Shown here: positions 1 through 47,622 of the stretch, piece by piece
Numbering within the stretch: position 1 is the stretch's first letter
How the letters are laid out: each line of letters begins with the position of its first letter
Assembly: GCA_017960745.1 (NCBI GenBank)
Contig: JAGCYN010000021.1
Location: 1 to 47,622, forward strand
Direction of reading: 5' to 3'
DNA from: Alphaproteobacteria bacterium
GTDB taxonomy: Bacteria > Pseudomonadota > Alphaproteobacteria > RF32 > CAG-239
DNA: 47,622 nucleotides
The notes under the pieces: model-generated
What the model saw: the letters and a program-made list of their open reading frames with translations, nothing else
Database searches by the model: none
What the model was told of the DNA's origin: nothing
Program-made: the position numbers and the translations under genes

Positions 1-32
1 ACAAAAAAGGCGGGATAAAACCACCCGCCTTT
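1..32 (-). terminator. Rho-independent terminator downstream of the giant Cys-rich gene
   Basis: Inverted repeat AAAGGCGGG (6-14) / CCCGCCTTT (24-32). On the minus strand the stem runs into a T-run (complement of the A-run at 3-8). It lies 27 nt past the TAA at 59-61. Confidence 0.7.
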
Positions 33-58
33 GATGTTTCTACTTAAGCACATCGACT

Positions 59-3000
59 TTATTCATACTCACTTTGCAAGTCGCCGATGTTGACTTCACT
101 GTATGCCGGGCAAGCCGTACCGCTCTTGATACAGAGGTAACCGACACTCGAACATACTCTGGTCGAATTACCGCTTGAATGACATTCCGGAACTACACAG
201 CAGTGTCTGCCTTCTCCCGGATAATCACTATCGCAGTTTCTGTCACCGCAAGTTGAAGAACCGGATGTCTGACCTGCCGTACCGTTCGACATCGCGAAGT
301 CAAACGAGAAGTCAAACGAGAAGTCATACGAGAAGTCATACGAATAGCTGTCGTAGCTGTAGTTGTCACCGCCACCGGTGCCGGAACCGCCGCCGGAGCC
401 GCCGCCACCGGAACCGCCGGAACCACCGGAACCACCGGAACCGCCGCTACTGCTATTGGTACCGCAGTAACAGTTTGCACCACTGCCTTTGACAACTTGA
501 CCACTGCCACAGCTTAAGGTTTTAGACTTGTAACAGGTACCCGTACCGCATTTTTGCGGCTGGGTATCCCAACAACCGGATGACGGTTTGGTTATACTAT
601 ATCCGCTATCACAAAAGGCTTCCCTTTTAATGTAGCAAATATTACCGTCCGCAAGATCCTCTTTCTTCTCGTAGCATGTGGTATCCGGAAGGCTTGCCCC
701 CTTGGTCCAACTTGAATTGCTACATGTGGAAGTCGCACAATCATATATCGAACCAATCGGATTACAACCGGACATATGACCGTAATCTGACGGTTTTGCT
801 ACATTTGGTGCACAACATACATCCGTACACTTCCCTGCCGGACTGACAACCGAGATATGCGTATATCTGATTGGTCTCTCACCGGAACAGGTATTGCTAA
901 TCTCGCATCTGATGCAGTCTTTACCATCAGATTTGGCACCGACAGGAACCGGTGTATAACCCTGATTACATGTTCCGCCGGCTAAGCTGCCGTCCGGACA
1001 CGGCTTTACAGTGCATCTCCAGTATGGATATTGCTTATCACCAATCGTGCACGCTTCGCAAGTATAGCCATCTGCTGACTTATCTTGATCAAAGTTATAC
1101 CCTATTCTTGCACAGGCATCTGCTTGTGTCAAGCAACGACCGCCCATCTCAATCTTCGGTGATTTACAAGTCATATTCTTGTATTTACCGTAGTTCGGGT
1201 TGCCGGCTTGTGTACACGGTCCCGTACAGTCATAACCGGCTGCAGACGTACAAACATTGTACTCACCGACGCATTGGTTTTCTTCGCAGTAGCCGTTCGA
1301 CATAACCTTGCCTGACGGGCAGTAACATTGACAGGTACCTTCATTCAAAACCATACCGTTGGTACAGCTCTTGTTACAGTTACAGCTGCAGTTTGACTGA
1401 TTGAAGACAAAGCCGTCCGAGCAAGAGTCTGAATACATATCGCAGACTGCCGTATTCTGTACACAGCTCGTGCCTTCCAGGTGTGTGCCTGACGGACATG
1501 AGCAGTTCTCATACATACCCTGTTTCGGTCCAGGCTGTTCGCATCTGTTATGACACTGCATACCCATTGCTCTTTCCATGTTACCCCATGTCGTTGCATT
1601 CGGGCACAGGTCTTCTGCACAGGTACCGTTTGATTCAAACTTCGGTGCTTCGCATGAGCAGTCATAGTAGGTCTTTCCTTCGCAGGTGGCAACCTTCTGA
1701 CAGTCATAGCCCTTGCTCGTCTTATCAATCAGCGAGTAACCGCCGAACTTAACGTCATCCGGACACTTCAGCTGTTTACACTTATATTTATAAGCATTCG
1801 GTGAGTTAAAGCACGTACATACTTCGCACTCATAACCTTCTGACGGTTCCGACTTCCACGTATAGTCTTTACACGTATCCGTACATGCGTGACCGCCTGA
1901 TGCACCGTCACTGTAACCGCCGCCGGAGATTAAATCTTCGTAGCAGTCCGTACACGGTACACATCTTTGTTCCGCATCACTCCACATACTGCCTTCGCAG
2001 TAGCAACGTGTCCATTGATCCGAGAACGGACAGGTCGGACAATACATACCGTATTGCGGAGCCGCCTTCGGATTATTCTTGGTATAACCCCAACGTCTAC
2101 AAATTGCGTCAACTTCACACTTGTAGTATTCCGAGTTATACGAACACTTCTGGCACCACGAGTTTGCCGTGTTGGTATCAACGCCCCATTCGCTCAAGGA
2201 CTTATAACCGTCTACGCGGCACATATCTCCCGTCGTTTCAACCGATGTGCCTTTGTAGCGGCATGCATAGTATTGGTTCGTCACATCTACCGGACAACGT
2301 ACACAACCCGTATTCGTTATCGAATAACCGTCGCTGTACCCGAACGAGTAAGCATTCGCCGACGTCGTTTCAAGCGCTTTGATTTTGTTGTATATATCAG
2401 AACCGTAGCTAACGTTATACTTGCCGACACCGTCGTTAATCGCCGGACATTGCGTCTGCGTGATTTCGCCGTTGCCGCTTCTTTGGGCGTGACGACACTT
2501 ATAGAAGTTCTCAGAGCCTTCCGTTTCTGACGGACATTGTTCGCAAGTATATACTTTTGAACCGCCGTAGTACAACAAATTCGCTCTGTTAATTCGACTG
2601 CGGAAGTTGTTGCCGTATACAGAACCGTTCTTATCTCTCGATCCAGTATCCGTTAACGCCTTCGTCAAGTCAATCACATACCCGGCTGTCGCACAGCTGC
2701 CGTACGTACAACGATACTTGTTGTATTGGCTGTCAACATACCCCAGCGGACATTTCGCACATTTATAGCCTTGCGCCGTCTTCGTTTGCGCTTCGCTCTC
2801 GCTCAATGTGTATTCCGAACAGTTGCCGCTTACCGTACACTTATATTTGCTCTGCGTGCATTGCGTATCGCTCAGCATCGTCGCATAGCTACATAAGCTG
2901 CAGCCGCCGCTCAAGCCCTGTTCTTTTACCGCTGTATTCAACGCCGAAATCGCGCCGGTACCGCCGCTGACAAATGTATAACCTTCATCTGCCGTCGCCG

Positions 3001-4831
3001 ATACATCATATTTATATCCCAACGCCGAGCACAACTGGTTCTGCGATGTAATATTCACGCCGTTCAATACACATTTATACAACGATGATCCGCTGCGGCA
3101 CAAATCACATGTTCCGCCTTCTTTCTTCACAATGCTGATCAATGTATCCGAACAGCCGCTGCTTGAACTATCCGAGTAGCAGTCGTTGTATGCACTGCCG
3201 CCCTGTACTAAACAGGCCTCATCTGCCGAGCTCCATTCATAGCCCGGGTTGCAACTACAATCTTTCATGAAACGATTGTCATACGGACAATGCGTACATG
3301 TGCCGTACGGTGAATAGTCAATGCCCCAATCTTGGCTCGTGCCAACATGGAAGCCCATGTTATTGCACATATCCGATGCTGACGGCGGTGTGTATTGTGA
3401 TACCGCTTCCGATTGAGCATCAGATGTCGCATCCGGTACATTCGGTGCCGAACATACGCCGGAGGCATTAATGTAACTCGTCGGACAATAGCACAGATAG
3501 TTCGAGCATCCTGCCTTATAGCTACAACTGTAGTTCTTTGCTCTCAGCCCCGCTACCGCACTCGCCGGCGTCGTGTAACCCAAACAGTTCGTCGGGTCAT
3601 CCTGTATGCCGCTCGAGCTTGCATCCGATACCGTATTACCACCTGTATTTCTTAATTCACATGTCCCCAATCCGCTATTCCATACATATGGTTCAACACA
3701 GTGGCAATTCTTCATATAACGTCCATCGTCCGGACACCGAGTGCAGGAACCGCCCACCGAATAGAATATTGACCAATCCTGTGTCGTGGCAGCATGATAT
3801 CCCGAACATATCGTCGCCGGCGCCGATGATGTGCTGTCTCCGTAGCTGTAACCGCCACCGCTGCTGCAGTCAATACATGTATTGTTTGCACCGTAGCACC
3901 GATTACAATAACAACGTTGACTCTTGCCGCAGAAATTATCCGGCGATGCTTCACAGGTCCAGCCTTTCAGCTTTAATTCTCCCGCCGTTTGCGTATCCGT
4001 CGTGTAACCGTTGTTGATACACCACATCGAATCTCCCGCAGAATATTCCAATTCCGCAAACCCGACATTCGCACTGAAGCTTACCGATGACATCCGACAT
4101 TTTTTGACTTTCGTCGAACTCTTCACCGTATAGCCTTGCTTCTCACAGTCCGCTACACATGAACAGCTTCCGTCTCCGTTACGAATCTTCTGCTCGTTTG
4201 CTCCACATGTTAAGCCCGTGTTCGTGCATTCCAAACATGCACAGGTCGCCGCACTTGCCGTCTTGCCGGCCGGACAACTCAAACACGTGCCGTTGTCGCA
4301 CTTCGTATAGCCGCTGTTGCATACGCAGGTGTCTCCAACCGCGTGTGCATTCTGTTGGCATATCTTATGGCACGGACTGCCTTCATAACCGTCAACACAT
4401 GAACACCCGCCGCTGCTGTTTCGTACTTCGTGCGCACCGCATCTGACTAAGCAGGCATCCCCTTCTTTGACGTAACCGTCATTACATTGTACATAGCACG
4501 GCTTCGCTTCAACCAGTCTTCCGTTCGTCGGCGCTGTCTTAACACACTCGCCGCTGCATTCCGTATAGCCGCTTTCGCACCCGTTACATTTGTAGTAACC
4601 GCTGTCGCCGCACGCTTCACATACGTAGTGTGCCTTCGGTGCTGTTTCCGTACAATCTACATCTATCTCCGATCTCGGCGTTTCTACCATAATTCCCGAA
4701 CAGTCGTTCGACGGTAAGAAACAGGTTGATGCCTCAACCGGCTTTACCTGTGTCATACAGACCATTATACAGGCTGACAGAACCCAGTATAACCCTGTCT
4801 TTATAACACTCCCTTTATTTCTTGCGGACAT
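59..4831 (-). CDS. Giant secreted cysteine-rich repeat protein (1590 aa) with EGF-like modules, Gly/Ser linker, (S-[FY]-D-[FY]) repeats and a Cys-rich C-terminal domain
   Basis: Uninterrupted 4.77-kb ORF with SD AAGGAG upstream of the ATG. N-terminal signal peptide (MSARNKGSVIKTGLYWVLSACIMVCMTQVKPVEA|S). CSCVDGYEGSPC fits the EGF C-x-C-x2-G-Y-x4-C signature. Dozens of G-Y-x-C-x2-C...Y-[KR]-C units. Internal duplication of aa 341-408 versus aa 488-559. Confidence 0.85.
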   Translation of the reverse strand: MSARNKGSVIKTGLYWVLSACIMVCMTQVKPVEASTCFLPSNDCSGIMVETPRSEIDVDCTETAPKAHYVCEACGDSGYYKCNGCESGYTECSGECVKTAPTNGRLVEAKPCYVQCNDGYVKEGDACLVRCGAHEVRNSSGGCSCVDGYEGSPCHKICQQNAHAVGDTCVCNSGYTKCDNGTCLSCPAGKTASAATCACLECTNTGLTCGANEQKIRNGDGSCSCVADCEKQGYTVKSSTKVKKCRMSSVSFSANVGFAELEYSAGDSMWCINNGYTTDTQTAGELKLKGWTCEASPDNFCGKSQRCYCNRCYGANNTCIDCSSGGGYSYGDSTSSAPATICSGYHAATTQDWSIFYSVGGSCTRCPDDGRYMKNCHCVEPYVWNSGLGTCELRNTGGNTVSDASSSGIQDDPTNCLGYTTPASAVAGLRAKNYSCSYKAGCSNYLCYCPTSYINASGVCSAPNVPDATSDAQSEAVSQYTPPSASDMCNNMGFHVGTSQDWGIDYSPYGTCTHCPYDNRFMKDCSCNPGYEWSSADEACLVQGGSAYNDCYSDSSSSGCSDTLISIVKKEGGTCDLCRSGSSLYKCVLNGVNITSQNQLCSALGYKYDVSATADEGYTFVSGGTGAISALNTAVKEQGLSGGCSLCSYATMLSDTQCTQSKYKCTVSGNCSEYTLSESEAQTKTAQGYKCAKCPLGYVDSQYNKYRCTYGSCATAGYVIDLTKALTDTGSRDKNGSVYGNNFRSRINRANLLYYGGSKVYTCEQCPSETEGSENFYKCRHAQRSGNGEITQTQCPAINDGVGKYNVSYGSDIYNKIKALETTSANAYSFGYSDGYSITNTGCVRCPVDVTNQYYACRYKGTSVETTGDMCRVDGYKSLSEWGVDTNTANSWCQKCSYNSEYYKCEVDAICRRWGYTKNNPKAAPQYGMYCPTCPFSDQWTRCYCEGSMWSDAEQRCVPCTDCYEDLISGGGYSDGASGGHACTDTCKDYTWKSEPSEGYECEVCTCFNSPNAYKYKCKQLKCPDDVKFGGYSLIDKTSKGYDCQKVATCEGKTYYDCSCEAPKFESNGTCAEDLCPNATTWGNMERAMGMQCHNRCEQPGPKQGMYENCSCPSGTHLEGTSCVQNTAVCDMYSDSCSDGFVFNQSNCSCNCNKSCTNGMVLNEGTCQCYCPSGKVMSNGYCEENQCVGEYNVCTSAAGYDCTGPCTQAGNPNYGKYKNMTCKSPKIEMGGRCLTQADACARIGYNFDQDKSADGYTCEACTIGDKQYPYWRCTVKPCPDGSLAGGTCNQGYTPVPVGAKSDGKDCIRCEISNTCSGERPIRYTHISVVSPAGKCTDVCCAPNVAKPSDYGHMSGCNPIGSIYDCATSTCSNSSWTKGASLPDTTCYEKKEDLADGNICYIKREAFCDSGYSITKPSSGCWDTQPQKCGTGTCYKSKTLSCGSGQVVKGSGANCYCGTNSSSGGSGGSGGSGGSGGGGSGGGSGTGGGDNYSYDSYSYDFSYDFSFDFSFDFAMSNGTAGQTSGSSTCGDRNCDSDYPGEGRHCCVVPECHSSGNSTRVCSSVGYLCIKSGTACPAYSEVNIGDLQSEYE
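296..367 (-). repeat. In-frame 12-nt tandem repeat (4 near-perfect + 2 degenerate copies) encoding SFDF/SYDF units
   Basis: gaagtcaaacga x2 and gaagtcatacga x2 (296-343), then atagctgtcgta and gctgtagttgtc. Minus-strand translation is DNYSYDSYSYDFSYDFSFDFSFDF. Confidence 0.9.
368..450 (-). repeat. In-frame 9-nt-period GC-rich repeat encoding a (GGS)n linker
   Basis: Repeated ggaaccgcc/ggaaccacc units. Translation is SSSGGSGGSGGSGGSGGGGSGGGSGTGGG. Confidence 0.85.
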
Positions 4832-5059
4832 GTCTTATCTCCTTAATACACATATATGCCATTTTATTCTATCACACTTTTCGTTTTTTTCTACAACTTT
4901 TTTGTTACATTTTTGTTAAATATGTGCATAGTTTTAAAAAAAATCGGATACGAGAATGCAGACTATTTAAGCCTACGAAAAGCAAAATTTTTGTAACTAT
5001 TTAATAATGCTGTAAATTTTACCGAATGATGTATTTTATGACCGGATTATTGCCGATTA

Positions 5060-6289
5060 TCATTTTTTATGAACCGCCATCAAAACGTACGGAGTCGCAT
5101 TTTCCGAAGTCAGTTCATCAATATTTTGCCACGTAGCACCGGCTGAATCCCGACCGTCGCCGGATTGTTGCGGCAAACCGTTGATTTCAACATCATACAA
5201 TACCGCATTATGCTGTAACACCCCTGTTTCATGGCTTTGCGGCGTAAAATCGGAAAAAATAATCGAACGAAAGCGCTCATTTTCGGCACACACCGTTTCA
5301 CAACCGGTTTCTTCGCGAATTTCGCGTTTCAATGTGGTCAAAGAATCTTCACCGTGTTCCGGACTGCCGCCCGGTAAATCATACATACCGGTATACGGAC
5401 CGCGCGCCTTTTTAATCAGCAAAATCCGCCCGTTGCGAATAATGACACCGTACACGCCGAAATGAGACTTCGTCACCTGCGGGTTGCGAATCAAAACATG
5501 CTTAAACCATTGTTCTTGAAAAGCCGTCTGCGCCTCAATTTCTTCGTCAGTCATCCTGCAGTTTTCCGGCACAACAACCAATTTATCATCGTCATCATCG
5601 GTACGATGAATAACGCCGATACAGCGCCCGACGAAGTTATGCAACGGTTCTTTTACCCCCAAAACATAGGCATCCAACTCTTCCCCGTCACCGGAAACCG
5701 TATAAGGCACAAAGCCGTAATTTACCGGATATTCAAACCCGTGCTTCGGATGTTTGCTGCCCTGCGGTCGATCAATCGTAACCTGCACTTTTTGCCCGAT
5801 ATATCTTGCTGTCGGCAAATTATGCAAAACCACCGGATAATTATCCGCAGCATCCCACGGTTCATATTGCTTGGACAACGTATCAAATTCATCTTCCCGA
5901 ATATACAATTCCTGCGGATCCTCGGCAGAACGTTTCAGAATTCTTCTTTTAGCCTCATCCATCGCGCACCCGACCACATGAAACACCACATCATCGGTCA
6001 ATTTTTTGGCCTGAGCATACACTTTCTCCCGAACTTGATGTCCCCAAAAACCGTAATCCATAATGACATCGGTGCCGGTTTGAACAATTTTTGCGGCCAA
6101 ATCCCATAAAACACCGTCAACTTTTTGATAATTCGAATGAAATTCCGCATAAGGCATATTCCGGCCATAAAGCTTGACCATAAATTCATCGTGCGTTAAA
6201 CACACCGCCGACAAACGCGAAGCCATTTGCTTGGCAATTGTGGTTTTGCCAAACCCCATAAAGCCGACCATCAGATGTATTGCGGCCAT
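5060..6289 (-). CDS. Three-domain fusion: P-loop NTPase/kinase (AAA_33-like) + short inorganic-pyrophosphatase-like domain + NUDIX hydrolase
   Basis: Walker A GFMGFGKT at the N-terminus. Central DRPQGSKHPKHGFEYPVNYGFVPYTVSGDGEELDAYVLG matches short PPase-family proteins. The C-terminus has a complete NUDIX box, GSPEHGEDSLTTLKREIREETGC. SD GGGAGAA precedes the ATG. Confidence 0.75.
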   Translation of the reverse strand: MAAIHLMVGFMGFGKTTIAKQMASRLSAVCLTHDEFMVKLYGRNMPYAEFHSNYQKVDGVLWDLAAKIVQTGTDVIMDYGFWGHQVREKVYAQAKKLTDDVVFHVVGCAMDEAKRRILKRSAEDPQELYIREDEFDTLSKQYEPWDAADNYPVVLHNLPTARYIGQKVQVTIDRPQGSKHPKHGFEYPVNYGFVPYTVSGDGEELDAYVLGVKEPLHNFVGRCIGVIHRTDDDDDKLVVVPENCRMTDEEIEAQTAFQEQWFKHVLIRNPQVTKSHFGVYGVIIRNGRILLIKKARGPYTGMYDLPGGSPEHGEDSLTTLKREIREETGCETVCAENERFRSIIFSDFTPQSHETGVLQHNAVLYDVEINGLPQQSGDGRDSAGATWQNIDELTSENATPYVLMAVHKK

Positions 6290-6314
6290 TGCTTTTCTCC
6301 CTGAATTACGTTGA

Positions 6315-8489
6315 CTAAGCGGCCGCCTTCAGTTCTTCCAAAACTTCTCTCTTCAACGTGACGTTATCAATCTTGCCGGTCGCCGACATCGGAATTTTAT
6401 CACGATACAGAATGATGCGCGGCAAATACAACTCCGGATAACCGTTTTGCTTAACAAAGTCACGCAACATATCCATTGTCAGGCCCTTTTCGTTGGTTAC
6501 CAGCACTATTTGCTCGCCTTTATGTTCGTGCGGAATGGCCACGACACCGCAACAAAAATCTTCTTTTCCAGCAAAAGCTTTATTAATCATATTTTCAACG
6601 GCACGCAACGACACCATCTCGCCGCCGATTTTAGCAAAGCGCTTGATACGGTCTTTAATGCTGATAAAGCCGATTTCATCAATATCAACCACATCGCCGG
6701 TATGATACCAACCGTCTTCCGGCGGTACCAAAACCCCCGGATTATCGGCCATAATATAGCCGGCCATCACATTCGGTCCTTTAACCACCAATTCGCCGCC
6801 TTCTTCAATGCCGTCGATTTTATCTAAGCGACACTGCATTCCCGGACAAAGTTTGCCGATGGTGCCAAACTTGTTAAACACCATATTATTGCCCGCAACA
6901 GCCGGTGAACATTCGGTGGTTCCGTAACATTCCATTAAACGCACGCCCAAACGCTCGTTTAAGATATTGCGCGTGTCCAACTTAACGCCCTCGGCACCGG
7001 CATAACACAAGCGCAAGCTTCCGAAATCAAGCGGGTGCGAAATTTTAGCATAGCTGCGGAAAAACGTATCGGTTCCGATCATCACAGTCGCCCCGATTTC
7101 ATACAGCAAATCGCTGATAATACGGAAATGAAGCGGCGACGGATAAAGAAAGACTCTTGCCCCCTGATACAGTGCATAAAGCGTTCCCAAAACCAGACCG
7201 AAACTGTGGAAAATCGGCATTGAATTCAGAATAACATCCGTGCGGTTTACCGTTTCAAAAGTGGCAATCTGCCAAACGTTGGAAATAACGTTACGGTTCG
7301 ATAAAACTACGGCTTTCGGTGCCCCCTCGGAGCCGGAGGTAAACAAAATAACCGCGCGGTCATCCGGTGTTGCTTTATACGGCACATACTTTACTTTATA
7401 TTGCAACAGCGCCAAAATTTTTGCCCAAATTGAAATCTTTTTCGCTTCTTCTTCCAAATAGCAAACTTCATAGCCGTTTTCTTTAATGGCATCAACGACC
7501 TCTTCCAAACCGGCTTTTTTAACAAACATCTTTGATGTAATAACTTTTTTGCAGACCGTACTTCTAAGGCCGCTCAAAATATTTTTAACGCCGGCGCTGA
7601 AATTCAGCATAACCGGCACTTGACCATAGGCATTAAGCCCGAAAAAAGTGCAAATTGCCGCCACCGAGTTCGGCAACATAATCGCAACCGATTCTTGAAG
7701 AGCGGCGCCCTTATTGAAATGACGTCCCAAAACATAGGCGGCCAACATAATATCCTTAAAGCTTTTCGGCTTGCGTGTAATATCTTCAAGCACTTTCGGA
7801 CGCTTAAAACCGAAGGCCGATTTAGCGTGAATTTTAGCCGCTTTAATTAACTGCGTGAATACCGTTAACTCCGGATTATACATCGCCTCAAAGGCCTGTT
7901 CGCGCATAATCATGTAAATTTCATTGGAAATATGATTACGCTGATGGCGCAGTTCATCTTTAAGCTTTAACGGACGCGGGGCATCAACTACAATTTTTAC
8001 TTTCGGGAAATAGCGATGCGGCAAACGACCTCTGGTGCGCGAAAAATGACAATATTGCAAACCGTTAATCCAAATCGGAATAACCGGCGAATCGGTCTTA
8101 TCGGCCAACAAACCGGCGCCCTCGTAAATTTTCATGATATTGCCGTTGGTGGTCATACGACCTTCCGGAAACATCACACACAGCCGACCGGAATTAACAA
8201 TGGAAATCAATTGCTTAAGATCGGGAACATCAATATTGCCGTATTCCATCACATCCGCCGTTTTCATCAGCAAACGAACCCAATAACTGCGGTAAAGCTG
8301 TCCTTGCAACGCAAAAACAGGATTCCCCGGCAAAAACGCAAACAGCACAATCGGATCAACATAAGAAACGTGATTGGAAATATACAAACCCTTCTTCGGC
8401 AGCTGTGATATATCAAATCGCATTTCAAAACGAACTTTAAAAAGTCTGAAAAAACAACGCAGACAAAAACGCACAAAATCCCGCATCAT
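6315..8489 (-). CDS. aas: Bifunctional 2-acylglycerophosphoethanolamine acyltransferase / acyl-ACP synthetase (Aas-like)
   Basis: 724 aa. The N-terminal PlsC-type acyltransferase has the HX4D motif (NHVSYVDP). The C-terminus is an AMP-binding adenylating domain (TSGSEGAPKAV, GWYHTGD). Architecture and length match E. coli Aas. The stop codon is TAG. Confidence 0.8.
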   Translation of the reverse strand: MMRDFVRFCLRCFFRLFKVRFEMRFDISQLPKKGLYISNHVSYVDPIVLFAFLPGNPVFALQGQLYRSYWVRLLMKTADVMEYGNIDVPDLKQLISIVNSGRLCVMFPEGRMTTNGNIMKIYEGAGLLADKTDSPVIPIWINGLQYCHFSRTRGRLPHRYFPKVKIVVDAPRPLKLKDELRHQRNHISNEIYMIMREQAFEAMYNPELTVFTQLIKAAKIHAKSAFGFKRPKVLEDITRKPKSFKDIMLAAYVLGRHFNKGAALQESVAIMLPNSVAAICTFFGLNAYGQVPVMLNFSAGVKNILSGLRSTVCKKVITSKMFVKKAGLEEVVDAIKENGYEVCYLEEEAKKISIWAKILALLQYKVKYVPYKATPDDRAVILFTSGSEGAPKAVVLSNRNVISNVWQIATFETVNRTDVILNSMPIFHSFGLVLGTLYALYQGARVFLYPSPLHFRIISDLLYEIGATVMIGTDTFFRSYAKISHPLDFGSLRLCYAGAEGVKLDTRNILNERLGVRLMECYGTTECSPAVAGNNMVFNKFGTIGKLCPGMQCRLDKIDGIEEGGELVVKGPNVMAGYIMADNPGVLVPPEDGWYHTGDVVDIDEIGFISIKDRIKRFAKIGGEMVSLRAVENMINKAFAGKEDFCCGVVAIPHEHKGEQIVLVTNEKGLTMDMLRDFVKQNGYPELYLPRIILYRDKIPMSATGKIDNVTLKREVLEELKAAA

Positions 8490-8631
8490 GATAGCCCTCC
8501 TTTGTCAAACAGCGGTCAGTATATTATACTTTAAATCTGATGTAAAGTAGGCACTTCGGAGAAACTGCAAAACCGATGGTTATTGCCCGTCTGCAGTGGC
8601 ATTTTACCCTGTTTATTGATTGCTGTTTTCC

Positions 8632-8660
8632 AAAAAAAAAGCCGCTTTTACAAGCGACTT
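8632..8660 (-). terminator. Rho-independent terminator after tRNA-Thr
   Basis: Minus strand reads GTCGCTT-GTAA-AAGCGGC followed by T9. Confidence 0.7.
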
Positions 8661-8667
8661 TTCTTAT

Positions 8668-8743
<76 letters not shown>

Positions 8744-8793
8744 ATAAAACAAGTTATAGTTAATATACTTTGTTTTATTTTGCAAGAATTATT

Positions 8794-11238
8794 TTAATCT
8801 TTCTGCAAATCAGAGCGATCTTCTTGTTTTTTCTCACTTTTTCGGTCTTCGTTGGCCTTATCTCCGTTATAAACAACCAACTGATTGAACGGAATTTCAA
8901 TACCGTTTTCTGCAAATTTCTTAAAGATTATATAGCGCAAATCGCTCGGTCTGGTCCAAGAATCCCACAAATTTTTGATGTAAAAACGCAACTCAAAATC
9001 CAAACTGCTGGCCCCGAAATCTTGGAACAAAACATACGGCGCCGGATATTTCAAAATATCTTTACACTCTTTGACGCTGTCCAATAAAACTTGGCGCACC
9101 AATTCCGGATCGGAACCATATGAAACGCCGACTTTGACCGTTTGTCGTGCCATATTATCACCGTGCGTTAAATTGGTTACCGAACTGGAAATCAATGTGG
9201 CGTTCGGCACAATAACGCTGGTACGCTTGAATGTTTCCATTTCGGTCGAACGAATGTTGATTTGTTTGATTTTACCTTCTTCACCGTTCAAAACAACCCA
9301 ATCGCCAACTCTGAACGGACGTTCCAGCAAGATAATAATGCCGGCCACAAGGTTTTTAATTACATCCTGTAAACCGAAACCGATACCGACTGAAAGAGCA
9401 CCGGCGATGAATGCAAGGCTTGTTAAGTCAATGCCCATCGCAATAATCGCCAACAGCGTTGCCACAATAAAACCGATAAAGCTAACGCCGGAGACCAGCG
9501 AATGCTTGATGCCGTCATCAATATCAATCTTAGAAAGGATATTATCGTTAAGCTTATTTTTGATAATTTTAACAACCGTCAACGAAATAAAGAATACCGA
9601 TATACCCAGCGCAATTGCAATTAACGAAATCTGAATACCGCCAATCTTAAAACCGAATAACAATTTTTTGGCGACTTGAAGCAGAAAATCACCCGGCAAT
9701 CCCCATAAATTCAATAAGGTAAAAATAAGCATTAAACCGATGGCCGGATTGATAACGGCGCGCATCCAAAAATCTATTTTAGCCGATATTCGTTTACTGC
9801 TGCGATATTTGCGCATCCATGGCATTGAGGCAATGATTTTTTGCAAAATATCAATCAAAGAGCGGCGCAGTACTTCGAAAAGACCGCAAAGAATGAGCGT
9901 CATGATAATATGGCGCAAAATAAACAGCGACAATTCCGGATAGCCGAACAATGAAGCCGCAAAAATCGTCATACAGAAAACGTGTGATAACAAAATTAGC
10001 TTAAAACTGTGCGAAACCTCAATATCTTCATCTTCCGAACTTATATCTTCGGCAAAATCATCCTTATAGGTATCAAAGGCAATCTTGGATATAAACATTA
10101 AAAAGAACGCGATCACGGCACACGAAATAATCATCACAAAATGAATCGTTTCAACCGAATATTCCACTTCCTGCGCAATATAAACCTGAATGGAAGCAAT
10201 TGCGTTCAAGATAATAAAGGTAAAAATCAAATGCGTAAACCGTGCCGCTTTTTCGGTCGAAATATTAACCAAACGCCACTGCGGATAATTCGGGGCAAAT
10301 GTCACGCGTGAAATGGTTGCTTCAACAATAGCCAACAAGCTGGTAAATGCGGCTGTCATCAAAACCGTATCCAGCAAACTGCCGGCAAAAATCTTCGTAC
10401 TGACCATCCACAAAATACAGCCGATGATTAAAAAGGCAAAAATCAGCCCGCGCGCCGTTGCAACGGCAATCGCCGCCACCAACTTGCGGTTAAATGTCGG
10501 TTCCTTAATTTCTTCCTTATAACCGAAAGTTCTTAAAATGAAACGTCGCAAGAAAATGGCCATCGTGAGCGCAATCATCAAAATCACGCACATCAACACG
10601 ATATTAAAAATGGCATACGAACGCTGTTCTGCCGGTAAATTATTATACCAGTCTACCGGCGATTTAACTACATCCCAGAAGAAGATAACGTATGCTTTCA
10701 CACCGTTGAAAAACACCAGCGGATTGATAAATGCCGACTGTTTGGTCATCAAATCGCCATATATTTTTTGGTTACGCAAATTCAAAATCTTGCCGGTTAA
10801 ATCTTCCATTTGGATAACCAATAAATCCGCTTCCTTAAGAATTCGATCTTGCGATGCCAGTCTGAGCGAAAGCTCGTCACGTTGTTTGGTAATGGCAATA
10901 TCTTCGGGATTGCCGTCTTGAGCATCTCCCAAAGCATCAAGCTGCTTTTGTAAAAACTTTACTTCTTTTTCGATTTCTTCGTGTTTCTTGGCAATACTGG
11001 CTTCCGTGCCGGTCAAATATGAAACATACTCATCAATTTTTTCGCGGGTAACATTGCCTTTAATCTTATTTTCGATAACCGTTATTTTTTTACGAATATC
11101 CGTAAAATCAATCGTTTCCGAATCTTGTTGCACAACCGGTTTGGCCGACGGCCTTGAAGGCGGCTGCGCCGTGCCGGCCGTAACCGCCGACATCATCAAC
11201 AGGAAAGCTAAAAGCAGAATTTTTACCAATTTACCCAT
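8794..11238 (-). CDS. Large mechanosensitive channel, MscS family (MscK/MscM-like)
   Basis: 814 aa with a signal peptide, a periplasmic coiled region and about 11 TM helices. Conserved MscS core GIGFGLQDVIKNLVAGIIILLERPFRVGDWV. The start lies 5 nt after the upstream stop. Confidence 0.85.
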   Translation of the reverse strand: MGKLVKILLLAFLLMMSAVTAGTAQPPSRPSAKPVVQQDSETIDFTDIRKKITVIENKIKGNVTREKIDEYVSYLTGTEASIAKKHEEIEKEVKFLQKQLDALGDAQDGNPEDIAITKQRDELSLRLASQDRILKEADLLVIQMEDLTGKILNLRNQKIYGDLMTKQSAFINPLVFFNGVKAYVIFFWDVVKSPVDWYNNLPAEQRSYAIFNIVLMCVILMIALTMAIFLRRFILRTFGYKEEIKEPTFNRKLVAAIAVATARGLIFAFLIIGCILWMVSTKIFAGSLLDTVLMTAAFTSLLAIVEATISRVTFAPNYPQWRLVNISTEKAARFTHLIFTFIILNAIASIQVYIAQEVEYSVETIHFVMIISCAVIAFFLMFISKIAFDTYKDDFAEDISSEDEDIEVSHSFKLILLSHVFCMTIFAASLFGYPELSLFILRHIIMTLILCGLFEVLRRSLIDILQKIIASMPWMRKYRSSKRISAKIDFWMRAVINPAIGLMLIFTLLNLWGLPGDFLLQVAKKLLFGFKIGGIQISLIAIALGISVFFISLTVVKIIKNKLNDNILSKIDIDDGIKHSLVSGVSFIGFIVATLLAIIAMGIDLTSLAFIAGALSVGIGFGLQDVIKNLVAGIIILLERPFRVGDWVVLNGEEGKIKQINIRSTEMETFKRTSVIVPNATLISSSVTNLTHGDNMARQTVKVGVSYGSDPELVRQVLLDSVKECKDILKYPAPYVLFQDFGASSLDFELRFYIKNLWDSWTRPSDLRYIIFKKFAENGIEIPFNQLVVYNGDKANEDRKSEKKQEDRSDLQKD

Positions 11239-11243
11239 TGTTT

Positions 11244-12254
11244 TTATCCTTGTTTTTTAAGCATTATTTTCAACAAACCGTATGCGTTTTGTGCCGTTCC
11301 CGCGCGCAAATCATCGGCAACACTCCAAAAGCTGAAACCGTTTTCAACGGAAACATCTTGTCGTAAGCGACTGACATAAATATCGCCTTCGCCTTGAACA
11401 TCGTTGATGGAAACATAGCCGCAATCAACGTGTTTATCAAACACAACCACCCCTTTGGTATCACGCATCATATTGCGAACCTCATCAACATCAACTTCTT
11501 TTTCGCATTCAACGTTAATATAAGCGCCGATACCGATAAACGCCGGAATGACGGCGCAGTTGGCATGAACCTTAATATCTTTATTCAATATTTTTTTGAT
11601 TTCAACATTAGCCGCCCACTCACGCGCCGTTTCATCGCCGATAAATTCCCCGACTTGCGGCAAAACATTAAACGCAATCTGCTTATGAAAAATTTGTTCG
11701 TCATCAACCAACGGCTCATTCATAAAAATTTTTCGCGTTTGAGCAAACAACTCATCCATCGCTTCTTTGCCATAAACCGAAGCGGCCATGTAAGTGCTTA
11801 TAACCAAGCGCTTAATCGTCAGCTTTTCGGCAATTTTCTGCAAAGGTATCAAGGTTTGCAAAACCAGCGGCGACGGCAAAGAAATAATGCCTTTACGCGC
11901 CTCACCGATTTGTTCCGGATTGATTTCCGGAATAATCAACGGAACGTCGCTGTCTGTGGTGTAAGCGCCGGAACAATCAATAACAAAAGCGCCTTTGGCC
12001 AGCGCCCTCGGCACATAATGTTTGGAAACTTCTTCAGAAGTGCAAAAAACGACTATTTTCGCCGAAGCAAAATCAAAATCTCGCAAATTAAAGACGTCCA
12101 TATCCACGTCTTCGCCGTAAGAAATCTGCGTACCGAGCGGACAATCCGTATCAACGGCAAAAATATCGTCCGGTGATGTGTTGTTTTCTTCCAAAATGTT
12201 TAACAGCTCACGGCCGCAACTGTTCATAACCCCGATAACAGCAACTTTTTTCAT
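11244..12254 (-). CDS. asd: Aspartate-semialdehyde dehydrogenase family protein, apparently catalytically degenerate
   Basis: Full-length similarity to alpha-type Asd (VPLIIPEINPEQI, KRLVISTY, KQIAFNVLPQ, VENGFSFWSVADDLRAG). The start is set at the ATG preceded by AAGGA. The ORF also extends 6 codons upstream to 12272. Catalytic motifs are replaced (see findings). Confidence 0.75.
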   Translation of the reverse strand: MKKVAVIGVMNSCGRELLNILEENNTSPDDIFAVDTDCPLGTQISYGEDVDMDVFNLRDFDFASAKIVVFCTSEEVSKHYVPRALAKGAFVIDCSGAYTTDSDVPLIIPEINPEQIGEARKGIISLPSPLVLQTLIPLQKIAEKLTIKRLVISTYMAASVYGKEAMDELFAQTRKIFMNEPLVDDEQIFHKQIAFNVLPQVGEFIGDETAREWAANVEIKKILNKDIKVHANCAVIPAFIGIGAYINVECEKEVDVDEVRNMMRDTKGVVVFDKHVDCGYVSINDVQGEGDIYVSRLRQDVSVENGFSFWSVADDLRAGTAQNAYGLLKIMLKKQG

Positions 12255-12392
12255 CTCAAACATCCTTTGCAAATTCTGTAATCGGATGCATTGTATCGAA
12301 AAAAGATTAAAAGGTTATAAATTTTTAAGAATTTTTATAATTTTTGCTTTAAAACCGCTGAAGCGCCCTTTTTCAAGGACGCTTCATGTCGA

Positions 12393-12635
12393 TTAATGAT
12401 TACGAGTGCCGCGGCAATTGTACGCACTGGTGGCACTTGTGTTCTGAGAACGCAACTCGGTTCCCTCAGCATTTTGATTCCTTTTCTTCTTGTCGAAAGG
12501 CCCGTCGTCGGAAAATTTAATTTCCACTTCTTTGCCCGGCAGACCGACGATTTGTTCAATCACAATCTCTTTACGCTCAGGCGGCGGTACGGGGCTCGGC
12601 GTGGTGAAGAAACAGGCAAGAACTAAACTCATCAT
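12393..12635 (-). CDS. Small hypothetical protein, possible lipoprotein
   Basis: N-terminus MMSLVLAC is lipobox-like, followed by a Pro-rich stretch. There is no clear SD, and the ORF track starts it at a TTG at 12641. Confidence 0.3.
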   Translation of the reverse strand: MMSLVLACFFTTPSPVPPPERKEIVIEQIVGLPGKEVEIKFSDDGPFDKKKRNQNAEGTELRSQNTSATSAYNCRGTRNH

Positions 12636-12647
12636 ACGCAATGAATA

Positions 12648-13058
12648 TTACAGGTTAAAATAAGTTGGTGAAATCTTTGTCAGACGCTGATGCTTATCCG
12701 TGGCAACCGGCTTGTAGCGCGGCATACCGTTGATGGTATCTGCCTTGTCATAGGTAACGCCGTCGATTTTGAAGCGCCCGTTAACATTTGTCTGCGCGGC
12801 CATCTGATGATTGTTGACAACCTGCGTGGCGCCGGAAGCAACATCAACCAAAACCGCTTGTTCGCCGGCTTGCTTCACGAAGGCATAAAAAGGTTTGCCG
12901 GAAACGTGATTGAAAGCGGGCATACGGAGCACAACCTTGGAAAGCGTGACACTCTTTTCGACAGAATCGAGATTGAGGATCTTGATGATTTCGTCGGCTT
13001 TACCGTTAGCGATAAAAGCATTCAGCTTAGATGCGCAAATAGACTTCTTCTTGCTCAT
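12648..13058 (-). CDS. Hypothetical protein (136 aa)
   Basis: Clean ORF in the same orientation as its neighbours. No family recognised. Confidence 0.5.
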   Translation of the reverse strand: MSKKKSICASKLNAFIANGKADEIIKILNLDSVEKSVTLSKVVLRMPAFNHVSGKPFYAFVKQAGEQAVLVDVASGATQVVNNHQMAAQTNVNGRFKIDGVTYDKADTINGMPRYKPVATDKHQRLTKISPTYFNL

Positions 13059-13149
13059 AAATTTTAGGAATTTAGGGTTAATAAATATAAATACTTAGTC
13101 ACTGGGGACTCTTATAACATTTATTTTTGTCTAAATCAAGCAAAAGTTT

Positions 13150-14748
13150 TTATTTTTTGCATTTTGCAAATAAATCAAGGTCTTGCACATATTCTGTGGT
13201 GTGAATTCCGCCGACGCTCAGAACCGAATGGAAGAAATTATCATGCGAAATCGGCTCGGATGCCGAATCCGTTAAACATTCTTTGTCTAAATTTAAAGCG
13301 GCAAAAGTTTCATCTTCCGCCCAAATGAAAAACGGAATATCCTTTTGCTCTTGCGGCGCAATAATATACGGTGCCGAATGCAAATAAATATTGTTTTCGC
13401 CCAGCGATTCGCCATGGTCGGAAACGTAAAAAAGCATGATGTTATAATCCTTTTTATACGGCGCAACCGTTGCAATGATATCGGCAATATTTTGCGACGT
13501 GTAGTCAATTGTATTGTCGTAAACATTAATCAGTTCTTCATGCGAACACTCATCCAGCTTTTCAGTATTGCAGGCCGGCAAATACGGCGCCTTTTCCGGT
13601 TTATAGCGTTTAAAATATTTCGGGCCGTGACTGCCGATTTGGTGCAAAACAATAACGGTGTTCTGCGGCTCTTTCGGCATACTTTTGCCGATTTCCGGCA
13701 GCATCACGGCATCCAAACAATCCGCTTCCTGCGGATAGGCGCGACAAGGATACAACGTTTCGATTCGAGGGCAAATATCCTTGCAATCGCTGTTATTTTC
13801 CACCCATACCACATGATAACCGCCGCGTTTCATCACATCCAACAAATTTTCGGTATAAGCCATACTGCCGCTGACAAAATCCGCGCGTTTGTTCCTAGAA
13901 AACATACATGGTAGCGACACCGCCGTTGATGTGCCGCAGGAAACGGCGTGCGGATAGTTGATAATGTTCTGTTTATAGCCGTTTAACGGTGCATTGGTGT
14001 CGCGCTCATAGCCGTTAAACGAAAAATGATCGGCACGTGCGGTTTCGCCGACAATCAGCACCAACAGGTTCTTTTTATCGTTTTGCCAATATTTTTCAAA
14101 ACGGGCATCGCGACCGATTTCCATAAATTCATGATTTTCGCGATAATATTTTTTAACCATGCTGTTGACGGCGCTGATATAATTAACCGGTATCAGCTGA
14201 TATTTCAACGGTTTATGGCTGCGCACAAACGGCGCGGTTTTTTGAAAGCTTACGGCAATCGGCGTGACGGCAATCAAAATTAACCCCAGAATCAAAAAAG
14301 TTTTAGCTTTAACCGATGTTTTAGGCGCAAACTGCAACCGCCAAATCAATAAACACGGCAAAAAACCCAACAACAAAATATATGCCGCCCATTTCCAATT
14401 CAGCAAATCTTGAGTTTCAGCCCAGTTTGTCTGCAACGTGTTGCGCAACATTTCATCATCAATGTAAACATTGTAGGTTTTCACAAAATAAAAAACACTG
14501 CCGTTAATCAGCAAAAACAGCCACGATAACGGTTTAACGGTGTGTTTATGAAACAAGATAAAACAACACAGCGAACCGAGCGCCCATAAAACCACAAAAG
14601 AACCTATCGTAAAAAGCAAGCTGCTTTCCCGATAAACCTTTTCAAAAAACACTGTATTGAAAGCCAGCAAGTTGTATAACATGAAAAGAATGTCGTAGGT
14701 TTCCAGCCGAACGAATATCTTCTTTTTGTTTACAACTTCTTCCATCAT
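13150..14748 (-). CDS. eptA: Phosphoethanolamine transferase, EptA/MCR family
   Basis: 532 aa with 5 N-terminal TM helices and a sulfatase-fold domain. Family motifs GETARADHFSFNGYERDTNAPL and SDHGESLGENNIYLHS are present. Confidence 0.85.
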   Translation of the reverse strand: MMEEVVNKKKIFVRLETYDILFMLYNLLAFNTVFFEKVYRESSLLFTIGSFVVLWALGSLCCFILFHKHTVKPLSWLFLLINGSVFYFVKTYNVYIDDEMLRNTLQTNWAETQDLLNWKWAAYILLLGFLPCLLIWRLQFAPKTSVKAKTFLILGLILIAVTPIAVSFQKTAPFVRSHKPLKYQLIPVNYISAVNSMVKKYYRENHEFMEIGRDARFEKYWQNDKKNLLVLIVGETARADHFSFNGYERDTNAPLNGYKQNIINYPHAVSCGTSTAVSLPCMFSRNKRADFVSGSMAYTENLLDVMKRGGYHVVWVENNSDCKDICPRIETLYPCRAYPQEADCLDAVMLPEIGKSMPKEPQNTVIVLHQIGSHGPKYFKRYKPEKAPYLPACNTEKLDECSHEELINVYDNTIDYTSQNIADIIATVAPYKKDYNIMLFYVSDHGESLGENNIYLHSAPYIIAPQEQKDIPFFIWAEDETFAALNLDKECLTDSASEPISHDNFFHSVLSVGGIHTTEYVQDLDLFAKCKK

Positions 14749-14760
14749 CAGTCCGCCGAA

Positions 14761-15666
14761 TTAAGCCACCAATTCTTTCACTTTGGAAATTGCTTCATTG
14801 ATTTTGCTGACATCAACACCGCCGGCCTGAGCCATATCCGGTCTGCCGCCACCGCCTTTGCCGCCTAAAACTTCGGCAGCCGCACGCACAAAATCAACCG
14901 CGTTGTATTTATCGGTTAAATCCTGACTGACGCCGACAACCACTGATGCTTTATTATCTTTATCCGAGCATAAAACCACCACACCGGAACCGATATTTTG
15001 CATAATATCGTCCACAAACGATTTTAATTCTTTCGGATGTGTATCCGGCACCGTTTTACCGACAAACTTAACACCGTTCACAATTTCCGTTTCGTTTTGT
15101 GATTTTGCCTGACCGCCGGCCAAACTCTTTTTCAAATTAAAGATTTCGGCTTCAAGTTTCTTGCGTTCTTCCAACATGCCGTTGATACGATTTTCCATAT
15201 CGTTGATATTGGTTTTCAACATGGCGGAAACCTGATGCAGTTTATCTTCAATCGAGCGAACGTAACAATCGGCGCCGTAACCGGTAACACATTCCAAACG
15301 ACGGACACCGGCCGCCACGGCAGATTCCGAAACAATGTGGAAATAACCGATATTACCGGTTGAGCAAACGTGTGTACCGCCGCAAAGTTCGCGCGAGAAC
15401 GGCGCTTTTTCATCACCCATGGTCACCACGCGGACATCATCGCCGTATTTTTCATCAAACAGCGCCATCGCGCCGAGTTTTACCGCCTCATCTTTGTTCA
15501 TAATCACGGTATTTACCTTCAAATCACGGCAAATCTGCTCGTTGACAATATCTTCAACCTGTCGCAACTGCTCTGCCGTAACCTGTTTCGGATGCGAAAT
15601 ATCAAAGCGCATTCTGCCGGCTTCCACCGCCGAACCTTTTTGTGCCACATGATCGCCCAAAACCAT
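14761..15666 (-). CDS. alaS: Alanine--tRNA ligase, C-terminal fragment (editing-domain remainder + C-Ala/DHHA1)
   Basis: VLGDHVAQKGS...RFDISH, ELCGGTH and the GGKGGGRPDMAQAGG motifs of AlaRS. It is in frame with the upstream fragment, separated from it by one TAG and 6 sense codons. Confidence 0.85.
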   Translation of the reverse strand: MVLGDHVAQKGSAVEAGRMRFDISHPKQVTAEQLRQVEDIVNEQICRDLKVNTVIMNKDEAVKLGAMALFDEKYGDDVRVVTMGDEKAPFSRELCGGTHVCSTGNIGYFHIVSESAVAAGVRRLECVTGYGADCYVRSIEDKLHQVSAMLKTNINDMENRINGMLEERKKLEAEIFNLKKSLAGGQAKSQNETEIVNGVKFVGKTVPDTHPKELKSFVDDIMQNIGSGVVVLCSDKDNKASVVVGVSQDLTDKYNAVDFVRAAAEVLGGKGGGGRPDMAQAGGVDVSKINEAISKVKELVA

Positions 15667-15684
15667 TTTCAGAGCTTTATGAGC

Positions 15685-17391
15685 CTAGTGTGTTACCGAG
15701 TGGTTGGCACAAATACGACTACGATTGGTTTCATCAACTTCAAAATTGGCAAAAGCACCGACTTTAACCGTACCGTCTTCCAATTCGCAGACATGAACGA
15801 AAACATTGTCCAGCTTGCGTTTGCAATCCACCACTTTCGCCGTAAAATCTTTTGAGGTAATCACACCGATATCGCCGACCTGACCGCCGCATTCACCGTA
15901 AAACGGCGTTTGGTTGGCCACCAACTCGAATTTACCGCTTGTAACACTCGAAACTTCCTGACCGTTCTGAACCAACGCTTTGATTTCGCCGTCAGCTTTT
16001 AATGTGTTATAGCCGAGAAATTCCGTGGCGCCGCATTTATCCTGAATGCCGTACCAAACTTTTTCAACCCCGGCATCACCCGAACCGGCCCAGTTTTTAC
16101 GGGCTTCGGCTTTTTGTCTTTCCATGCAGGCATCAAAACCCTCAACATCAACCTCGATATCCTTGCTTTTCAAGGCATCTTGCGTTAAGTCAAGCGGAAA
16201 ACCGTAGGTATCATAAAGTTTGAACGCTGTTTCGCCGCTCAATTTGGAACCTTTCGGTAAATCAGCAATTTCTTCATCCAGCAGACGCATACCTTTATCC
16301 AGCGTGCGACCGAAACGCTCTTCTTCAATGGCAATGGTTTCTTTAATTAAATTTTCGCGGGCATAAAGTTCCGGATAAGCCTCGCCCATTTCCTTTTGCA
16401 ACACCGGCAACAACTTATAAATCATCGGATCTTTAACCCCGAGCAGATAAGCATGGCGCATCGCACGACGCATAATACGGCGCAAAACATAGCCACGGCC
16501 TTCATTAGACGGCAAAACCCCGTCGGCAATCAAAAAGCAAATGGCACGCAAGTGGTCGGCAATAACGTTATGAGAGGCTTTAAGCGGACCGTTTGGATCG
16601 GTATTTGCCAAATCGGCAATTGCTTTAATAATGTGCTGAAACATATCGGTTTCAAAGTTTGAGTGAACACCTTGCAAAATTGCCGCAATACGCTCCAAAC
16701 CCATGCCGGTATCAATAGACGGACGTTTTAAATTAATGCGCGAACCGTCAGGCAAGTCTTCAAACTGGTCAAACACCAAGTTCCAAATTTCAATGTATCG
16801 GTCACCGTCTTCTTCCGGCGTTCCCGGCAGACCGCCCCACACTTCCGGACCATGGTCATAAAAAATTTCCGAACACGGACCGCACGGACCGGTATCGCCC
16901 ATCTGCCAAAAATTGTCTTTTGTTGCAATACGGATAATTCTGTCTTCCGGCAATCCGGAAACTTTTTTCCAAATATTGTGAGCCTCGTCATCGTTATGAT
17001 AAATCGTTACCGCCAATTTTTCTTTCGGCAGACAAAATTCTTTGGTTAACAGTTCCCAAGCATACGGAATGGCATAATCTTTGAAATAATCGCCGAATGA
17101 AAAATTGCCGAGCATTTCAAAAAACGTATGGTGACGAACGTCATATCCGACGCTGTCCAAGTCGTTATGTTTACCGCCGGCGCGAACACTTTTTTGGGCG
17201 GTTGTCGCTCGCGTATAATCGCGTGTTTCATTTCCGGCAAGAATATTTTTAAACTGCACCATACCGGAATTTGTGAACATCAAAGTCGGATCATTATCCG
17301 GCACCAAAGACGAAGACGGAATAACTTTATGTCCGTTCTTGGCAAAATAATCCAAAAAAGTTTTACGAATTTCATTAACGCTGACAACCAT
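15685..17391 (-). CDS. alaS: Alanine--tRNA ligase, N-terminal fragment (catalytic + tRNA-recognition domains), ending at an in-frame TAG
   Basis: [36 protein letters not shown] and other class II AlaRS motifs. It ends ...NHSVTH-TAG, inside the conserved HxxxH of the editing domain. Confidence 0.9.
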
Positions 17392-17482
17392 TGTGATCTA
17401 TCCTTAACATTGCAACTAAATTGTTATCCGCCACAAACTAGCGCAATATTAAAGCTTTGTCCAGTATAAATTGCAAAAATTT

Positions 17483-17980
17483 TTATCCAACGTAAACAAT
17501 GCCGTTCAATTCAATGACAACCCAGTTCAAATATGAGGCAAAAAACAGCCACATCAGGTAAGGAAAAAGCATTATTCCGGCGGCGCGGCGCAGTTTATAA
17601 AATATCTCCATCATCACCAAAGTCAAAACATCTAAAACGATAATGACCGCCAGACCGGCCAAAAAATGTGCACAGGCAAAAAATACATAACACCACAGTG
17701 CCTGCAGAAACATACTGCCGATAAATAAAAAATTTGCCGCTTTTAACAGCGTTTTGTTCGGTTTTTTGACCATCAAAATCAAATAAAAAGCGTTAATCAG
17801 CAAAACATACAACACGGCCCAGACAATCGGAAACACATGATTCGGCGGCGTTAAATCAGAAAGTTTAATCAAAGAATAAAAACTATCCATGCCGATATTA
17901 TTGAAATAACTCGCAAAAACGGCGGAAACAGCCACAATGATAAAACTGTATATAAAGTTCTGCATCGGTTTGGCAAACAT
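17483..17980 (-). CDS. tspO: TspO/MBR family tryptophan-rich sensory protein
   Basis: 165 aa with 5 TM helices and the PPNHVFPIVWAVLYVLL motif typical of TspO. Confidence 0.7.
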   Translation of the reverse strand: MFAKPMQNFIYSFIIVAVSAVFASYFNNIGMDSFYSLIKLSDLTPPNHVFPIVWAVLYVLLINAFYLILMVKKPNKTLLKAANFLFIGSMFLQALWCYVFFACAHFLAGLAVIIVLDVLTLVMMEIFYKLRRAAGIMLFPYLMWLFFASYLNWVVIELNGIVYVG

Positions 17981-18122
17981 TTTTTTCTCCTTTTCACAGG
18001 CTTAAAATAATAGGCAGAGCCGACTTTTCAAGAACCGATAAAGAAATAAAATTTTTGCGAAAAAAATATTGATTTTTGTCAAAAATAGCGTATGATGATA
18101 CATATTCTGAGGAGAAACCGAC

Positions 18123-20066
18123 ATGGCAAAAACAAAACAAGGCACAAAAATTGAATTTCTGGGCGGCAATAACGAATATCGCATCGGCGCCAACAGCATT
18201 TTAATCGAACACTCTGAAAACGGCGAAGAACCGAAAAGAATAATGCTTGATGTCGGCGCTTTATTTCCGCCGGATTGGGTGCATTACGATGCTGCTTTGC
18301 CGGATATGTCCTCCTATTTTCCGAATCCGTATAATCAAGTTACCGAGCCGGTTGACGGTTTGTTTATAACCCACTGCCATGAAGACCACATCGGCGCTTT
18401 GGTATATTTATCCGCCGCCAAATATGAACTGCCGAAAGAATACACCAGCGGCTTTACGCGTGATTTTATTATGTCGCAGATGCACAAAAACAATATTCCG
18501 GAAGAATTTGTGCCGGAAATTGCCACCGTTAAACAGAGTGATACCATTGCCATTGCCGATAATTTAAAGGTTTCACCGTTTAATGTCTCACACTCCACCG
18601 GCGGCGCGCTCGGCTTCCACGTTTTAACCACCGTAGACGGCAAAAACAACGCCGGCTTGGTTTTCTCCGGCGATTATCATTTGGGTAAAGTCCCGTTCGG
18701 CGAAGGGTTTGACGAAGAAGCCTATAAAGAATTTATCCGCGACAAATTCGTTTCGCACATTTTTGTGGATTCCACCTCGGCAACCATGTCTGCCGATAAT
18801 GTCGTCACCTTTGACCAAGCAGTTGCAAACACTGTCAGAGAGTTGGAAAAACACAAAGAAAAACAAGTTTTCTCGGCTGTTATTGCCCGCAGTGTACAAA
18901 ATTTGGCCATTGACCTGAAGGCGGCCAAAGATACCGGACGCACGGTGTTGATTGCCGGTGCCGGCTTAAAACAAACCTTCAACATCTTGCAAAAACGCGT
19001 CAAAGACAATGATCCGAAAGTTTTGGAAATTTTCGGCATCGAAGACGGGCAGCGCTTTAATTTCGAAGATTTTGTTTATAAAGCTTCCGATGTTGAAAGA
19101 GCCGACCCACAGGCTTATTTAAGCAAATATCCGCCGGAACAGCGCTATATGATTATCAGCGGCGCTTTTGCCGAAGATAAAGAAGGCCGCAAATCTTGTT
19201 TGGTGTTGATGAGCGAGCAAAACAAAGCCACCGTTGACGCCAAAGGCAAAGTCAAAGGCAAAGGACAAAGCGGTCATCCGGTGTTTACGGTTGATAACAA
19301 TACGCTGTTTATGTTGCGTCAACGCCCGATTGAATCGATTAACGGCGATAAGCACCGCGCTCTGGTTTCAAGACTGCAGGCGCTGGGCTCAACGGTTGTT
19401 TTAAACGGCGATACCTTAGATACGAAATATCAGCGTACCGGCCATGCCAATAAAGCGGAAACCGAAAAATTTATCCGTTTAACAATTGAAAACTGCGCCA
19501 ACAGCAAGGAATTGCTGTCCGGCAAGCAACCGCTTTATATTGTTGCCATTCACGGTGATGCCGAGCAACTGAAAGCCAATGAAGAAAACTTCAAAAGAGA
19601 ACCGGCAAAAACCATGTTTTGTTTGAACACCGATCAAATTATGATTACGCCGGATAAGTGCGAAAAAATTGCCGGCAAATCGTTTGACGAACAACAGTGG
19701 ATTTGCATTGAAGCGCACAGTATGCGCGGATACGGCGCCAATGATATCTTCATTTTTGATATGTGCGACAAACATTTTATCAAGCAAGATAATTTGTTTA
19801 CGATTGTAAATGTCAGCGTTAAAGCCAATCGCAAGGCCGAAAAAGAAAACAACTATCGCATCAATAAAGCCATCGAAAAGGCCAAAGAGCTTGAAGAACA
19901 GGGAATTTCCGCTTCAAATATTGAAATTCGGCGTCAGGTTCGCGGCGATAAAAAAGGCGCGAAAATTGACCGTTATACGTATGAAGAAATTAAAAATCTG
20001 CGTGACAGCAAGCCGAAATCAAAAAGTAAAGCGCGCTATAAACGTGGCGGTCGCGAAGAATACTAA
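18123..20066 (+). CDS. rnj: Ribonuclease J-like metallo-beta-lactamase-fold RNase with a long Lys-rich C-terminal extension
   Basis: HxHxDH motif THCHEDHIGA, N-terminal FLGGNNEYRIGANSILIE resembling RNase J, and a beta-CASP-like middle. It is 647 aa and divergent. Confidence 0.65.
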   Translation: MAKTKQGTKIEFLGGNNEYRIGANSILIEHSENGEEPKRIMLDVGALFPPDWVHYDAALPDMSSYFPNPYNQVTEPVDGLFITHCHEDHIGALVYLSAAKYELPKEYTSGFTRDFIMSQMHKNNIPEEFVPEIATVKQSDTIAIADNLKVSPFNVSHSTGGALGFHVLTTVDGKNNAGLVFSGDYHLGKVPFGEGFDEEAYKEFIRDKFVSHIFVDSTSATMSADNVVTFDQAVANTVRELEKHKEKQVFSAVIARSVQNLAIDLKAAKDTGRTVLIAGAGLKQTFNILQKRVKDNDPKVLEIFGIEDGQRFNFEDFVYKASDVERADPQAYLSKYPPEQRYMIISGAFAEDKEGRKSCLVLMSEQNKATVDAKGKVKGKGQSGHPVFTVDNNTLFMLRQRPIESINGDKHRALVSRLQALGSTVVLNGDTLDTKYQRTGHANKAETEKFIRLTIENCANSKELLSGKQPLYIVAIHGDAEQLKANEENFKREPAKTMFCLNTDQIMITPDKCEKIAGKSFDEQQWICIEAHSMRGYGANDIFIFDMCDKHFIKQDNLFTIVNVSVKANRKAEKENNYRINKAIEKAKELEEQGISASNIEIRRQVRGDKKGAKIDRYTYEEIKNLRDSKPKSKSKARYKRGGREEY

Positions 20067-20156
20067 TCTCAAAATTTTGTGTTTTATAACGCCTTATCTC
20101 TTGTATTTTTGCAATAAATGATATATTGCAAAGATATAAGTGATGAGGAGTATTTT

Positions 20157-20957
20157 ATGCGTACAAATAACAGAGGTATTAAAATTTACGATGATCCGGC
20201 GGATTTCGAAGGAATGCGCAAAGCCGGAAAAGTTGCCGCCGAGTGTTTGGATTACATTACCGATTTTGTGCAAGTCGGCATTACAACCGGTGAATTGGAC
20301 GATTTATGCTTAAAATTTATGGAAAGCAAAGGCGCCGTCTCTGCCTGTTTAGGCTATCACGGCTATCCGAAGGCCACCTGCATTTCCATCAATCAGGTTA
20401 TTTGTCACGGTATTCCGGATTATGAACGCAAATTGGCCGATGGCGATATTTTAAATATTGACGTCACGGCGATTGTTGACGGTTATTACGGCGACACCAG
20501 CCGGATGTATTTTGCCGGCAAGCCGAAAGTCAAAGGCAAACGTTTGTGCGAAGTAACTTATGAATGCATGATGCGCGGCATTGATGTGGTTAAGCCGGGA
20601 GCACACTTCGGTGATATCGGTGCGGTTATTGAGGAATATGCCCATAAATACGGCTATTCGGTGGTGGATATGTTTTGCGGACACGGTTTAGGCAAAGTGT
20701 TCCACGATGAGCCGAATGTGCTGCATTGCGGCGTTAAAGGCACGGGACCGATTATGGAAGAAGGGATGTTTTTCACCATCGAGCCGATGATTAACATGGG
20801 CAAAAAAGACGGTGTTATTCTTGCCAACGGCTGGACGGCCGTTACCTGTGACCATCAATGGTCAGCCCAGTTTGAACACTCTATGGGGGTAACAAAAGAC
20901 GGCGTTGAAGTGTTCACTTATTCGCCGAAAGGTTTGGATAAGCCGCCTTATAAATAA
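20157..20957 (+). CDS. map: Type I methionine aminopeptidase
   Basis: Motifs VICHGIP, LNIDVTAIVDGYYGDTSRMY, GHGLGKVFHDEP, FTIEPM and QFEHS. The start is set at the ATG preceded by GAGGAG. The ORF extends to 20118. Confidence 0.9.
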   Translation: MRTNNRGIKIYDDPADFEGMRKAGKVAAECLDYITDFVQVGITTGELDDLCLKFMESKGAVSACLGYHGYPKATCISINQVICHGIPDYERKLADGDILNIDVTAIVDGYYGDTSRMYFAGKPKVKGKRLCEVTYECMMRGIDVVKPGAHFGDIGAVIEEYAHKYGYSVVDMFCGHGLGKVFHDEPNVLHCGVKGTGPIMEEGMFFTIEPMINMGKKDGVILANGWTAVTCDHQWSAQFEHSMGVTKDGVEVFTYSPKGLDKPPYK

Positions 20958-20981
20958 TTTTTATGATATAGGACGACACAC

Positions 20982-21737
20982 ATGACGGATACAACAGAAG
21001 AAGCTGAGCAACCGCTTTATTTCGGACACAGAGAACGATTACGCGAGAGATTTTTAGCCGACGAAGGCGCCAGCATGCCGGACTATGAGTTGCTGGAACT
21101 GCTGTTGACAATGGCTATTCCGCGGCGCGATGTTAAACCGTTGGCGAAGAAATTGGTGGCGCGCTTCGGCGATATTTCCGGCGTCTTGCATGCCCCGGTT
21201 CACGAATTGCGCGATGTTTGCAAATTAAGCCAAAATCCGCTCGTGTTATTAAAACTGGTCGCAGCCTGTTCCTTGCGGGCATCAGGTTCCTGTTTTTCGG
21301 ATAACGGCGGACCGATTATTGCGTTTTGGGATCAGTTTGAAGATTATTGCCGCGAGTTGATGGCTTATAAAGAAGTTGAAGAATTCCGTGTGTTTTTATT
21401 CAACGATGATTTGCGCTATTTAGGCAATAAACTGCTGACAACGGGAACCATTAACCGCACCGCGGTTCACCCGCGGGAAATTATCCGCGCCGCTATTGAA
21501 AACAAGGCGGTAAAAATCATTTTGGCGCACAATCACCCGTCCGGCGATGCCAAACCGTCCGATTTGGATAAAGCCGTTACGCAAGATATTGTGGACGCGG
21601 CGGAAATGATGGATATAGAAGTTTTTGACCACGTTATTGTTACCCGCACGGAAGTATTCAGTTTTCGTAACGCCGGCTATATCGTCGATAAAGAGAAAAA
21701 GAAAAAGGAAAAAGAAGATAATCCTTCCAAAAAATAA
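20982..21737 (+). CDS. radC: RadC-family JAB-domain protein
   Basis: GHRERLRERF start, ELLELLL, and the JAMM motif ILAHNHPSGD. Confidence 0.85.
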   Translation: MTDTTEEAEQPLYFGHRERLRERFLADEGASMPDYELLELLLTMAIPRRDVKPLAKKLVARFGDISGVLHAPVHELRDVCKLSQNPLVLLKLVAACSLRASGSCFSDNGGPIIAFWDQFEDYCRELMAYKEVEEFRVFLFNDDLRYLGNKLLTTGTINRTAVHPREIIRAAIENKAVKIILAHNHPSGDAKPSDLDKAVTQDIVDAAEMMDIEVFDHVIVTRTEVFSFRNAGYIVDKEKKKKEKEDNPSKK

Positions 21738-21787
21738 AAAAATACTTGCAAAAGAGAAAATATGGTGTAAATATAGCACTCGGTCGA

Positions 21788-21864
21788 CGGGGTGTAGCTC
21801 AGCCTGGTAGAGCGCTTGGTTTGGGACCAAGATGTCGCGTGTTCGAATCTCGTCGCCCCGACCA
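21788..21864 (+). tRNA. tRNA-Pro (anticodon TGG)
   Basis: Hand-folded: acceptor CGGGGTG/CGCCCCG, D arm GCTC-AGCCTGGTA-GAGC, anticodon arm CTTGG-TTTGGGA-CCAAG, T loop TTCGAAT, encoded CCA. One U52:U62 mismatch in the T stem. Confidence 0.85.
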
Positions 21865-21871
21865 CAAACAC

Positions 21872-21900
21872 AAAAAGCCACCATATTGGGTGGCTTTTTT
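21872..21900 (+). terminator. Rho-independent terminator after tRNA-Pro
   Basis: AGCCACC-atattg-GGTGGCT followed by T6. The stem is preceded by an A-run. Confidence 0.75.
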
Positions 21901-22032
21901 GTGTTTGTAGATTGCGTGCAATAGGTTTAGAACACGCGAGGAAGCGTGTTTGACACGGAGGCATGGCGAGACGGGAGTATCGCCGTATAAAGCCGACGCA
22001 GCGGCGCAGATTTTTTAACAAAAAATCAAGCC

Positions 22033-22051
22033 AATCTCGTCGCCCCGACCA
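22033..22051 (+). repeat. att-like direct repeat of the 3' end of tRNA-Pro
   Basis: AATCTCGTCGCCCCGACCA at 22033-22051 is identical to 21846-21864 (T-loop end through CCA). The flanking bases differ. Confidence 0.85.
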
Positions 22052-22312
22052 AACCTGACGAAAGCCTCTAGAGAGGATGTTCTCTAGAGGCTTTCTTATT
22101 GAAAATAAAGGATTTTTTCCTTCTAACAAAAAGTTCGAATAAAGCAATTTTAAAACTTTCCTTTTTTCATCAAAATTCGAACTTTCATAAATCTCAGGTA
22201 TCTTAGAAACTAACAATACCAAGTCTTCCAAGGTGTTTAGCCCTTGTTTGGTTATTTCATTATAGTGTGATAATTTTCTGTCTGTGGCTTTTAGCCGAAT
22301 ATCTGGGTGCAT
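22052..22312 (-). pseudogene. Remnant (C-terminal ~75 codons) of a recombinase gene abutting the att-like repeat
   Basis: SKIPEIYESSNFDEKRKVLKLLYSNFLLEGKNPLFSIRKPLENIL resembles the conserved C-terminal tail of large serine recombinase family proteins as I recall them. No catalytic domain is present upstream. The open frame runs on through the att copy and tRNA-Pro without a proper end. Confidence 0.45.
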
Positions 22313-22629
22313 TTGCCTTGCATAGTGAAAAAGAATTGGTAAAAAATACGCAAGAGGTGCTTTGGCCTCAAATTGTTAAAGGCTTAGCTAAACCTATAAC
22401 ACCGGAAGAAAAAACAACCGGAGCAAAAGACGGTAAGAAAGATATTCGCGATATTGCCTTTTCCGGCACATATGAAGAAATCCAAGCATATTTCAAGGAA
22501 ATGAAATGGTCTGACGGGCTGCCGATTGTGCCACCGACGGCTCAAAAAGTGAATGAATTTTTGAAATATACGCCACATAATTGGAACGAAACGATTGCCG
22601 TTCTACCAATTTCAAACAGAGAGATATAA
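22267..22629 (+). CDS. Hypothetical protein, possibly a truncated gene fragment
   Basis: 120-aa ORF with a conserved-looking stretch (MKWSDGLPIVPPTAQKV). No family confidently recognised. It lies in decayed DNA next to the recombinase remnant. Confidence 0.3.
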   Translation: MIIFCLWLLAEYLGAFALHSEKELVKNTQEVLWPQIVKGLAKPITPEEKTTGAKDGKKDIRDIAFSGTYEEIQAYFKEMKWSDGLPIVPPTAQKVNEFLKYTPHNWNETIAVLPISNREI

Positions 22630-22805
22630 TCAAGTGGAGCTCTATTGGTTGTGTGTGGCTAACAAAAAGCAGAAACTTATGCTATAAACACATTGATTTT
22701 TAGTGATAATTTAAGTATGCATAAAATGAGAATGTTTTACCAACCTCCGTCTTTCAAAAACCTCAAAATTTAATTGCTTTCTAGAGAATAGAGATATTTA
22801 GCGGC

Positions 22806-22850
22806 ATAAAAACATCCCCTCAGAAGAGTTTTCCTTCAAAGGGGATGTTC
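22806..22850 (-). terminator. Terminator after the carboxylesterase gene
   Basis: 10-bp stem AACATCCCCT / AGGGGATGTT, followed on the minus strand by a T-run. It lies 39 nt past the stop. Confidence 0.6.
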
Positions 22851-22888
22851 TTAAGTTTGTAACAGAAAACAACATTCACTTGACACAT

Positions 22889-24688
22889 TTAATGAATATT
22901 CTTTTTACTTTCAATATCTTCTGTCACCTTTTGTTTTGCTGCCAATACACCGTTTATATATCTTTGATAAACTTCCGGATAGCGCTCTGCGACAATCGGC
23001 AACTGTTCGGCAAATCCATTAATATAGCGGAACCGTTTGCCACTTTTCATCATTTTTAATGCCGCATCCACACGCTCTTTCTCCGGATTGGTTTCAACGC
23101 GCATATTGTCGCCAATCATCATTTTTTGACGCGTTTCATTATTGTAAACCGGCCAAGCATATTTTTCAGTAGACGGATCACCGGTTTTTGCAAAATTGGC
23201 TATCATTTTTTGAAATTCCAATGCCAAGTCTACTTCTTCTTTAGTCCCTTTCACATCAACTCCGTCAAATGTTCCGAACATATAGTAGCAGTCTATTGCG
23301 TGCGCTGCTCCTAAATATTCAGGATAATCATATTTCTTTTCAAAAGTATAACTGTAGCTGATGCCGCCGTTTTTAGCGTGTTCTAATGCCTGATAGGTAT
23401 TACCGATGGAAAGTGTTTTATCGTCCATATAACGGCTGGTAATTTCTTTACCGGAATAACCTAAGTTTTTCAATGCTTCTTTATATTGAGACAAATCCGT
23501 TTTAAATTCTTCTGTTTCCAGACTTTCATCCGTATCCATCCACACCTGACAAACGGCATCAAACATCTCTTCATCACCTAAAAAAACAGCTTGAAAATAA
23601 CGGAATTCATCAGCAGTATGCCCTTGCATAATGATTAAATCTTTACTCATACCATCTTCCCAAAGTTTGAAAGGATCATTTGGTATAATTTTGCCGTCAC
23701 GCACAATCAAGCTGTATAAATCTATTGCATTTTGATCCCAATACTTTTGAATTGTTTTGAAATCAATTTGCTGTAAATCTTTGACTGTTTTTGCTCCAAA
23801 TTCTTTTTTAAGAGCTTCTGGCAGGGCTAAAGTTTCTTCCATATCATTTCCCTGATTAACCGATCCGCTCATCGGGATAGCTTTTTGGAAAAGACCTTTT
23901 GCCTCCGGTAAAGTGCAAAGCGTTGAAACAGCTCCTCCGCCGGCTGATTCACCGGCAATCGTAATATTATTCGGATCACCGCCGAAAGCTGCAATATTTT
24001 CTTTAATCCATTTAAGTGATTGAACTAAATCAAAAATACTGTTATTGATTGATGTTTCATATTCTTTACCGTCAGGAAATTCGGAAAGATTCATTATTCC
24101 CATCATGCCCATACGATAGGTAACCGTAACTAATATCACATCAGGGTTGTGTTGAGCAAAAAACTGTCCGTTGTAAAGCGGGTCGGCAGTTCCGCCTTGC
24201 AGCCAACCACCCCCGTGAATAAACACCAGAACCGGTTTTTCTTTTGCGCCATTAACATTCTTCCAGACATTCAAATTTAAGCAAGCCTCGCTTTGTTCGT
24301 AAAGTGACGATCTTTCACCTGTTGGATCAATAGGTTGCATGCATGACGGTCCGAAGTAATACGCTTCATAGACCTTATCCGATGCTTCGGGATCTGTTGC
24401 CTTCTTAAAGCGTTTATCACCAACGGGTTGTGTTGCAAAAGGAATACCCTTCCATGCAATAACATCATCTTGTTTTCTGCCGACAAAAATGCCGTTCTTA
24501 CAATCAGCCGCCAAACTCTTATCATATTCACCGGTTATTTCTAAATTGGGATGATATTCCTCTATCTGGTTGATTTCTTGCCATTGTGCTTGCGTTTTAT
24601 AAGGAGAAACAGCACTATATCCGCAAGGAACATAACCGCCAATTCCTAACAATAAAGCAATTACACCTGAAATAGTTAATTTTGACAT
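22889..24688 (-). CDS. Secreted carboxylesterase, type B (COesterase family)
   Basis: Signal peptide, oxyanion HGGGW, and nucleophile elbow GESAGGG within ITIAGESAGGGAVS. 599 aa. Confidence 0.85.
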   Translation of the reverse strand: MSKLTISGVIALLLGIGGYVPCGYSAVSPYKTQAQWQEINQIEEYHPNLEITGEYDKSLAADCKNGIFVGRKQDDVIAWKGIPFATQPVGDKRFKKATDPEASDKVYEAYYFGPSCMQPIDPTGERSSLYEQSEACLNLNVWKNVNGAKEKPVLVFIHGGGWLQGGTADPLYNGQFFAQHNPDVILVTVTYRMGMMGIMNLSEFPDGKEYETSINNSIFDLVQSLKWIKENIAAFGGDPNNITIAGESAGGGAVSTLCTLPEAKGLFQKAIPMSGSVNQGNDMEETLALPEALKKEFGAKTVKDLQQIDFKTIQKYWDQNAIDLYSLIVRDGKIIPNDPFKLWEDGMSKDLIIMQGHTADEFRYFQAVFLGDEEMFDAVCQVWMDTDESLETEEFKTDLSQYKEALKNLGYSGKEITSRYMDDKTLSIGNTYQALEHAKNGGISYSYTFEKKYDYPEYLGAAHAIDCYYMFGTFDGVDVKGTKEEVDLALEFQKMIANFAKTGDPSTEKYAWPVYNNETRQKMMIGDNMRVETNPEKERVDAALKMMKSGKRFRYINGFAEQLPIVAERYPEVYQRYINGVLAAKQKVTEDIESKKNIH

Positions 24689-24839
24689 ATTATCCTCCCA
24701 TTATTTTCTATTATGGTGAAATACTATATTGTTTAATTGAAATATGCAATATTTTTATCATCTTTTTAAAAAATTTGACTGCAAAAATTATTTGATATAT
24801 AAAAGATTTTGAATTTAACAATTAACAAAAGGTGGGAAA

Positions 24840-25880
24840 ATGAAACTTTTAACTACAACTGTTTTGGTTGTTGGATTGTGCTTTGGCATTATTACAGAAT
24901 CTAATGCTTGTTCACGTGTAACATATACCTCCGAAGATGGGAGTGTTGTTACCGGTCGTACAATGGACTGGTTCAAACCGGATGATGTGAAATTAAATTT
25001 ATTTCCTAAAGGAATAGAATATTCCGGTTTAGGTAGCAACCCGCTTAAATGGACTTCAAAATATGCAAGTTTGGCAGTTACCAGTTATGGTTTTGTAAAC
25101 TCCGGTATTAATGAAGAAAATTTAGCTGTTGATGTTTTATATTTGGAAGCATCCAATTATGGTGATTTACAGCCTGAAGAAAAGACAATAACCTCTGAAA
25201 TGGTAACACGTTTCCTATTGGATAATTTTTCATCTGCTCAAGAAGTAGCAGATTATTTCGAAAATGAAAAATTTCGTGTTGTTTTAGATGAAGAAAGAGC
25301 CAAACTTTTAGGCGCCCCTATAACCATTCACTATATTGTAACGGATAAAACAGGTGATAATGTTATTATTGAATATATTGACGGCAAAGTAAAAATACAC
25401 CATCAAAAGGGACGAATTGTTTTTACCAACGATCCGGAATATGATAAAATGCTTGCTATAAAAGACTATTTTAAGGAGGCGGGAATTGAAGGAGGCATGC
25501 CGGGTTCATCATTATCGCAAGCCCGCTTTGTATATTTAACAGGATGGTTGGATCAGATGGTTAACACTCCAATACCGGAAATTACAAAAGAAATTCCGGA
25601 ATATACATTTGCCGATCAAACATCAGCTATGATACTTTCCTTAATGCGCGGTGTTTCTACACCGTATGGAATAGTTTTTGACACAGAACACTTAAATAAT
25701 ACATCAACTTTGTGGCGCACTGTATCTGATGTAAAAAATGGTGTGTTTTATTTTGACTCTTCCTTATTACCTTTAACATTTAAGGTTGATTTGAATCAGG
25801 TTGATTTTACTAAGCCTAAGGTTGTAAGTCCTTATAAAGACCATATTCCTCAGGGTGATATTACAGATTTGTTTAAATAA
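24840..25880 (+). CDS. Secreted Ntn hydrolase, choloylglycine hydrolase / linear amide C-N hydrolase family
   Basis: The signal peptide ends ...ESNA|CSRVTY, exposing the N-terminal nucleophile Cys. The family motif GRTMDW follows. SD GGTGGGAAAATG. Confidence 0.8.
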   Translation: MKLLTTTVLVVGLCFGIITESNACSRVTYTSEDGSVVTGRTMDWFKPDDVKLNLFPKGIEYSGLGSNPLKWTSKYASLAVTSYGFVNSGINEENLAVDVLYLEASNYGDLQPEEKTITSEMVTRFLLDNFSSAQEVADYFENEKFRVVLDEERAKLLGAPITIHYIVTDKTGDNVIIEYIDGKVKIHHQKGRIVFTNDPEYDKMLAIKDYFKEAGIEGGMPGSSLSQARFVYLTGWLDQMVNTPIPEITKEIPEYTFADQTSAMILSLMRGVSTPYGIVFDTEHLNNTSTLWRTVSDVKNGVFYFDSSLLPLTFKVDLNQVDFTKPKVVSPYKDHIPQGDITDLFK

Positions 25881-25925
25881 TGTGCCGCTATAAATCTAAA
25901 AGCAAATTAGATAAAAAGAAAACCA

Positions 25926-25950
25926 CCTAACTTCAATAAGTTAGGCTGTT
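25926..25950 (+). terminator. Terminator after the Ntn hydrolase gene
   Basis: CCTAACTT-caat-AAGTTAGG followed by a T-rich tail. Confidence 0.5.
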
Positions 25951-26075
25951 TAATGGTTATGCTCAATTAACAAAAAGCGGCAACTTGTACCTAATTAAAA
26001 TATTGATTTTTAATAAAAATTTTAGCCTGTATGTAATTGCGATATTTTTAACAATCTCTGACTATTAAAATTAGT

Positions 26076-26294
26076 TTAAGCACAAAACAAGATAAAAAAT
26101 ATTACAATCGTTATCAATATTAAAAAATAAATCAATGTCTGCCACAGAAGACGTTTTCCGAAACTTAAAGTTTTATTTTTATAAAAACGATTTATCAGCG
26201 GATTGCCCAAAATATAGGTTAATACAAATGATATAACGGCAAATATCCGAAAGTTATATCTTAATGTTTCTTTGTTTTTTAAATAAAACTCCAA
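26076..26294 (-). CDS. Small membrane protein (72 aa)
   Basis: Two predicted TM helices. Overlaps the upstream small ORF by 16 nt. No family recognised. Confidence 0.4.
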   Translation of the reverse strand: MEFYLKNKETLRYNFRIFAVISFVLTYILGNPLINRFYKNKTLSFGKRLLWQTLIYFLILITIVIFFILFCA

Positions 26295-26419
26295 ATCATC
26301 TCTTCAAAAGGAGTATTTTCCAGAAAAGCAAAGAACAAACCTATCGTTAGTGTAACGATTATAATCCAGTATATCCAAAATTTTGCGACATTAATCAATT
26401 TACTTCCGAACTTAGGCAT
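26279..26419 (-). CDS. Small membrane protein (46 aa)
   Basis: MPKFGSKLINVAKFWIYWIIIVTLTIGLFFAF with SD AAGGA 7 nt upstream. The longer form in the ORF track lacks an SD. Confidence 0.4.
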   Translation of the reverse strand: MPKFGSKLINVAKFWIYWIIIVTLTIGLFFAFLENTPFEEMIWSFI

Positions 26420-26438
26420 TTCAAATCCTTTCGTGCTC

Positions 26439-26951
26439 TTATCTTGATGACATATATTCATAAAACGAAACGCTGTAATCATCCGTATCCGGTGCATTTA
26501 GAGATGAGTACCCAAAATCTGCAACAGCAATACAATAAGCCAATATAAAAGCATATATTAACTTTCGGTATGGTACTAAAATATCGGATTGCCATACAAA
26601 AATCATCATTGCGTACGTTATGCATCGGAATAGTAACAGTAAACAAATGGAGAAAATTAGTTTCCAAATAAATGGTAACGTGAACGGAATAAGAAAAATT
26701 AACAATATTTCTATTTCAAACATAGCCCAAGCCAAGAAAATTATAATCGGCAATTTCCAAGTTAGAGTAATTTTTTTTATTTTCTGATTGTCTTTACCGA
26801 ACCAAATTTTCCAGATTAAATAAGGAACGATAAAACTTACATATAAAGCCGGAACAACATATAAAAGAATAGCGAAAAACAAAGGGAAAGGAATTGTTGA
26901 AATTAACAACAGAATGGTTTTGATGAGTTTTGATTTTTCTACTTTTGCCAT
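26439..26951 (-). CDS. Polytopic membrane protein (170 aa)
   Basis: About 5 TM helices. The start is set at MAKVEKSK because the longer ORF form (to 27032) would contain the terminator hairpin at 26990-27023. Confidence 0.5.
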   Translation of the reverse strand: MAKVEKSKLIKTILLLISTIPFPLFFAILLYVVPALYVSFIVPYLIWKIWFGKDNQKIKKITLTWKLPIIIFLAWAMFEIEILLIFLIPFTLPFIWKLIFSICLLLLFRCITYAMMIFVWQSDILVPYRKLIYAFILAYCIAVADFGYSSLNAPDTDDYSVSFYEYMSSR

Positions 26952-26989
26952 CTTGCTACCTGTGGTTTTATTTTTAATTTTATTCAAAA

Positions 26990-27023
26990 TATAATAAAAA
27001 GAGCCGAATGTCAATCGGCTCTT
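26990..27023 (-). terminator. Rho-independent terminator after the SAA-like / Cys-rich gene pair
   Basis: Perfect 9-bp stem AAGAGCCGA / TCGGCTCTT with a 7-nt loop, followed on the minus strand by TTTTTATTATATTTT. Confidence 0.7.
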
Positions 27024-27057
27024 GAGATTCATTTAAGCTGTAAGTTGTTTAAATTTA

Positions 27058-27444
27058 TTATTTTTCACAGCTTTTAGGATAAATCCAATCTTCACCGAGT
27101 TTATGACATTTATCCAATGTAAATTCCGTATCACATTCTCCAGTCTTTTTATTTAGCGGCAAGTTATTATTTAAGCAAATTTCGTTAAAAACTTCTTTAG
27201 CCACACAACCTGCTTGTTTATAACGACATTTTTTGAAAAGTTCTATTTGGTCATCTGTCAACTTAATGCAACCGTTAATTTTGTTCCAGGCTAAACAATC
27301 TTCACGGCAACGATTTTCGTTGTAATCCCAAACATTACCCTCATCCAAACAGCCATTTTGTTCTAAAAAAACAAAATACTTCCAACTACCAAATAACAGA
27401 ACTGCTAAAATGATACAAATTTTAATTACTTTTGAATAATGCAT
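27058..27444 (-). CDS. Small exported or membrane-anchored Cys-rich protein (128 aa, 10 Cys)
   Basis: N-terminal hydrophobic helix KVIKICIILAVLLFGSW followed by a Cys-rich domain. SD GGAG precedes the ATG, which lies 11 nt after the stop of the SAA-like gene. Confidence 0.6.
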   Translation of the reverse strand: MHYSKVIKICIILAVLLFGSWKYFVFLEQNGCLDEGNVWDYNENRCREDCLAWNKINGCIKLTDDQIELFKKCRYKQAGCVAKEVFNEICLNNNLPLNKKTGECDTEFTLDKCHKLGEDWIYPKSCEK

Positions 27445-27455
27445 AATATCTCCGC

Positions 27456-28286
27456 TTACCAATATTTCTTAGGAAAAGCCGGATTTTTATTGCGATAATC
27501 TGCACAAGCATCTTGTGCATTACGATATACTCCGGAATTTCCTCGTAATCGTCCTGTCGCATTTACACGCAAATCATAAAATCTATCTTTTTGGGCTTCA
27601 TCCTCATCTAATCCCTTATAGTACTGGTTCCAATAAAAGTCAAATTTTTCTTTTGCATCTCCCAAGGCCTTGGCAGTGTTATAACCATAAGGTCCTCGTG
27701 CTGCCGCATTGAAATTTGCTTTACAATGATGATAATCATCCAAATTTTTATAACCATGATTTTTCATTTTAAAATACTCGGATGCCATATCCATTGTACC
27801 CCCGACAATTTGATGAATTGGAGATTGTTGATTTGTTGTTTGCAATGTATCTACATTTTGATTACTCAAACCGCTTGTGTTGTTATTCTGAAAATAACTG
27901 CTTGGTTTGCCGACTAGGCTTTCGGTATTGACGGTATAATCGGAATTTGCAAAAGCTTGACCATTATTTGTACCATTACCAAATCCGCTGTTGTTCAACT
28001 GATTTGTAACGTTTTGAATATTTTGGCTTATGTTTGAAGTGCCGAAGCCGTAGTTATTTTCCGGCGAACCACCCCAAAAATTTGTGCCATACTGCGGGTA
28101 GTTTTCTTCCGCTATTCCTTGCTTGGCAAAAACTTCCGCCAGTTGATTTTCTCTGGCCAATCGCGCGCTTTGATATTCCAATTCATCACGTGTTGAAAAT
28201 CCGCTGTGGTCAACCCCATAACTGTCAACTCCGCCGTTGCCGGATTGATAGCCGGTTAATTTTTTGATTTCATCCCATATATCCAT
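27456..28286 (-). CDS. Protein with an N-terminal Q/N/G-rich low-complexity region and a C-terminal serum amyloid A (SAA)-like domain
   Basis: aa 163-276 align without gaps to vertebrate SAA: DDYHHCKANFNAAARGPYGYNTAKALGDAKE versus [31 protein letters not shown], and the C-terminus NPAFPKKYW versus RPAGLPEKY. Strong SD AAGAGGAGAA. Confidence 0.8.
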   Translation of the reverse strand: MDIWDEIKKLTGYQSGNGGVDSYGVDHSGFSTRDELEYQSARLARENQLAEVFAKQGIAEENYPQYGTNFWGGSPENNYGFGTSNISQNIQNVTNQLNNSGFGNGTNNGQAFANSDYTVNTESLVGKPSSYFQNNNTSGLSNQNVDTLQTTNQQSPIHQIVGGTMDMASEYFKMKNHGYKNLDDYHHCKANFNAAARGPYGYNTAKALGDAKEKFDFYWNQYYKGLDEDEAQKDRFYDLRVNATGRLRGNSGVYRNAQDACADYRNKNPAFPKKYW

Positions 28287-28385
28287 GGTATTCTCCTCTT
28301 AAAAGTTTTAATTACTATTCTGATTAAAACTCTAACAGAAGAAAAACGGCTTGTATATGCCCTATAGCTTGCTAACGTTGTAACT

Positions 28386-28847
28386 TTAGCCAAGCAAAAG
28401 CTTTTTAAATTCGCGATTATTTTGTTGTGCCAACTGTCTTAATTTGTTCTTTTTGTTATGTTCTACATAAGGAATTTGCATTTCTTTTACTTTATTTGCT
28501 AAATACCATTCAACAAAACTGTTTGCCGTCAGTTTGATACCGATTTGTAGCGCTTCCTTGTATTTTTCTTTTTGAATTTCCGCAAATTTCTTTCTGAATT
28601 GCGCATATTTTTTATCACGAACAACTGCGCCCCTATGCGCTTTCTCTCTGTGATGAGTTTTAATTACGGCATCCATCGTTGTTGCATGAAGCTTGCCCCA
28701 GTCTTCTCTTGCTTCTTTGAGCAATTCTACCGCCCAAGATAAAATCTGCTGTTGAAACTCCCTGTTTTGATGTAAATATTCGTTATGCAAACACATTGCA
28801 TTGAATTGGCGCAACGCCTTAAAAGGTATAATTTCTTTGTAATCCAT
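28386..28847 (-). CDS. Hypothetical helical protein (153 aa)
   Basis: ORF with SD AAAGGAG upstream of MDYKEIIPF. No family recognised. Confidence 0.5.
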   Translation of the reverse strand: MDYKEIIPFKALRQFNAMCLHNEYLHQNREFQQQILSWAVELLKEAREDWGKLHATTMDAVIKTHHREKAHRGAVVRDKKYAQFRKKFAEIQKEKYKEALQIGIKLTANSFVEWYLANKVKEMQIPYVEHNKKNKLRQLAQQNNREFKKLLLG

Positions 28848-29015
28848 CTTTGCTCCTTTCAAAATAAGAAATATATTATATAATTAGGAAGCAAAATTCC
28901 AAAACACAAGTGTCATGCTAGCTTAGACAATAAAATCTGCGACGTTGTGTGAAAATTTTTGAATCGGTTTGCAATTTTACTTCAGTGCTTTTATGTTTGA
29001 AAACAAGAGGTAGTT

Positions 29016-30056
29016 ATGAGCATAGAAGAAAAGATATTTAAACGCACGATTATAGATTTTATCCGGTTGGAAAAATTCGGTTTTACCAAATCTGACGGCA
29101 AATGGACTTATAGCGAGCTGTTTATGGCCGGCGACTTTAAGGCGGTGGTAAACATTACGCCAAAAGGCGATGTATCAGGAACAGTTTTTGAGACCGCTAC
29201 CGAAGACGAATTTTTGCCGCTGCGGGTTGAAAACATGGAGGGATTTGCCGGCGAGGTGCGCGCCGAATATCAAAAGATTTTGGATAATATCAAAGCCAAC
29301 TGTTGCCGGATTAACTACTTTGTGCACCCGCAATCTAACCGTCTGACGCAAGCGATTTTTGAAACTTATGGCGATGTGCCGGTTTTTCCGTGGGATAATG
29401 ACGATGCCGGCGTTTTCAAAAATCCGGATAACGGCAAATGGTACGCGCTGATTATGTGTATTGACCGGAGCAAGCTCAATAAAAAGCTTTCCGGCAAAAT
29501 TGAGGTGATGAATATCAAGTTAGATGAAGTGAAAATACCGGAATTGCACAAACAAAAGGGCTTTTATCCGGCGTATCATATGAATAAAAAAAACTGGATT
29601 ACAATGACGCTTGATAACACCGTGCCGGATGAGTTTTTGCTTGCGTTGATTAACGAGAGCCACGCCTTTACACTTGGAAAACACAAGCGCCATCGCGCCG
29701 GAAATAATGCGTGGTTAGTGCCGGCAAATCCGAAATTTTTTGATATTGAAGCCGCTTTTGCCAAACAAAAAGAAATTATCTGGAAGCAATCGAGCGACTT
29801 GCAGGTTGGGAATACGGCGTATATGTATGTCGGCGCGCCGATTTCGGCGGTTTTGTATAAGTGCACGGTAACGGCGGTGGATATTCCGTATGATTACGAG
29901 GATGAAAACCTCAAAATCAGCAAGGTGATGAAAATTAAACTCATCAAAAAATATGCCAAGGATTTTATGAATTTGGCCAAGCTCGGTGAATACGGCGTCC
30001 GAACCGTCCGCGGCCCGCGGATTTGCCCGCCAAATTTAGCTGATGTGTTGAAATAG
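29016..30056 (+). CDS. MmcQ/YjbR-family domain protein fused to a C-terminal PUA/EVE-like domain
   Basis: The central region (VFPWDNDDAGVFKNPDNGKWYALIM...YHMNKKNWITMTLD) matches YjbR/MmcQ. The C-terminal WLVPANPKFFDIEAAF...VGNTAYMYVGAPISAVLYKC looks PUA/EVE-like. The stop is TAG, followed by a terminator. Confidence 0.6.
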   Translation: MSIEEKIFKRTIIDFIRLEKFGFTKSDGKWTYSELFMAGDFKAVVNITPKGDVSGTVFETATEDEFLPLRVENMEGFAGEVRAEYQKILDNIKANCCRINYFVHPQSNRLTQAIFETYGDVPVFPWDNDDAGVFKNPDNGKWYALIMCIDRSKLNKKLSGKIEVMNIKLDEVKIPELHKQKGFYPAYHMNKKNWITMTLDNTVPDEFLLALINESHAFTLGKHKRHRAGNNAWLVPANPKFFDIEAAFAKQKEIIWKQSSDLQVGNTAYMYVGAPISAVLYKCTVTAVDIPYDYEDENLKISKVMKIKLIKKYAKDFMNLAKLGEYGVRTVRGPRICPPNLADVLK

Positions 30057-30067
30057 AAAAGAATAAC

Positions 30068-30097
30068 AAAGGCGGTGGCATTCCCCACCGCCTTTTT
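30068..30097 (+). terminator. Rho-independent terminator
   Basis: AAAGGCGGTGG-loop-CCACCGCCTTT followed by a T-run. Confidence 0.75.
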
Positions 30098-30236
30098 ATG
30101 AACGGCCTGTCACCCCAAGTATCTGAAGCCGGCCTCGGGTTGAGTAAAACGGGGAATACTCCCTCCTCAACGCTTCGAGCTATTATTAAAGTAGCACTTT
30201 TAATGTTCCTTGTCAATGTAACAAATTTAATAAGGC

Positions 30237-30581
30237 TTAAAACATTCCGCCGTTCCAGCCCCAGAGGTCAGCCGGATGGTAGGTTACGTAAACATTTGCG
30301 CCGTCAATACCGTAATCACTTTGCAAAATGTCACAAATCTCGCCGGTTAAGCCCTGACACGCCGATTTTGATGCCGATCCCAACAGTCGGATGGCGATAT
30401 AAGCACCTTTTTCGAGCTTTCGCTCTGCCATATACAGCGACTTATCGTCCTCAATGTTCGCCATAATATAAGCCTTCGGCTTGCCAAACGCGGCCGATAC
30501 GGCTCCGGTCAGCTTCTTTTGCAGGTCATCTTTCTGGCTTGCGTCCAGTTTAATACTCATTTTTGCTTCAATGTACGGCAT
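30237..30581 (-). CDS. MIF / phenylpyruvate tautomerase family protein
   Basis: 114 aa beginning MP (Pro1). FGKPKAYIMANI versus MIF TGKPPQYIAVHV. C-terminal WGWNGGMF versus MIF VGWNNSTF. Confidence 0.7.
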   Translation of the reverse strand: MPYIEAKMSIKLDASQKDDLQKKLTGAVSAAFGKPKAYIMANIEDDKSLYMAERKLEKGAYIAIRLLGSASKSACQGLTGEICDILQSDYGIDGANVYVTYHPADLWGWNGGMF

Positions 30582-30704
30582 TTTTTATCTCCTCCAAAAA
30601 ATTTTTATAATTTGCATTTATCGTAAACGATGAACTATGGACTTGCAAGTTATATTTAAAGGTTTATAGTTTGCAAATATCGCAACTATGAAGTATGAGG
30701 CAAA

Positions 30705-31154
30705 ATGCAGGTTATTAAGTATTATCAAGCGGAAAATCAGGCGCATTGGCGCGAAGAAATCGGCAAAGGCGATTGGTCGGCAGCGGAGTTGTTGCACGAC
30801 TGGCTGAAAGACGATAAGTTAAAGCAGATATGTGGGGATTCAACCGAAGTTTATCTGTTGACCGACGGCGATAAGCTGGTTTCGTTTGCCACTTTGGCGC
30901 CGCAAGATGAAATTGACGCGCCGGAACTGTCGCCGTGGATTGGGTTTGTATATACCTTTCCGGCCTATCGCGGCCATCGCAACGCCGGCAAACTGCTTGC
31001 CCACATATGCGAAGTCTTAAAATCTGCCGGAACCGAAAAAGTCTACATCTCCACCGATGAAGTCGGTCTTTACGAAAAATACGGCTTTACTTTTTGGCAG
31101 ACCATGACCACCCGCGAGGGCAAACCAACCCGAGTGTATGTAAAGAATTTGTAA
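30705..31154 (+). CDS. GNAT-family N-acetyltransferase
   Basis: 149 aa with the acetyl-CoA motif A region VYTFPAYRGHRNAGKLLAHI and the C-terminal YEKYGF. Confidence 0.75.
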   Translation: MQVIKYYQAENQAHWREEIGKGDWSAAELLHDWLKDDKLKQICGDSTEVYLLTDGDKLVSFATLAPQDEIDAPELSPWIGFVYTFPAYRGHRNAGKLLAHICEVLKSAGTEKVYISTDEVGLYEKYGFTFWQTMTTREGKPTRVYVKNL

Positions 31155-31229
31155 TTGAATGCAATCATACTCTTGTATTTTATTTTTTCTGAGATAATAT
31201 GCCTCCATATTTCATAAAAGGGAGAAAAT

Positions 31230-31775
31230 ATGTCATCTTTTATACAATTTATCAAACTTTTTATATCCGGAAACACGTTAAAAGGAATTAAATTCAGAAC
31301 CGTTTTATCCATCATTTTAACCTTTTCCGTTCTGATTATAGAAATTGCAATGTATTACATATATTGGGATTCTATTCCGGATATGATTCAATATGACTAT
31401 GATTTTTCCGGCACACCGAACAATATTTGCGAGAAAAAATGTATATGGTACAATATCCTGCTTCAAATATTTATTTGCGCTTTTGTGTTTGTTGTAAAAT
31501 ATCTTTCGTATAAAACGAAGCGCGTTCATAATATTGTTTATGATGAAAACAATAACCTCATTCCGATTATTGATAAGCGATTTTCGATGTTTGCATGGGA
31601 AACAGCAATGCTTTTTGTAACAACGGAACAGGGTTATATTTTTGCGCTGACCGATATTATTGAAAATCGCATGTGTGATGATGTTGTAACGTTGATATTC
31701 CTGTTTTGGCAGATTATACTTATCTTCGAATTTCGCTCCGATTTAAAAGTATTAAAAGCAAATAGCGACAATTAA
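31230..31775 (+). CDS. Membrane protein (181 aa), possibly DUF1648-like
   Basis: 4 predicted TM helices and SD GGGAGA. The first loop (WDSIPDMIQYDYDFSGTPNN) weakly resembles DUF1648. Confidence 0.5.
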   Translation: MSSFIQFIKLFISGNTLKGIKFRTVLSIILTFSVLIIEIAMYYIYWDSIPDMIQYDYDFSGTPNNICEKKCIWYNILLQIFICAFVFVVKYLSYKTKRVHNIVYDENNNLIPIIDKRFSMFAWETAMLFVTTEQGYIFALTDIIENRMCDDVVTLIFLFWQIILIFEFRSDLKVLKANSDN

Positions 31776-31813
31776 AAAAGAGCATAAAAACTTGCGTTCT
31801 TATGCTCTTAAAT
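31774..31813. terminator. Bidirectional terminator between convergent genes
   Basis: 10-bp stem AAGAGCATAA / TTATGCTCTT, flanked by an A-run on one side and T-rich sequence on the other. Confidence 0.55.
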
Positions 31814-31826
31814 AAATATTTCAGAA

Positions 31827-32126
31827 TTAATTGCAATAAACCGCAAAACTTTCTGGCGCATAAATTCCCATGGTCAAACCACCCATCAAGGAGTCATAAA
31901 AAGTCCAATGCGCATCGATGGCTTTAACGCCTCTTACCGGGCATAAATGAGCGACATCATAATCTGTTTTTTGCCACATTCCCCACAAGAAGAAATGACT
32001 TCTGCCTTCATATGTCGGTTCGGTATTTATACTTGATTGCTGACTGAGATTAAAACGAATAATATGATCACTGCCGCAAGCAGACAGCATTAAAACAAGA
32101 CCAACACAAATCAAAAGTTTTTTCAT
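31827..32126 (-). CDS. bor: Bor/Iss-family outer-membrane lipoprotein
   Basis: 99 aa with lipobox LSAC. SHFFLWGMWQ and GIYAPESFAVYC align with lambda Bor HHFFVSGIGQ and GIYTPLEARVYC. Same length as Bor (97 aa). Confidence 0.75.
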   Translation of the reverse strand: MKKLLICVGLVLMLSACGSDHIIRFNLSQQSSINTEPTYEGRSHFFLWGMWQKTDYDVAHLCPVRGVKAIDAHWTFYDSLMGGLTMGIYAPESFAVYCN

Positions 32127-32212
32127 AGATTACCTCTCATTAAGTTACAAACTATTGTTGTTTTAGAACAACCACGCCCAAATGTCAACAACGCTCAAAT
32201 CAGATTTAAGCC

Positions 32213-35200
32213 TTAAAAATTAAGCCTTAAACCCGCATTAAATTCATATGTTGTTCTGACATGACCGCCGGTTGTGGTTTCTGCCTCGCCATACACGGAT
32301 AAATTTTGATGAATATTCCATGTACCGCCGAGAGCAAATTCACCCCATGTGCCACCCAAATCTTCCCGATATTGACGGCTGGTCAGACCTTTGCTGACAA
32401 CAATTTTAGAATCACCTTTCCAATCATTTAAGACGGACGCTCGGACATAAACGCTGCCTTTTTTATCCGCAGACACCCAACCCGTCGCAATACCTAAACG
32501 GCCGACGGCACTTTTGACATCAGACTGTTTTACTTTGACGCCGCTGTCGGTAACATAGTCCGCACCATCCACATATCCGTATAAAAACTCTGTTTGCGGT
32601 TCTACGTAAAAATTCGTTCTGCCGACACCCAAGCGCCACCCGTATTCCACGGAAGCGGAATTTCCCGACGTGCTGTAACGACCGTGAGAATGATTGCCGT
32701 TTGCATTAAAACCGTAATCAGATTTCAAATGATGATGCTTCAACGTAATATCCACAAACTGCCCGTCTGCACCGAGCCAACCGCCGTAAAGCCCGTATGA
32801 ATAATTTTTATCGTCGGCTTTACCGATTTTGAGTTTTCCTTTGCCGTCGGTGTGCGAACCCATTAAACCGGCAAAGAAATTACCGAAACGATGGTCAATA
32901 CCGAATTGGAATGTTTTATAATCATTATGCAAACCCTTATATTTGCTTTGACCGGCAATAAATTTTGCCCATGCACCGCTTTCGCCCGGCATATCACGCA
33001 AATCACCCATACGCTTTTCAAGATCATTCATTTGCGCACGGAACACCTGAAAGCCGACGGAAGTAATTTTTTGCAGCGCATCAACCAAAGTATTTTTCTT
33101 TTCGTTGGCGGCAACAAGCTTCCCGTTAGGGTTAACAACAGCGTTAATTTCACCGCTGATTTCACCTTCGGCAATGTGCAAATTTAAATCCGAAGATGTT
33201 TGATTGTTGTTAATGGTTAAAATTTGTGCGCCCTGTTGAACCATTTGTTCCGTCGAATCACTTTGCAACTGATTTGCCAGATTGCTATCCAAATTCAACA
33301 CCAGATTTGAATCGTTTGTACCGGCATAAGTATCAATGGTAATCTGGTCTTTTTGAATTTTATCGGTTCTGAATTCCGCGTTTCCGGAATTTTGTAAAGT
33401 GTTGATTTCAATCGTACCGGTACCGGCATCAACGTTAAGATTGGCCTGCTTATGAACCGTTAAGTCATCAAACTGCGCCGTACCGTCCGCGGTTTTAACA
33501 ACTATGTTGCTCATTCCGCCGGCCGAAACCTTTCCGTTACCGACAAAATTGACCGCCGCTACATTACCGTTTGACAGCGCAAGTTCGGTATTTTCTTCCG
33601 TTTGCAAGGTATTCACATCAGCATTTCCGCCGTAAGTCAGCTTACCGCCGACAAGCAAAACATCAAAACCGTCAGCACTTATAATATTTCCGGCGTAACT
33701 CATTTCAAAATCCGGATCAGCATCTTCTGTGGCATTTCCCTCATCATCGGGCTCAAAACCAAAAGTCAGAAGCGTTCTGTCAGCTTCTTCTTCCGGTTTA
33801 AACAATGTCATCCCGTTACCGTAATTTCCGTAACGATTACCGGCGGAAGACCAATCGGATATAATATCACCGCTGATTTGCGCGCCGTTTAAAATGTTGA
33901 TTTCTCTGACCAACGCATTATCCGAAATATAAATTGCGGACTTACTGCCGGCAACACGACCGCTGATATCTACCTGCGCCGCCAAAGGTCCGTTGATTGC
34001 GTCAACCGTTCCGTCTTCATCAACATCGGTCCATTGGCCCGTTTCATCGTCTTTTTTAACCTGAAAATAAGAACCGCGATATTCATTTTGGTCGCCCAAG
34101 AGATTACCGCCAAAATCAAAACGCAAGGCATCGCCGCCCGAACCCATAGCCTCAACGACACCCTGAATATTCAAAACATGACTGTTACCGTAAGAAACCA
34201 ATACACCGATATTATCCTTGCCGTTGGCTTGAACCGCAACACCGTCCGGAACAATCAATGTATTTTCTTGACCGTCAATGCGAACACCGTAGGCCGCTTC
34301 GCCGCGTGTTTTAATATCGGCCGCCTGCGTTACGGTATTGTTATTTCCGTAAAGATGCAACCCTATGCCCCAATTTTGGTCACTGTCAAAACCGTTATCG
34401 TTTGTATAGGTCAGCCAATTGTTATAAATGGAAAAACCGAAAAACCGGCGTCGGTCAATATTGGTAAAACCGATATCCTGCAAAACGGCAAGTTCCGCTT
34501 CCATGAAAGTTCCCCAATTTCGATAATCCTGATGGCTCATCATGCTGTTTTGCAATTCCAAATGGCTCATTTCCGGAATCTCGACAAGTTGATCATCGTC
34601 ATCATAATCAAGCTCATAACCGTTCACGGGAATACCCTTCACCGTCAAACCGTCCAAATCTCCGTCAGGAAGCGCCAATTCGGTTGTTTGACCGTCAACC
34701 GTCAAAACCTCTTCAACATTATCGCCCCAAAAATAAGCACCGCTTTGCGAGCCGTTGTTATACTGATAAAAGCTGTCTTCATCCGGGTCGTCAACCGGAC
34801 CTTTTTCAAAAATCATGCCGGGTAGTAACTGTTGATCATAGATATCATAGAGATGGCTGCTGAATACCGAATTGTTCGGCGTTGCATAAAAAAAGGTGTC
34901 GCCGTCATCATCTTCATCATCATCAACCGAAGTGGAAATTCCCAAACCGTGCATCATTTCATGAATAATAACGGAAGACATTGCCGCACCTTCACCCTTG
35001 TTTGCCAACGAATATAAGAAATCGCCGTCTTTGTCGCCCATTTCGCCGACGTTCAAAATGCCGGTCGGTAATTGCCTATTTTTATCTTGGTCCATAAACC
35101 ATGTGCTTAAACGAGTGCCGGATATACCTTCAATTGTGCCGCTGGTGGCAGATTCAAACGAGGCGTTTTCTTCCGTATCGGCTAATGTTTCAATAACCGG

Positions 35201-35509
35201 CGCTTCCGACGGAACACCGAAAACATCTTTAATATAGCGCATTGCACCTCGGACATTGGTTAAATCCTGATCGCTGAAAGAGCGGGTAACTTCACAACTG
35301 TCGCCCTCAGAACTGTTCAAATCTTCCGCGGAAAATTCAATTTCTTGCCCCTTATCATAAATACGCAGAACAACCATTTCATCGCCGTCAACCGCAATCG
35401 GCTGTTCTTTATAGGTGTATTCGTCCGGATTAAACGCCAATGCCGCCGAAATATAGAAATTAAAAATAAAAATTGCCGATAAAGTTCTTTTTAACAATAC
35501 CTTTGTCAT
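32213..35509 (-). CDS. Autotransporter with a zincin (HExxH) metalloprotease-like passenger
   Basis: Signal peptide MTKVLLKRTLSAIFIFNFYISAALA. HEMMH at 34949-34963, acidic runs and a repetitive beta-helix-like passenger. The C-terminal beta-barrel ends ...YEFNAGLRLNF. The start is set at the ATG with SD GAGG; the ORF track extends it to 35626. Confidence 0.8.
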   Translation of the reverse strand: MTKVLLKRTLSAIFIFNFYISAALAFNPDEYTYKEQPIAVDGDEMVVLRIYDKGQEIEFSAEDLNSSEGDSCEVTRSFSDQDLTNVRGAMRYIKDVFGVPSEAPVIETLADTEENASFESATSGTIEGISGTRLSTWFMDQDKNRQLPTGILNVGEMGDKDGDFLYSLANKGEGAAMSSVIIHEMMHGLGISTSVDDDEDDDGDTFFYATPNNSVFSSHLYDIYDQQLLPGMIFEKGPVDDPDEDSFYQYNNGSQSGAYFWGDNVEEVLTVDGQTTELALPDGDLDGLTVKGIPVNGYELDYDDDDQLVEIPEMSHLELQNSMMSHQDYRNWGTFMEAELAVLQDIGFTNIDRRRFFGFSIYNNWLTYTNDNGFDSDQNWGIGLHLYGNNNTVTQAADIKTRGEAAYGVRIDGQENTLIVPDGVAVQANGKDNIGVLVSYGNSHVLNIQGVVEAMGSGGDALRFDFGGNLLGDQNEYRGSYFQVKKDDETGQWTDVDEDGTVDAINGPLAAQVDISGRVAGSKSAIYISDNALVREINILNGAQISGDIISDWSSAGNRYGNYGNGMTLFKPEEEADRTLLTFGFEPDDEGNATEDADPDFEMSYAGNIISADGFDVLLVGGKLTYGGNADVNTLQTEENTELALSNGNVAAVNFVGNGKVSAGGMSNIVVKTADGTAQFDDLTVHKQANLNVDAGTGTIEINTLQNSGNAEFRTDKIQKDQITIDTYAGTNDSNLVLNLDSNLANQLQSDSTEQMVQQGAQILTINNNQTSSDLNLHIAEGEISGEINAVVNPNGKLVAANEKKNTLVDALQKITSVGFQVFRAQMNDLEKRMGDLRDMPGESGAWAKFIAGQSKYKGLHNDYKTFQFGIDHRFGNFFAGLMGSHTDGKGKLKIGKADDKNYSYGLYGGWLGADGQFVDITLKHHHLKSDYGFNANGNHSHGRYSTSGNSASVEYGWRLGVGRTNFYVEPQTEFLYGYVDGADYVTDSGVKVKQSDVKSAVGRLGIATGWVSADKKGSVYVRASVLNDWKGDSKIVVSKGLTSRQYREDLGGTWGEFALGGTWNIHQNLSVYGEAETTTGGHVRTTYEFNAGLRLNF

Positions 35510-35714
35510 AATCAACCTCGCATTGATGTGCCATAACAGCGGTTTATTTTCGGTGTGATTGTATGAAATTTCATTTGAAAAAGCAAGATTTTTACAACAT
35601 TCACGCATATACACTAAGCAAAACATAGCGTTGCGGGGTGAAAATGCCCCGCAATTTTTTTATGCTTTGCTTTTATTGCAAATATGTGTTAAATTAACAC
35701 CGGAGAGGATACCT

Positions 35715-36899
35715 ATGAACGAAACCGATTTAAGGGAAAAATATCAGGCTTTCTGCAATGAACGCATGACGGCGGCGGTCGCGGAATTTAACAAAGACCG
35801 CAAAAAATATCGCAATATTTCGATTATCGAATATGTGATGTTGGCGGGTTTTTCCCTCATGTTTCTGTCATTGGTTCTTTATTTTCTGATGCCACGTTTT
35901 TCCTTTTTGGAAAACACCATGATAATTGCGGTGATTTCCTCTTTTGCCCTTATTGGTATAACCTTCGGCATCATGCGTGCGTTTTACCCCGATATTACCG
36001 ACCTTTCGGGTATTGATCCCGAGGCTAAGATAAAATCTGCGCTGATGCCCGATTTTATGAAACTGTTCGGCAATTTTGAATGGAAGAAAAAAAGAGAAAC
36101 GCTGGTTTATGACTATAATAAATTACAACAAACCATGATTGTTCCGCAAAATATAACGGTTGTCGGTGATGATTGCATCAGCGGCCGCTATGAAGATGTC
36201 GGCATCAACATCACCGAGATGACCGTCGGTAAAATGGCTTTCTTTTTATATATTCTGCTGTTTTCCGTTGGCGGTTTGTTGCTGTATCTTTTCATCAGCC
36301 GCCTGATTTTGCCGATTGTGCTGATGGTTATCATGGCTTTGGGGGTTTTTATTCATGCTTATATTGCTTACGCTTTGCTCGGCATTACTGTTGTTTTTGC
36401 CTTGTATTGGCTGATAAAACTGATTTATAAAATTTTTGTTCATTTCCTGACTGTCGGCTATTTCCGCGGCGCCATGATTGAGCTGGATATGCCTAAAAAA
36501 TTTTCCGGCCATACATTTTTGTTTGAAAACGCTTTCAGCGCCGGCGCCATCAAACGAAAAAATAAAACCGGCTATGAGCGTGTGATTTTGGAAGACAGCG
36601 CATTCAACAAAATTTGGAGCATTTATTCCGATAATCAGCAGGAAGCCCGCTATGTTTTAACGCCGGCTTTTATGGAGCGCCTGAAAAACATTTCGCTTGC
36701 CTTTGAAGCAAAATATCTCAGAATGTCGTTCAAAAACAATAAAATGACACTGTTGGCCGCCTCGCCGAAAGATTTGTTTGCCATGGGCAACATTTTCAAA
36801 AATACCGATAAAAGCACTTTTGACACTCTGTTTAACGAAATGCTTTCGGTGTTACAGCTTGTTGATGATTTGAAATTACGAAAGGAATACCGGCTATGA
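35715..36899 (+). CDS. DUF3137-family membrane protein
   Basis: The C-terminal ILEDSAFNKIWSIYSDNQQEARYVLTPAFMERL matches the DUF3137 signature as I recall it. It has N-terminal and central TM helices. The start is set at the ATG after GGAGAGG; the ORF track extends it to 35559. Confidence 0.65.
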   Translation: MNETDLREKYQAFCNERMTAAVAEFNKDRKKYRNISIIEYVMLAGFSLMFLSLVLYFLMPRFSFLENTMIIAVISSFALIGITFGIMRAFYPDITDLSGIDPEAKIKSALMPDFMKLFGNFEWKKKRETLVYDYNKLQQTMIVPQNITVVGDDCISGRYEDVGINITEMTVGKMAFFLYILLFSVGGLLLYLFISRLILPIVLMVIMALGVFIHAYIAYALLGITVVFALYWLIKLIYKIFVHFLTVGYFRGAMIELDMPKKFSGHTFLFENAFSAGAIKRKNKTGYERVILEDSAFNKIWSIYSDNQQEARYVLTPAFMERLKNISLAFEAKYLRMSFKNNKMTLLAASPKDLFAMGNIFKNTDKSTFDTLFNEMLSVLQLVDDLKLRKEYRL

Positions 36900-38008
36900 C
36901 TTATTCCTTGAATAAATTAGATTTAATCTGGCTGATTGACAATACCGAAGTTGCCAACGTCTGCGCGTCCATTGACGAATGCAACAGGCAAGAGTTGGTG
37001 CTGAAAGTATATCGCGCCCACCATCGGGGCAAAGTTGAAGAGATTTTTGCAGATTTCAAAACCGCGGTGCGTGTCGATAAAGATAAAAACATTTGCATCA
37101 AAATTAAAAATTTCACACCGGGCGATTTTTACGATTCCATAGAAATGCTCGGCGGCAAAATGTTCTTAAATTCCAGCGACGGCAAAATCTATTATGTGCC
37201 GCTGGACAAGCACAAAAACCGCCGCCTGTTTAACCAAACGCCGTCCAGAATTTTGGCCAACCTGCCATCGCATAAAAAACTCGAAATTCTGAAATCTTTT
37301 TCGCAAGATTGCTTTTATGAACTGAAATATAAAACCAAACATGAGCTTGCTTTGGCCAAAAAAACCGACAAGCTGTTTGCGTTGCTGCAACTTAAAATTC
37401 CTAAAGAATTTATGGACGATGAAATGCGCAAAATCCGCCTGATTACGGCGGAAATCGCCCAAATTCAGGGCATCAAGAAAAAGCTGGAAAACTTTAATCG
37501 CGTGCCGCGAGCACAGCAAAAAAGTCTGCTGAAAACGGTTTGCGAGCTGACCGCAAAATATAACCGTATCGATACCCCGAATGTAAAATTTTTGAGCCAA
37601 AAGCAAATCGATAAAGACGAGGGTTTGGATAAGTGGGTAAGCACCGAAGCATTTACATACGGAAAAAATGTATGTATCAATATGGATTATCTGGATAAAA
37701 TTGACGGAGCGCAGGCACTATCCATGGCATGGCACGAAACAACCCATGTTGCTCAAGCAACCGGCGATTATTCTCAATATCCGCTGGTTGAGGAAATGTT
37801 TGGTCGAAATTTGGATTATTTGCAAAAAATGCCGGAAACCTACCTCTTTCATCCGCAGGAACAGGTTGTTTTTGCTCTTGAAAAGCAATTTATTGAAAAA
37901 TTGGTTGAAAACACCAAAATCCGCACCAATGACAAAACTTTTGAATTTATGACGGAATATAACGTCGCCGAGCAATACTTCCATCGCGCTATACAAAGAA
38001 AAATATAA
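36896..38008 (+). CDS. Hypothetical protein with an HExxH motif (possible metallopeptidase)
   Basis: 370-aa ORF overlapping the upstream stop by 4 nt (ATGA). HETTH at 37733-37747. No signal peptide and no family recognised. Confidence 0.55.
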   Translation: MTYSLNKLDLIWLIDNTEVANVCASIDECNRQELVLKVYRAHHRGKVEEIFADFKTAVRVDKDKNICIKIKNFTPGDFYDSIEMLGGKMFLNSSDGKIYYVPLDKHKNRRLFNQTPSRILANLPSHKKLEILKSFSQDCFYELKYKTKHELALAKKTDKLFALLQLKIPKEFMDDEMRKIRLITAEIAQIQGIKKKLENFNRVPRAQQKSLLKTVCELTAKYNRIDTPNVKFLSQKQIDKDEGLDKWVSTEAFTYGKNVCINMDYLDKIDGAQALSMAWHETTHVAQATGDYSQYPLVEEMFGRNLDYLQKMPETYLFHPQEQVVFALEKQFIEKLVENTKIRTNDKTFEFMTEYNVAEQYFHRAIQRKI

Positions 38009-38075
38009 TCTGTTTAAAAAAGTAAAAGTGCCCTCCCGGACACTCTCGCTTTTGTGTTTCTGTAACTTCTCGAAC

Positions 38076-39038
38076 TTAGCGACGACGCACTTTTTTACGA
38101 GCCGGTTTTTTGTAAGCAACCTTTTTGGGGTGGTTGAACGCATATTCTATAGAATCTTCCAGATTGCGGCCATAAGGACAAGTATTAATACTGTCGCAAA
38201 CTAAAGTATTATCCGCAAAATCATTCATCGGTATAGAATAAGCGGCACCAAGCGGCTGTTCTGCGAAATTTACAGAATTTTCCAGAGAAAACTCTCCGGT
38301 GTTATCCATGATGATTTCATTAAAAAAGATTTTTTCTTCCATATATCTTCTTTTAATGAGAACATCCAATTTCTTACCTTTTGCATACACTTTCTTGTCC
38401 ATCAGTGATATCAGTTCTTTTTTACAAAATTCCTGTGCCTCGCGTGCGTCAACTTTATAATTGGAAGAATTCTCTCCGACAACCATAACTTCAACGGAAT
38501 CTGTGCAATTTTTATAAATAAAGTAACTGTCAATCACGTCTGCCATATAAGTAGGTGTACCGTCCTTTTCATGAAGAATCCCGCTGCCGCAGTTGTAGAA
38601 AAGTGAACCGAGGGCTGCAATTTCTTGCGTGGTCATTTCTGCAAGCGGTAAATATTTCTGCATATCGGGATAAATGTAATTCTCAACATGCTGTTTGAAA
38701 TATCCCAGAAGTTCTTCTTTGTCGTGTATCCTGTCTGCAGAAGTTACCTTCTTTCCGTCAGGGCGAACAGTATTGCCAATGCCGATTGTATAGCATTTGC
38801 CGTAAGGATCCCAGTAGGAATAGACTTTAACGCCTTCAAAGTGTGCAATCAAACACAACATATCGTACTCAGCTTCCTGAAACTTTTTGAAAGCAAGAGA
38901 GTCCTCGTCAGGATTGATCTCGGTATTCAGAATGACTTTGTCGAATGTATCAACAAAAGCATCTGCATTCACCCAGGTTGCATACGCAAACATTGTAAAT
39001 GCAATCATAAATTTGATCGCTCTTGATAATTTATCCAT
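38076..39038 (-). CDS. Secreted GH24 (phage-type) lysozyme family protein with a C-terminal extension and cationic tail
   Basis: Signal peptide ...ATWVNADA. IAHFEGVKVYSYWDPYGKCYTIGIGNT and ALGSLFYNCG match GH24 lysozyme motifs. The C-terminus is KKVAYKKPARKKVRRR. Confidence 0.7.
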   Translation of the reverse strand: MDKLSRAIKFMIAFTMFAYATWVNADAFVDTFDKVILNTEINPDEDSLAFKKFQEAEYDMLCLIAHFEGVKVYSYWDPYGKCYTIGIGNTVRPDGKKVTSADRIHDKEELLGYFKQHVENYIYPDMQKYLPLAEMTTQEIAALGSLFYNCGSGILHEKDGTPTYMADVIDSYFIYKNCTDSVEVMVVGENSSNYKVDAREAQEFCKKELISLMDKKVYAKGKKLDVLIKRRYMEEKIFFNEIIMDNTGEFSLENSVNFAEQPLGAAYSIPMNDFADNTLVCDSINTCPYGRNLEDSIEYAFNHPKKVAYKKPARKKVRRR

Positions 39039-39120
39039 AATACATGAGATTTTGAAGATAATAATGAATTAAGGTAGTTTTAATATAACATTTTGATATT
39101 TTTTTGTCAATAGTTAAAAT

Positions 39121-39657
39121 TTAAATATTTCGATTTTTTTTCAATAAGATATATAATGCGCCGGAACCGCCCAAACGCTCGCTCGGATGCTTGTAAATTA
39201 AAATCATGGCGCGGATTCGCGGCAGATTAAGCCAACGCGGCACCGAATGTTTCAAAACACCGTGAACCGCAAAAATATCTTCTTCCTGCTGATGAATGTT
39301 GCCCTTACCGGTAACAATAATCACACACCGCTTGCCCTCGCCGTAGCTTTGCGAAATAAAGTTGTCAACTTTGACAAAAGCCTCATCCTCTTTCAAACCG
39401 TGCAAGTCCAAAACCGCTTCCACCCGAAATTCTTCGCGCTTAAAACGCCGCAACAGCGCCTTATCAATACCTCCAAACTCATTATCTTCCAGCGCCTTGG
39501 AATTGGTGGTAAATTCCTGCATTGTCGCATAATGATGTTTTTCACGGATGGTTAACGACGGAACCTTGAGCGAAACAACCGATACTTCATTTTGAAGCAT
39601 GGCGGTATCTTTAACGGAATCCAGCCAAAAATCCTTATCTTCTTTTGAAATGTTCAT
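39121..39657 (-). CDS. Smr-domain protein
   Basis: LDLHGLKEDEAFVKVDNFI...VIIVTGKG is a Smr domain. The ATG overlaps the mltA stop by 1 nt (TAATG). The ORF track form extends to 39756. Confidence 0.8.
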   Translation of the reverse strand: MNISKEDKDFWLDSVKDTAMLQNEVSVVSLKVPSLTIREKHHYATMQEFTTNSKALEDNEFGGIDKALLRRFKREEFRVEAVLDLHGLKEDEAFVKVDNFISQSYGEGKRCVIIVTGKGNIHQQEEDIFAVHGVLKHSVPRWLNLPRIRAMILIYKHPSERLGGSGALYILLKKNRNI

Positions 39658-40853
39658 TATTTCGCTGCCACGGAATTTTTCGGAACAATCACATAATAGC
39701 GGCCGCTTGAGTTCATTCTGCCGGCCTGCTGTAATGCTTCTTCCCCGTGTCCCCAAAAATAATCACCGCGCACCACGCCTTTAATGGCGCTGCCGATATC
39801 TTGCGCAAAAACAATTTTCTGCAACGGCTTGTGATCCGGATTGGTCGTATCAAGCCACAAAACCGTGCCTAACGGAATGTAACGGCTGTCCACCGCCATA
39901 CTGCGACCGGCCGTTAAAGAAACCCCCATTGCGCCCTGCGGTCCGTCCGCATCGCTGATTTTTTGAAAGATAAAACGGTCGTTTTCTTTCATCAGCTCAG
40001 CCGCTTTTTCGGGATTTTTTTGTAACCACTCGCGAATTTTAGGCATAGACGCCTGATTTTTATCTATCAGCTTTTTCTCAATTAAAATACTGCCGATTCC
40101 TCTGAACTGGCGCCCGTTGCTGTCAGCAAAACCGATTCTGAGCTCAGCACCGTCATCCATTTTGGCAATGGCCGAACCTTGGATTTGCATAATATGAATA
40201 TCGACCAAATCATCGCCCCACATCAAAACCGGCGCATTTACACCGTTATTTTCAATATCACGACGGTTATAATACGGAACAAACTTGCCGCCTTCCACCC
40301 GACCGACCAGACGCATATTCGGCAACGAACCGTCAAAATCGCGGATATTAGCCTCAATCAAATCTTTCGGGCGACCGTAAATCGGATATTTATATTTGCC
40401 GTGTTTTTCCAGCGAAGCATGAATAATCGCCTCATAATACGAGGTAAACTTGCCGGTATATTCGCCGTCGTCCGAAACCGCGTAAACCTCAAAATTGTTT
40501 TCGATAAAGCGACGCATCTCCGCCCCGTTGCGGATGTTTGCCGCATTAAACTTTTGACACACTTTCTGATATTTTGCGGTTTCGATGGCAATAGCCGAAT
40601 CATAAATATACTGATTTTTGTTTTTCAAAATGGCCGCACAATTTCTGGCAAAAGGACTTATAACTTCGGCAAAATCATCATGTTGCCAGCCTGTCAAATC
40701 GGCAAAAGCACCGGCCTGTAAACGCAACTTACCCTGCTCGGTATCCGGTTTTTCGCTGAAACAACCGTTTAAGCCGATAAAAACACAAAACAAAAACGCG
40801 TATTTAAGCACTTTTCTTGGTAGAAACCAAAATCCAATTGTTATTTTTTGCAT
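39657..40853 (-). CDS. mltA: Membrane-bound lytic murein transglycosylase A
   Basis: Lipoprotein signal ending LNGC, an MltA-specific domain and a C-terminal 3D domain (DTGSAIKG-like DIGSAIKGVVRGDYFWG). A GTG at 40811 is an alternative start that would shorten the 50-nt overlap with the upstream gene. Confidence 0.85.
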   Translation of the reverse strand: MQKITIGFWFLPRKVLKYAFLFCVFIGLNGCFSEKPDTEQGKLRLQAGAFADLTGWQHDDFAEVISPFARNCAAILKNKNQYIYDSAIAIETAKYQKVCQKFNAANIRNGAEMRRFIENNFEVYAVSDDGEYTGKFTSYYEAIIHASLEKHGKYKYPIYGRPKDLIEANIRDFDGSLPNMRLVGRVEGGKFVPYYNRRDIENNGVNAPVLMWGDDLVDIHIMQIQGSAIAKMDDGAELRIGFADSNGRQFRGIGSILIEKKLIDKNQASMPKIREWLQKNPEKAAELMKENDRFIFQKISDADGPQGAMGVSLTAGRSMAVDSRYIPLGTVLWLDTTNPDHKPLQKIVFAQDIGSAIKGVVRGDYFWGHGEEALQQAGRMNSSGRYYVIVPKNSVAAK

Positions 40854-41463
40854 TCAGTGATCTTTCAAAAGTCCAAACATCCGTGATTTTCTGCACAAAA
40901 TTTTCATCGCCTTCCAAAATTTCTCCCTGTGCATTTCTCAGTATGTTAACTTGTTCACTCACAAATTCAACCATGATTTTAATGCTGTTTTTCAACATTT
41001 TAACATTTTTGATTTCACTTTTATCAAAACAAATAAAGTCAACCTCGGAAGAAAGATTATTTTCCTGCCGATAAGCCAAAACACTCTTAAAGGCATCATA
41101 AACCTTTTTACTCAGTAACGACTTGATATTATCCATATTTCCGCTGCTGAAAGATTGCAGAACCAATTCAAAAACCCGACAGGCGCTCTTCAAAAAACTT
41201 TCTTTATTAAACGACGGGATAGTTGCCAATATTTTATCTTGTTCGGACAAGTTTTCCACATCCTCAATTTCCGGATTCTCTACGGAAATATCATTTTCGA
41301 TATTTTCGTCTGCCATCGCCTCCATAATGGTTTTTTCCACATCCTTATCCAGCGGTTTAATGATAATCCGCATATTCTTTTCAGTGCCGTGCGAACCAAA
41401 CACGCTATACAGACGAGTTATGATAAATGCTACCAAAAACATTAAAAAAATTATATCTAACAT
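40804..41463 (-). CDS. Tim44-like domain protein
   Basis: N-terminal TM helix and a C-terminal Tim44-like fold (FLKSACRVFELVLQSFSSGNMDNIKSLL...WTFERSL). Typical neighbour of secB in Alphaproteobacteria. Confidence 0.75.
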   Translation of the reverse strand: MLDIIFLMFLVAFIITRLYSVFGSHGTEKNMRIIIKPLDKDVEKTIMEAMADENIENDISVENPEIEDVENLSEQDKILATIPSFNKESFLKSACRVFELVLQSFSSGNMDNIKSLLSKKVYDAFKSVLAYRQENNLSSEVDFICFDKSEIKNVKMLKNSIKIMVEFVSEQVNILRNAQGEILEGDENFVQKITDVWTFERSLNAKNNNWILVSTKKSA

Positions 41464-41601
41464 CGAAACCTTTTCACTTCTTTAAACACATTCAACCGAC
41501 AATATAATGACAATTAAAATTTTTATCAACATAAATTATTTGACGATTTAATATTTTAGTATTATTCATTTATCAGACTCATATTTTTTTAGGAGATAAA
41601 A

Positions 41602-42126
41602 ATGGTTAAAAAGAAAAGCGAAACCAGCAAGCCTGCTGAAACAACAGAAACCAAACAAGCTGAAACAACAGCTCAAAATCAACAACCGGCTTTGGTGATT
41701 CACAGTCAATATGTTAAGGATTTGTCTTTGGAAATTCCTTTGGCGCCGGAAATTTTTGCTGAAGCAACTCAGGCTCCGAATGTACAGATTGATTTCAGCA
41801 TCAATACCAAAAAACTTCAGAATAACACCTTCAATGTTGCTTTAACAATTAAAGTTGACGCTGATGTTGCCAACAAAAAATTGTTCATTGTTGAACTGAC
41901 TTATGCAGCCATTGCAACCTTAAACGTTCCGCAAGAAGCTGTTGAACCGCTGTTGTTCATTGAATTGCCGCGCTTGCTGTTCCCGTTTGCACGCAGCATT
42001 ATTGCCAACAACTTAACTGAAGCCGGTTTACCGCCGTTGATGTTAACACCGATTGATTTTGTTGCTTTGTACAACAGCAAAAAAGCTCAAGTTGCTGCTG
42101 CAGCTGCCGCTAAAGCTGAAAAATAA
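41602..42126 (+). CDS. secB: Protein-export chaperone SecB
   Basis: IHSQYVKDLSLE..., LFIELPRLLFPFARSIIANNLTEAGLPPLMLTPIDF. It carries a low-complexity N-terminal extension. Confidence 0.9.
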   Translation: MVKKKSETSKPAETTETKQAETTAQNQQPALVIHSQYVKDLSLEIPLAPEIFAEATQAPNVQIDFSINTKKLQNNTFNVALTIKVDADVANKKLFIVELTYAAIATLNVPQEAVEPLLFIELPRLLFPFARSIIANNLTEAGLPPLMLTPIDFVALYNSKKAQVAAAAAAKAEK

Positions 42127-42129
42127 GAT

Positions 42130-42606
42130 ATGCGCTTAGCTTTATATCAACCGGATATTCCGCAAAATACAGGCACGCTCCTTCGTTTAGGAGCGTGTTT
42201 GGATTTGCCGATAGATATTATTGAGCCGTGCGGCTTTATGTTTAATGAAAAAGCAATGCGCCGCGCCGGCATGGATTATCTGGATTTTGTAAATTATCGC
42301 CGTCATAACTCTTGGAATGATTTTTTGCAGTATCGCCAAGAACATCCGGACGAATACGGACGTTTGATTTTGCTGACAACACACGGTCAACAATCTTTCA
42401 TTGATTTTAAGTTTGAACCAAATGATATCATTTTAATGGGACGCGAAAGTGCCGGTGTGCCGGAAAATGTTCATCAACTGGCTGATGCCCAGCTTTTAAT
42501 ACCGATGAACGAACACGCTCGCTCCATCAATATGGCTGTATCCGCGGCAATGGCCGTTACTGAGGGTTTAAGGCAAACAAACGGCTTTCCGACAATCAAA
42601 AAATAA
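42130..42606 (+). CDS. trmL: tRNA (cytidine/uridine-2'-O-)-methyltransferase TrmL (SpoU family)
   Basis: 158 aa. LYQPDIPQNTGTLLRLGA, MGRESAGVP, and SINMAVSAAMAV in the trefoil-knot region. Confidence 0.85.
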   Translation: MRLALYQPDIPQNTGTLLRLGACLDLPIDIIEPCGFMFNEKAMRRAGMDYLDFVNYRRHNSWNDFLQYRQEHPDEYGRLILLTTHGQQSFIDFKFEPNDIILMGRESAGVPENVHQLADAQLLIPMNEHARSINMAVSAAMAVTEGLRQTNGFPTIKK

Positions 42607-42775
42607 AAATTTTTTTACAAGATAACATCTGCTGTTTTTGGGAAACCTCGCAAAAGTCAACCCCTTAAATGCAAAAAAAATCAAAAAAATTTTGCTTTTA
42701 CCTCTGGATTTAGTCTTAAAAATGTGCTATATTCTGTTCTGTTTTCGTTGTTAATTTGTTTTTTTGGGAGCAAAT

Positions 42776-43294
42776 ATGAGTATTAAGAAATTACCGTCAA
42801 TTAGTTTTAATGCCGGAGAATACGTTGTGTACCCGACACATGGCGTCGGTAAAGTATCTGATGTTACGAAACAAACAATCGCCGGTTCGGAGCTCGAACT
42901 GCTGGTTGTTAATTTTGACAAAGATAAAATGACCCTTCGTATCCCGACTTCTAAAATTTCTAATGTCGGTTTAAGAAAAATTTCTGACGAAAAAACCATG
43001 AGTGAAGCTTTTGAAACTTTAAAAGGCAAAGCCAAAATCAAAAAGGTTATGTGGTCCCGCAGAGCACAGGAATATGAAAATAAAATCAATTCCGGCAACC
43101 CGGTTGCCATCGCCGAAGTTATCAGAGACTTATACCGTGATGAAAATATCGCTGAACAATCGTACAGCGAACGTCAGATTTACGAACAGGCTGTTGATCG
43201 TTTGGCCAACGAGGTGTCTGTTTACAGTAATTGCTCTATTGAAGAAGCAAATAAAAGACTGCTGGATATTTTATCCAAACAAAAAGCGGTCTGA
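42776..43294 (+). CDS. carD: CarD/CdnL-family transcriptional regulator
   Basis: FNAGEYVVYPTHGVGKV..., LRIP, WSRRAQEYENKINSGN. The start is set at the ATG after GGGAG; the ORF extends to 42764. Confidence 0.85.
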   Translation: MSIKKLPSISFNAGEYVVYPTHGVGKVSDVTKQTIAGSELELLVVNFDKDKMTLRIPTSKISNVGLRKISDEKTMSEAFETLKGKAKIKKVMWSRRAQEYENKINSGNPVAIAEVIRDLYRDENIAEQSYSERQIYEQAVDRLANEVSVYSNCSIEEANKRLLDILSKQKAV

Positions 43295-43322
43295 ATTATT
43301 TGTATAATTTTATAGACTCCTT

Positions 43323-43358
43323 AAAGCGGGTGAAAAAAGTGATTTCACCCGCTTTTTT
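43323..43358 (+). terminator. Rho-independent terminator after carD
   Basis: 13-bp stem AAAGCGGGTGAAA / TTTCACCCGCTTT followed by a T-run. Confidence 0.8.
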
Positions 43359-43429
43359 GTATCATTTTCTTTATCTTTTCGCTAAAAAAATTTTTTTACG
43401 ATTTTTTTACTTTTGAACAAACATTTTTC

Positions 43430-43458
43430 TTGAACAAAAAAGTTTTGTGATATACAGT
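43430..43458 (+). promoter_or_regulatory. Candidate sigma70-type promoter for ppdK
   Basis: TTGAAC at 43430, with the same hexamer also at 43413. Extended -10-like TGATATACA at 43448-43456. Spacing is non-ideal. Confidence 0.25.
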
Positions 43459-43551
43459 CGAGGCAAATTAAAATTTTTTTGATTTTAGTTTCAGTCCGTT
43501 ATGGATTTGAAACTTGGTTTTAACTAATAGCTAACAGGAGCTTATATAAAC

Positions 43552-46233
43552 ATGAGTAAATGGGTTTATACATTTGGAAACGGCAAAGCCGAAGGCGATG
43601 CCAACATGCGTAATCTCCTCGGCGGTAAAGGTGCTAACTTGGCGGAAATGAATAAAGTTGGCTTGCCTGTTCCTCCGGGATTTACGGTAACGACAGAAGT
43701 TTGCACATACTACTATGCCAACAACAACACTTATCCGTCTGACTTAAAAGATCAGGTTAAGGCTGCTGTTGCCGGTGTTGAAGCCATTATGGGCAAAAAA
43801 TTCGGCGATTCTTCAAATCCGTTATTGTTCTCTGTACGTTCCGGCGCCAGAATTTCCATGCCGGGCATGATGGACACGGTTTTGAACTTAGGTTTGAATG
43901 ATGAAAGTGTTAAGGGTTTGGCTCAATCTTCCGGCAACGAAAGATTTGCTTATGACTCTTATCGTCGTTTTATCCAAATGTTTTCCGACGTTGTTTTGGG
44001 TGCTGATTTGGACGAATACGAAGGCGCTTTGGAAAATTTGAAAAAATCTAAAGGTTACAAGTCTGATACAGACATGACAACCGAAGATTTGAAAGAATTG
44101 GTTTCTCAATATAAAGAAATCGGTAAAAGATTAGGTAAAGTTGTTCCGCAAGATCCGTGGGAACAATTATGGCTCGGTATTGGCGCCGTGTTCGGTTCTT
44201 GGAACGTTGCCCGTGCCATTACCTATCGTAAGTTAAACAATATTCCGGGTGACTGGGGTACTGCTTGTAACGTACAAACCATGGTATTCGGTAATGCCGG
44301 TGATGATTCGGCTACCGGTGTTTGCTTCTCTCGCGATCCGGCGACAGGTGAAAACAACTACTATGGTGAATATTTGATTAACGCTCAAGGCGAAGACGTT
44401 GTGGCCGGTATTCGTACACCGCAACCGATGAGCTCTAAGGGCGAAGGCAATTCTTTGGAAGAAATTTGGCCGGATTTGTATAAGCAACTGGTTGATGTTC
44501 GTAATGCTTTGGAAGCACACTACAAAGATATGCAGGATATGGAATTCACCATTGAACACAAAAAATTGTGGATGTTGCAATGCCGTAACGGTAAGAGAAC
44601 AGCTGCTGCTGCCGTTCGTATGGCCGTTGAAATGTTTGACGAAGGTCTGATTACCAAAGAAGAAGCTATTATGCGCGTTGGTGCTGACCAGTTAGACCAA
44701 TTGTTACACCCGATGTTGGACCCGAAAGCCAGCAAGAAAGTTATCGCTACCGGTTTACCGGCATCCCCGGGTGCTGCCGTCGGTCGTGCTGTTTTCTGTG
44801 CTGAAGATGCTGAAGCTTGGGCTGCCAAAGGTGAAAGAGTTATCTTGATTCGTAACGAAACCTCGCCTGAAGATATCGGCGGTATGCATGCTTCTCAAGG
44901 TGTTATTACCGCACGCGGTGGTATGACCTCTCACGCAGCCGTTGTGGCTCGCGGTATGGGTACACCGTGCGTTTCCGGTTCTACCGATATTACCATTGAT
45001 TATAAATCTAAGACCATGACCACCAAGTCCGGCTCTTGCATTAAAGAAGGCGATTGGGTTTCTTTGGATGGTGCTAAAGGTCAAATCATTGAAGGTGAAA
45101 TCCCGACTGTTAAACCGGATACCAATTCCGGCAACTTCGGTCGCTTCATGGGTTGGGTTGATGAAATCCGCACCATGCATGTTCGTGCCAATGCTGAAAC
45201 ACCGGCTGATGCTAAACAAGCTGTAGAATTCGGTGCTGAAGGTATCGGTTTGGCTCGTACGGAACACATGTTTTTCGATGCTAAGCGTATTTCTGATATG
45301 CGTACCATGATTTTGTCTGACAATGAAGAAGGTCGTCGTGCTGCTTTGGCTCGTTTGTTGCCTTACCAAAAAGAAGACTTCAAGTCTTTATATCGCACCA
45401 TGAACGGCTTCCCGGTTGTTATTCGTTTGTTGGACCCGCCGCTCCATGAATTCTTGCCGCACACTGATGCAGAAATGCAGGAATTGGCTGATAAGATGGG
45501 TAAAACTTTGGCAGAAGTTAAGAATCGTTCTAACTCTTTGCACGAAATGAACCCGATGTTGGGTCACCGCGGTTGCCGCTTGGCTGTTACATATCCGGAA
45601 ATTTGCGAAATGCAAACCCGTGCTATTTTGGAAGCTGCTATGGAATGCCGTGAAGAAGGTGTTAAAGTTACACCGGAAATCGAAGTTCCGTTGGTCGGTT
45701 CCAAGAAAGAATTGGATATCGTTAAGAGCATCATTGATTCGACAGCTCAACAGATTTTTGCTGAAAAAGGCAAATCTATTGAATATGAAGTCGGTACCAT
45801 GATTGAATTGCCGAGAGCCGCTTTGATGGCTGAAGAAATTGCGGCTTCTGCTGCCTTCTTCGGATTCGGTACCAACGACTTAACTCAAACAACTTTGGGT
45901 ATGAGCCGTGATGATACCGGCGCAATTTTGGATTGTTACCGTTCTAAAGGTATTTATGTTGCAGATCCGTTTGCTTCTATTGATACCGAAGGCGTTGGCA
46001 AATTGGTTAAACGCGCTTGTGAATACGGCCGTCAGACCAATCCGGAATTGGTGTTGGGTGTTTGCGGTGAACACGGTGGTGATCCGAAGTCTATTGAGTT
46101 CTTCCAACAATGCGGTTTGGATTACGTTTCTTGTTCTCCGTTCCGTGTACCGGTTGCTCGTTTGGCTGCGGCTCAAGCTGCTGTTAAATACGGCAAAACT
46201 CAGAAAGAACATTCTGAAAAGAAGGCTGCTTAA
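43552..46233 (+). CDS. ppdK: Pyruvate, phosphate dikinase
   Basis: 893 aa. LLGGKGANLAEM, the catalytic His region GGMTSHAAVVARGMG, and the PEP-utilizing TIM barrel FFGFGTNDLTQ. SD AGGAG. Confidence 0.95.
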   Translation: MSKWVYTFGNGKAEGDANMRNLLGGKGANLAEMNKVGLPVPPGFTVTTEVCTYYYANNNTYPSDLKDQVKAAVAGVEAIMGKKFGDSSNPLLFSVRSGARISMPGMMDTVLNLGLNDESVKGLAQSSGNERFAYDSYRRFIQMFSDVVLGADLDEYEGALENLKKSKGYKSDTDMTTEDLKELVSQYKEIGKRLGKVVPQDPWEQLWLGIGAVFGSWNVARAITYRKLNNIPGDWGTACNVQTMVFGNAGDDSATGVCFSRDPATGENNYYGEYLINAQGEDVVAGIRTPQPMSSKGEGNSLEEIWPDLYKQLVDVRNALEAHYKDMQDMEFTIEHKKLWMLQCRNGKRTAAAAVRMAVEMFDEGLITKEEAIMRVGADQLDQLLHPMLDPKASKKVIATGLPASPGAAVGRAVFCAEDAEAWAAKGERVILIRNETSPEDIGGMHASQGVITARGGMTSHAAVVARGMGTPCVSGSTDITIDYKSKTMTTKSGSCIKEGDWVSLDGAKGQIIEGEIPTVKPDTNSGNFGRFMGWVDEIRTMHVRANAETPADAKQAVEFGAEGIGLARTEHMFFDAKRISDMRTMILSDNEEGRRAALARLLPYQKEDFKSLYRTMNGFPVVIRLLDPPLHEFLPHTDAEMQELADKMGKTLAEVKNRSNSLHEMNPMLGHRGCRLAVTYPEICEMQTRAILEAAMECREEGVKVTPEIEVPLVGSKKELDIVKSIIDSTAQQIFAEKGKSIEYEVGTMIELPRAALMAEEIAASAAFFGFGTNDLTQTTLGMSRDDTGAILDCYRSKGIYVADPFASIDTEGVGKLVKRACEYGRQTNPELVLGVCGEHGGDPKSIEFFQQCGLDYVSCSPFRVPVARLAAAQAAVKYGKTQKEHSEKKAA

Positions 46234-46249
46234 TCAGTCTTTATAACAA

Positions 46250-46288
46250 CAAAAAAACCGCATCGTTATGATGCGGTTTTTTTTTTTT
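46250..46288. terminator. Bidirectional rho-independent terminator between ppdK and rho
   Basis: A8-CCGCATC-gttat-GATGCGG-T12. Confidence 0.85.
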
Positions 46289-46297
46289 CATTTAATA

Positions 46298-47551
46298 TCA
46301 GGAATTCATGTTTTGGAAAAAGTCATTATTATCTTTGGAATTTCGTAACTTATCCAATAAAAATTCCATACCGTCGGTCATACCCATTTGCATCAGAACA
46401 CGGCGCAATACCCACATTTTGGTTAAAGTTGCCTTATCGACCAAAAGTTCCTCTTTACGCGTGCCGGAACGGGTAATATCAATGGTTGGGAATAAACGTT
46501 TATCGGTTAATTTTCTATCTAAAATGATTTCCGAATTACCGGTACCTTTGAATTCTTCAAAAATAACTTCATCCATACGCGAACCGGTATCAATCAATGC
46601 TGTCGCAATAATCGTTAAAGAACCACCCTCCTCAACATTTCTGGCGGCACCTAAAAGCCGTTTAGGACGTTGCAGAGCGTTAGCATCCACACCACCGGTC
46701 AGCACCTTACCCGAAGAAGGAACAACGGCATTGTAGGCTCTTCCTAAACGGGTTATAGAATCAAGTAAAATAACCACGTCTTTTTTATTTTCAACCAAAC
46801 GCTTGGCTTTTTCAATACACATTTCCGCAACCTGAACATGGCGTGTAGCCGGCTCATCGAAGGTTGAAGAAATAACCTCACCTTTAACCGAACGTGTCAT
46901 ATCCGTCACTTCTTCCGGACGTTCATCAATCAATAAAACCATCAAATATACTTCCGGATGGTTAACGGCAATCGCATGCGCAATATTTTGCAACATAACC
47001 GTTTTACCGGTACGCGGCGGTGCCACAATCAATCCGCGCTGACCTTTACCTTGCGGTGAAATCAAATCAATCACGCGCGTGGTATAGTCTTTATCACCGC
47101 AAATTATATCAAAATTCAATTTTTCATTCGGATACAAAGGCGTCAGGTTATCAAAATTAACACGCAGCTTTGATTTTTCCGGATCGTCAAAATTAACCGT
47201 ATTTATTTTAGTTAAAGCAAAATAACGCTCATTTTCTTTAGGTGCTCTGATTTCACCTTCGACGGTATCACCGGTACGTAACGCATATTTTTTAACCTGT
47301 TGCGGCGAAACATATATATCGTCGGCACTGGCTAAATAATTTGACTTAGAAGAACGTAAAAAACCGAAACCGTCCTGTAAAACTTCAATAACGCCATCAC
47401 CGCAGATAACTTTGTCATCTTCGGCTAATTTTTTCATAATGGCAAAAACTAAATCTTGAACACGCATGGATGATGCGTCTTCAACTCCCAAATCTTCAGC
47501 TTGAGTCAATAACTCGGTTGGAGATTTCTCTTTCAACTCTCTTAAATGCAT
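46298..47551 (-). CDS. rho: Transcription termination factor Rho
   Basis: 417 aa. N-terminal [10 protein letters not shown], the RNA-binding domain GFGFLRS, Walker [16 protein letters not shown], and the [17 protein letters not shown] region. Confidence 0.95.
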
Positions 47552-47622
47552 GATATCCTTTTATGATTATATATAAAGAAAACAAATTGAATCATTTGTT
47601 ACTACGCTTATATAAAAAGTGC

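What the first reader, a model, noticed from the sequence alone, without database searches (positions are those of the whole stretch)
59..4831. 1590-aa secreted, extremely cysteine-rich protein with EGF-like signatures in a bacterium
The sequence shows one uninterrupted ORF with a Sec signal peptide. The first ~230 aa contain EGF-type spacing; for example, CSCVDGYEGSPC (aa 143-154, nt 4370-4405) fits both PROSITE EGF patterns. More than 1000 aa of degenerate units follow, built around G-[YW]-x-C-x2-C ... Y-[KR]-C. One clear ~70-aa internal duplication is present (nt 3608-3811 versus 3155-3370). The protein ends with a GGS linker, an (S-[FY]-D-[FY]) repeat and an ~80-aa Cys-rich terminal domain. 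CXXC-dense giant surface proteins are typical of eukaryotic parasites (Giardia VSP-like) and of metazoan matrix proteins, not of Gram-negative bacteria. I cannot place it in any bacterial adhesin family (no Ig-like, RTX, autotransporter or LPXTG features). By inference, it is a disulfide-stabilised surface or secreted host-mimicking adhesin, or a variable antigen.
Basis: partly seen in the sequence, partly recalled or inferred. Interest (0 to 1): 0.8.

Follow-up and report, generated by a model that had tools for sequence, protein, structure and literature searches.

The report
Orphan cysteine-rich EGF-like secreted protein
An uncultured rumen alphaproteobacterium encodes a real, conserved 1590-residue secreted protein built from about 35 small cysteine-knotted, loosely EGF-like modules; it has almost no relatives in public sequence data, and its function (probably an extracellular rod or adhesin) is untested.

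Summary
ORF 59-4831(-) is a genuine gene with an SD site, an extended -10 promoter and a terminator. It was recovered identical or 99.9% identical in three further metagenome contigs. dN/dS is 0.11-0.15 against a diverged ortholog.

The protein has a Sec/SPase-I signal, 156 mature cysteines (an even number in every region) and no other hydrophobic segment. Cysteines are 86-92% conserved against 33-41% for other residues.

No Pfam or NCBIfam model matches. Weak but convergent evidence (PROSITE EGF_2 pattern 4 vs 0.09 expected; Foldseek to NELL2, Pfs25 and Notch EGF arrays; unit profiles to factor VII/IX EGF2) shows that the N-terminal array and the duplicated 'unit A' are divergent EGF-like modules. 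The central ~770 aa is a new 4-Cys module (CxxC...Y[KR]C, 7 vs 0.08 expected).

The family is tiny: one distant homolog (P0001), one diverged ortholog and strain variants among billions of proteins.

Secretion and a disulfide scaffold are supported. The adhesin or host-mimic role is inference. A classic variable antigen is disfavoured.

One oddity remains unexplained. The promoter/leader and the terminator are conserved between the two distant homologs, although their coding DNA is unalignable.

The parts
59..4831 (-). Complete CDS, 1590 aa, of the cysteine-rich secreted protein
   Evidence: Identical on contigs L001 and L002, and 1588/1590 identical in P0016. dN/dS 0.11-0.15 vs the L051 ortholog.
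4832..4931 (-). Conserved promoter and 5' leader: extended -10 (TG-n-TAGAAT, hexamers 4893..4866) and Shine-Dalgarno AAGGAG at 4844-4839, 7 nt before the ATG
   Evidence: 72% identical to the 100 nt upstream of the P0001 gene, while sequence farther upstream is unrelated at 39%. No Rfam family matches.
8..29 (-). Intrinsic terminator hairpin GGCGGGTGG-TTTTA-TCCCGCC followed by a T-run, about 30 nt after the stop codon
   Evidence: 33 of 35 aligned nt identical to the terminator of the P0001 gene, including an exactly identical 33-nt core. Unique in the window, and absent from 46 related MAG loci and from JGI metagenome contigs.
4730..4831 (-). Signal peptide aa 1-34 (n-region MSARNKGSVIK, h-region, then VEA|ST). 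The AxA site and the following C-F-L-P-S are conserved in homologs
   Evidence: The only hydrophobic segment: KD19 maximum 1.64 at aa 7-9, and 0.89 or less elsewhere. Alignment with P0001 and P0003. The apparent lipobox LSAC21 is not conserved in the homologs.
4097..4729 (-). N-terminal EGF-like hairpin array, aa 35-245, 30 Cys. It contains 3 copies of the N-unit C-x3-C-x2-[NH]-[EQ]-x6-C-x-C-x2-GY
   Evidence: AF2 pLDDT 74-84 for aa ~60-180. Foldseek: NELL2 EGF1-6 E=4.9e-4, prob 0.99; also NEL, uromodulin, Pfs25/28, Notch and RSPO. N-unit HMM. N-unit profile vs PDB sequences: IMPI, NELL1, Pfs25 and thrombomodulin EGF. Weak hits to eukaryotic EGF-repeat proteins.
3812..4096 (-). Spacer plus an 8-Cys cluster, aa 246-340
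   Evidence: AF2 pLDDT below 35, so no structural inference.
3647..3811 (-). Unit A copy 1, aa 341-395: a 6-Cys EGF-like module with an enlarged C1-C2 loop (G[YF]H...G-x-C-x2-C...[YF]MK[ND]C-x-C...Y...C)
   Evidence: the unit A profile's top PDB hits are all factor VII/IX EGF2, E 0.018-0.5.
3452..3586 (-). Degenerate 6-Cys unit aa 416-460, flanked by Ser/Asp/Thr-rich Cys-free linkers (aa 396-415 and 461-488)
   Evidence: The region aa ~394-425 is deleted and frameshifted in the L051 ortholog.
3209..3367 (-). Unit A copy 2, aa 489-541
   Evidence: 57% identical to copy 1, E=1e-11. AF2 pLDDT 79-86. P0001 carries about 12 copies of this unit.
902..3208 (-). Central region aa 542-1310, 76 Cys: about 9-10 degenerate 4-Cys modules C-x2-3-GY...G[YW]-x-C-x2-C-x5-14-[YW][KR]-C with long loops. 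It includes the internal duplication aa 1058-1130 / 1169-1240
   Evidence: Motif 7 vs 0.08 expected. Duplication. Best-conserved part vs P0001, 46% identity. AF2 pLDDT 51.8 and no significant Foldseek hit.
464..901 (-). Lineage-specific Cys-rich region aa 1311-1456 (16 Cys). Not alignable with P0001 and absent from the L051 ortholog
368..463 (-). Gly/Ser linker aa 1457-1488, encoded by a 9-12-nt in-frame tandem array
   Evidence: Its only PDB 'hits' are engineered GGS linkers. Same length in P0016.
296..367 (-). Aromatic/acidic S-[YF]-D-[YF] repeat aa 1489-1512. Nt 296-343 is a 12-nt x4 tandem array at 97% identity
62..295 (-). C-terminal 8-Cys domain aa 1513-1590, with no hydrophobic anchor and no recognised sorting signal
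   Evidence: No Pfam or NCBIfam hit. No significant similarity to the C-termini of P0001 or the L034 proteins.

Best explanation
The gene encodes a Sec-exported, signal-peptidase-I-processed, acidic protein of about 165 kDa made of roughly 35 small cysteine-knotted modules.

Module types:
- an N-terminal array of EGF-like hairpin units;
- two 'unit A' modules, which are 6-Cys EGF-like modules with an enlarged first loop;
- about 10 novel 4-Cys CxxC...Y[KR]C modules with long variable loops;
- a lineage-specific Cys-rich region;
- a flexible GGS tether, an aromatic/acidic S[YF]D[YF] stretch and a small 8-Cys end domain.

Proposed mechanism, in order:
1. Export through Sec. This is shown to the extent that a conserved signal peptide can show it.
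2. Oxidative folding in the periplasm, pairing all 156 cysteines into about 78 intramodule disulfides. This is inferred from Cys conservation, even Cys counts per region, CC depletion and EGF-type spacing.
3. The result is a protease-resistant, elongated, semi-rigid rod, by analogy with tandem-EGF proteins (inferred).
4. The rod is released or displayed outside the cell. There its long loops or its variable C-terminal part bind a partner such as host epithelium or mucus, a rumen protist or fungus, plant fibre or another bacterium (inferred, untested).

It is a standalone transcription unit with no dedicated secretion partner next to it. It belongs to a tiny orphan family confined, as far as public data show, to a narrow lineage of uncultured rumen/gut Alphaproteobacteria.
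For: Real, expressed-looking gene: SD AAGGAG, extended -10 promoter and terminator. Identical or 99.9% identical in three further contigs. dN/dS 0.11-0.15.

Export: the N-terminal hydrophobic segment is the only one in the protein. The AxA site plus the CFLPS motif are conserved in P0001 and P0003.

Disulfide scaffold: Cys is 86-92% conserved vs 33-41% for other residues (Q vs P0001), and 118/118 conserved vs the L051 ortholog. Cys counts are even in every region (30, 8, 6, 6, 6, 76, 16, 8) and in both mature proteins (156 and 190). CC is depleted, 2 vs 15.8. His is only 1%.

EGF-like modules: EGF_2 pattern 4 vs 0.09 expected. AF2 hairpin array with pLDDT 74-84, and Foldseek hits that are almost exclusively EGF or furin-like arrays (NELL2 E=4.9e-4, prob 0.99). 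Unit profiles hit EGF modules in the PDB. The N-unit matches EGF-repeat proteins of eukaryotes at library-wide E values of 1.6e-6 to 5.7e-4.

Modular evolution: unit A is present in 2 copies here and about 12 in P0001.

No partner genes: the flanking genes are a Nudix-fusion gene and accA.

Organism: rumen/gut alphaproteobacterial MAGs, with Aas up to 94% identical. Such MAGs are described as metabolically reduced (PMC8992543), which is compatible with dependence on attachment to partners (inference).
Against: - No curated EGF, furin, TNFR or VSP model matches, even at E<=10.
- The structural evidence rests on a 3-sequence alignment. Mean pLDDT is about 52, TM-scores are 0.1-0.2, and about 70% of the protein, including the whole central region, has no reliable model.
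- Cys-rich composition can inflate the weak E-values.
- Localisation beyond the inner membrane is unknown. There is no recognisable outer-membrane export or anchoring signal and no adjacent secretion genes.
- No Dsb gene lies in the 47.6-kb window, and the rest of the genome could not be examined.
- The rumen is strongly reducing, which raises the question of whether extracellular disulfides persist there.
- No binding partner or expression data exist.
Confidence: 0.55

Rival explanations
1. Envelope structural protein. After Sec export the protein stays in the periplasm or on the inner face of the outer membrane and forms intermolecular disulfide cross-links that stiffen the envelope, functionally like the chlamydial cysteine-rich outer-membrane complex (OmcB/OmcA).
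For: It has a signal peptide but no recognisable outer-membrane export, anchor or sorting signal. It is very Cys-rich. It is a standalone gene among housekeeping genes. It is under purifying selection.
Against: There is no similarity to chlamydial Cys-rich proteins. Even Cys counts within each module-sized region suggest intramodule rather than intermolecular pairing. The gene is missing at the syntenic position, and from everything fetched, in 46 related MAG loci, which is odd for a core envelope component. Peptidoglycan-remodelling genes are present in the window (MltA, lysozyme).
Confidence: 0.13
2. Metal- or redox-buffering protein. In the anoxic rumen the cysteines stay reduced and coordinate Zn, Fe or Cu, or act as a thiol sink, as has been proposed for the CXXC motifs of Giardia VSPs (from general knowledge).
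For: 10% Cys with 20 CxxC motifs. The habitat is strongly reducing. No Dsb gene is seen in the window.
Against: CxxC is not enriched beyond composition (20 vs 15.6). CC pairs, typical of metallothioneins, are strongly depleted (2 vs 15.8). His is only 1%. Cys spacing and the co-conserved Gly and Tyr match EGF-type disulfide modules. Cys counts are even in every region.
Confidence: 0.1
3. Variable surface coat with cassette exchange. Family members with very different coding regions share conserved promoter/leader and terminator ends, and are swapped or converted by recombination, giving antigenic or receptor-specificity variation at the population level.
For: The terminator is identical (33 nt) and the 100-nt leader is 72% identical between two genes whose CDS share no BLASTN-detectable similarity and about 40% aa identity, while the outer flanks are unrelated. 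Unit A copy number differs, 2 vs about 12. dS along the gene vs the L051 ortholog is very uneven, 0.12-1.9, suggesting mosaicism. The C-terminal ~280 aa is lineage-specific and missing in L051.
Against: Gene-wide dN/dS is 0.11-0.15, and no 100-aa window exceeds 0.26. The protein is identical or 99.9% identical, with unchanged microsatellite lengths, across separately assembled contigs. Only one copy lies in the window, and no silent cassettes or recombinase genes are nearby. The hairpin tag was not found elsewhere.
Confidence: 0.1
4. Artefact: a chance ORF, or an assembly chimera of collapsed repeats.
For: The gene lies at the very edge of the window. The L051 ortholog is frameshifted and sits on a possibly chimeric scaffold.
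Against: The same 1590-aa product is found on two other contigs made by different assemblers, and a 2-substitution allele on a third. There are no DNA repeats longer than about 50 nt. The gene has SD, promoter and terminator. It is under purifying selection. A homolog exists with 86-92% Cys conservation.
Confidence: 0.01

Closest known systems
Metazoan tandem-EGF extracellular proteins (NELL2/NEL, Notch, uromodulin, thrombomodulin; coagulation factor VII/IX EGF2)
   Same: Small disulfide-knotted modules in series. The C-x-C-x2-G-[YFW]-x4-8-C signature is present. The predicted hairpin-array fold of aa ~60-180 matches these arrays. Unit A has the same C2-x2/3-C3-x9-C4-x-C5-x~12-C6 framework as factor VII EGF2.
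   Different: No Pfam EGF-clan model reaches even E=10. Unit A has a ~20-residue helix-containing C1-C2 loop. The central modules have 4 Cys and loops of 20-50 residues. No Ca-binding EGF consensus was seen. The host is bacterial.
Cys-rich surface proteins of anaerobic or parasitic eukaryotes (Plasmodium Pfs25/Pfs28, Entamoeba Gal/GalNAc lectin, Giardia VSP, ciliate surface antigens)
   Same: About 10% Cys, with EGF-like or CXXC modules covering an extracellular protein of a gut-dwelling organism. Pfs25/28 are recurrent Foldseek hits. The only outside sequence relatives of the N-unit include proteins in eukaryotic genomes. From my memory of the accession numbers, these are Entamoeba invadens (GCA_000330505) and the rumen fungus Anaeromyces robustus (GCA_002104895).
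   Different: There is no transmembrane or GPI-type anchor and no CRGKA tail. There is no Pfam VSP hit. CxxC is not enriched beyond composition. There is no evidence of a multigene repertoire. The gene is under purifying selection.
Chlamydial cysteine-rich outer-membrane complex proteins (OmcB/OmcA)
   Same: Sec-exported, Cys-rich envelope proteins of a Gram-negative bacterium that depend on disulfide formation.
   Different: There is no sequence or family match. Cys density is much higher here. The architecture is modular and EGF-like. The protein is not conserved across the clade.
Myxococcus cysteine-rich repeat proteins (TIGR02232) and other bacterial Cys-rich repeat families
   Same: Bacterial secreted proteins with repeated Cys-rich units.
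   Different: The NCBIfam scan gives no hit at E<=1, and the repeat consensus is unrelated.
Other orphan Cys-rich secreted proteins of gut Alphaproteobacteria (L034 11042-12481 and 12561-14087; family P0008-P0015)
   Same: Same clade, a signal peptide, 8-12% Cys, the C-x-A-x-G-Y motif, and a Ser/Gly linker before a small C-terminal domain.
   Different: There is no significant sequence or profile similarity: BLASTP E=0.45 and hhalign probability 0.2%.

Membership tests
EGF-like domain superfamily (PROSITE PS00022/PS01186; Pfam EGF clan) | PROSITE signature C-x-C-x2-[GP]-[FYW]-x4,8-C (EGF_2) and C-x-C-x5-G-x2-C (EGF_1) | tested here: met
   EGF_2 matches 4 times (aa 143, 169, 376, 525) vs 0.09 expected, P<0.0002. 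EGF_1 matches once vs 0.17 expected, P=0.16.
EGF-like domain superfamily (PROSITE PS00022/PS01186; Pfam EGF clan) | A match to a curated EGF-type profile HMM above its gathering score | tested here: not met
   The full protein gives zero Pfam hits at E<=1. The N-terminal 230 aa gives zero hits at E<=10. The unit A region gives only a sub-threshold RANK_CRD_2 hit, 17.7 bits against a cut-off of 26.8.
EGF-like domain superfamily (PROSITE PS00022/PS01186; Pfam EGF clan) | A fold of small two-stranded beta-hairpin modules in tandem, similar to solved EGF arrays | tested here: inconclusive
   For aa ~60-180 (pLDDT 74-84) Foldseek returns almost only EGF or furin-like arrays (NELL2 E=4.9e-4, prob 0.99), but TM-scores are 0.1-0.2 and the alignment holds only 3 sequences. 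For the central region the best hit is E=0.05.
EGF-like domain superfamily (PROSITE PS00022/PS01186; Pfam EGF clan) | Six cysteines paired C1-C3, C2-C4, C5-C6 | not testable with these tools
   Unit A has 6 Cys with factor VII EGF2-like spacing. The N-units and central modules have 4. Connectivity needs disulfide mapping or a confident structure.
Giardia variant-specific surface proteins (Pfam PF03302) | Pfam VSP profile match | tested here: not met
   No hit.
Giardia variant-specific surface proteins (Pfam PF03302) | A C-terminal transmembrane anchor with a conserved CRGKA tail | tested here: not met
   There is no hydrophobic segment beyond the signal peptide (maximum KD19 0.89), and the C-terminus is ...GDLQSEYE.
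Giardia variant-specific surface proteins (Pfam PF03302) | CXXC motifs enriched as the organising repeat | tested here: not met
   20 CxxC vs 15.6 +/- 3.5 expected from composition.
Myxococcus cysteine-rich repeat (TIGR02232) | NCBIfam/TIGRFAM profile match | tested here: not met
   No NCBIfam hit at E<=1.
Known Gram-negative adhesin classes (autotransporter, TPS/TpsA, RTX, Ig-like/Big, LPXTG) | The corresponding Pfam or NCBIfam domains (beta-barrel, TPS domain, RTX nonapeptides, Big domains, sorting signals) | tested here: not met
   No hits. The method does detect an autotransporter beta-domain in another ORF of the same window, E=1.7e-33.
Chlamydial cysteine-rich OMPs (OmcB) | Pfam Chlam_OMP6-type profile match | tested here: not met
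   No Pfam hit.
TNFR / furin-like cysteine-rich repeats | Profile match above the cut-off | tested here: not met
   Only RANK_CRD_2 at E=0.004, 17.7 bits against a cut-off of 26.8. TNFR1 and RSPO Fu appear only as non-significant Foldseek hits.

The most novel reading that the evidence does not exclude
The family could be a bacterial counterpart of protist cysteine-rich variant surface coats. Under this reading, EGF-like modules were acquired from, or converged with, those of anaerobic gut eukaryotes. The genes would be carried as expression cassettes whose conserved promoter/leader and identical terminator act as recombination handles, so that very different coding bodies can be swapped between loci or strains.
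Probability: 0.1. Interest if true: 0.8.

Novelty: new variant of a known kind. Interest (0 to 1): 0.5.

Why it matters
Disulfide-rich tandem-EGF-type architecture is a hallmark of eukaryotic extracellular proteins and is rare in bacteria.

Here a 1590-residue protein with about 78 putative disulfides sits in an uncultured, metabolically reduced rumen alphaproteobacterium. It has essentially no relatives among billions of predicted proteins. Two of its module types (the expanded-loop unit A and the 4-Cys CxxC...Y[KR]C unit) are not covered by any curated model.

If it is an extracellular rod or adhesin, it would point to how these unculturable bacteria attach to partners in the gut. It would also raise the question of how an anaerobe folds and exports so many disulfides.

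The conserved expression ends around unalignable coding DNA are an additional, unexplained evolutionary pattern worth testing with long-read genomes.

Tried and rejected
- Pfam and NCBIfam on the full protein and on three sub-regions: nothing.
- PDB sequence search with the full protein: only engineered GGS linkers, which are meaningless.
- Homolog searches: the word-indexed search of 5.8e9 clusters, with the single sequence and with a 2-sequence profile, gave only P0001. Exhaustive phmmer of aa 1-1200 against 1.84e9 representatives gave 7 hits.
- GTDB representative genomes with the family alignment: no relative, though the two patterns chosen by the tool were poor.
- JGI metagenome contigs with the central alignment and with the terminator 21-mer: nothing.
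- Plasmid and phage records: nothing.
- Synteny via Aas in 46 related MAG loci: no homolog, and little synteny at all.
- Self-BLAST of the whole protein returned only the identity hit, so fragment-vs-whole BLAST was used instead.
- HMM iteration for the central module did not converge; a regex with shuffle controls was used instead.
- AF2 on aa 561-1320 was too poor to interpret.
- A suspected shared C-terminal motif with the L034 proteins was not significant, so the idea of one clade-wide superfamily was rejected.
- Lipoprotein reading of LSAC21: rejected, because the lipobox is not conserved in P0001 or P0003 whereas the AxA site is.
- P0006 operon context: uninformative.
- Rfam on the conserved leader: nothing.
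- Literature search for the sample accessions: nothing.
Full report
**1. The observation**

Composition is extreme, at 9.9% Cys (158 residues), 11.6% Ser, 11.3% Gly and 6.8% Tyr.

CSCVDGYEGSPC is aa 143-154 (nt 4370-4405) and fits both PROSITE EGF patterns. The duplication aa 341-408 / 488-559 is real, at 57% identity and E=1e-11 over the core. The C-terminus carries a GGS linker (aa 1457-1488), an S[YF]D[YF] repeat (aa 1489-1512) and a 78-aa 8-Cys domain.

Shuffle controls refine the picture:
- Plain CxxC is not enriched beyond composition (20 vs 15.6 +/- 3.5).
- CC is strongly depleted (2 vs 15.8).
- [YW][KR]C (9 vs 0.9) and G[YFW] (35 vs 17) are enriched.
- The composite CxxC-x5-14-[YW][KR]C occurs 7 times vs 0.08 expected.
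- EGF_2 occurs 4 times vs 0.09 expected (P<0.0002), whereas the single EGF_1 match is not significant.

**2. Is it a real gene?**

Yes, on five grounds.
- An AAGGAG Shine-Dalgarno lies 7 nt before the ATG. An extended -10 promoter-like site lies in the 228-nt upstream intergenic region, and a G+C-rich hairpin plus T-run follows the stop.
- The identical 1590-aa product is encoded on two ENA metagenome contigs made by different assemblers (L001, L002). A 1588/1590-identical allele (P0016), with the same microsatellite lengths, is on a third.
- At the DNA level the gene contains only two short in-frame tandem arrays (GGS and S[YF]D[YF]) and no long repeats that could collapse.
- Against a diverged ortholog (L051, about 85% nt identity), dN/dS is 0.11-0.15.
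- The chimera or artefact scenario named as a refutation condition is therefore excluded.

**3. Organism and context**

Neighbouring genes are ordinary chromosomal genes of a diderm bacterium: a Nudix-fusion protein, Aas, tRNA-Thr, MscK, Asd, EptA, AlaS, RNase J, Map, an autotransporter, MltA, SecB, PPDK and Rho. Left of the window, contig L001 shows accA. So there is no adjacent secretion system, and no Dsb gene lies in the window.

Aas is up to 94% identical to rumen/gut alphaproteobacterial MAGs of the RUG, RGIG and UBA series. These lineages (orders such as RF32 and Rs-D84) are uncultured and are described as metabolically reduced (PMC8992543).

None of the 46 related loci contains a homolog, and synteny around Aas is poor.

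**4. Distribution**

The family is extraordinarily small.
- The word-indexed search of 5.8e9 clusters gave one relative, P0001 (2120 aa, about 40% identity). A profile search gave the same result.
- Exhaustive phmmer of aa 1-1200 against 1.84e9 representatives gave 7 hits. Two are fragments (P0002, P0003) that lie on one contig, L051: a diverged ortholog that is frameshifted at a linker and truncated at about aa 1310. One is P0001. Four are weak hits confined to aa 85-208.
- GTDB representative genomes, JGI metagenomes, plasmids and phages gave nothing.

**5. Anatomy**

*Signal peptide (aa 1-34).* It is the only hydrophobic segment in the protein. The AxA cleavage site and the following C-F-L-P-S are conserved in P0001 and P0003. 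The apparent lipobox LSAC21 is not conserved, so signal peptidase I processing is the better reading.

*Cysteine counts.* The mature protein has 156 Cys. Every delimited region has an even number: 30, 8, 6, 6, 6, 76, 16 and 8. Mature P0001 has 190.

*Cysteine conservation.* Cys are 86-92% conserved between the two distant homologs, against 33-41% for other residues. They are conserved 118/118 against the L051 ortholog. Gly and Tyr are the next most conserved residues. This is the signature of a disulfide scaffold.

*Three module types can be defined:*

(a) The N-unit, C-x3-C-x2-[NH]-[EQ]-x6-C-x-C-x2-GY, is present in 3 copies within the 30-Cys N-terminal array.
- It is shared, at library-wide E values of 1.6e-6 to 5.7e-4, with EGF-repeat proteins P0004-P0007. 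These show weak or marginal Pfam EGF-type matches themselves.
- P0007 and P0005 lie in eukaryotic genome assemblies. From memory of the accessions, these are Entamoeba invadens and the rumen fungus Anaeromyces robustus; this was not verified with tools.
- P0006 is prokaryotic.

(b) Unit A is about 50 aa with 6 Cys. There are 2 copies here and about 12 in P0001, so module copy number evolves. Its profile's best PDB matches are all the EGF2 domain of coagulation factors VII and IX (E 0.018-0.5), which have the same C2...C6 framework. Unit A differs in having an enlarged C1-C2 loop.

(c) The central 4-Cys modules (aa 542-1310) have loops of 20-50 residues. This region contains a second internal duplication.

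*C-terminal part.* The last ~280 aa are lineage-specific.

**6. Structure**

With only three sequences per alignment, AF2 gave mean pLDDT values of about 52. Two segments are usable: aa ~60-180 (pLDDT 74-84, a string of short hairpins) and unit A2 (pLDDT 79-86).

Foldseek with the N-terminal model returns almost exclusively tandem EGF or furin-like arrays: NELL2 EGF1-6 (E=4.9e-4, prob 0.99), NEL, uromodulin, Pfs25/28, Notch, SCARF1 and R-spondin. TM-scores are low, as expected for flexible rods.

The central region gave nothing significant.

No curated HMM matches anywhere, whether EGF clan, VSP, furin, TNFR, TIGR02232, chlamydial OMPs or adhesin domains. An autotransporter in the same window is readily detected.

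**7. Interpretation**

The best-supported reading is a Sec-exported, disulfide-knotted, acidic (net charge -38) modular rod of divergent EGF-like units, probably extracellular or surface-associated with a binding role.
- Export and the Cys scaffold are supported by sequence evidence.
- EGF-likeness is supported weakly but by four independent lines: pattern statistics, fold search, unit profiles and remote homologs.
- Oxidative folding, the rod shape, localisation outside the outer membrane, and adhesion are inferences.

Rivals:
- a disulfide-cross-linked envelope component, like chlamydial OmcB;
- a metal/thiol-buffering protein. This is disfavoured by CC depletion, low His, EGF-type spacing and Cys parity;
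- a variable coat with cassette exchange.

The 'variable antigen' idea in its classical form is disfavoured by dN/dS of 0.11-0.15 and by near-identity among separately assembled contigs.

**8. An unexplained feature**

Between the window gene and the P0001 gene, the coding DNA is not alignable by BLASTN. Yet the terminator is identical over 33 nt, and the 100 nt before the ATG are 72% identical, including the extended -10, the leader and the SD. The outer flanks are unrelated.

The hairpin occurs nowhere else in the window, in about 700 kb of related MAG loci, or in JGI metagenomes.

dS along the gene against the L051 ortholog is also very uneven, 0.12 to 1.9.

Possible explanations are paralogs with gene conversion at their ends, cassette replacement, or unusually strong regulatory constraint. 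Long-read genomes would decide between them.

**9. Novelty and verdict**

This is not a member of any curated family. It works most like tandem-EGF extracellular proteins, so I rate it a new variant of a known kind.

It is unusual: a bacterial protein with about 78 putative disulfides, from an anaerobic habitat, almost without relatives, whose only outside similarity is to proteins of gut eukaryotes. But its function is untested, and no new mechanism is demonstrated.

Interest is 0.5. The most novel reading not excluded, a bacterial VSP-like exchangeable coat cassette, has a probability of about 0.1.

Noticed in passing
window 27456-28286 (-): A 276-aa ORF matches Pfam PF00277, Serum amyloid A (E=3.9e-15, 56.5 bits against a cut-off of 30.8). 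This is a vertebrate-type acute-phase protein domain in a bacterial genome.
   Followed up: no
window ~21800-28300: A low-GC stretch (0.31-0.37 vs 0.41-0.49 elsewhere; GC3 0.32-0.33) starts right after tRNA-Pro (21788-21864). It holds a carboxylesterase (22889-24688), a choloylglycine/bile-salt-hydrolase family protein (24840-25880) and the SAA-like ORF. It is a possible horizontally acquired, host-interaction island.
   Followed up: partly
window 14761-17391 (-): Alanine-tRNA ligase is split into two ORFs: 15685-17391 covers model positions 1-561 and 14761-15666 covers positions 570-847 of TIGR00344. This could be a frameshift, an internal stop or an assembly error in an essential gene.
   Followed up: no
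window 32213-35626 (-): A 1137-aa autotransporter (PF03797 beta-domain, E=1.7e-33). It is a conventional surface protein in the same window and served as a positive control for adhesin-domain detection.
   Followed up: no
window 8-29 and 4832-4931; L003 1-163 and 6527-6570: The terminator hairpin is identical (33 nt) and the 100-nt leader is 72% identical between the window gene and the P0001 gene, although the CDS are unalignable at the DNA level and the outer flanks are unrelated.
   Followed up: partly
L051 1-4321: A diverged ortholog (~85% nt identity) has a ~30-aa deletion plus a frameshift in the linker at aa ~394-425. It ends at about aa 1310, so it lacks the GGS/S[YF]D[YF]/C-terminal parts. 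Both contig ends are unrelated to the window context. It may be a pseudogene, a variant architecture or a chimeric scaffold. dS vs the window gene ranges from 0.12 to 1.9 along the gene.
   Followed up: partly
L034 11042-12481 (-) and 12561-14087 (-): A fecal alphaproteobacterial MAG carries two adjacent secreted proteins with 8-12% Cys, C-x-A-x-G-Y modules and a poly-Ser/Gly linker. One has its own small unnamed family (P0008-P0015, no Pfam domains). They are not detectably related to the target. Cys-rich orphan secreted proteins may be a recurring trait of this clade.
   Followed up: yes
L052 1121-2398 (P0006): A 425-aa prokaryotic protein with an N-terminal hydrophobic segment carries three N-units that are 48% identical to aa 115-186 of the target (e.g. 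C-x-x-N-E-V-R-N-S-S-G-x-C-x-C-x-x-G-Y-E). It lies in a tightly packed operon of uncharacterised genes.
   Followed up: partly
window 5060-6289 (-): The 409-aa upstream neighbour appears to be a three-part fusion: an N-terminal P-loop/kinase-like part, an inorganic-pyrophosphatase-like middle (aa 183-265) and a C-terminal Nudix hydrolase (aa 275-394). All matches are far below the family cut-offs.
   Followed up: no

Follow-up and report, generated by a model that had tools for sequence, protein, structure and literature searches.

A noncatalytic homolog of aspartate-semialdehyde dehydrogenase appears to be maintained beside an MscK-like channel gene in gut and rumen Alphaproteobacteria

INTRODUCTION

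Why would a bacterium keep an intact gene for aspartate-semialdehyde dehydrogenase (Asd, or ASADH) in which the residues that carry out catalysis have been replaced? The question is raised by a locus in the window analyzed here, a stretch of 47,622 nucleotides (positions 1 to 47,622 of contig JAGCYN010000021.1, assembly GCA_017960745.1) from a member of the alphaproteobacterial order RF32. An earlier reading of these letters, here called the original prediction, had proposed that the gene encodes a protein with the Asd fold that is no longer an enzyme, that has been preserved rather than left to decay, and that has gained a new binding or regulatory role. We designate the gene asdL and its product AsdL. 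Below we examine which residues have been lost, whether the gene is under selection, what remains of the pathway to which Asd belongs, and which genes accompany asdL across the order.

RESULTS

The asdL gene lies on the reverse strand (positions 11244 to 12254), and its intact open reading frame translates into a 336-residue Asd homolog matching PF01118, PF02774, and NF011456. As read from the sequence, it starts with an ATG at 12254 and ends with a TAA at 11244 to 11246, and a Shine-Dalgarno sequence, AAGGA, is present 8 nucleotides 5' of the ATG (12263 to 12267, reverse strand). Orthologs begin with MKK or MRK at the same methionine, which indicates ATG 12254 as the start codon. Only 5 nucleotides (11239 to 11243, reverse strand) separate the asdL stop codon from the ATG of the following channel gene, a translational-coupling distance. 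The intact frame, the good Shine-Dalgarno sequence, and the position 5 nucleotides upstream of a channel gene had all been described in the original prediction, and our reading bears out the three. The prediction had also located the codons at the catalytic Cys and His positions correctly, at 11868 to 11870 and 11529 to 11531, but the residue numbers that it gave for them, Pro135 and Ile248, are off because they had been counted from an upstream TTG at 12272 instead of ATG 12254. No lysine riboswitch was found upstream of asdL in an E-value-based Rfam scan of positions 8400 to 13200, in which the only matches were a tRNA at 8671 to 8743 and an overlapping sub-threshold match to the Trp leader. 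Promoter and terminator scans gave counts at the level of shuffled sequence and were uninformative.

AsdL contains both domains of Asd, the N-terminal semialdehyde dehydrogenase NAD(P)-binding domain (PF01118, 69.7 bits) and the C-terminal dimerization/catalytic domain (PF02774, 101.9 bits). Its score against the NCBIfam model NF011456, named "asd," is above the cutoff (273 bits, cutoff 223), and that against TIGR01296 is below it (245.6 bits, cutoff 324.2). When AsdL was compared with PDB chains by phmmer, it aligned end to end with Vibrio cholerae Asd2 (2qz9; E value, 2e-51) and also aligned with Streptococcus pneumoniae ASADH (2gyy). The Pfam scores and the end-to-end alignment confirm the colinearity with Asd that had been noted by eye. 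An AlphaFold2 model built with 52 homologs in the input had a pLDDT of 86 and a pTM of 0.85, and the best Foldseek matches of this model were ASADH structures (TM score, 0.81 for 2qz9_A). Judging from the model, AsdL retains the Asd fold.

Formal alignment to 2qz9 and 2gyy recovered every substitution that had been listed in the original prediction. The position of the catalytic Cys nucleophile is occupied by Pro129 (11868 to 11870, reverse strand; LPSPLVLQ versus NPNCSTIQ), that of the catalytic His by Ile242 (11529 to 11531, reverse strand; FIGIG versus FxGHS, within CAVIPAFIGIG versus C.RVPVF.GH), that of the Arg binding the substrate carboxylate by Val235 (11550 to 11552, reverse strand; CAVIP versus CxRVP), and that of the active-site Gln by Met156 (11787 to 11789, reverse strand; STYM versus STYQ). 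The dinucleotide-binding loop is degenerate, with GVMNSCG at residues 8 to 14 (12213 to 12233, reverse strand) in place of the canonical GATGxVG or GATGAVG, and the GxxGxxG glycine loop was absent in the formal alignment. In addition, Thr99 replaces the phosphate-binding Arg that ends the IDNSSxFR motif (IDCSGAYT versus IDNxSxFR), and the nicotinamide-contacting SGAG reads SVYG (STYMAASVYG versus STYQ.VSGAG). The statement that every catalytic residue is substituted thus holds for the Cys, the His, the Arg, the Gln, and the loop, but it is a slight overstatement, as the genus keeps both residues of the ExxK motif, E218 and K221, which are not conserved across the wider AsdL family. We take the Glu of this motif to bind the amino group of the substrate and the Lys to bind the phosphate.

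These losses extend far beyond a single genome. Both Cys and His are absent from all of the 120 closest database homologs (62 to 100% identity), the catalytic residues are absent from all 62 orthologs from 20 genera of the order that were extracted and aligned, and no alignment placed a Cys and a His at the catalytic positions. The recurrence of the same losses in the 120 homologs and 62 orthologs argues against chance or sequencing error. Across the AsdL family, the His position is occupied by I, M, C, S, A, E, V, Q, T, L, D, or G and the Cys position by P, A, F, S, or G; the position of the substrate-binding Arg is likewise variable, and so is the Gly-rich loop (e.g., GYNDALS or GEVKAV-). 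From these residues, AsdL is predicted to be a catalytically dead homolog of Asd, and we infer that NADP binding has been lost.

Is the gene nevertheless maintained? In a sample of 151 genomes from 20 genera of the order, nearly all at least 95% complete and 1.3 to 2.0 Mb in size, all of them metagenome-assembled and, where related, not independent observations, a single intact asdL without internal stop codons or frameshifts was present in 147. When the two nearest relatives of AsdL (85% and 83% identity) were used for comparison, dN/dS was 0.05 to 0.08 (NG86), and a matching comparison of the channel gene gave 0.06 to 0.09 (NG86). These values are approximate because dS is 1.2 to 2.1 and thus near saturation, but they point clearly in one direction. 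Within the genus, AsdL is more conserved than the adjacent channel (72 to 78% versus 51 to 67% identity). AsdL is thus under strong purifying selection, and with no frameshifted ortholog among the 147 genomes, the expectation that the gene is maintained rather than decaying has held. The loss of essential residues combined with long-term retention under purifying selection would define AsdL, on the evidence of its sequence, as a pseudoenzyme.

Selection does not act evenly along the protein. A set of 22 AsdL representatives, with every pair below 70% identity, gave a mean pairwise identity of 0.37 for the N-terminal Rossmann domain against 0.55 for the C-terminal domain, whereas the two domains of canonical Asd are equally conserved (0.58 and 0.59, respectively). 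The family conservation profile delimits a conserved core of the dimerization domain at residues ~160 to 320 (11295 to 11777, reverse strand). Invariant residues specific to AsdL in the C-terminal domain are TR173-174, FIG204-206, EW212-213, HAN230-232, D273, D277, GY279-280, QGE287-289, RQD298-300, and NG305-306. Conservation has thus been relaxed in the former cofactor domain and tightened in the dimerization domain. Residues ~180 to 210, the most conserved stretch, are also where the pLDDT of the monomer model is lowest, as might be expected if they pack against a partner or the other subunit.

The original prediction had left room for a genuine asd elsewhere in the genome. However, asdL is the sole match to PF02774 in the 1.39-Mb assembly (88.5% complete), and congeners also have a single Asd homolog each. 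Neither this genome nor any of four congeners at 100% completeness gave a match above the cutoff for dapA, dapB, dapF, lysA, hom, or aspartokinase, with searches that did give matches in control genomes. The aspartokinase models gave weak, sub-cutoff matches of ~35 bits to open reading frames of ~240 amino acids; these were rejected as aspartokinases, as they are below the cutoff and cover only the region of the shared amino-acid-kinase fold, and they probably encode a putative UMP kinase. The genome-wide search for a canonical asd and for these six genes of the diaminopimelate (DAP), lysine, threonine, and methionine pathways thus found none. The genus yielded no aspartate-family pathway, and in nearly the whole order dapA is missing: it scored above the cutoff in only one of the 151 genomes (G106). 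In that genome a canonical-type asd is located beside dapA, and the AsdL-channel pair is present as well. With no aspartokinase, dapA, or hom found, AsdL would have neither a supplier of substrate nor a consumer of product, and the retention of the pair in G106 despite a canonical-type asd suggests that AsdL is more than a spare Asd. MurD and MurE are missing from the genus as well, and muropeptide scavenging might compensate for their absence and for that of the DAP pathway. A literature search for RF32 and diaminopimelate returned nothing relevant.

The gene directly downstream of asdL (8794 to 11238, reverse strand) encodes an 814-residue channel of the MscS family, MscK/MscM-like, with matches to the MscS beta and C-terminal domains (PF00924 and PF21082). 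The protein combines a signal peptide and a periplasmic coiled region with many transmembrane helices; residues 536 to 809 make up the MscS core, and the cytoplasmic domain is taken to span residues ~620 to 814. Its best NCBIfam match, MscK (NF008438), is far below the cutoff (219.6 bits, cutoff 991) and covers only the C-terminal core, and we therefore refer to it as a large, MscK/MscM-like member of the MscS family rather than as an MscK equivalog.

When the coordinates of AsdL and channel matches were compared over the 151 genomes, 138 of the 147 genomes that carry asdL had it directly upstream of, and in the same orientation as, a gene for an MscK-like channel of ~800 residues, so the neighbor pointed out in the original prediction is a conserved one. 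The arrangement persists across family-level divergence (32 to 78% protein identity). At 66 loci checked base by base, the gap between the asdL stop codon and the channel start was -20 to +53 nucleotides, mostly -4 to +10; one further locus gave an artefactual value. No channel neighbor was found within 3 to 5 kb at any of six canonical alphaproteobacterial asd loci. The nine exceptions to adjacency comprise two contig breaks (G160 and G024) and seven genomes of a single genus (g22). In three of the latter (G047, G099, and G124), asdL and the channel gene are on different contigs and both are retained, a different gene being located downstream of asdL in G047; for the other four, channel coordinates were not listed. 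In G024, an open reading frame with a signal peptide begins ~20 nucleotides past the asdL stop codon and runs off the end of the contig, and another contig opens with a channel match whose first residue is 145. Based on this configuration, the pair probably predates the diversification of the order.

Other observations at this locus bear on how closely the two proteins are tied. In at least one complete genome (G119), the channel gene is kept, and a gene for a 682-residue membrane protein takes the place of asdL. No fusion of AsdL to the channel was found among proteins of 632 to 2,012 residues in 5.8 billion sequences, in a search that used a concatenate of the two as the query and scored the AsdL part alone. 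AsdL evolves fast in one subclade (31 to 41% identity to the query) without a matching acceleration of the channel (38 to 40% identity versus 41 to 48% elsewhere). In five congeners, asdL ends with a TAG, and the channel ATG, 9 nucleotides downstream, is in the same reading frame. A fusion produced by read-through or reassignment of this codon was considered and rejected, as TAG ends 101 of 570 long open reading frames in this genome and the TAG in question belongs to a TAGGAG Shine-Dalgarno sequence. As a general point about partnerships suggested by gene order, tight operons can be kept by inheritance in reduced genomes, which would count against reading this pair as partners.

In a maximum-likelihood tree, AsdL proteins of the main family form one clade (SH-aLRT, 100; stem length, 0.78). 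The sister of this clade (support, 96) is the copy in G024, from the second family of the order, which is degenerate in a different manner: it has CPNSITTE, in which Ser takes the place of the Cys, and carries Glu for the His and Ile for the Arg, but STYQ and IDTSSAFR are still present. The next branch outside these two is canonical alphaproteobacterial Asd (44% identity). This nesting, with which sub-threshold scores against USG models agree, indicates that AsdL descends, as an ortholog, from the asd native to its lineage and is not a USG-type paralog.

DISCUSSION

Our results support the central claim of the original prediction, that AsdL is a maintained, noncatalytic protein with the Asd fold. 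The residue losses, the low dN/dS, the intact gene in 147 of 151 genomes, and the conserved neighbor all point in this direction. The further suggestion, that the protein has acquired a new binding or regulatory role, has a single pointer, the conserved operon with the channel gene. The loss of catalysis and of the surrounding pathway, together with the near-constant place of asdL before the channel gene, suggests that AsdL probably works with the channel, through a physical or functional link.

The course of events that best explains these findings is as follows. The gene derives from an alphaproteobacterial asd of the short Asd2/asd_B type, and the catalytic machinery and the NADP glycine loop were lost in the ancestor of the order, a group of small-genome gut and rumen Alphaproteobacteria that likewise appear to lack the remainder of the aspartate-family/DAP pathway. 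Selection acts mostly on the C-terminal domain while the former nucleotide-binding domain drifts. Being encoded with a large MscK-like channel at translational-coupling spacing, AsdL most likely serves as a nonenzymatic accessory, regulatory, or assembly subunit of that channel. We consider the general form of this proposal, a nonenzymatic cytoplasmic partner of the MscK-like channel, to have about an even chance of being correct. A more specific form is speculative and rather doubtful: AsdL would be a dedicated cytoplasmic accessory subunit, the first for any MscS-family channel, with its dimer docking onto the cytoplasmic vestibule through the conserved C-terminal domain and adjusting gating or assembly, perhaps upon binding of a metabolite at a remodeled site.

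AsdL might instead be selected for a noncatalytic role unconnected with the channel, such as that of a scaffold or regulator in another process, in which case the pairing would reflect inherited synteny or a shared promoter. The pair is split in some g22 genomes in which both genes persist, G119 has the channel without AsdL, no fusion turned up in 5.8 billion sequences, the rates of evolution of the two proteins are not obviously matched, and other Asd lineages without Cys and His are found in unrelated contexts. Even so, junctions at coupling distance or overlapping are preserved in 138 of 147 genomes at 32 to 78% identity, the channel is not a neighbor at canonical asd loci, and persistence of this degree exceeds the norm for functionally unrelated neighbors; we therefore regard an unrelated role as possible but on the unlikely side. 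A second option is that AsdL has become a different enzyme or a small-molecule receptor, its C-terminal domain having gained a new site, and is thus not a pure pseudoenzyme. Polar and charged residues that are invariant only in AsdL (H230, N232, D273, D277, Y280, Q287, E289, Q299, D300, T173, and R174) would fit such a site, and the Glu and Lys of ExxK are kept within the genus. The positions of the old pocket, however, vary freely in the family, and no metabolic gene context accompanies asdL; this option seems improbable to us. A nicotinamide-dependent redox reaction is unlikely, given the variable pocket and the unconserved Gly-rich loop.

There is far less to be said for the two readings that leave AsdL in its old place. 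It could still make or consume aspartate semialdehyde by a noncanonical mechanism, as its score above the NF011456 cutoff (273 versus 223 bits) and its annotation as asd in databases might imply, but the thioester nucleophile, the His, and the Arg residues for substrate and phosphate are all gone, no aspartokinase would supply the substrate, no dapA or hom product would use the outcome, and the TIGR01296 cutoff is not reached. We consider this very improbable. Alternatively, asdL could be a relic in slow decay after loss of the pathway. That the pathway is gone and that the N-terminal domain evolves faster would fit, but a dN/dS of 0.05 to 0.08, the lack of frameshifts and internal stop codons in 147 genomes of 20 genera, and an identity within the genus (72 to 78%) above that of the adjacent channel (51 to 67%) effectively refute it, and its probability is close to negligible. 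Even taken jointly, residual ASADH function and decay retain very little of the probability.

These findings have several consequences. AsdL and many other Asd homologs without Cys or His pass the NCBIfam "asd" cutoff and are named aspartate-semialdehyde dehydrogenase, so a metabolic reconstruction for these Alphaproteobacteria of the gut and rumen would attribute to them, wrongly, a step of lysine, DAP, threonine, and methionine synthesis; their aspartate-family pathway appears to be wholly absent. AsdL would also provide a clean natural case of an ortholog of a core-metabolism enzyme kept as a pseudoenzyme after its pathway was lost, with the dimerization domain, rather than the cofactor domain, now the main target of selection. 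To our knowledge, large MscS-family channels have no established protein partners, and the order-wide asdL-channel pair presents a directly testable candidate.

Among known proteins, AsdL is closest to the short-type Asd enzymes (Asd2/asd_B, TIGR01296 and NF011456; structures 2qz9 and S. pneumoniae 2gz1). It shares their length and two-domain layout, is collinear with them over 330 residues (E value, 2e-51), and keeps the dimerization-domain motifs M.EL, AFN..PQ, SR.R, and W..D. It differs in the absence of the Cys, the His, the substrate Arg, the Gln, the phosphate Arg, and GxxGxxG, as well as of pathway partners, and its gene is located beside a channel gene and not among genes for amino acid biosynthesis. 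Dead homologs of Asd are a kind already known in passing: one sentence in section 45 of a 2025 review of the aldehyde dehydrogenase superfamily mentions nonfunctional sequences of the Asd2 branch and USG, naming USG-1/Usg without context or function (PMC12041015). USG-1/Usg shares with AsdL the loss of catalytic residues. Whereas USG-1 is a paralog that coexists with a true asd, AsdL is a sole copy and an ortholog, and it scores below the cutoffs of the USG-type models (PRK08040, 175 versus 273 bits; PRK05671, 171 versus 284 bits). On these scores and the phylogeny, we rejected an identification of AsdL as USG-1.

Dead homologs are also common. In a search of 1.84 billion cluster representatives, Cys or His was absent at the aligned positions in 73 of the 150 nearest representatives at the 50% identity level, and each of the 10 such Cys/His-less representatives tested scored above the NF011456 "asd" cutoff. 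We sampled four other dead lineages: three have unrelated contexts with no channel gene, and in the fourth (P0130) a DapB-like gene overlaps downstream, where the 1.8-kb contig ends. No paper in the literature searched pairs ASADH with the term "pseudoenzyme" or links an Asd homolog to a mechanosensitive channel, and papers that name both semialdehyde dehydrogenase and MscK make no connection between them in their titles and the openings of their abstracts. An orthologous dead-Asd lineage that spans an order and is paired with a channel gene is thus not described in the literature searched.

For the proposed partnership, the nearest parallel that we can offer is by analogy. KefF and KefG are ancillary subunits of the K+ efflux systems KefC and KefB and are encoded just upstream of them; KefF is a flavodoxin-like quinone oxidoreductase and is enzymatically active. 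The fold of these subunits is unrelated to that of AsdL, KefF has retained activity, and the partner is a Kef protein of the antiporter-like type and not a channel of the MscS family. In both cases, however, a gene for a soluble protein with an enzyme fold is placed immediately 5' of the gene for a channel or efflux protein and is coupled to it in translation, and asdL displays the feature that would be expected of a KefF/KefG-like accessory gene, a conserved position immediately upstream at coupling spacing.

Boundaries of the asdL-channel unit

The unit formed by asdL, which encodes the aspartate-semialdehyde dehydrogenase (Asd) homologue without catalytic residues, and the MscS-family channel gene is closed by a tRNA gene (window 8671-8743, minus strand; Rfam, 65.3 bits), as judged from its position approximately 50 nt downstream of the channel gene stop. 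Upstream of asdL, on the same strand, lies an ORF of 136 amino acids (window 12648-13058) that has no match in Pfam or NCBIfam and that is conserved in position, with 27 to 46% identity, in many congeners. Between this ORF and asdL, at approximately 12351-12385 (minus strand), the sequence shows a hairpin of 9 bp with four consecutive T residues (GGTTTT) after it.

In five congeners (L003, L007, L037, L040, and L044), asdL ends with TAG, and the channel ATG, 9 nt further on, lies in the same reading frame (…AAA TAG GAG AAA TCC ATG); the Shine-Dalgarno sequence includes the TAG stop itself. Fusion of the two proteins by way of this TAG was considered and rejected, as the codon is an ordinary stop that ends 101 of the 570 long ORFs of G000, the genome of the window. 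Judged from these sequences, the in-frame junction is therefore one of coupling rather than fusion.

Exceptions within the order

One genome of the order, G106, carries a canonical-type asd (L070, G106:C1:27953-29681), which is very divergent and retains the Cys, Arg, and His. This gene directly adjoins dapA, and the AsdL-channel pair is present as well; the canonical-type gene was probably acquired horizontally or derives from contamination. One complete genome, G119, harbors the channel without AsdL, and the upstream place of AsdL is occupied by a gene for a 682-amino-acid protein with a signal peptide and multiple transmembrane segments (L081:1737-3785, on G119:C5), which overlaps the channel gene start.

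Peptidoglycan supply and other Asd homologues

The genus apparently harbors only two Mur ligases (G000 and likewise G004, G011, G014, and G017), whose genes in G000 lie outside the window at C130:29286-30680 and C9:7868-8809, both on the minus strand. One is MurC/Mpl-like (murC, 313 bits, below the cutoff of 335; mpl, 163 bits) and the other is MurF. In the same five genomes, neither MurD nor MurE was found above the cutoff, and the DAP pathway is also absent. This gene content suggests that peptidoglycan precursors in the genus come from scavenged muropeptides rather than de novo synthesis.

The catalytic Cys or His is missing in 73 of the 150 50%-identity cluster representatives nearest to AsdL (P0129-P0270), and all 10 representatives tested passed the cutoff of NCBIfam NF011456, "aspartate-semialdehyde dehydrogenase." These results indicate that asd is systematically over-annotated. 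One Cys/His-less homologue, P0130, is encoded on an unrelated metagenome contig (L077:380-1839), where its gene shares a 4-nt overlap with a neighbor; the N terminus of the neighbor's product looks, by eye, like that of DapB (GYTGRMG…). If this putative assignment holds, P0130 would be a dead Asd within a DAP-pathway context.

Follow-up and report, generated by a model that had tools for sequence, protein, structure and literature searches.

An in-frame TAG in the alanyl-tRNA synthetase gene of an alphaproteobacterial genome probably reflects an assembly error

Introduction

The split alanyl-tRNA synthetase (AlaRS) of Nanoarchaeum equitans and the free-standing AlaX proteins are conserved arrangements, with translation starts of their own and with splits that fall between domains. 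For the Escherichia coli enzyme, work from the Schimmel laboratory reportedly found that N-terminal fragments of about 461 residues keep aminoacylation activity.

Here we analyze an alaS gene that is interrupted by a single in-frame TAG. The window in which it lies is the whole stretch of 47,622 nt that was analyzed (GCA_017960745.1 JAGCYN010000021.1:1-47622, Alphaproteobacteria bacterium), and it is the longest contig of its genome. The original prediction, made from this sequence, offered four options for the TAG: an error of sequencing or assembly, a recent inactivating mutation, suppression or read-through of the amber codon, and a genuinely split enzyme. We put at roughly 85% the probability that the TAG is a T>A substitution in the deposited assembly, an error taken into a low-depth consensus, rather than the state of the organism's alaS.

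Results

The alaS gene lies on the minus strand of the window and is interrupted at codon 569 of 876 by one in-frame TAG (15685-15687), where the reading ...GCC AAC CAC TCG GTA ACA CAC TAG GCT CAT AAA GCT CTG AAA ATG GTT... translates as A N H S V T H * A H K A L K M V. Two ORFs in the same frame flank the TAG, one of 568 aa (15685..17391) and one of 301 aa when counted from its first ATG (14761..15666). Read through the TAG, the gene encodes an otherwise normal protein of 876 codons, which confirms the predicted position of the stop, the common frame of the two halves and the expected AlaRS of about 875 aa. Pfam places tRNA-synt_2c (PF01411) at residues 7-554 of the read-through protein (E=1e-212), tRNA_SAD (PF07973) at residues 653-700 and DHHA1 (PF02272) at residues 774-875, and the AlaRS catalytic fragments 3hxu and 1riq in the PDB match it with E=3e-171. 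Both zinc motifs of the editing domain are present in the translation, HxxxH as H564-S-V-T-H568 and CxxxH as CGGTH.

Upstream of the stop, codons 1-568 (15688..17391, minus strand) encode the class II region for aminoacylation and tRNA recognition in full, together with the beginning of the editing domain as far as H564-S-V-T-H568. Codons 570-876 and the TAA terminator (14761..15684, minus strand) supply the remaining editing domain (tRNA_SAD, CGGTH) and the C-terminal DHHA1 (C-Ala) domain. The stop had been placed inside the HxxxH motif; it does fall within the editing domain, but it replaces the residue directly after the second histidine (H568) and is therefore not in the motif itself. The part of alaS downstream of the TAG is undegraded and is 83-88% identical to its counterparts in congeners, the same as the N-terminal part. 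An in-frame ATG lies six codons downstream of the TAG, at 15664-15666, and no Shine-Dalgarno-like motif was found before it (preceding sequence ...aggctcataaagctctgaaa).

In 14 congeneric genomes alaS is whole on one contig, and all 14 copies are without an internal stop. The residue at the site is Leu in 11/11 congeners with the codon read, encoded by TTG in six and otherwise by TTA, CTA, CTG or CTT. The closest proteins among 5.8 billion are only 88% identical, indicating that the species is rare in public data.

Two assemblies of the same strain in ENA cover the site. Contig k141_3333180 of ERZ27256983, 42,873 bp long, spans window 4750-47622 with 99.97% identity and reads CAC TTG GCT, and the AlaRS called from it is uninterrupted at 876 aa. 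The frame is thus interrupted in the window record and open in the ERZ27256983 contig and the 14 congeners, and the position of the TAG is not conserved in either the congeners with a single-contig alaS or the conspecific contig. TTG was also the codon that the original prediction had guessed to be lost, with a single T>A transversion (TTG to TAG) replacing Leu, and its appearance in the conspecific contig and in six of the 11 congeners bears out that guess. The prediction had further said that reads with TTG or another sense codon here would point to an assembly error; a sense codon does appear, at the level of an independent assembly. Scaffold_19126 of ERZ28653446 (11 kb, label XIEF21-1_SAMN15830195) carries the same TAG as the window, so at least two assemblers chose TAG. 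The assemblies that share it were very probably built from the same sample's reads. The TAG is therefore private to some assemblies of the strain (the window and ERZ28653446), and an intact TTG allele exists (ERZ27256983). Logan contigs of SRR12529099, which match 10.4 kb of the window at 100% identity, end at window position 14504, short of the TAG.

The TAG has a companion at codon 558 (15718..15720, minus strand), which is AGT (Ser) in the window and ERZ28653446 and CGT (Arg) in ERZ27256983. This difference lies 34 nt upstream of the TAG on the same haplotype, and close pairs of this kind, less than a read length apart, are typical of how these assemblies differ. Polarizing codon 558 by the congeners gave no ancestral state, as they use TCG, GCN or AAG.

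Across about 60 kb of pairwise comparison, the strain's assemblies differ at 20 single bases and by no indels. Transversions account for 19 of the 20; taking the first 16 differences, with 15 transversions, P=0.014 if two thirds are expected to be transversions and about 1e-5 at the more natural expectation of 40%. The sole transition is at 14693 (minus strand), in codon 19 of the neighboring eptA-like gene, which is GAC (Asp) privately in the window and GGC (Gly) in both ENA assemblies. T>A/A>T and A<->C/G<->T changes are about equally common in the spectrum. Among the 19 coding differences, 3 are nonsense, 13 nonsynonymous and 3 synonymous (about 16% synonymous), against the 5.7% nonsense, 79% nonsynonymous and 15% synonymous expected of random transversions in the coding sequence of this genome. 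By this comparison the differences look completely unselected.

Three assemblies each have a nonsense codon that others lack: the alaS TAG of the window and ERZ28653446, a TAG at Y595 of aas in ERZ27256983 (window 6705), and a TAA at K76 of tspO near a contig end of ERZ28653446. The differences are also clustered, at 6705/6727, 15686/15720, 21926/21956, 37495/37502 and 46940/46949/46975, with four more that are 53 nt or less from a contig end. Seven of the first nine differences from ERZ27256983 are no more than 60 nt from another, a degree of clustering reached in 2 of 200,000 shuffles (p about 1e-5).

The source genome (hereafter G000) comprises 1.39 Mb in 133 contigs, is 88.5% complete and 4.75% contaminated, and has a GC content of 44%. 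It has a two-piece tmRNA, as in Alphaproteobacteria. We compared it by tblastn, in both directions, with one complete congener (1.59 Mb). A stop was accepted when 25 or more residues aligned on either side of it, local identity was 50% or higher and it was the only stop in 81 residues. Of 212,806 aligned codons in G000, eight are in-frame stops that pass this filter and lie within strongly conserved alignments. Four are TAG: in alaS, replacing Leu (TTG); in dnaK, replacing Lys (AAA/AAG in congeners); in gyrA, replacing Ser (TCN in congeners); and in nusA, replacing Tyr/Phe, as found in congeners. Three are TAA, in mutL for Glu (GAA), in glyA for Tyr (TAT) and in an unnamed gene for Tyr (TAT), and one is TGA, in glgB for Gly (GGA). 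The search for other conserved genes with in-frame TAG, which the original prediction had proposed, thus returned dnaK, gyrA and nusA, along with TAA and TGA cases in further genes. The eight stops stand for six different amino acids, and all of the underlying changes that can be inferred are transversions. The involvement of all three stop codons and of six amino acids rules out a mechanism specific to TAG.

No frameshift-like junctions were found in G000 by the same tblastn comparison. The reciprocal test on the congener gave no credible stops, its three matches being judged spurious ORFs by look, one of them amid many stops. No congener searched has an internal stop in gyrA, dnaK or nusA. 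The stops have private neighbors in G000. Near the gyrA TAG, HPHGD has become HPHVD (-48 nt), DGQGNFG has become DGLGNFG (+27 nt) and a Lys has become Asn (+96 nt); these replacements, all within about 150 nt, hit residues that are invariant in 14 congeners. Near the dnaK TAG, a Gln has become Lys (+21 nt) and a Leu has become Val (+111 nt), again at positions that do not vary across the genus. Eight stops in the aligned codons imply about 2e-4 random transversions per bp, in agreement with the rate between assemblies of about 3e-4 per bp.

Exact-protein look-up found the intact NusA (with Tyr) and GlgB (with Gly) of G000 on record in ENA assemblies, alongside a truncated NusA. The same look-up did not find intact DnaK, GyrA or GlyA of G000, or a 1137-aa autotransporter ORF, on record. 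The full-length AlaRS with Leu restored is likewise not on record in this look-up, because of the second difference at codon 558.

TAG had been described as rare here. The count in the window is correct (2 of 33 ORFs, at 6315-6317 and 30054-30056), but the rarity does not hold genome-wide, where TAG terminates 151 of the 978 ORFs of at least 200 aa (15%). The ORFs that end in TAG include clear gene ends such as those of eno, bamA, galE, mraY, rimM and nuoM, and TAG also stands at many evident operon junctions. Together, these counts and gene ends identify TAG as an ordinary stop in G000.

We also looked for the decoding components that the original prediction had suggested. ARAGORN found no tRNA with anticodon CUA among 30 tRNAs, a set that is incomplete in this 88.5%-complete genome. 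A search of the 88.5%-complete G000 for a further alaS or for alaX returned only a ThrRS editing-domain homologue. The RF1 gene prfA was not found in the 88.5%-complete G000 and scores above the curated cut-off in 16/16 congeners searched; its absence is therefore best put down to the missing 11%. The prfB gene is present, cut by a contig end, with the usual programmed frameshift.

Pairs of ORFs in the same frame and joined by one stop number 29/151 for TAG, 101/625 for TAA and 22/202 for TGA in G000, which shows no excess for TAG. Filtering the pairs by Shine-Dalgarno sequence gave no discrimination and was dropped. Amber suppression was suggested when dnaK and nusA were seen among the 29 TAG junctions read by eye, and this idea was rejected when tblastn found TAA and TGA stops too.

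Discussion

G000 carries in-frame stops of all three types across its genome, and the differences between assemblies of its strain are transversion-biased, unselected and clustered. This pattern does not fit polymorphism filtered by selection, gene decay, recoding or a designed split. We conclude that the cause is most likely technical (base calling or damage, together with low depth) rather than rare real variants. As a fragmented, low-abundance metagenome-assembled genome, G000 would carry in its consensus substitutions unseen by selection, at about 1-3 per 10 kb. A few poor reads or damaged molecules may enter the consensus where depth is low, which would give clusters of transversions shorter than a read. 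Since about 6% of random coding transversions create stops, a load of this kind should place a few nonsense codons in essential genes, as seen here. The mixed spectrum and the clustering below read length suggest poor read segments rather than classic 8-oxoguanine damage. In two-channel Illumina chemistry, miscalls of a single channel are A<->C, A<->T, G<->T and C<->G, all of them transversions. From this general background, two-channel miscalls would match the spectrum.

MEGAHIT normally discards k-mers seen once and needs at least two. If the sample label is taken at face value, the source study is that of Xie et al. (2021, Microbiome 9:137, PMC8199421), who used 150-bp NovaSeq reads from PCR-free libraries and performed per-sample assembly and co-assembly with MEGAHIT and IDBA-UD. 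In that case, a purely random error in a single read is more difficult to account for, given the PCR-free libraries and the k-mer rule. The choice of TAG in two assemblies, combined with this rule, is the main point against a trivial single-read error.

These same points bear on the reading that the TAG is a real and recent nonsense allele, either non-functional or strongly deleterious and present in part of the natural population of one animal or sample, that was captured from few genomes. The appearance of TAG in two assemblies and the PCR-free library (per the inferred source paper, PMC8199421) speak for it, and so does the undegraded state of the 307 downstream codons, from which any real event must be very recent; very recent variants are also expected to look unselected. 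We nevertheless regard such an allele as improbable. Stops in gyrA, dnaK, nusA and other genes occur in the same consensus and no viable cell could combine them, so that each site would need its own rare lethal allele to have been sampled. Nineteen transversions to one transition is, to our knowledge, unlike known bacterial mutation spectra, and the differences cluster at the scale of a read. Real gene decay usually includes indel-type lesions, and none were seen here. Assembly or sequencing error is thus the one of the four options offered by the original prediction that is supported, by the TTG allele, the batch of stops and the spectrum, although an unselected rare variant is incompletely separated from it.

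A TAG that the cell tolerates or decodes is harder still to reconcile with the data. In one version, the 568-residue N-terminal product charges tRNA-Ala, with editing lost, or with a re-initiated C-terminal piece or low-level amber read-through making up for the break. The N-terminal ORF does hold all of PF01411, an in-frame ATG is available at 15664-15666, and the 88.5%-complete genome yielded no second alaS or alaX. We think this arrangement very unlikely: the split is missing from every congener with a single-contig alaS and from the conspecific contig, the downstream ATG is without a Shine-Dalgarno-like sequence, the zinc-binding HxxxH and CxxxH would fall on different chains, and no such rescue is plausible for the stops in gyrA, dnaK and nusA of the same genome. 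It is equally hard to credit that the TAG haplotype is real and dominant in one animal, whose bacteria would live on an editing-less 568-residue AlaRS, perhaps with re-initiation or read-through, and so have a natural editing-deficient or two-piece enzyme. A viable genotype is implausible, since no single cell could have null gyrA, dnaK, nusA and alaS together. Decoding of TAG as sense, by an amber suppressor tRNA or through RF1 loss with codon reassignment, would accord with the failure to find prfA in the 88.5%-complete G000, with the fact that 4/8 in-frame stops are TAG, and with an incomplete tRNA set (30 found) in which a tRNA-CUA could sit in the missing 11%. It is largely refuted, and we give it almost no weight. 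TAG ends 151/978 long ORFs, including eno, bamA, galE, mraY, rimM and nuoM; prfA is above the curated cut-off in 16/16 congeners; the 30 tRNAs found include no tRNA-CUA; the residues lost to TAG are Leu, Lys, Ser and Tyr/Phe, and TAA and TGA are found in frame too; and the conspecific contig has TTG. The split-enzyme and read-through options of the original prediction are accordingly not supported, with TAG an ordinary terminator, RF1 present in the genus, no tRNA-CUA among the tRNAs found and the split unconserved.

The TAG in alaS is therefore an artefact of the record, or at most an unselected rare variant; in both cases it does not represent the organism's alaS, which is ordinary. It has no biological significance, and its value is as a caution for users of G000, which is apparently a species representative. 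In this genome, eight or more nonsense codons in core genes are spurious, and unselected missense changes probably number about a hundred or more. The change of HPHGD to HPHVD in GyrA, in the quinolone-resistance-determining motif, could be mistaken for a resistance mutation. Split gene calls for alaS, gyrA, dnaK, nusA, glyA, glgB and mutL should not be read as pseudogenes, split genes or recoding.

Compared with known systems, the locus superficially resembles the split AlaRS of Nanoarchaeum equitans and AlaX, in having a catalytic piece and a separate editing/C-terminal piece. Unlike those systems, the break here results from a single base change within the editing domain, and the second piece has no ribosome-binding site. 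A break that is unconserved, that lies inside the editing domain and that comes without second start signals is not comparable with either arrangement. The protein itself corresponds to the canonical bacterial AlaRS of the E. coli AlaS type, with the same length (876 codons), an unchanged order of the three Pfam domains, HxxxH at 564-568 and CGGTH; it differs only by the TAG at codon 569 and, between assemblies, by Ser or Arg at codon 558. The TAG is best grouped with stop-creating batches of substitution errors in assemblies; known cases include G>T/C>A artefacts of damage or base calling, whereas the spectrum here is broader and is clustered within less than one read length. The batches of errors in short-read metagenome and phage assemblies are likewise private to an assembly, scattered in essential genes, made up of substitutions without indels, unselected, and accompanied by intact sister versions.

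Spurious stops differ by assembly, and every assembly of the strain has its own. The aas-like gene (window 6315-8489, minus strand) carries an in-frame TAG at window position 6705 in the ENA assembly ERZ27256983, where the window itself encodes Tyr595 (TAT). Because of this stop, aas was called in ERZ27256983 in two pieces of 594 and 125 aa. The 20 single-base differences among assemblies of this strain include only one transition, at window position 14693 in an eptA-like gene (window 13150-14748, minus strand), where codon 19 reads Asp (GAC) in the window only and Gly (GGC) in both ENA assemblies, ERZ27256983 and ERZ28653446.

Outside the window, gyrA of the source MAG has an in-frame TAG with adjoining residue changes (contig C13:11745-11890). 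Near this stop, HPHGD is changed to HPHVD and DGQGNFG to DGLGNFG, each at a residue that is invariant in 14 congeners. The HPHVD change lies in the quinolone-resistance-determining region of GyrA and could be mistaken for a resistance mutation; most likely, it belongs to the same error cluster as the gyrA TAG.

The mismatch repair gene mutL of the MAG contains an in-frame TAA (contig C113:24113) at a codon that is Glu (GAA) in the congener G011. The transversion-only spectrum, together with the other evidence, favours reading the mutL TAA as one more error over a hypermutator genotype.

We note that one congener, G003, encodes, in addition to a normal alaS, a 437-aa ORF (contig C20:2946-4208) with 40% identity to AlaRS residues 6-427, spanning the catalytic region only. 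This ORF may be a paralogue, or it may reflect contamination of the bin.

Regarding release factors, prfA was not found in the MAG bin and is present in 16/16 congeners. The MAG prfB (RF2; contig C76:4050-4609), truncated by the contig end, has the classical programmed +1 frameshift site, reading ...LRRYL* and then continuing in the shifted frame.

Follow-up and report, generated by a model that had tools for sequence, protein, structure and literature searches.

A class of immunity proteins coupled to prok-SAA has been published, in which a helix is combined with four strands and with four invariant cysteines (eLife 2025; PMC12419801). Metazoan SAA is held to descend from bacterial toxins, and not the reverse (PMC12419801). 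Here, we analysed a stretch of DNA of 47,622 nucleotides, hereafter the window, from contig JAGCYN010000021.1. The source organism is an uncultured alphaproteobacterium from ruminant gastrointestinal metagenomes. The window contains a 17-kb accessory stretch, which is the interval from tRNA-Pro to smr and which includes a gene for an SAA-like protein. We consider it probable that this stretch is a plasticity zone that has grown around an integration site at tRNA-Pro, with modules of different history forming a mosaic and not one functional programme. The SAA-like gene would encode the warhead of a bacteria-killing toxin that comes with its antidote, and not a mimic of host immunity. The comparison set consisted of 49 genomes of the genus (numbered with the prefix G), many of them fragmented MAGs, in which an absence means 'not found' and is not proof.

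The SAA-like protein (27456..28286, minus strand) has 276 amino acids and is a predicted polymorphic antibacterial toxin with an interchangeable C-terminal tip. It can be described as composed of an N-terminal handle (residues 1-145, nt 27852-28286), a disordered Asn/Gly-rich linker and a prok-SAA (Lipocone) tip (residues 156-260, nt 27507-27821). The tip matches Pfam SAA (3.9e-15), scoring 56.5 bits where the cut-off is 30.8. Its structure model comprises four helices and a short fifth one, and Foldseek gave TM values of 0.74-0.78 to SAA1/SAA3. This model and the VNATGR motif at positions 241-246 of the toxin are consistent with prok-SAA. The handle, which is conserved across the family, was found in 356 proteins overall, where the tips are YkuD/Tlde1, GH108+PG_binding_3, pesticin, lysozyme-like or SAA. 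Within the genus, 39 of the 49 genomes have it, joined to other tips, with as many as 13 loci in one genome. No secretion signal is recognisable in the handle, which is also poorly modelled (pLDDT 40-54). A search for TssC found none in the source genome or in five relatives.

The toxin gene belongs to an AT-rich cassette with the order orf158, toxin, Cys-rich membrane protein and TM197. The Cys-rich protein, Cys134 (27058..27462, minus strand), is membrane-anchored and is predicted to be a periplasm-facing immunity protein. Residues C32, C46, C50 and C59 are invariant among 115 representative relatives, and the AF2 model (pLDDT 95.8) shows one helix and, after it, four consecutive strands. 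Cys134 matches the published immunity class coupled to prok-SAA (PMC12419801); a structure search returned no solved structural relative. Headless SAA tips adjoin the Cys134 genes of G033 and G036, and the Cys134 proteins of these two genomes are 97-98.5% identical to ours, with a dS of 0.04. A terminator follows the Cys134 gene at 27023-26999. TM197 (26439..27032, minus strand), a multi-pass membrane protein with six hydrophobic segments, is a candidate second immunity protein and is also the next gene after that of Cys134 in G033 and G036. It is 86% identical in amino acids to its counterpart in G046, with a dS of 0.24 (range 0.24-0.53). A small membrane-protein gene (26076..26497, minus strand) is split into two 72-residue ORFs, probably by a frameshift; in G017 it is a single 145-residue ORF beside orf158 and tRNA-Pro. 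The basic, cytoplasmic-looking orf158 product (28386..28862, minus strand) comes from the gene immediately upstream of that of the toxin, and profile searches gave it no family match. Orf158 occupies the matching position in G046 and G053 (82-85% amino acid identity) and lies beside tRNA-Pro or tRNA-Met in G017, G032 and G011. Judged from these comparisons, the toxin cassette has evidently been exchanged very recently between species.

In the mechanism that we propose, the 276-residue protein would act as an antibacterial toxin, with the handle and the disordered linker serving release and uptake by a putative T6SS-independent route. The four-helix prok-SAA tip may then act in the periplasm of the target on a lipid-linked envelope precursor, an action that we liken to that of TelC, which acts on lipid II. 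Cys134, anchored in the inner membrane of the producer and facing the periplasm, would neutralise the toxin. The overall theme of the stretch would be competition with neighbouring bacteria and cell-surface variation, to which the secreted hydrolases may add an optional contribution to gut life. The secreted esterase, the Bor protein, the autotransporter and the hydrolase of the choloylglycine hydrolase (CBAH) family may have a host-facing role.

The preliminary description correctly placed the end of housekeeping synteny at tRNA-Pro and its resumption at smr. The conserved left block (asd...map-radC-tRNA-Pro) terminates at tRNA-Pro(UGG) (21788..21864, plus strand; ARAGORN), an integration hotspot, and the conserved right block (smr-mltA-Tim44-secB-SpoU-ppdK) starts at smr. 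In relatives the two blocks are not adjacent; those of G012 lie on separate contigs, one of 248 kb and one of 117 kb. A simple insertion between neighbouring core genes therefore does not account for the region. In 12 of the 12 relatives for which the radC flank was retrieved, the left block is kept as far as radC and tRNA-Pro. Over the 15 kb past tRNA-Pro, nine genomes were compared, and most pairs had 0-2 of about 15 gene families in common, the exception being one subgroup.

An att-like scar, a 19-nt exact duplicate of the 3' end of tRNA-Pro, is located 187 bp from the tRNA (22033..22051, plus strand). Its 17-nt core has 2 exact copies in the window, against 0.03 expected. The same doublet is present in G007, while in G046 the second copy is 24.8 kb from the tRNA and the bounded interval includes the MIF and GNAT genes. 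Of a large serine recombinase gene, only the 3' end of ~88 codons remains at 22034..22312 (minus strand), with 74% amino acid identity to residues 409-496 of a 511-residue Resolvase+Recombinase protein; the N-terminal part of the gene is absent from this locus. The intact 511-residue homolog abuts tRNA-Pro in G012 and G051. A pseudogene fragment (22267..22629, plus strand) derives from a gene for a secreted protein of the UGSC family. Its 112 residues match, at 93% identity, an internal segment of a ~700-residue ORF (Pfam UGSC), and this ORF is found intact on contig C68 of the source genome. The recombinase remnant, the tRNA-end duplicate and the UGSC fragment are the scar of a dead integrative element. 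No repeat derived from the tRNA lies at the far end of the 17 kb and the region has no intact recombinase, so the arrival of each module is inferred from comparison and not seen.

Composition is patchy, as had been described. Segment 22052-28960 is extremely AT-rich, with a GC content of 0.350 that is below those of all 378 same-size intervals of the 1.39-Mb genome (mean 0.439). However, the interval at 29.0-31.2 kb, which had been called GC-richer, is genome-average (0.443 over 28961-31200), and so is 32201-39120. Segment 31201-32200, which covers the AT-rich TM181/Bor pair, has a GC content of 0.338, the 0.5th percentile of the genome. The compositional outliers are limited to these two AT-rich segments, about 8 of the 17 kb. 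Values of dS are 0.04-0.8 for the mobile modules versus at least 1.1 for most flanking core genes. They are noisy for short genes (99-134 codons), and ppdK, a highly expressed core gene, also has a low dS (0.77-0.79); the tier at 0.5-0.8 is therefore weaker evidence than that at 0.04-0.24. The presence/absence comparison with relatives, which the preliminary description had proposed, gave a patchy, module-by-module distribution: the modules are unlinked in other genomes, with counts of 6-8, 17, 27 and 2 of 49. This distribution and the three dS tiers bear out its view of an accessory region with several acquisitions.

The mobile hydrolase cassette is an AT-rich segment of 3.1 kb (22806-25906) with genes for two secreted hydrolases. 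The first half is composed of a secreted type-B carboxylesterase (22889..24688, minus strand; Pfam COesterase 2e-91) with GESAG at 246, whose best solved relatives are Bacillus p-nitrobenzyl esterases. It was found in 8 of the 49 genomes (87-91% amino acid identity; dS 0.54-0.65). The other product (24840..25880, plus strand; Pfam CBAH 1.9e-29) is an exported Ntn hydrolase of the choloylglycine hydrolase / penicillin V acylase family, in which Cys24, at model position 1, comes immediately after the signal peptide. It was found in six genomes (84-97%), with dS ranging from 0.11, to the G010 copy on its own 3.3-kb contig, to 0.74. The two genes are adjacent and divergent on the four contigs where both are whole or nearly so (G011, G048, G031 and G050). 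The 3.1-kb segment has 85-86% nucleotide identity in G011, G048 and G031, in contrast with ~74% for the nearby map gene in G048 and ~69% for mltA in G011. In other species the cassette is beside tRNA-Met. From these identities and positions, the cassette evidently moves between species of the genus.

The next three genes are in the segment of genome-average GC. The first encodes a cytoplasmic-looking 346-residue fusion protein with a central YjbR/MmcQ domain (29016..30056, plus strand; Pfam YjbR 1.9e-15), which is 86% identical in amino acids to a protein at the corresponding position in G053. The MIF-like gene of the preliminary description is real as to its family, but its position is that of a minus-strand ORF, 30237..30581 (Pfam MIF 8.4e-9; 36.2 bits against a cut-off of 22). 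A plus-strand ORF at 30098-30466, which overlaps it, was rejected as the MIF gene and has no family match. The tautomerase keeps the Pro-1 site, has a GKP motif, and has as its best solved relative the Prochlorococcus MIF 2xcz. It was found in 17 of the 49 genomes at 88-97% amino acid identity, with one at 66% and two as C-terminal fragments only (dS 0.48-0.68). In G048 and G017 it lies within a DUF2924-serine recombinase-F1-DnaJ-MIF element beside tRNA-Pro; partial elements lack the DnaJ-protein gene in G046 and the DUF2924 and recombinase genes in G007. By its gene neighbourhoods, the MIF-like gene is evidently cargo of serine-recombinase elements in other species. The third product is a cytoplasmic-looking GNAT acetyltransferase (30705..31154, plus strand; Pfam Acetyltransf_1 1.2e-9), 93% identical in amino acids in G046 and G048 (dS 0.56-0.70), where it is in the same tRNA-Pro islands and does not adjoin MIF.

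The AT-rich gene for membrane protein TM181 (31230-31775, plus strand) is convergent with that of a Bor-family lipoprotein (31827-32126, minus strand; Pfam Lambda_Bor 7e-17; lipobox LSAC), an adjacency also seen in G017. Bor was found in 27 genomes (66-80% amino acid identity), with a core-like dS of 1.1-1.45. The autotransporter (32213..35626, likely start 35509, minus strand; Pfam Autotransporter 1.7e-33, TIGR01414) has HEMMH at 222 in its passenger, in agreement with the zincin call made previously; the passenger has no solved sequence relative. Its sole ortholog found in the 49 genomes is in G002 (65%; dS 1.63), and larger paralogs (33-42%) are present in nine other genomes. A DUF3137 membrane protein gene (35559-36899, plus strand; Pfam DUF3137 2.1e-29) overlaps that of orf370 (36896-38008, plus strand), a 370-residue protein with HETTH at 280; a 35%-identical homolog of orf370 abuts smr in G012, G004 and G014. 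The last product is an exported GH24 muramidase with a C-terminal extension (38076..39038, minus strand; Pfam Phage_lysozyme 8.3e-11). Its G002 ortholog, 66% identical, is likewise beside smr-mltA, and dS is saturated as for core genes. The autotransporter/DUF3137/HExxH/GH24 block appears to be older, with normal composition and with autotransporter and GH24 orthologs only in G002. The earlier calls of carboxylesterase, CBAH, SAA, Bor, autotransporter and GH24 all correspond to Pfam matches at their places.

The preliminary description had read the region as a coherent host-interaction or colonisation island. Selected as a unit, it would have SAA and MIF mimicking vertebrate innate immunity or interfering with it, Bor conferring serum resistance, and the hydrolases and autotransporter acting on host substrates. 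We regard this reading as improbable. It agrees with the ruminant-gut origin of the organism and with the genuine Bor-family, autotransporter and CBAH-family proteins; the closest solved relatives of the CBAH include Bacteroides enzymes of the bile-salt-hydrolase family, but its 54.6 bits are far under the curated NCBIfam bile_salt_hydro cut-off of 350. A signal peptide, lipobox or membrane helices in 10 of the 16 products also speak for it, although the claim that almost every gene is secreted or surface-exposed was overstated: the SAA-tipped protein, orf158, the YjbR fusion, MIF, GNAT and orf370 are cytoplasmic-looking, and a signal peptide is lacking from both the SAA-tipped protein and MIF. 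On the shared handle, tips that degrade peptidoglycan can take the place of the SAA tip, whose partner is a protein of the immunity type; the modules occur independently in other genomes, and in the published account of descent metazoan SAA derives from a bacterial toxin (PMC12419801). Nor does MIF stand as a vertebrate-immunity homolog, as it belongs to a large bacterial clade (277 close homologs, all source names shown being bacterial MAGs) and travels with recombinase elements.

The mosaic grown at tRNA-Pro also has to be weighed against ordinary vertical inheritance, in which the amino acid composition of secreted and membrane proteins alone would account for the low GC, and incomplete MAGs for the patchiness. 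Many relatives are 73-90% complete, half of the stretch (28961-31200 and 32201-39120) does not differ in composition from the genome, and Bor, autotransporter and GH24 diverge like core genes. However, the esterase/CBAH cassette is in only 4-5 of 35 high-quality genomes and is 86-97% identical where found, even in species with MltA 60-64% identical. Given also the toxin-module dS of 0.04-0.24, the tRNA-Met location of the hydrolase cassette and the integration scar, this reading is very unlikely, and cassette distribution and dS already largely refute it. An assembly or binning chimera, in which the AT-rich segment of another organism was wrongly joined, is the least credible. The source genome, a MAG, is in 133 contigs, its contamination is estimated at 4.75%, and the AT-rich block is its most extreme interval, but AT-rich cassettes occur in many genomes of the genus beside the genus-specific orf158, the tRNA-Pro flank and Bor. 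The tRNA passes without a break into the 187-bp spacer and the att duplicate, an arrangement shared with G007 and G017, and a separate ruminant-gut metagenome record contains 22068-38286 with the genes in identical order and 2 mismatches over 16.2 kb.

The stretch of about 17 kb between tRNA-Pro and smr is a mosaic plasticity zone, and its most distinctive element is a toxin-immunity cassette that is predicted from sequence to act between bacteria and that falls within the already published prok-SAA concept. The contig (C97, 47.6 kb) comes from a metagenome-assembled genome of 1.39 Mb in 133 contigs, with a GC content of 0.44, a completeness of 88.5% and a contamination of 4.75%. It was compared with a collection of 49 species-level genomes of the genus, the present one included, in which G with a number designates a genome and C with a number a contig within a genome. 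A protein identical to the SAA-like protein of the region was found on contigs from XIEF21 ruminant gastrointestinal metagenomes, and one XIEF21 contig corresponds to positions 22068-38286 of the window with 2 mismatches in 16.2 kb.

Pfam confirmed, each in its place, the families that the preliminary description had named: COesterase (22889-24688, minus strand), CBAH (24840-25880, plus strand), SAA, which covers the C-terminal third of its ORF (27456-28286, minus strand), Lambda_Bor (31827-32126, minus strand), an autotransporter barrel (32213-35626, minus strand), DUF3137 (35559-36899, plus strand), phage lysozyme/GH24 (38076-39038, minus strand), and Smr and MltA directly to the right of the region. 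The MIF-like gene had to be moved. The plus-strand ORF 30098-30466, to which it had been assigned, has no family match and overlaps the true gene, which is the minus-strand ORF 30237-30581 with a Pfam match to MIF. The other genes of the region encode a YjbR-domain fusion, a GNAT protein, two membrane proteins, a small Cys-rich protein, a basic 158-aa protein and a 370-aa protein with a HETTH motif. A simple reading of hydropathy and N-termini predicts that 10 of the 16 products are exported or membrane-bound and that 6 are cytoplasmic-looking, and therefore the statement that almost every gene encodes a secreted, surface or host-facing product was too strong. The region was also considered as a defence island, a reading that was rejected because none of ten island proteins gave a match in a PADLOC search.

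The composition of each segment was compared with that of all windows of the same length in the genome. Segment 22052-28960 has a GC content of 0.350, the lowest of 378 windows (mean 0.439; none of the 378 as low), and is in the top 0.3% of genome windows by tetranucleotide distance. Segment 31201-32200, with a GC content of 0.338, is at the 0.5th percentile. The GC content is unremarkable in 28961-31200 (0.443) and in 32201-39120 (0.420), and the compositionally aberrant share thus amounts to about 8 of the 17 kb. The supposed GC-richer patch is therefore just genome-normal DNA.

The region is located at a synteny breakpoint. The block to its left, composed of asd, EptA, alaS, TspO, an MBL-fold protein, map, radC and tRNA-Pro, is found across the genus in conserved order, either complete or partial, and terminates at tRNA-Pro in every relative fetched. 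In the window, alaS (14761-17391, minus strand) is read as two ORFs of 568 and 301 aa, in the same frame and with 18 nt between them. The block to the right, composed of smr, mltA, a Tim44-like gene, secB, SpoU, orf119 and ppdK, is equally conserved, with the outer genes orf119 and ppdK missing from view in some relatives. The two blocks are not adjacent in relatives (in G012 one is on a contig of 248 kb and the other on one of 117 kb), and therefore there is no empty site for comparison. Among nine genomes compared over the 15 kb past tRNA-Pro, pairs have 0-2 of about 15 gene families in common, with the exception of the subgroup G046, G048, G017 and G007, which has a common recombinase element; in three further relatives no more than about 3.4 kb of contig is available past the tRNA. 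The gene rho directly adjoins smr in G017 (C10). In the window it lies at 46298-47551, 6.5 kb off and past the opposite end of the right block, so that the genus has undergone a rearrangement at this place.

The last 19 nt of tRNA-Pro (21788-21864) are repeated exactly at 22033-22051, and the two copies enclose 187 bp. On the minus strand, 22034-22312 encodes a recombinase remnant, namely the C-terminal ~88 residues of a large serine recombinase. The remnant shares 74% identity with a 511-aa Resolvase+Recombinase protein that is intact in G012 and G051, where the 3' end of its gene overlaps tRNA-Pro. A 112-aa fragment that abuts the remnant is 93% identical to part of a UGSC-family gene, which is intact on contig C68. 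Taken together, the repeat of the tRNA end, the remnant and the UGSC fragment indicate that 21865-22805 is the debris of an integrative element that is no longer mobile. A separate metagenome contig of the same strain (ENA XIEF21 SAMN15830195 scaffold_5140) has its end at window position 22068, just past the att-like duplicate; such an end is consistent with heterogeneity or a repeat at tRNA-Pro having interrupted the assembly.

The arrangement resembles tRNA-linked islands with large serine recombinases, as it is placed directly 3' of a tRNA gene with a duplicated tRNA 3' end, the duplicate is carried by the recombinase gene's own 3' end, and the cargo is variable, about half of its DNA being atypical in composition and patchy among relatives. 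It differs from such islands in several respects. The region has no intact integrase or recombinase gene, the recombinase being cut down to its last 88 codons, and the sole repeat pair spans 187 bp, with no far-end att repeat for the whole 17 kb at up to 3 mismatches. Moreover, the cargo is made of nested smaller cassettes of differing ages and not of a single element, and the DNA of the right-hand third, at the synteny breakpoint, is old and has been inherited vertically.

The cassette closest to the scar, formed by the esterase and CBAH genes (22806-25906), aligns as a single 3.1-kb piece to G011, G048 and G031 with a nucleotide identity of 85-86%, and its CBAH half aligns to G010 with 93%, whereas nearby core genes in the cassette-bearing species have an identity of only ~69-74%. 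The esterase is found in 8 and CBAH in 6 of the 49 genomes, and both are present whole or nearly so on four contigs (G011, G048, G031, G050), where they lie side by side in divergent orientation. They are near tRNA-Met in G011, G048 and G050. At least two copies of the cassette are present in G050 (contigs C21, C49 and C36), with contigs broken inside the esterase gene, which suggests a repeated or recently duplicated element there. The CBAH protein (Pfam 1.9e-29) has Cys24 at model position 1, right after the signal peptide, and a GRTMD motif, as in an Ntn-hydrolase with a catalytic N-terminal Cys. It does not belong to the curated bile-salt-hydrolase equivalog (NF038245, 54.6 bits against a cut-off of 350), and its solved relatives include both Bacteroides choloylglycine hydrolases and exported enzymes of Agrobacterium and Pectobacterium. 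No outside donor can be named for it: a small clade shares 69-100% identity, and the relatives that come after this clade reach at most 53%.

The YjbR fusion, MIF and GNAT genes, whose products are cytoplasmic-looking, have a normal composition. The MIF protein (PF01187, 36.2 bits against a cut-off of 22) has 114 aa, begins with MPYIE, which supplies Pro-1, has GKP at 33-35 and lacks a signal peptide. The best solved match is the MIF of Prochlorococcus (PDB 2xcz), with a full-length alignment and an E-value of 1.8e-10; there are 277 close homologs, and all the source names shown are bacterial metagenome-assembled genomes. These features are those of bacterial MIF-family tautomerases, and the tautomerase superfamily, its MIF subgroup included, has a substantial bacterial membership (PMC5818174). 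A distinguishing point of the MIF described here is that mobile elements carry it as cargo. It occurs in 17 of the 49 genomes, with 88-97% identity in 14 of them. In G048 and G017 it lies 4-7 kb past tRNA-Pro inside a conserved element with the order DUF2924 protein, 571-aa serine recombinase, unknown protein, DnaJ-domain protein and MIF, parts of which are also carried by G046 and G007. The interval G046:C38:11876-36789 (24.8 kb) has tRNA-Pro on one side and an exact repeat of the last 19 nt of this tRNA on the other, holds the DUF2924, 571-aa serine recombinase, MIF and GNAT genes, and looks like an intact integrated element.

In the right-hand third, the Bor lipoprotein (PF06291, 61.7 bits against a cut-off of 25) resembles Bor of phage lambda and Iss of E. 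coli in matching the Lambda_Bor profile over its full length, in its lipobox (LSAC) and in its size of ~100 aa. Unlike phage lambda Bor, it is not prophage-borne here and is found in about half of the genus (27 of the 49 genomes, at 66-80% identity), with core-like divergence. The autotransporter (PF03797, 1.7e-33; TIGR01414, 9.8e-46) has a signal-like N-terminus after an internal Met, which gives the classical type Va layout, and a HEMMH motif at 222 in its passenger, for which no solved sequence relative was found. True orthologs of the autotransporter and of GH24 are found in only 2 of the 49 genomes, G000 and G002; those of G002 are 65-66% identical, and its GH24 gene likewise abuts smr-mltA. 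A distant homolog of the 370-aa HETTH protein adjoins smr in G012, G004 and G014.

The ages of the modules, estimated as Nei-Gojobori dS against the same partner genomes, fall into three tiers. Very recent exchange is seen for the small Cys-rich protein (Cys134, 27058-27462, minus strand; 0.04), for CBAH with G010 (0.11) and for the membrane protein TM197 (26439-27032, minus strand; 0.24). An intermediate tier comprises the esterase (0.54-0.65), CBAH (0.68-0.74), MIF (0.48-0.68), GNAT (0.56-0.70), the basic 158-aa protein (orf158, 28386-28862, minus strand; 0.54), YjbR (0.82) and the membrane protein TM181 (31230-31775, plus strand; 0.84); this tier is suggestive only, because ppdK is also at 0.77-0.79. 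Bor (1.1-1.45), the autotransporter (1.63) and GH24 (saturated) are core-like, most flanking core genes having values from 1.1 to saturation. Comparative genomics thus upholds the accessory nature of the region, with modules patchily present in 6-27 of the 49 genomes and the autotransporter and GH24 orthologs in 2, and the cassettes of different ages bear out the proposal of several acquisition events. The locus documents how accessory genes are renewed in a gut symbiont with a small genome, in which cassettes of 1-3 kb are exchanged among species at tRNA-linked hotspots, in swaps far more recent than the divergence of the species.

The SAA-like protein, a 276-aa predicted toxin, can be described as an N-terminal handle (residues 1-145) and a C-terminal tip. 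The handle is matched in 39 of the 49 genomes, at up to 13 places per genome and mostly with 50-94% identity, in open frames of 260-450 aa that have differing C-terminal parts. The tips recognised by Pfam on these proteins are YkuD/Tlde1, GH108 with PG_binding_3, lysozyme-like and SAA; 356 database proteins have the handle, and one of them also has a Pfam Pesticin domain. Partial copies that have no start are lined up behind full-length genes in G007, G009, G017 and G037, while G033 and G036 retain no more than the end of the SAA tip, with the Cys134 and TM197 genes still coming after it. Read from these sequences, a shared handle with swappable tips is the architecture of polymorphic toxin systems. 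The tip matches PF00277 with 56.5 bits (cut-off 30.8) and the mouse and human SAA chains in phmmer (1.6e-8). In the AlphaFold2 model the N-terminal part is poorly defined, the linker 99-151 is disordered and the helix bundle is confident, with helices 156-176, 183-195, 199-222 and 228-251 and a short fifth helix 257-260; in Foldseek the bundle aligns to SAA1/SAA3 with a target TM of 0.74-0.78 and a probability of 1.0. The segment VNATGR (241-246, helix 4) corresponds to the sNxxGR signature of the SAA-Wnt clade, and its Gly column is kept in 90% or more of the 22 family members that were aligned. The Cys134 gene, which overlaps the stop of the toxin gene, is followed by a terminator. Its product has 115 representative relatives, in which C32, C46, C50 and C59 are invariant, and is modelled (pLDDT 95.8) as a helix 2-34 followed by four strands; no solved structural relative was found.

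Prok-SAA, of the Lipocone superfamily, has been described as a toxin tip of polymorphic toxins, from which metazoan SAA is placed as a descendant. Among the immunity proteins described for it is a domain built of a single helix and four strands, which four invariant cysteines hold together (Burroughs et al., eLife 2025, PMC12419801). The modelled Cys134 fits this class and is a predicted immunity protein. The cassette shares with the published systems the constant N-terminus, the swappable tips with headless copies in relatives, the four-helix SAA tip with its short fifth helix and sNxxGR motif, and the adjacent membrane-anchored immunity-type protein. Unlike them, it is just 276 aa long and has a handle that matches none of PAAR, LXG/WXG, RHS, MuF, VirD4-binding, T9SS and cystatin-like.

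How such a toxin would leave the cell can be considered from what accompanies it. Residues 1-150 match no Pfam or NCBIfam model and have a low-confidence structure model, and no secretion signal is recognisable in the toxin. Delivery by a T6SS was rejected because the sheath gene VipB/TssC is absent in searches of the present genome and five relatives. Salmonella Tlde1/TelC-type envelope-targeting effectors are comparable in that sister proteins on the same handle bear Tlde1/YkuD domains; such effectors travel through a T6SS or a T7SS, and neither system is evident here. TelC, the only Lipocone toxin to have been characterised, acts outside the cytoplasm by cleaving lipid II. That prok-SAA would cut a lipid head group or an envelope precursor linked to a lipid is a family-wide prediction made only by analogy with TelC (PMC12419801). 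A ShlB/FhaC-type two-partner-secretion gene (TpsB) lies at most 2 kb upstream of orf158 and the toxin at G053:C15:2530-4296 and at G046:C38 ~3096-3503. This pathway was set aside for the toxin because TpsB is found at only 2 of 17 toxin loci and not in the present genome, and the toxin has no signal peptide. Colicin M, which degrades lipid II, and the muramidase pesticin, with their periplasmic immunity proteins, offer another comparison. The predicted toxin is likewise small, soluble and without a signal peptide, a disordered Gly/Asn-rich segment precedes its predicted envelope-targeting killing domain, and its immunity protein is predicted to face the periplasm. Unlike in these bacteriocins, a TonB or Tol box, a receptor-binding domain and a lysis gene were not recognised, and the handle has no sequence relation to colicin translocation domains; the resemblance to a periplasm-acting bacteriocin is a functional analogy and not a finding. 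We tentatively propose, while considering it somewhat doubtful, that the handle marks an undescribed T6SS-independent route, whether by release and uptake in the manner of a bacteriocin or by a new means of export, for toxins of uncultured gut and rumen Alphaproteobacteria that act in the periplasm. If so, a compact and intact prok-SAA toxin with its four-cysteine immunity protein would allow a direct test of SAA-family domains as enzymes that cut lipid-linked precursors, and the enzyme prediction would bear on the action of vertebrate serum amyloid A upon bacteria.

The preliminary description was largely right in what it observed. With a predicted interbacterial toxin-immunity cassette as its most distinctive element, the region does not bear out the label of a host-interaction or colonisation island that it had been given; the secreted hydrolases, Bor and the autotransporter may have a host-related role. 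A bacterial gene that looks like one for a vertebrate immune protein need not be directed at a host, and the SAA resemblance is here traced to a predicted inter-bacterial weapon, a protein of the kind proposed as the ancestor of animal SAA. The intact pair is a good candidate for a first biochemical test of the prok-SAA domain.

Secreted and very Cys-rich proteins of 299 aa are found beside the toxin loci in G009 (fetched locus L047, 4752-5651) and G017 (L052, 1939-2838). They have no significant similarity to a Cys-rich protein of 1590 aa encoded at 59-4831, near the left edge of the window. A link between the latter and the predicted Cys-rich immunity proteins was rejected, as phmmer gave nothing significant. 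At 26076-26497 (minus strand), two overlapping ORFs of 72 aa correspond to a single 145-aa membrane-protein ORF in G017, and the split is probably due to a frameshift or a sequencing error.

Follow-up and report, generated by a model that had tools for sequence, protein, structure and literature searches.

The SAA-domain gene and the small Cys-rich gene behind it, found in the 47,622-nt stretch of alphaproteobacterial DNA analysed here (the window), are interpreted as a toxin–immunity cassette of a polymorphic toxin system. A probability of roughly 0.8 is given to this reading, in which the cassette belongs to an interbacterial toxin system of uncultured gut/rumen Alphaproteobacteria. The initial annotation had described the gene pair as an effector/immunity-like arrangement, and this description is supported both by the swapping of the effector C-terminus for others with their own downstream genes and by the conserved adjacency of the partner. 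Judged from the sequences, the effector is very probably toxic and the partner very probably protective. The periplasm is the probable site of action, a lipid-II-type substrate falls a little short of even odds, and export via the single core type IV secretion system (T4SS) of the lineage is proposed with rather less confidence. A pairing of SAA toxin and immunity protein of this kind has already been predicted (Burroughs, Nicastro and Aravind, eLife 2025, PMC12419801); the N-terminal module and the accessory gene described below go unmentioned in the text and the text-searchable supplements of that paper.

Gene organization of the locus

The effector ORF (28286..27456, minus strand) encodes 276 aa and has the ribosome-site sequence AAGAGGAGA 7 nt ahead of its ATG, in agreement with the strong Shine–Dalgarno sequence reported initially. 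Its TAA stop is followed by an 11-nt spacer, gcggagatatt, which contains the GGAG that had been assigned to the second gene, and then by the ATG of the 128-aa partner ORF (27444..27058, minus strand). The strong terminator placed after the pair was also recovered, as an intrinsic terminator on the minus strand (26990..27023) with a 9-bp stem (27023-26999; five G-C pairs, 7-nt loop) and a T run to about 26990. It ranked first among the terminator-like sites of the region, and its fold energy is -15.4 kcal/mol (z = -3.3 versus shuffles).

Upstream of the pair, as previously annotated, lies the gene for a 153-aa helical accessory protein (28386..28847, minus strand), a candidate adaptor, chaperone or regulator. 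A promoter-like site, TTGGAA-16-TATAAT (28875..28902, minus strand), precedes this gene and matches 10 of 12 hexamer positions, such sites being no commoner here than in shuffled sequence. Since neither a terminator nor a good promoter-like site separates the 153-aa gene from the effector, the transcription unit is probably one of three genes: the 153-aa gene, the effector and the partner. Of the two-gene operon proposed initially, the adjacency of the pair and the terminator therefore stand, but the unit probably extends to the 153-aa gene.

Three small or polytopic membrane proteins had been described immediately downstream (26076-26951). One of these, a 170-aa polytopic membrane protein (26439..26951, minus strand), is probably an orphan immunity gene: it is 89% identical to the product of L010:8817-9329, which lies within an immunity-gene array behind a Tlde1 effector, and it gave no family match in Pfam, NCBIfam, PHROG or PADLOC. 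The other two are the halves (47 aa and 72 aa; 26279-26422 and 26076-26294) of a single frameshifted 114-aa membrane-protein gene of orphan immunity type (26076..26422, minus strand), and they match L013:2668-3012 and L014:2578-2922 (72% and 96%), where there is one intact ORF. Such downstream membrane-protein genes are not peculiar to SAA cassettes; they recur in immunity-gene arrays behind other toxins. The GC content of the window is low from 22 to 29 kb, beside a tRNA-Pro gene with a duplicated 3' end.

The SAA-type toxin domain

Residues 152-276 of the effector, with the stop codon (27456..27833, minus strand), make up an SAA-type toxin domain of the prok-SAA family, Lipocone superfamily. 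Residues 157-257 match Pfam PF00277 (SAA) with E=3.9e-15 and 56.5 bits, the curated cut-off being 30.8 bits, and a family-profile search of the PDB matched vertebrate SAA chains at E = 7e-19; the SAA-like identity assigned at the outset is thereby confirmed. In the AF2 model (pLDDT above 90) the domain is a four-helix bundle (residues 156-177, 183-195, 199-222 and 228-251) with a short fifth helix (257-266), and Foldseek aligned it with SAA1/SAA3 at TM 0.79-0.81 and a probability of 1.00. Pfam gave nothing besides SAA for the effector at E up to 0.1, and outside the SAA part no PDB fold match was returned by Foldseek. The effector has no signal peptide.

In an alignment of 35 homologues H187, D216, D234, D238 and G245 never vary, nor do C188 and C261, while E213 and N242 are nearly invariant; the two Cys are absent from vertebrate SAA. 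H187 lies in helix 2, E213 in helix 3, D216 at the end of helix 3, and D234 and D238 in helix 4. By our own mapping, these residues match the His (H2)/Glu (H3)/Asp (H4) scheme of PMC12419801, and VNATGR (241-246) fits the sNxxGR motif given there. The domain thus retains the predicted Lipocone catalytic set intact. Prok-SAA toxin tips have been predicted to cleave lipid head groups, the proposed cleavage or exchange being argued by analogy with TelC and PTDSS1/2, and a domain in the source data of that study (MBP5215000.1) differs from the one described here at a single residue (PMC12419801).

The Cys-rich partner

The partner is a candidate cognate immunity protein with a signal-anchor helix and a Cys-rich ectodomain. 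It contains 11 Cys, one in the membrane helix and ten in the ectodomain, and the latter (C32, C46, C50, C59, C73, C80, C90, C104, C113 and C126) do not vary among 29 homologues, so that the N-terminal hydrophobic helix and 10-Cys ectodomain noted initially are both confirmed. The AF2 model (pLDDT 91.5) shows a helix at residues 2-34, strands at 38-40, 45-47, 50-54 and 58-61, and helices at 64-73 and 83-92. The type (iii) Imm-SAA proteins predicted computationally in PMC12419801 are TM-anchored and consist of an α-helix and four strands with four absolutely conserved Cys. This layout of helix and four strands is matched by partner residues 1-61, with C32, C46, C50 and C59 as the invariant Cys, and the modelled protein is an Imm-SAA-like four-strand, four-Cys core carrying a six-Cys C-terminal extension. 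Shorter homologues of 76-105 aa, which match partner residues ~10-70 alone, are likewise found downstream of SAA genes.

Matches to FilE_C/FilE were weak, below threshold and confined to the four-Cys core, and this identity was rejected. No PDB fold relative was found at an E of 0.001 or better, and a word-indexed protein search placed the partner family in only 33 clusters. A conserved motif of a partner homologue (locus L007) is absent from the text supplements of PMC12419801, which do not contain Imm-SAA sequences.

Co-occurrence of the partner and the SAA domain

Partner homologues of 66-75% identity lie directly behind SAA effectors in loci L006, L007/L008 and L009, and in three independent assemblies a partner homologue begins 8-12 nt past the stop of an SAA effector that is 51-61% identical to the one in the window. 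When 201 genomes of the order were scanned, 64 partner-type matches among those listed, from ~60 genomes, lay 2-478 nt downstream of an SAA match on the same strand; 34 of the 68 strong and 30 of the 82 weaker partner matches listed sit just downstream of a listed SAA match. Co-occurrence across genomes had been suggested as a check on the initial annotation, and the pair passes it. SAA-domain genes are present in 109 of the 201 genomes, and many of these genomes have more than one copy with a partner.

Roughly one in two of the partner-family matches listed does not adjoin a listed SAA domain. An SAA remnant or a divergent SAA domain lies upstream in 7 of 20 such cases that were inspected, and some divergent copies stand alone behind housekeeping genes, for example malQ and atpC. 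This suggests that the family may include non-immunity members or many orphan copies. Short or beheaded SAA fragments with an intact partner were seen at loci L015, L016 and L027, a start-displaced SAA protein of 161 aa was also found (P0009), an N-module stub lies elsewhere in the window's own genome (C10:1-102), and the partner is duplicated in tandem in genome G046. The window comes from a MAG that is 88% complete, in 133 contigs.

The N-terminal module, linker and swapped C-terminal domains

The first 102 residues of the effector (27981..28286, minus strand) form a lineage-specific N-terminal module (N-module) that is presumed to be a trafficking or 'handle' domain. The N-module has the sequence pattern GY..D.YGV.H..F...DE..YQ..R..RE ... 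YPQYG.NFWG...NNYGFG, is modelled by AF2 over residues 8-102 with pLDDT 80-89 and helices at 32-55, 75-80 and 86-99, and contains no Pfam or NCBIfam domain. A search of 1.84 billion proteins gave 233 representative clusters with the N-module, which in all proteins listed lies at the N-terminus or at most about 65 residues from it. Within the order it is present in 79 of 201 genomes and 6 of 22 genera, with up to 18 matches per genome. Residues 103-151 (27834..27980, minus strand) are an N/Q/G/S/T-rich disordered linker (AF2 pLDDT 32-42).

The first ~108-135 effector residues recur, at up to 99% identity, on proteins with other C-termini, the N-module itself being shared at 80-99% identity. Protein P0060, for example, shows 99% identity to the initial 39% of the effector (about 108 residues), after which it continues into a Tlde1 domain. 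At the DNA level, blastn similarity to a Tlde1 cassette (L036) starts at 28910 and ends at 27962, covering the promoter-like site, the 153-aa gene and the first 108 effector codons only; the cassette-swap breakpoint thus falls in the linker at about 27962, codon 108. Among the 120 best homologues 112 have the N-module. A C-terminal part of 80 aa or more is present in 79 of these, and by this part they sort into no fewer than 11 unrelated clusters, including SAA-like (26 proteins), unknown-type (12), Tlde1 (11) and GH108 (10) domains. The cargoes recognisable by Pfam on this handle are GH108, VgrG3-C, YkuD/Tlde1, pesticin, SLT, GH46 and phage lysozyme domains. Every one of them is a peptidoglycan enzyme, and neither a nuclease nor an NADase was found among the Pfam-recognisable domains. 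The downstream gene varies with the C-terminal domain: a Tlde1 tip is followed by a 114-116-aa protein, GH108 and one further tip are accompanied by convergent genes of 148 and 212 aa, respectively, and a divergent SAA domain is accompanied by a 70-aa gene. Three features by which polymorphic toxin systems, in the sense of Zhang et al. 2012, are recognised are therefore present in this family, namely one N-module on at least 11 C-terminal clusters, downstream genes that change with the toxin, and orphan or beheaded toxin–immunity cassettes.

The 153-aa gene is conserved directly 5' of N-module effectors regardless of the toxin domain that they carry. An 85% identical copy lies upstream of a Tlde1 effector (L010), and copies of 56% identity lie upstream of SAA effectors (L007 and L013). 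It occurs in 69 of 201 genomes, in nearly the same genera as the N-module, and 30 listed copies stand at a median distance of 120 nt upstream of a listed N-module. All 120 homologues listed, out of 200 found, are unannotated, and nearly all are about 153 aa long; Pfam, NCBIfam, PHROG, PADLOC and a PDB profile search returned only noise for this protein.

Possible delivery routes

No secretion genes adjoin the cassette and no known trafficking domain was detected in the effector, so that a recognised trafficking domain or linked secretion system, a further feature of polymorphic toxins, was not found. No PAAR, VgrG or MIX-type domain was found either. Delivery by a type VI secretion system (T6SS) was rejected: TssC (PF05943) was found in none of the 201 genomes of the order, the window's own included, in a search that detected it in E. 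coli as a positive control. Two-partner secretion was also rejected as a general route, TpsB being present in 22 of 201 genomes, not found in the window's own genome and absent from the handle-rich genera. A TpsB gene lies just upstream of the 153-aa gene in locus L010 and in genome G144. A phage or tail association was considered for the tail-fibre-like neighbours at locus L006, but the cassette proteins have no PHROG match and the other loci are not phage-like; an anti-phage defence system was dropped in the absence of any PADLOC match.

A single core T4SS is found in 197 of the 201 genomes, with VirB2, VirB4, VirB10 and VirD4 among its components. It is highly divergent: most components have no Pfam match, and the ORF that carries the VirB10 domain is ~1400 aa long. 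Since this T4SS is encoded in nearly every genome with or without the handle, its presence is not discriminating. A literature search returned no paper on the T4SS of this lineage. A more specific proposal, which we regard as doubtful, is that the N-module and the 153-aa gene may constitute an undescribed effector-recognition system feeding cell-wall toxins into the T4SS of the order, which would be single, vertically inherited and highly divergent. If true, this would be an antibacterial T4SS beyond the Xanthomonadales type, in which an N-terminal signal and an adaptor replace the C-terminal XVIPCD.

Comparison with known systems

The cassette resembles the predicted prok-SAA/Imm-SAA pairs of PMC12419801 in its Pfam SAA match, four-helix core with fifth helix, sNxxGR motif and His/Glu/Asp residues, and in being a polymorphic toxin with a membrane-anchored immunity protein encoded downstream and acting in the periplasm. 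It differs from them in that the tip is carried on the N-module, that a conserved 153-aa gene lies 5' of the effector, and that the partner continues into an additional C-terminal half, in which a further six Cys are invariant; moreover, the delivery systems given there are T6SS and MuF, whereas the order examined here has no T6SS.

The only experimentally characterised Lipocone toxin is TelC of Streptococcus intermedius, a T7SS LXG toxin that cleaves lipid II, acts solely outside the cytoplasm and is blocked by the immunity protein TipC, which sits on the external side of the membrane (PMC12419801). The lipid-linked cell-wall precursor proposed here as target and the membrane-bound immunity protein outside the cytoplasm are points of likeness to TelC/TipC. 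TelC differs in belonging to the prok-TelC family and in having a Gram-positive T7SS and an LXG N-terminal domain, while the TipC fold is unrelated to the partner and no sequence similarity to TelC or TipC was seen. Upstream of LXG toxin genes, too, there are small genes for helical partners.

The bacteria-killing T4SS of Xanthomonadales delivers X-Tfe effectors with a C-terminal XVIPCD that are countered by periplasmic X-Tfi immunity lipoproteins (PMC6536674). The absence of a signal peptide, the cell-wall-enzyme cargoes, the periplasmic immunity and a chromosomal T4SS with VirD4 are shared. In contrast to X-Tfe, the conserved module here is N-terminal, and the C-terminus is the toxin domain with no XVIPCD; the T4SS is also highly divergent. 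The Salmonella Tlde1/Tldi1 pair and other periplasmic T6SS pairs follow the same effector–immunity logic, and domains of the Tlde1 type are among the cargoes that share the handle with SAA. Those pairs, however, belong to a T6SS, whose sheath gene was not detected in any of the 201 genomes.

Alternative explanations

The same pair could be a diffusible bacteriocin of the colicin M or pesticin type, with the N-module and linker serving receptor binding and Ton/Tol import and no contact-dependent secretion system involved. Colicin M/Cmi and pesticin/Pim are small three-part toxins that act in the periplasm, on lipid II and peptidoglycan, respectively, and that are paired with periplasmic immunity proteins. 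The effector shares their size and layout (a flexible segment between an N-terminal region and a C-terminal enzyme that has a periplasmic target), and the immunity candidate, a membrane-anchored periplasmic protein, fits as well. Moreover, the linker is disordered and N/Q/G-rich, the order has no T6SS, all recognisable cargoes act in the periplasm with pesticin among those on the handle, and L007 has pesticin-domain genes, accompanied by convergent small genes, 2-4 kb upstream of its SAA cassette. The N-module is nevertheless modelled as folded (residues 8-102), unlike an unstructured translocation domain; neither the catalytic fold of the colicin M class nor a translocation domain with a TonB box was found, and a by-eye search revealed no convincing TonB or TolB box in the effector. 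No colicin, colicin translocation or pyocin domain matched, colicin chains appearing only at Foldseek E above 3. The conserved accessory gene 5' of the handle is typical of secretion-system effectors, and up to 18 handle copies per 1.5-Mb genome would be unusual for bacteriocins, all of which makes the bacteriocin reading unlikely.

Non-enzymatic killing by the SAA domain is less probable still. Vertebrate SAA binds lipids and forms fibrils, PDB fibril entries being among the matches, and catalysis in the SAA family is a prediction; by analogy, the domain might be membrane-active or amyloid-forming, as the initial annotation had supposed. This finds no support here: enzymatic attack in the target periplasm is, on sequence grounds, more likely than amyloid or pore action because the predicted Lipocone residues are kept and every recognisable sister cargo is a cell-wall enzyme. 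Under a purely amphipathic or amyloid mechanism there would be no need for polar active-site residues to be invariant or nearly so across 35 diverged homologues, and the toxin model is a compact, soluble four-helix bundle. The initial annotation also allowed for a partner that assists the SAA-like protein. Such a helper role in folding, release or action, be it that of a periplasmic chaperone, a receptor or an export factor, is very improbable, although the partner family is better conserved (66-75%) than the full-length effectors (51-61%) and divergent members occur with no adjoining toxin. An effector lacking a signal peptide and a periplasmic partner would not normally meet in the producer. 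The partner tracks the toxin domain, being kept by beheaded SAA cassettes (L015 and L016), while handle proteins with other tips have no SAA-type partner; tandem and orphan copies are typical of immunity genes, and in architecture the partner agrees with the Imm-SAA class, to which PMC12419801 assigns an immunity function. Mimicry of vertebrate SAA by a host-directed factor, in an island with a MIF-like tautomerase and an esterase, is hardly credible. The low GC content at 22-29 kb and the adjacent tRNA-Pro with its duplicated 3' end would suit such an island. The spread of SAA-domain genes through the order, often in multiple copies with partners, argues against mimicry, as do the status of SAA as one interchangeable tip among cell-wall enzymes and its pairing with an immunity gene that is bacterial and dedicated to it. 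Moreover, the published interpretation of the phylogeny is that SAA passed from bacteria to animals and not the reverse (PMC12419801).

A model for the cassette and its implications

In the preferred reading of the locus as a toxin–immunity cassette, the effector is modular, with a handle of ~100 residues, a recombining N/Q/G-rich linker and an SAA-type toxin tip. Its lack of a signal peptide implies that a dedicated export route is needed, by which it would leave the producer, and the 153-aa gene, as part of the conserved 'head' of the cassette, would most likely aid handle recognition or export. The toxin would act in the periplasm of a neighbouring Gram-negative cell, where its most likely action would be to cut a phosphate-linked head group from a lipid-linked precursor of the envelope, for example lipid II, like TelC. 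A periplasmic site accords with the peptidoglycan-enzyme cargoes on the handle, with the signal anchor and 10-Cys ectodomain of the modelled partner, and with the two invariant Cys of the toxin domain. The partner, tethered to the inner membrane through its N-terminal helix with the disulfide-rich ectodomain facing the periplasm, would bind toxin delivered by sister cells and so block it.

In vertebrates, serum amyloid A is among the major acute-phase proteins, and there is still dispute over its biochemical activity; its bacterial relatives are predicted to attack lipid-linked cell-wall precursors enzymatically. The cassette is a compact test bed for this prediction, offering a 125-residue toxin domain in which the predicted active site is intact and a 128-residue proposed antidote, both with confident models and many natural variants. 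In addition, the cassette forms part of what seems to be the principal interbacterial armament of a gut lineage that is abundant and uncultured, has a small genome and lacks a T6SS, and the export route, once found, would extend the list of delivery mechanisms.

Organisation of the SAA cassette

The 276-aa effector, an SAA-type protein, is encoded on the minus strand at 28286..27456, with AAGAGGAGA ahead of its start and a TAA stop. The gene for the 128-aa partner, a Cys-rich candidate immunity protein, begins 11 nt (gcggagatatt) past that stop, at 27444..27058 on the same strand. A terminator-like hairpin with a G+C-rich 9-bp stem and a T run lies at 27023-26990 (minus strand); it is the top terminator-like site of the region, and only one of 200 shuffles folds as strongly or more (z = -3.3). 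Upstream of the effector, at 28847..28386 (minus strand), is the gene for a 153-aa protein. A site scan of the region found no terminator-like site and no good promoter-like site in the gap between this gene and the effector, and placed a TTGGAA-16-TATAAT promoter-like site at 28902-28875, upstream of the 153-aa gene. The elements named in the initial annotation (SAA-like ORF with its SD, 11-nt spacing, 128-aa ORF, terminator and upstream 153-aa gene) are all present in the sequence. Its two-gene operon holds as regards the effector/partner pairing; however, the transcription unit probably begins one gene earlier and includes the 153-aa gene as its first gene.

The effector matches Pfam SAA over residues 157-257 (56.5 bits, E = 3.9e-15), a toxin-domain profile search matches vertebrate SAA at E = 7e-19, and Foldseek comparison of the toxin-domain model with SAA1/SAA3 gives TM 0.79-0.81. 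Residues H187, D216, D234, D238 and G245 are invariant in the toxin-domain alignment and E213 and N242 nearly so; C188 and C261 are also invariant in the homologues but absent from vertebrate SAA. Burroughs, Nicastro and Aravind (eLife 2025, PMC12419801) grouped SAA with Wnt, TelC, VanZ and phosphatidylserine synthases in a superfamily named 'Lipocone'. For the SAA-Wnt clade they inferred a His/Glu/Asp active site together with an sNxxGR motif, and they predicted action on phosphate-linked lipid head groups, TelC having been shown to act on lipid II. They describe prok-SAA domains as forming the toxin tips in polymorphic toxins, in contexts tabulated as 'T6SS, MuF, TM+Imm-SAA', and the Lipocone immunity proteins they list are all TM proteins or lipoproteins. 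The invariant residues found here map onto the SAA-Wnt scheme, with VNATGR (241-246) fitting sNxxGR, and the prok-SAA domain of MBP5215000.1 in their source data differs from that of the window by one residue.

The partner model (AF2 pLDDT 91.5) comprises a helix at 2-34, four short strands within 38-61, helices at 64-73 and 83-92, and then a Cys-rich coil; a fold search found no relative among solved structures. The hydrophobic N-terminal helix and Cys-rich part seen earlier were borne out, with 11 Cys, 10 of them past the helix. Because K5 and K8 precede the helix and no cleavage motif follows it, the natural topology would place the ectodomain in the periplasm, held by a signal-anchor. Model residues 1-61 fit the published description of the predicted immunity domain Imm-SAA, whereas residues 62-128, with six further invariant Cys, form an extension. 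As judged from sequence, the central idea, an SAA-type effector paired with a putative periplasmic immunity protein rich in Cys, holds; it had already appeared in print as a computational prediction.

The effector combines an N-terminal handle with interchangeable tips

A search of 5.8 billion proteins with the effector returned two types of match, SAA-domain proteins and proteins matching at the N-terminus only. The latter share 80-99% identity over just the first 35-60% of the effector and bear Tlde1 (PF10908), YkuD, GH108 plus PG_binding_3, or no known domain. The homologues have a common start, MDIWDEIKKLTGYQSGNGGVDSYGVDHSGFSTRDELEYQSARLARENQ...NYGFGTSNI..., followed by a low-complexity N/Q/G stretch and then unrelated C-termini. 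This N-module, the handle, is present in 112 of the 120 best matches, among which 79 N-module proteins have a C-terminal part 80 aa or longer; these parts fall into at least 11 clusters. Between the window and a cassette with a Tlde1 tip (L036), DNA identity is 88% from 28910 to 27962, a span that takes in the promoter, the 153-aa gene and the effector's first 108 codons; past 27962 the two are unrelated, and the flanking DNA also differs. The effector is thus modular by sequence comparison, and the AF2 model agrees, with pLDDT 80-89 at residues 8-102, 32-42 at 103-151, and a helical bundle at 152-276 with pLDDT >90.

The N-module is narrowly distributed (233 clusters among 1.84 billion representative proteins) and lies at the N-terminus, or within about 65 residues of it, in every protein listed. 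In a sample of 201 genomes from the order, 79 carry it, spread over 6 of 22 genera, and a single genome can hold as many as 18 matches. In other genera of the window's family (L029 (G111:C4), L021 (G070:C25), L020 and P0081), SAA tips are attached to a second conserved N-terminal module (..LPESEIR...KEPEW..), which gives the lineage two or more alternative handles.

Among 60 diverse handle proteins, all tips recognisable by Pfam are cell-wall enzymes: GH108 (n=11), a VgrG3-like C-terminal domain (n=3), and further YkuD and Tlde1, pesticin, SLT, GH46, phage lysozyme and SAA tips. No nuclease, deaminase or NADase tip was found among these 60 with Pfam. This spectrum supports the periplasm as the place where the SAA tip acts.

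The 153-aa protein is 85% identical to the copy upstream of a Tlde1 effector and 56% identical to copies upstream of SAA effectors; homologue and profile searches detected no relatives of known function. Its gene occurs in 69 of the 201 genomes (genera g1, g2, g7, g8, g10 and g13, plus two g3 genomes), nearly the genus pattern of the N-module, and among the matches listed at least 30 copies are found upstream of an N-module, at a median distance of 120 nt. The N-module motif is absent from the main text and text-form supplements of PMC12419801; relative to these and to other searchable literature, the handle with its 153-aa gene would appear to be new, as would the cargo spectrum and the secretion background of the order (see below).

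Trp or Tyr is the C-terminal residue of 53 of the 79 handle-bearing proteins among the 120 best homologues, often in K-K-Y-W or P-K-G-W, and Lys or Arg that of 20; these endings cut across unrelated toxin domains. The tail of the SAA-type proteins resembles the vertebrate SAA C-terminus; in the other handle proteins such an ending might be a common C-terminal signal.

Distribution of the partner gene

In three assemblies a 127-128-aa gene begins 8-12 nt past the stop of SAA-type effectors that are 51-61% identical to that of the window; its products are 66-75% identical to the window's partner and keep all ectodomain Cys. The partner goes with the toxin domain, since handle proteins with other tips have other neighbours: those with a Tlde1 tip a 114-116-aa gene, one with a GH108 tip a convergent 148-aa gene, one whose tip is of no known type a convergent gene of 212 aa, and a divergent SAA on the handle a gene of 70 aa.

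Co-occurrence of the SAA and partner genes extends across genomes: the partner adjoins SAA in about 60 of the 201, which include relatives and so are not independent samples. SAA domains are found in 109 genomes and partner-like sequences in 130. Among the matches listed, 34 of 68 strong and 30 of 82 weaker partner matches (the latter 76-105-aa ORFs aligning only to residues ~10-70) lie 2-478 nt downstream of SAA on the same strand, and these adjacency counts are therefore lower bounds. Seven of 20 non-adjacent strong cases inspected have an SAA remnant or divergent SAA upstream; the remainder are orphans, in part located after a different toxin pair and in part after malQ or atpC. Divergent members (36-45% identity) directly after malQ or atpC in L023, L024 and L026, with no toxin nearby, represent either immunity genes left as orphans at fixed sites or a paralogue with a housekeeping role. 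This distribution is the usual one for an immunity gene, although the family could also contain members without an immunity role.

Neighbouring and related loci

The three membrane proteins noted downstream exist as ORFs, but two of them (47 and 72 aa, minus strand, 26076-26422), which overlap by 16 nt in different frames, are halves of a single 114-aa membrane-protein gene that is intact at L013:2668-3012 and L014:2578-2922. The window copy is either an orphan gene of immunity type disrupted by a frameshift, or the product of an error in the assembly. Elsewhere in the window's genome, a second handle effector of 270 aa (G000:C79:5022-7417) shows a shortened N-motif, and its C-terminus resembles that of P0045. 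Behind it stand four three-TM genes of ~115 aa, paralogous and in tandem, an array also found at L010:6950-8143. The same genome has an N-module stub right at the end of contig C10 (G000:C10:1-102).

At L007:2309-4671, some 2-4 kb upstream from the SAA cassette of that locus, are two 221-aa pesticin-domain genes, each paired with a convergent gene of 144 aa; these make up further toxin-immunity pairs that lack a handle. In the window, an exact 19-nt copy of the 3' end of tRNA-Pro (21788-21864) is found at 22033-22051; from about 22 to 29 kb the G+C content is 31-37%, against 41-49% in the flanks, and this stretch contains the toxin cassette, a carboxylesterase and a choloylglycine-hydrolase-family gene. 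Alanyl-tRNA synthetase is split between two minus-strand ORFs 18 nt apart (14761-17391): one of 568 aa carries tRNA-synt_2c, the other, of 301 aa, carries tRNA_SAD and DHHA1.

Export and proposed mode of action

TssC was found in none of the 201 genomes of the order (no T6SS sheath gene). VirB4 is matched in 197, in single copy in all but one genome, and all five genus members tested, the window's genome included, have VirD4 and a VirB10 domain within a ~1400-aa ORF. The T4SS locus comprises a VirB2 pilin, VirB4 and then large proteins, most without a Pfam match. Genes of the system lie on contigs C101, C129 and C64 of the window's genome and at L035 (G095:C30), C101 also carrying a secretin and a PilB-like ATPase; the T4SS of the order is core and divergent, in gut genomes of 1.2-2.0 Mb. 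Export through this core T4SS, in which the handle and the 153-aa protein would form the recognition unit, is a tentative proposal. Release of the effector as a diffusible bacteriocin, in the manner of colicin M or pesticin, is rather unlikely, and some other route takes up the remaining probability. A TpsB (ShlB/POTRA_2) gene stands immediately upstream of the 153-aa and effector genes in two genomes of the genus (L010:1740-3503 and G144:C15:2836-3603), but as a general route TpsB is too rare: it occurs in 22 of 201 genomes, and none was detected in that of the window, a MAG 88% complete in 133 contigs.

A role for the SAA gene in host mimicry is unlikely, and the same holds for a helper role of the partner, which the initial annotation had allowed beside protection.

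Overall, the genes are best read as a toxin-immunity cassette for interbacterial competition (probability about 0.85), whose toxin is likely to act in the target periplasm. Its most likely mode, though one proposed with less than even confidence, is that the SAA toxin would serve as a phosphoesterase acting on a lipid-linked envelope precursor.
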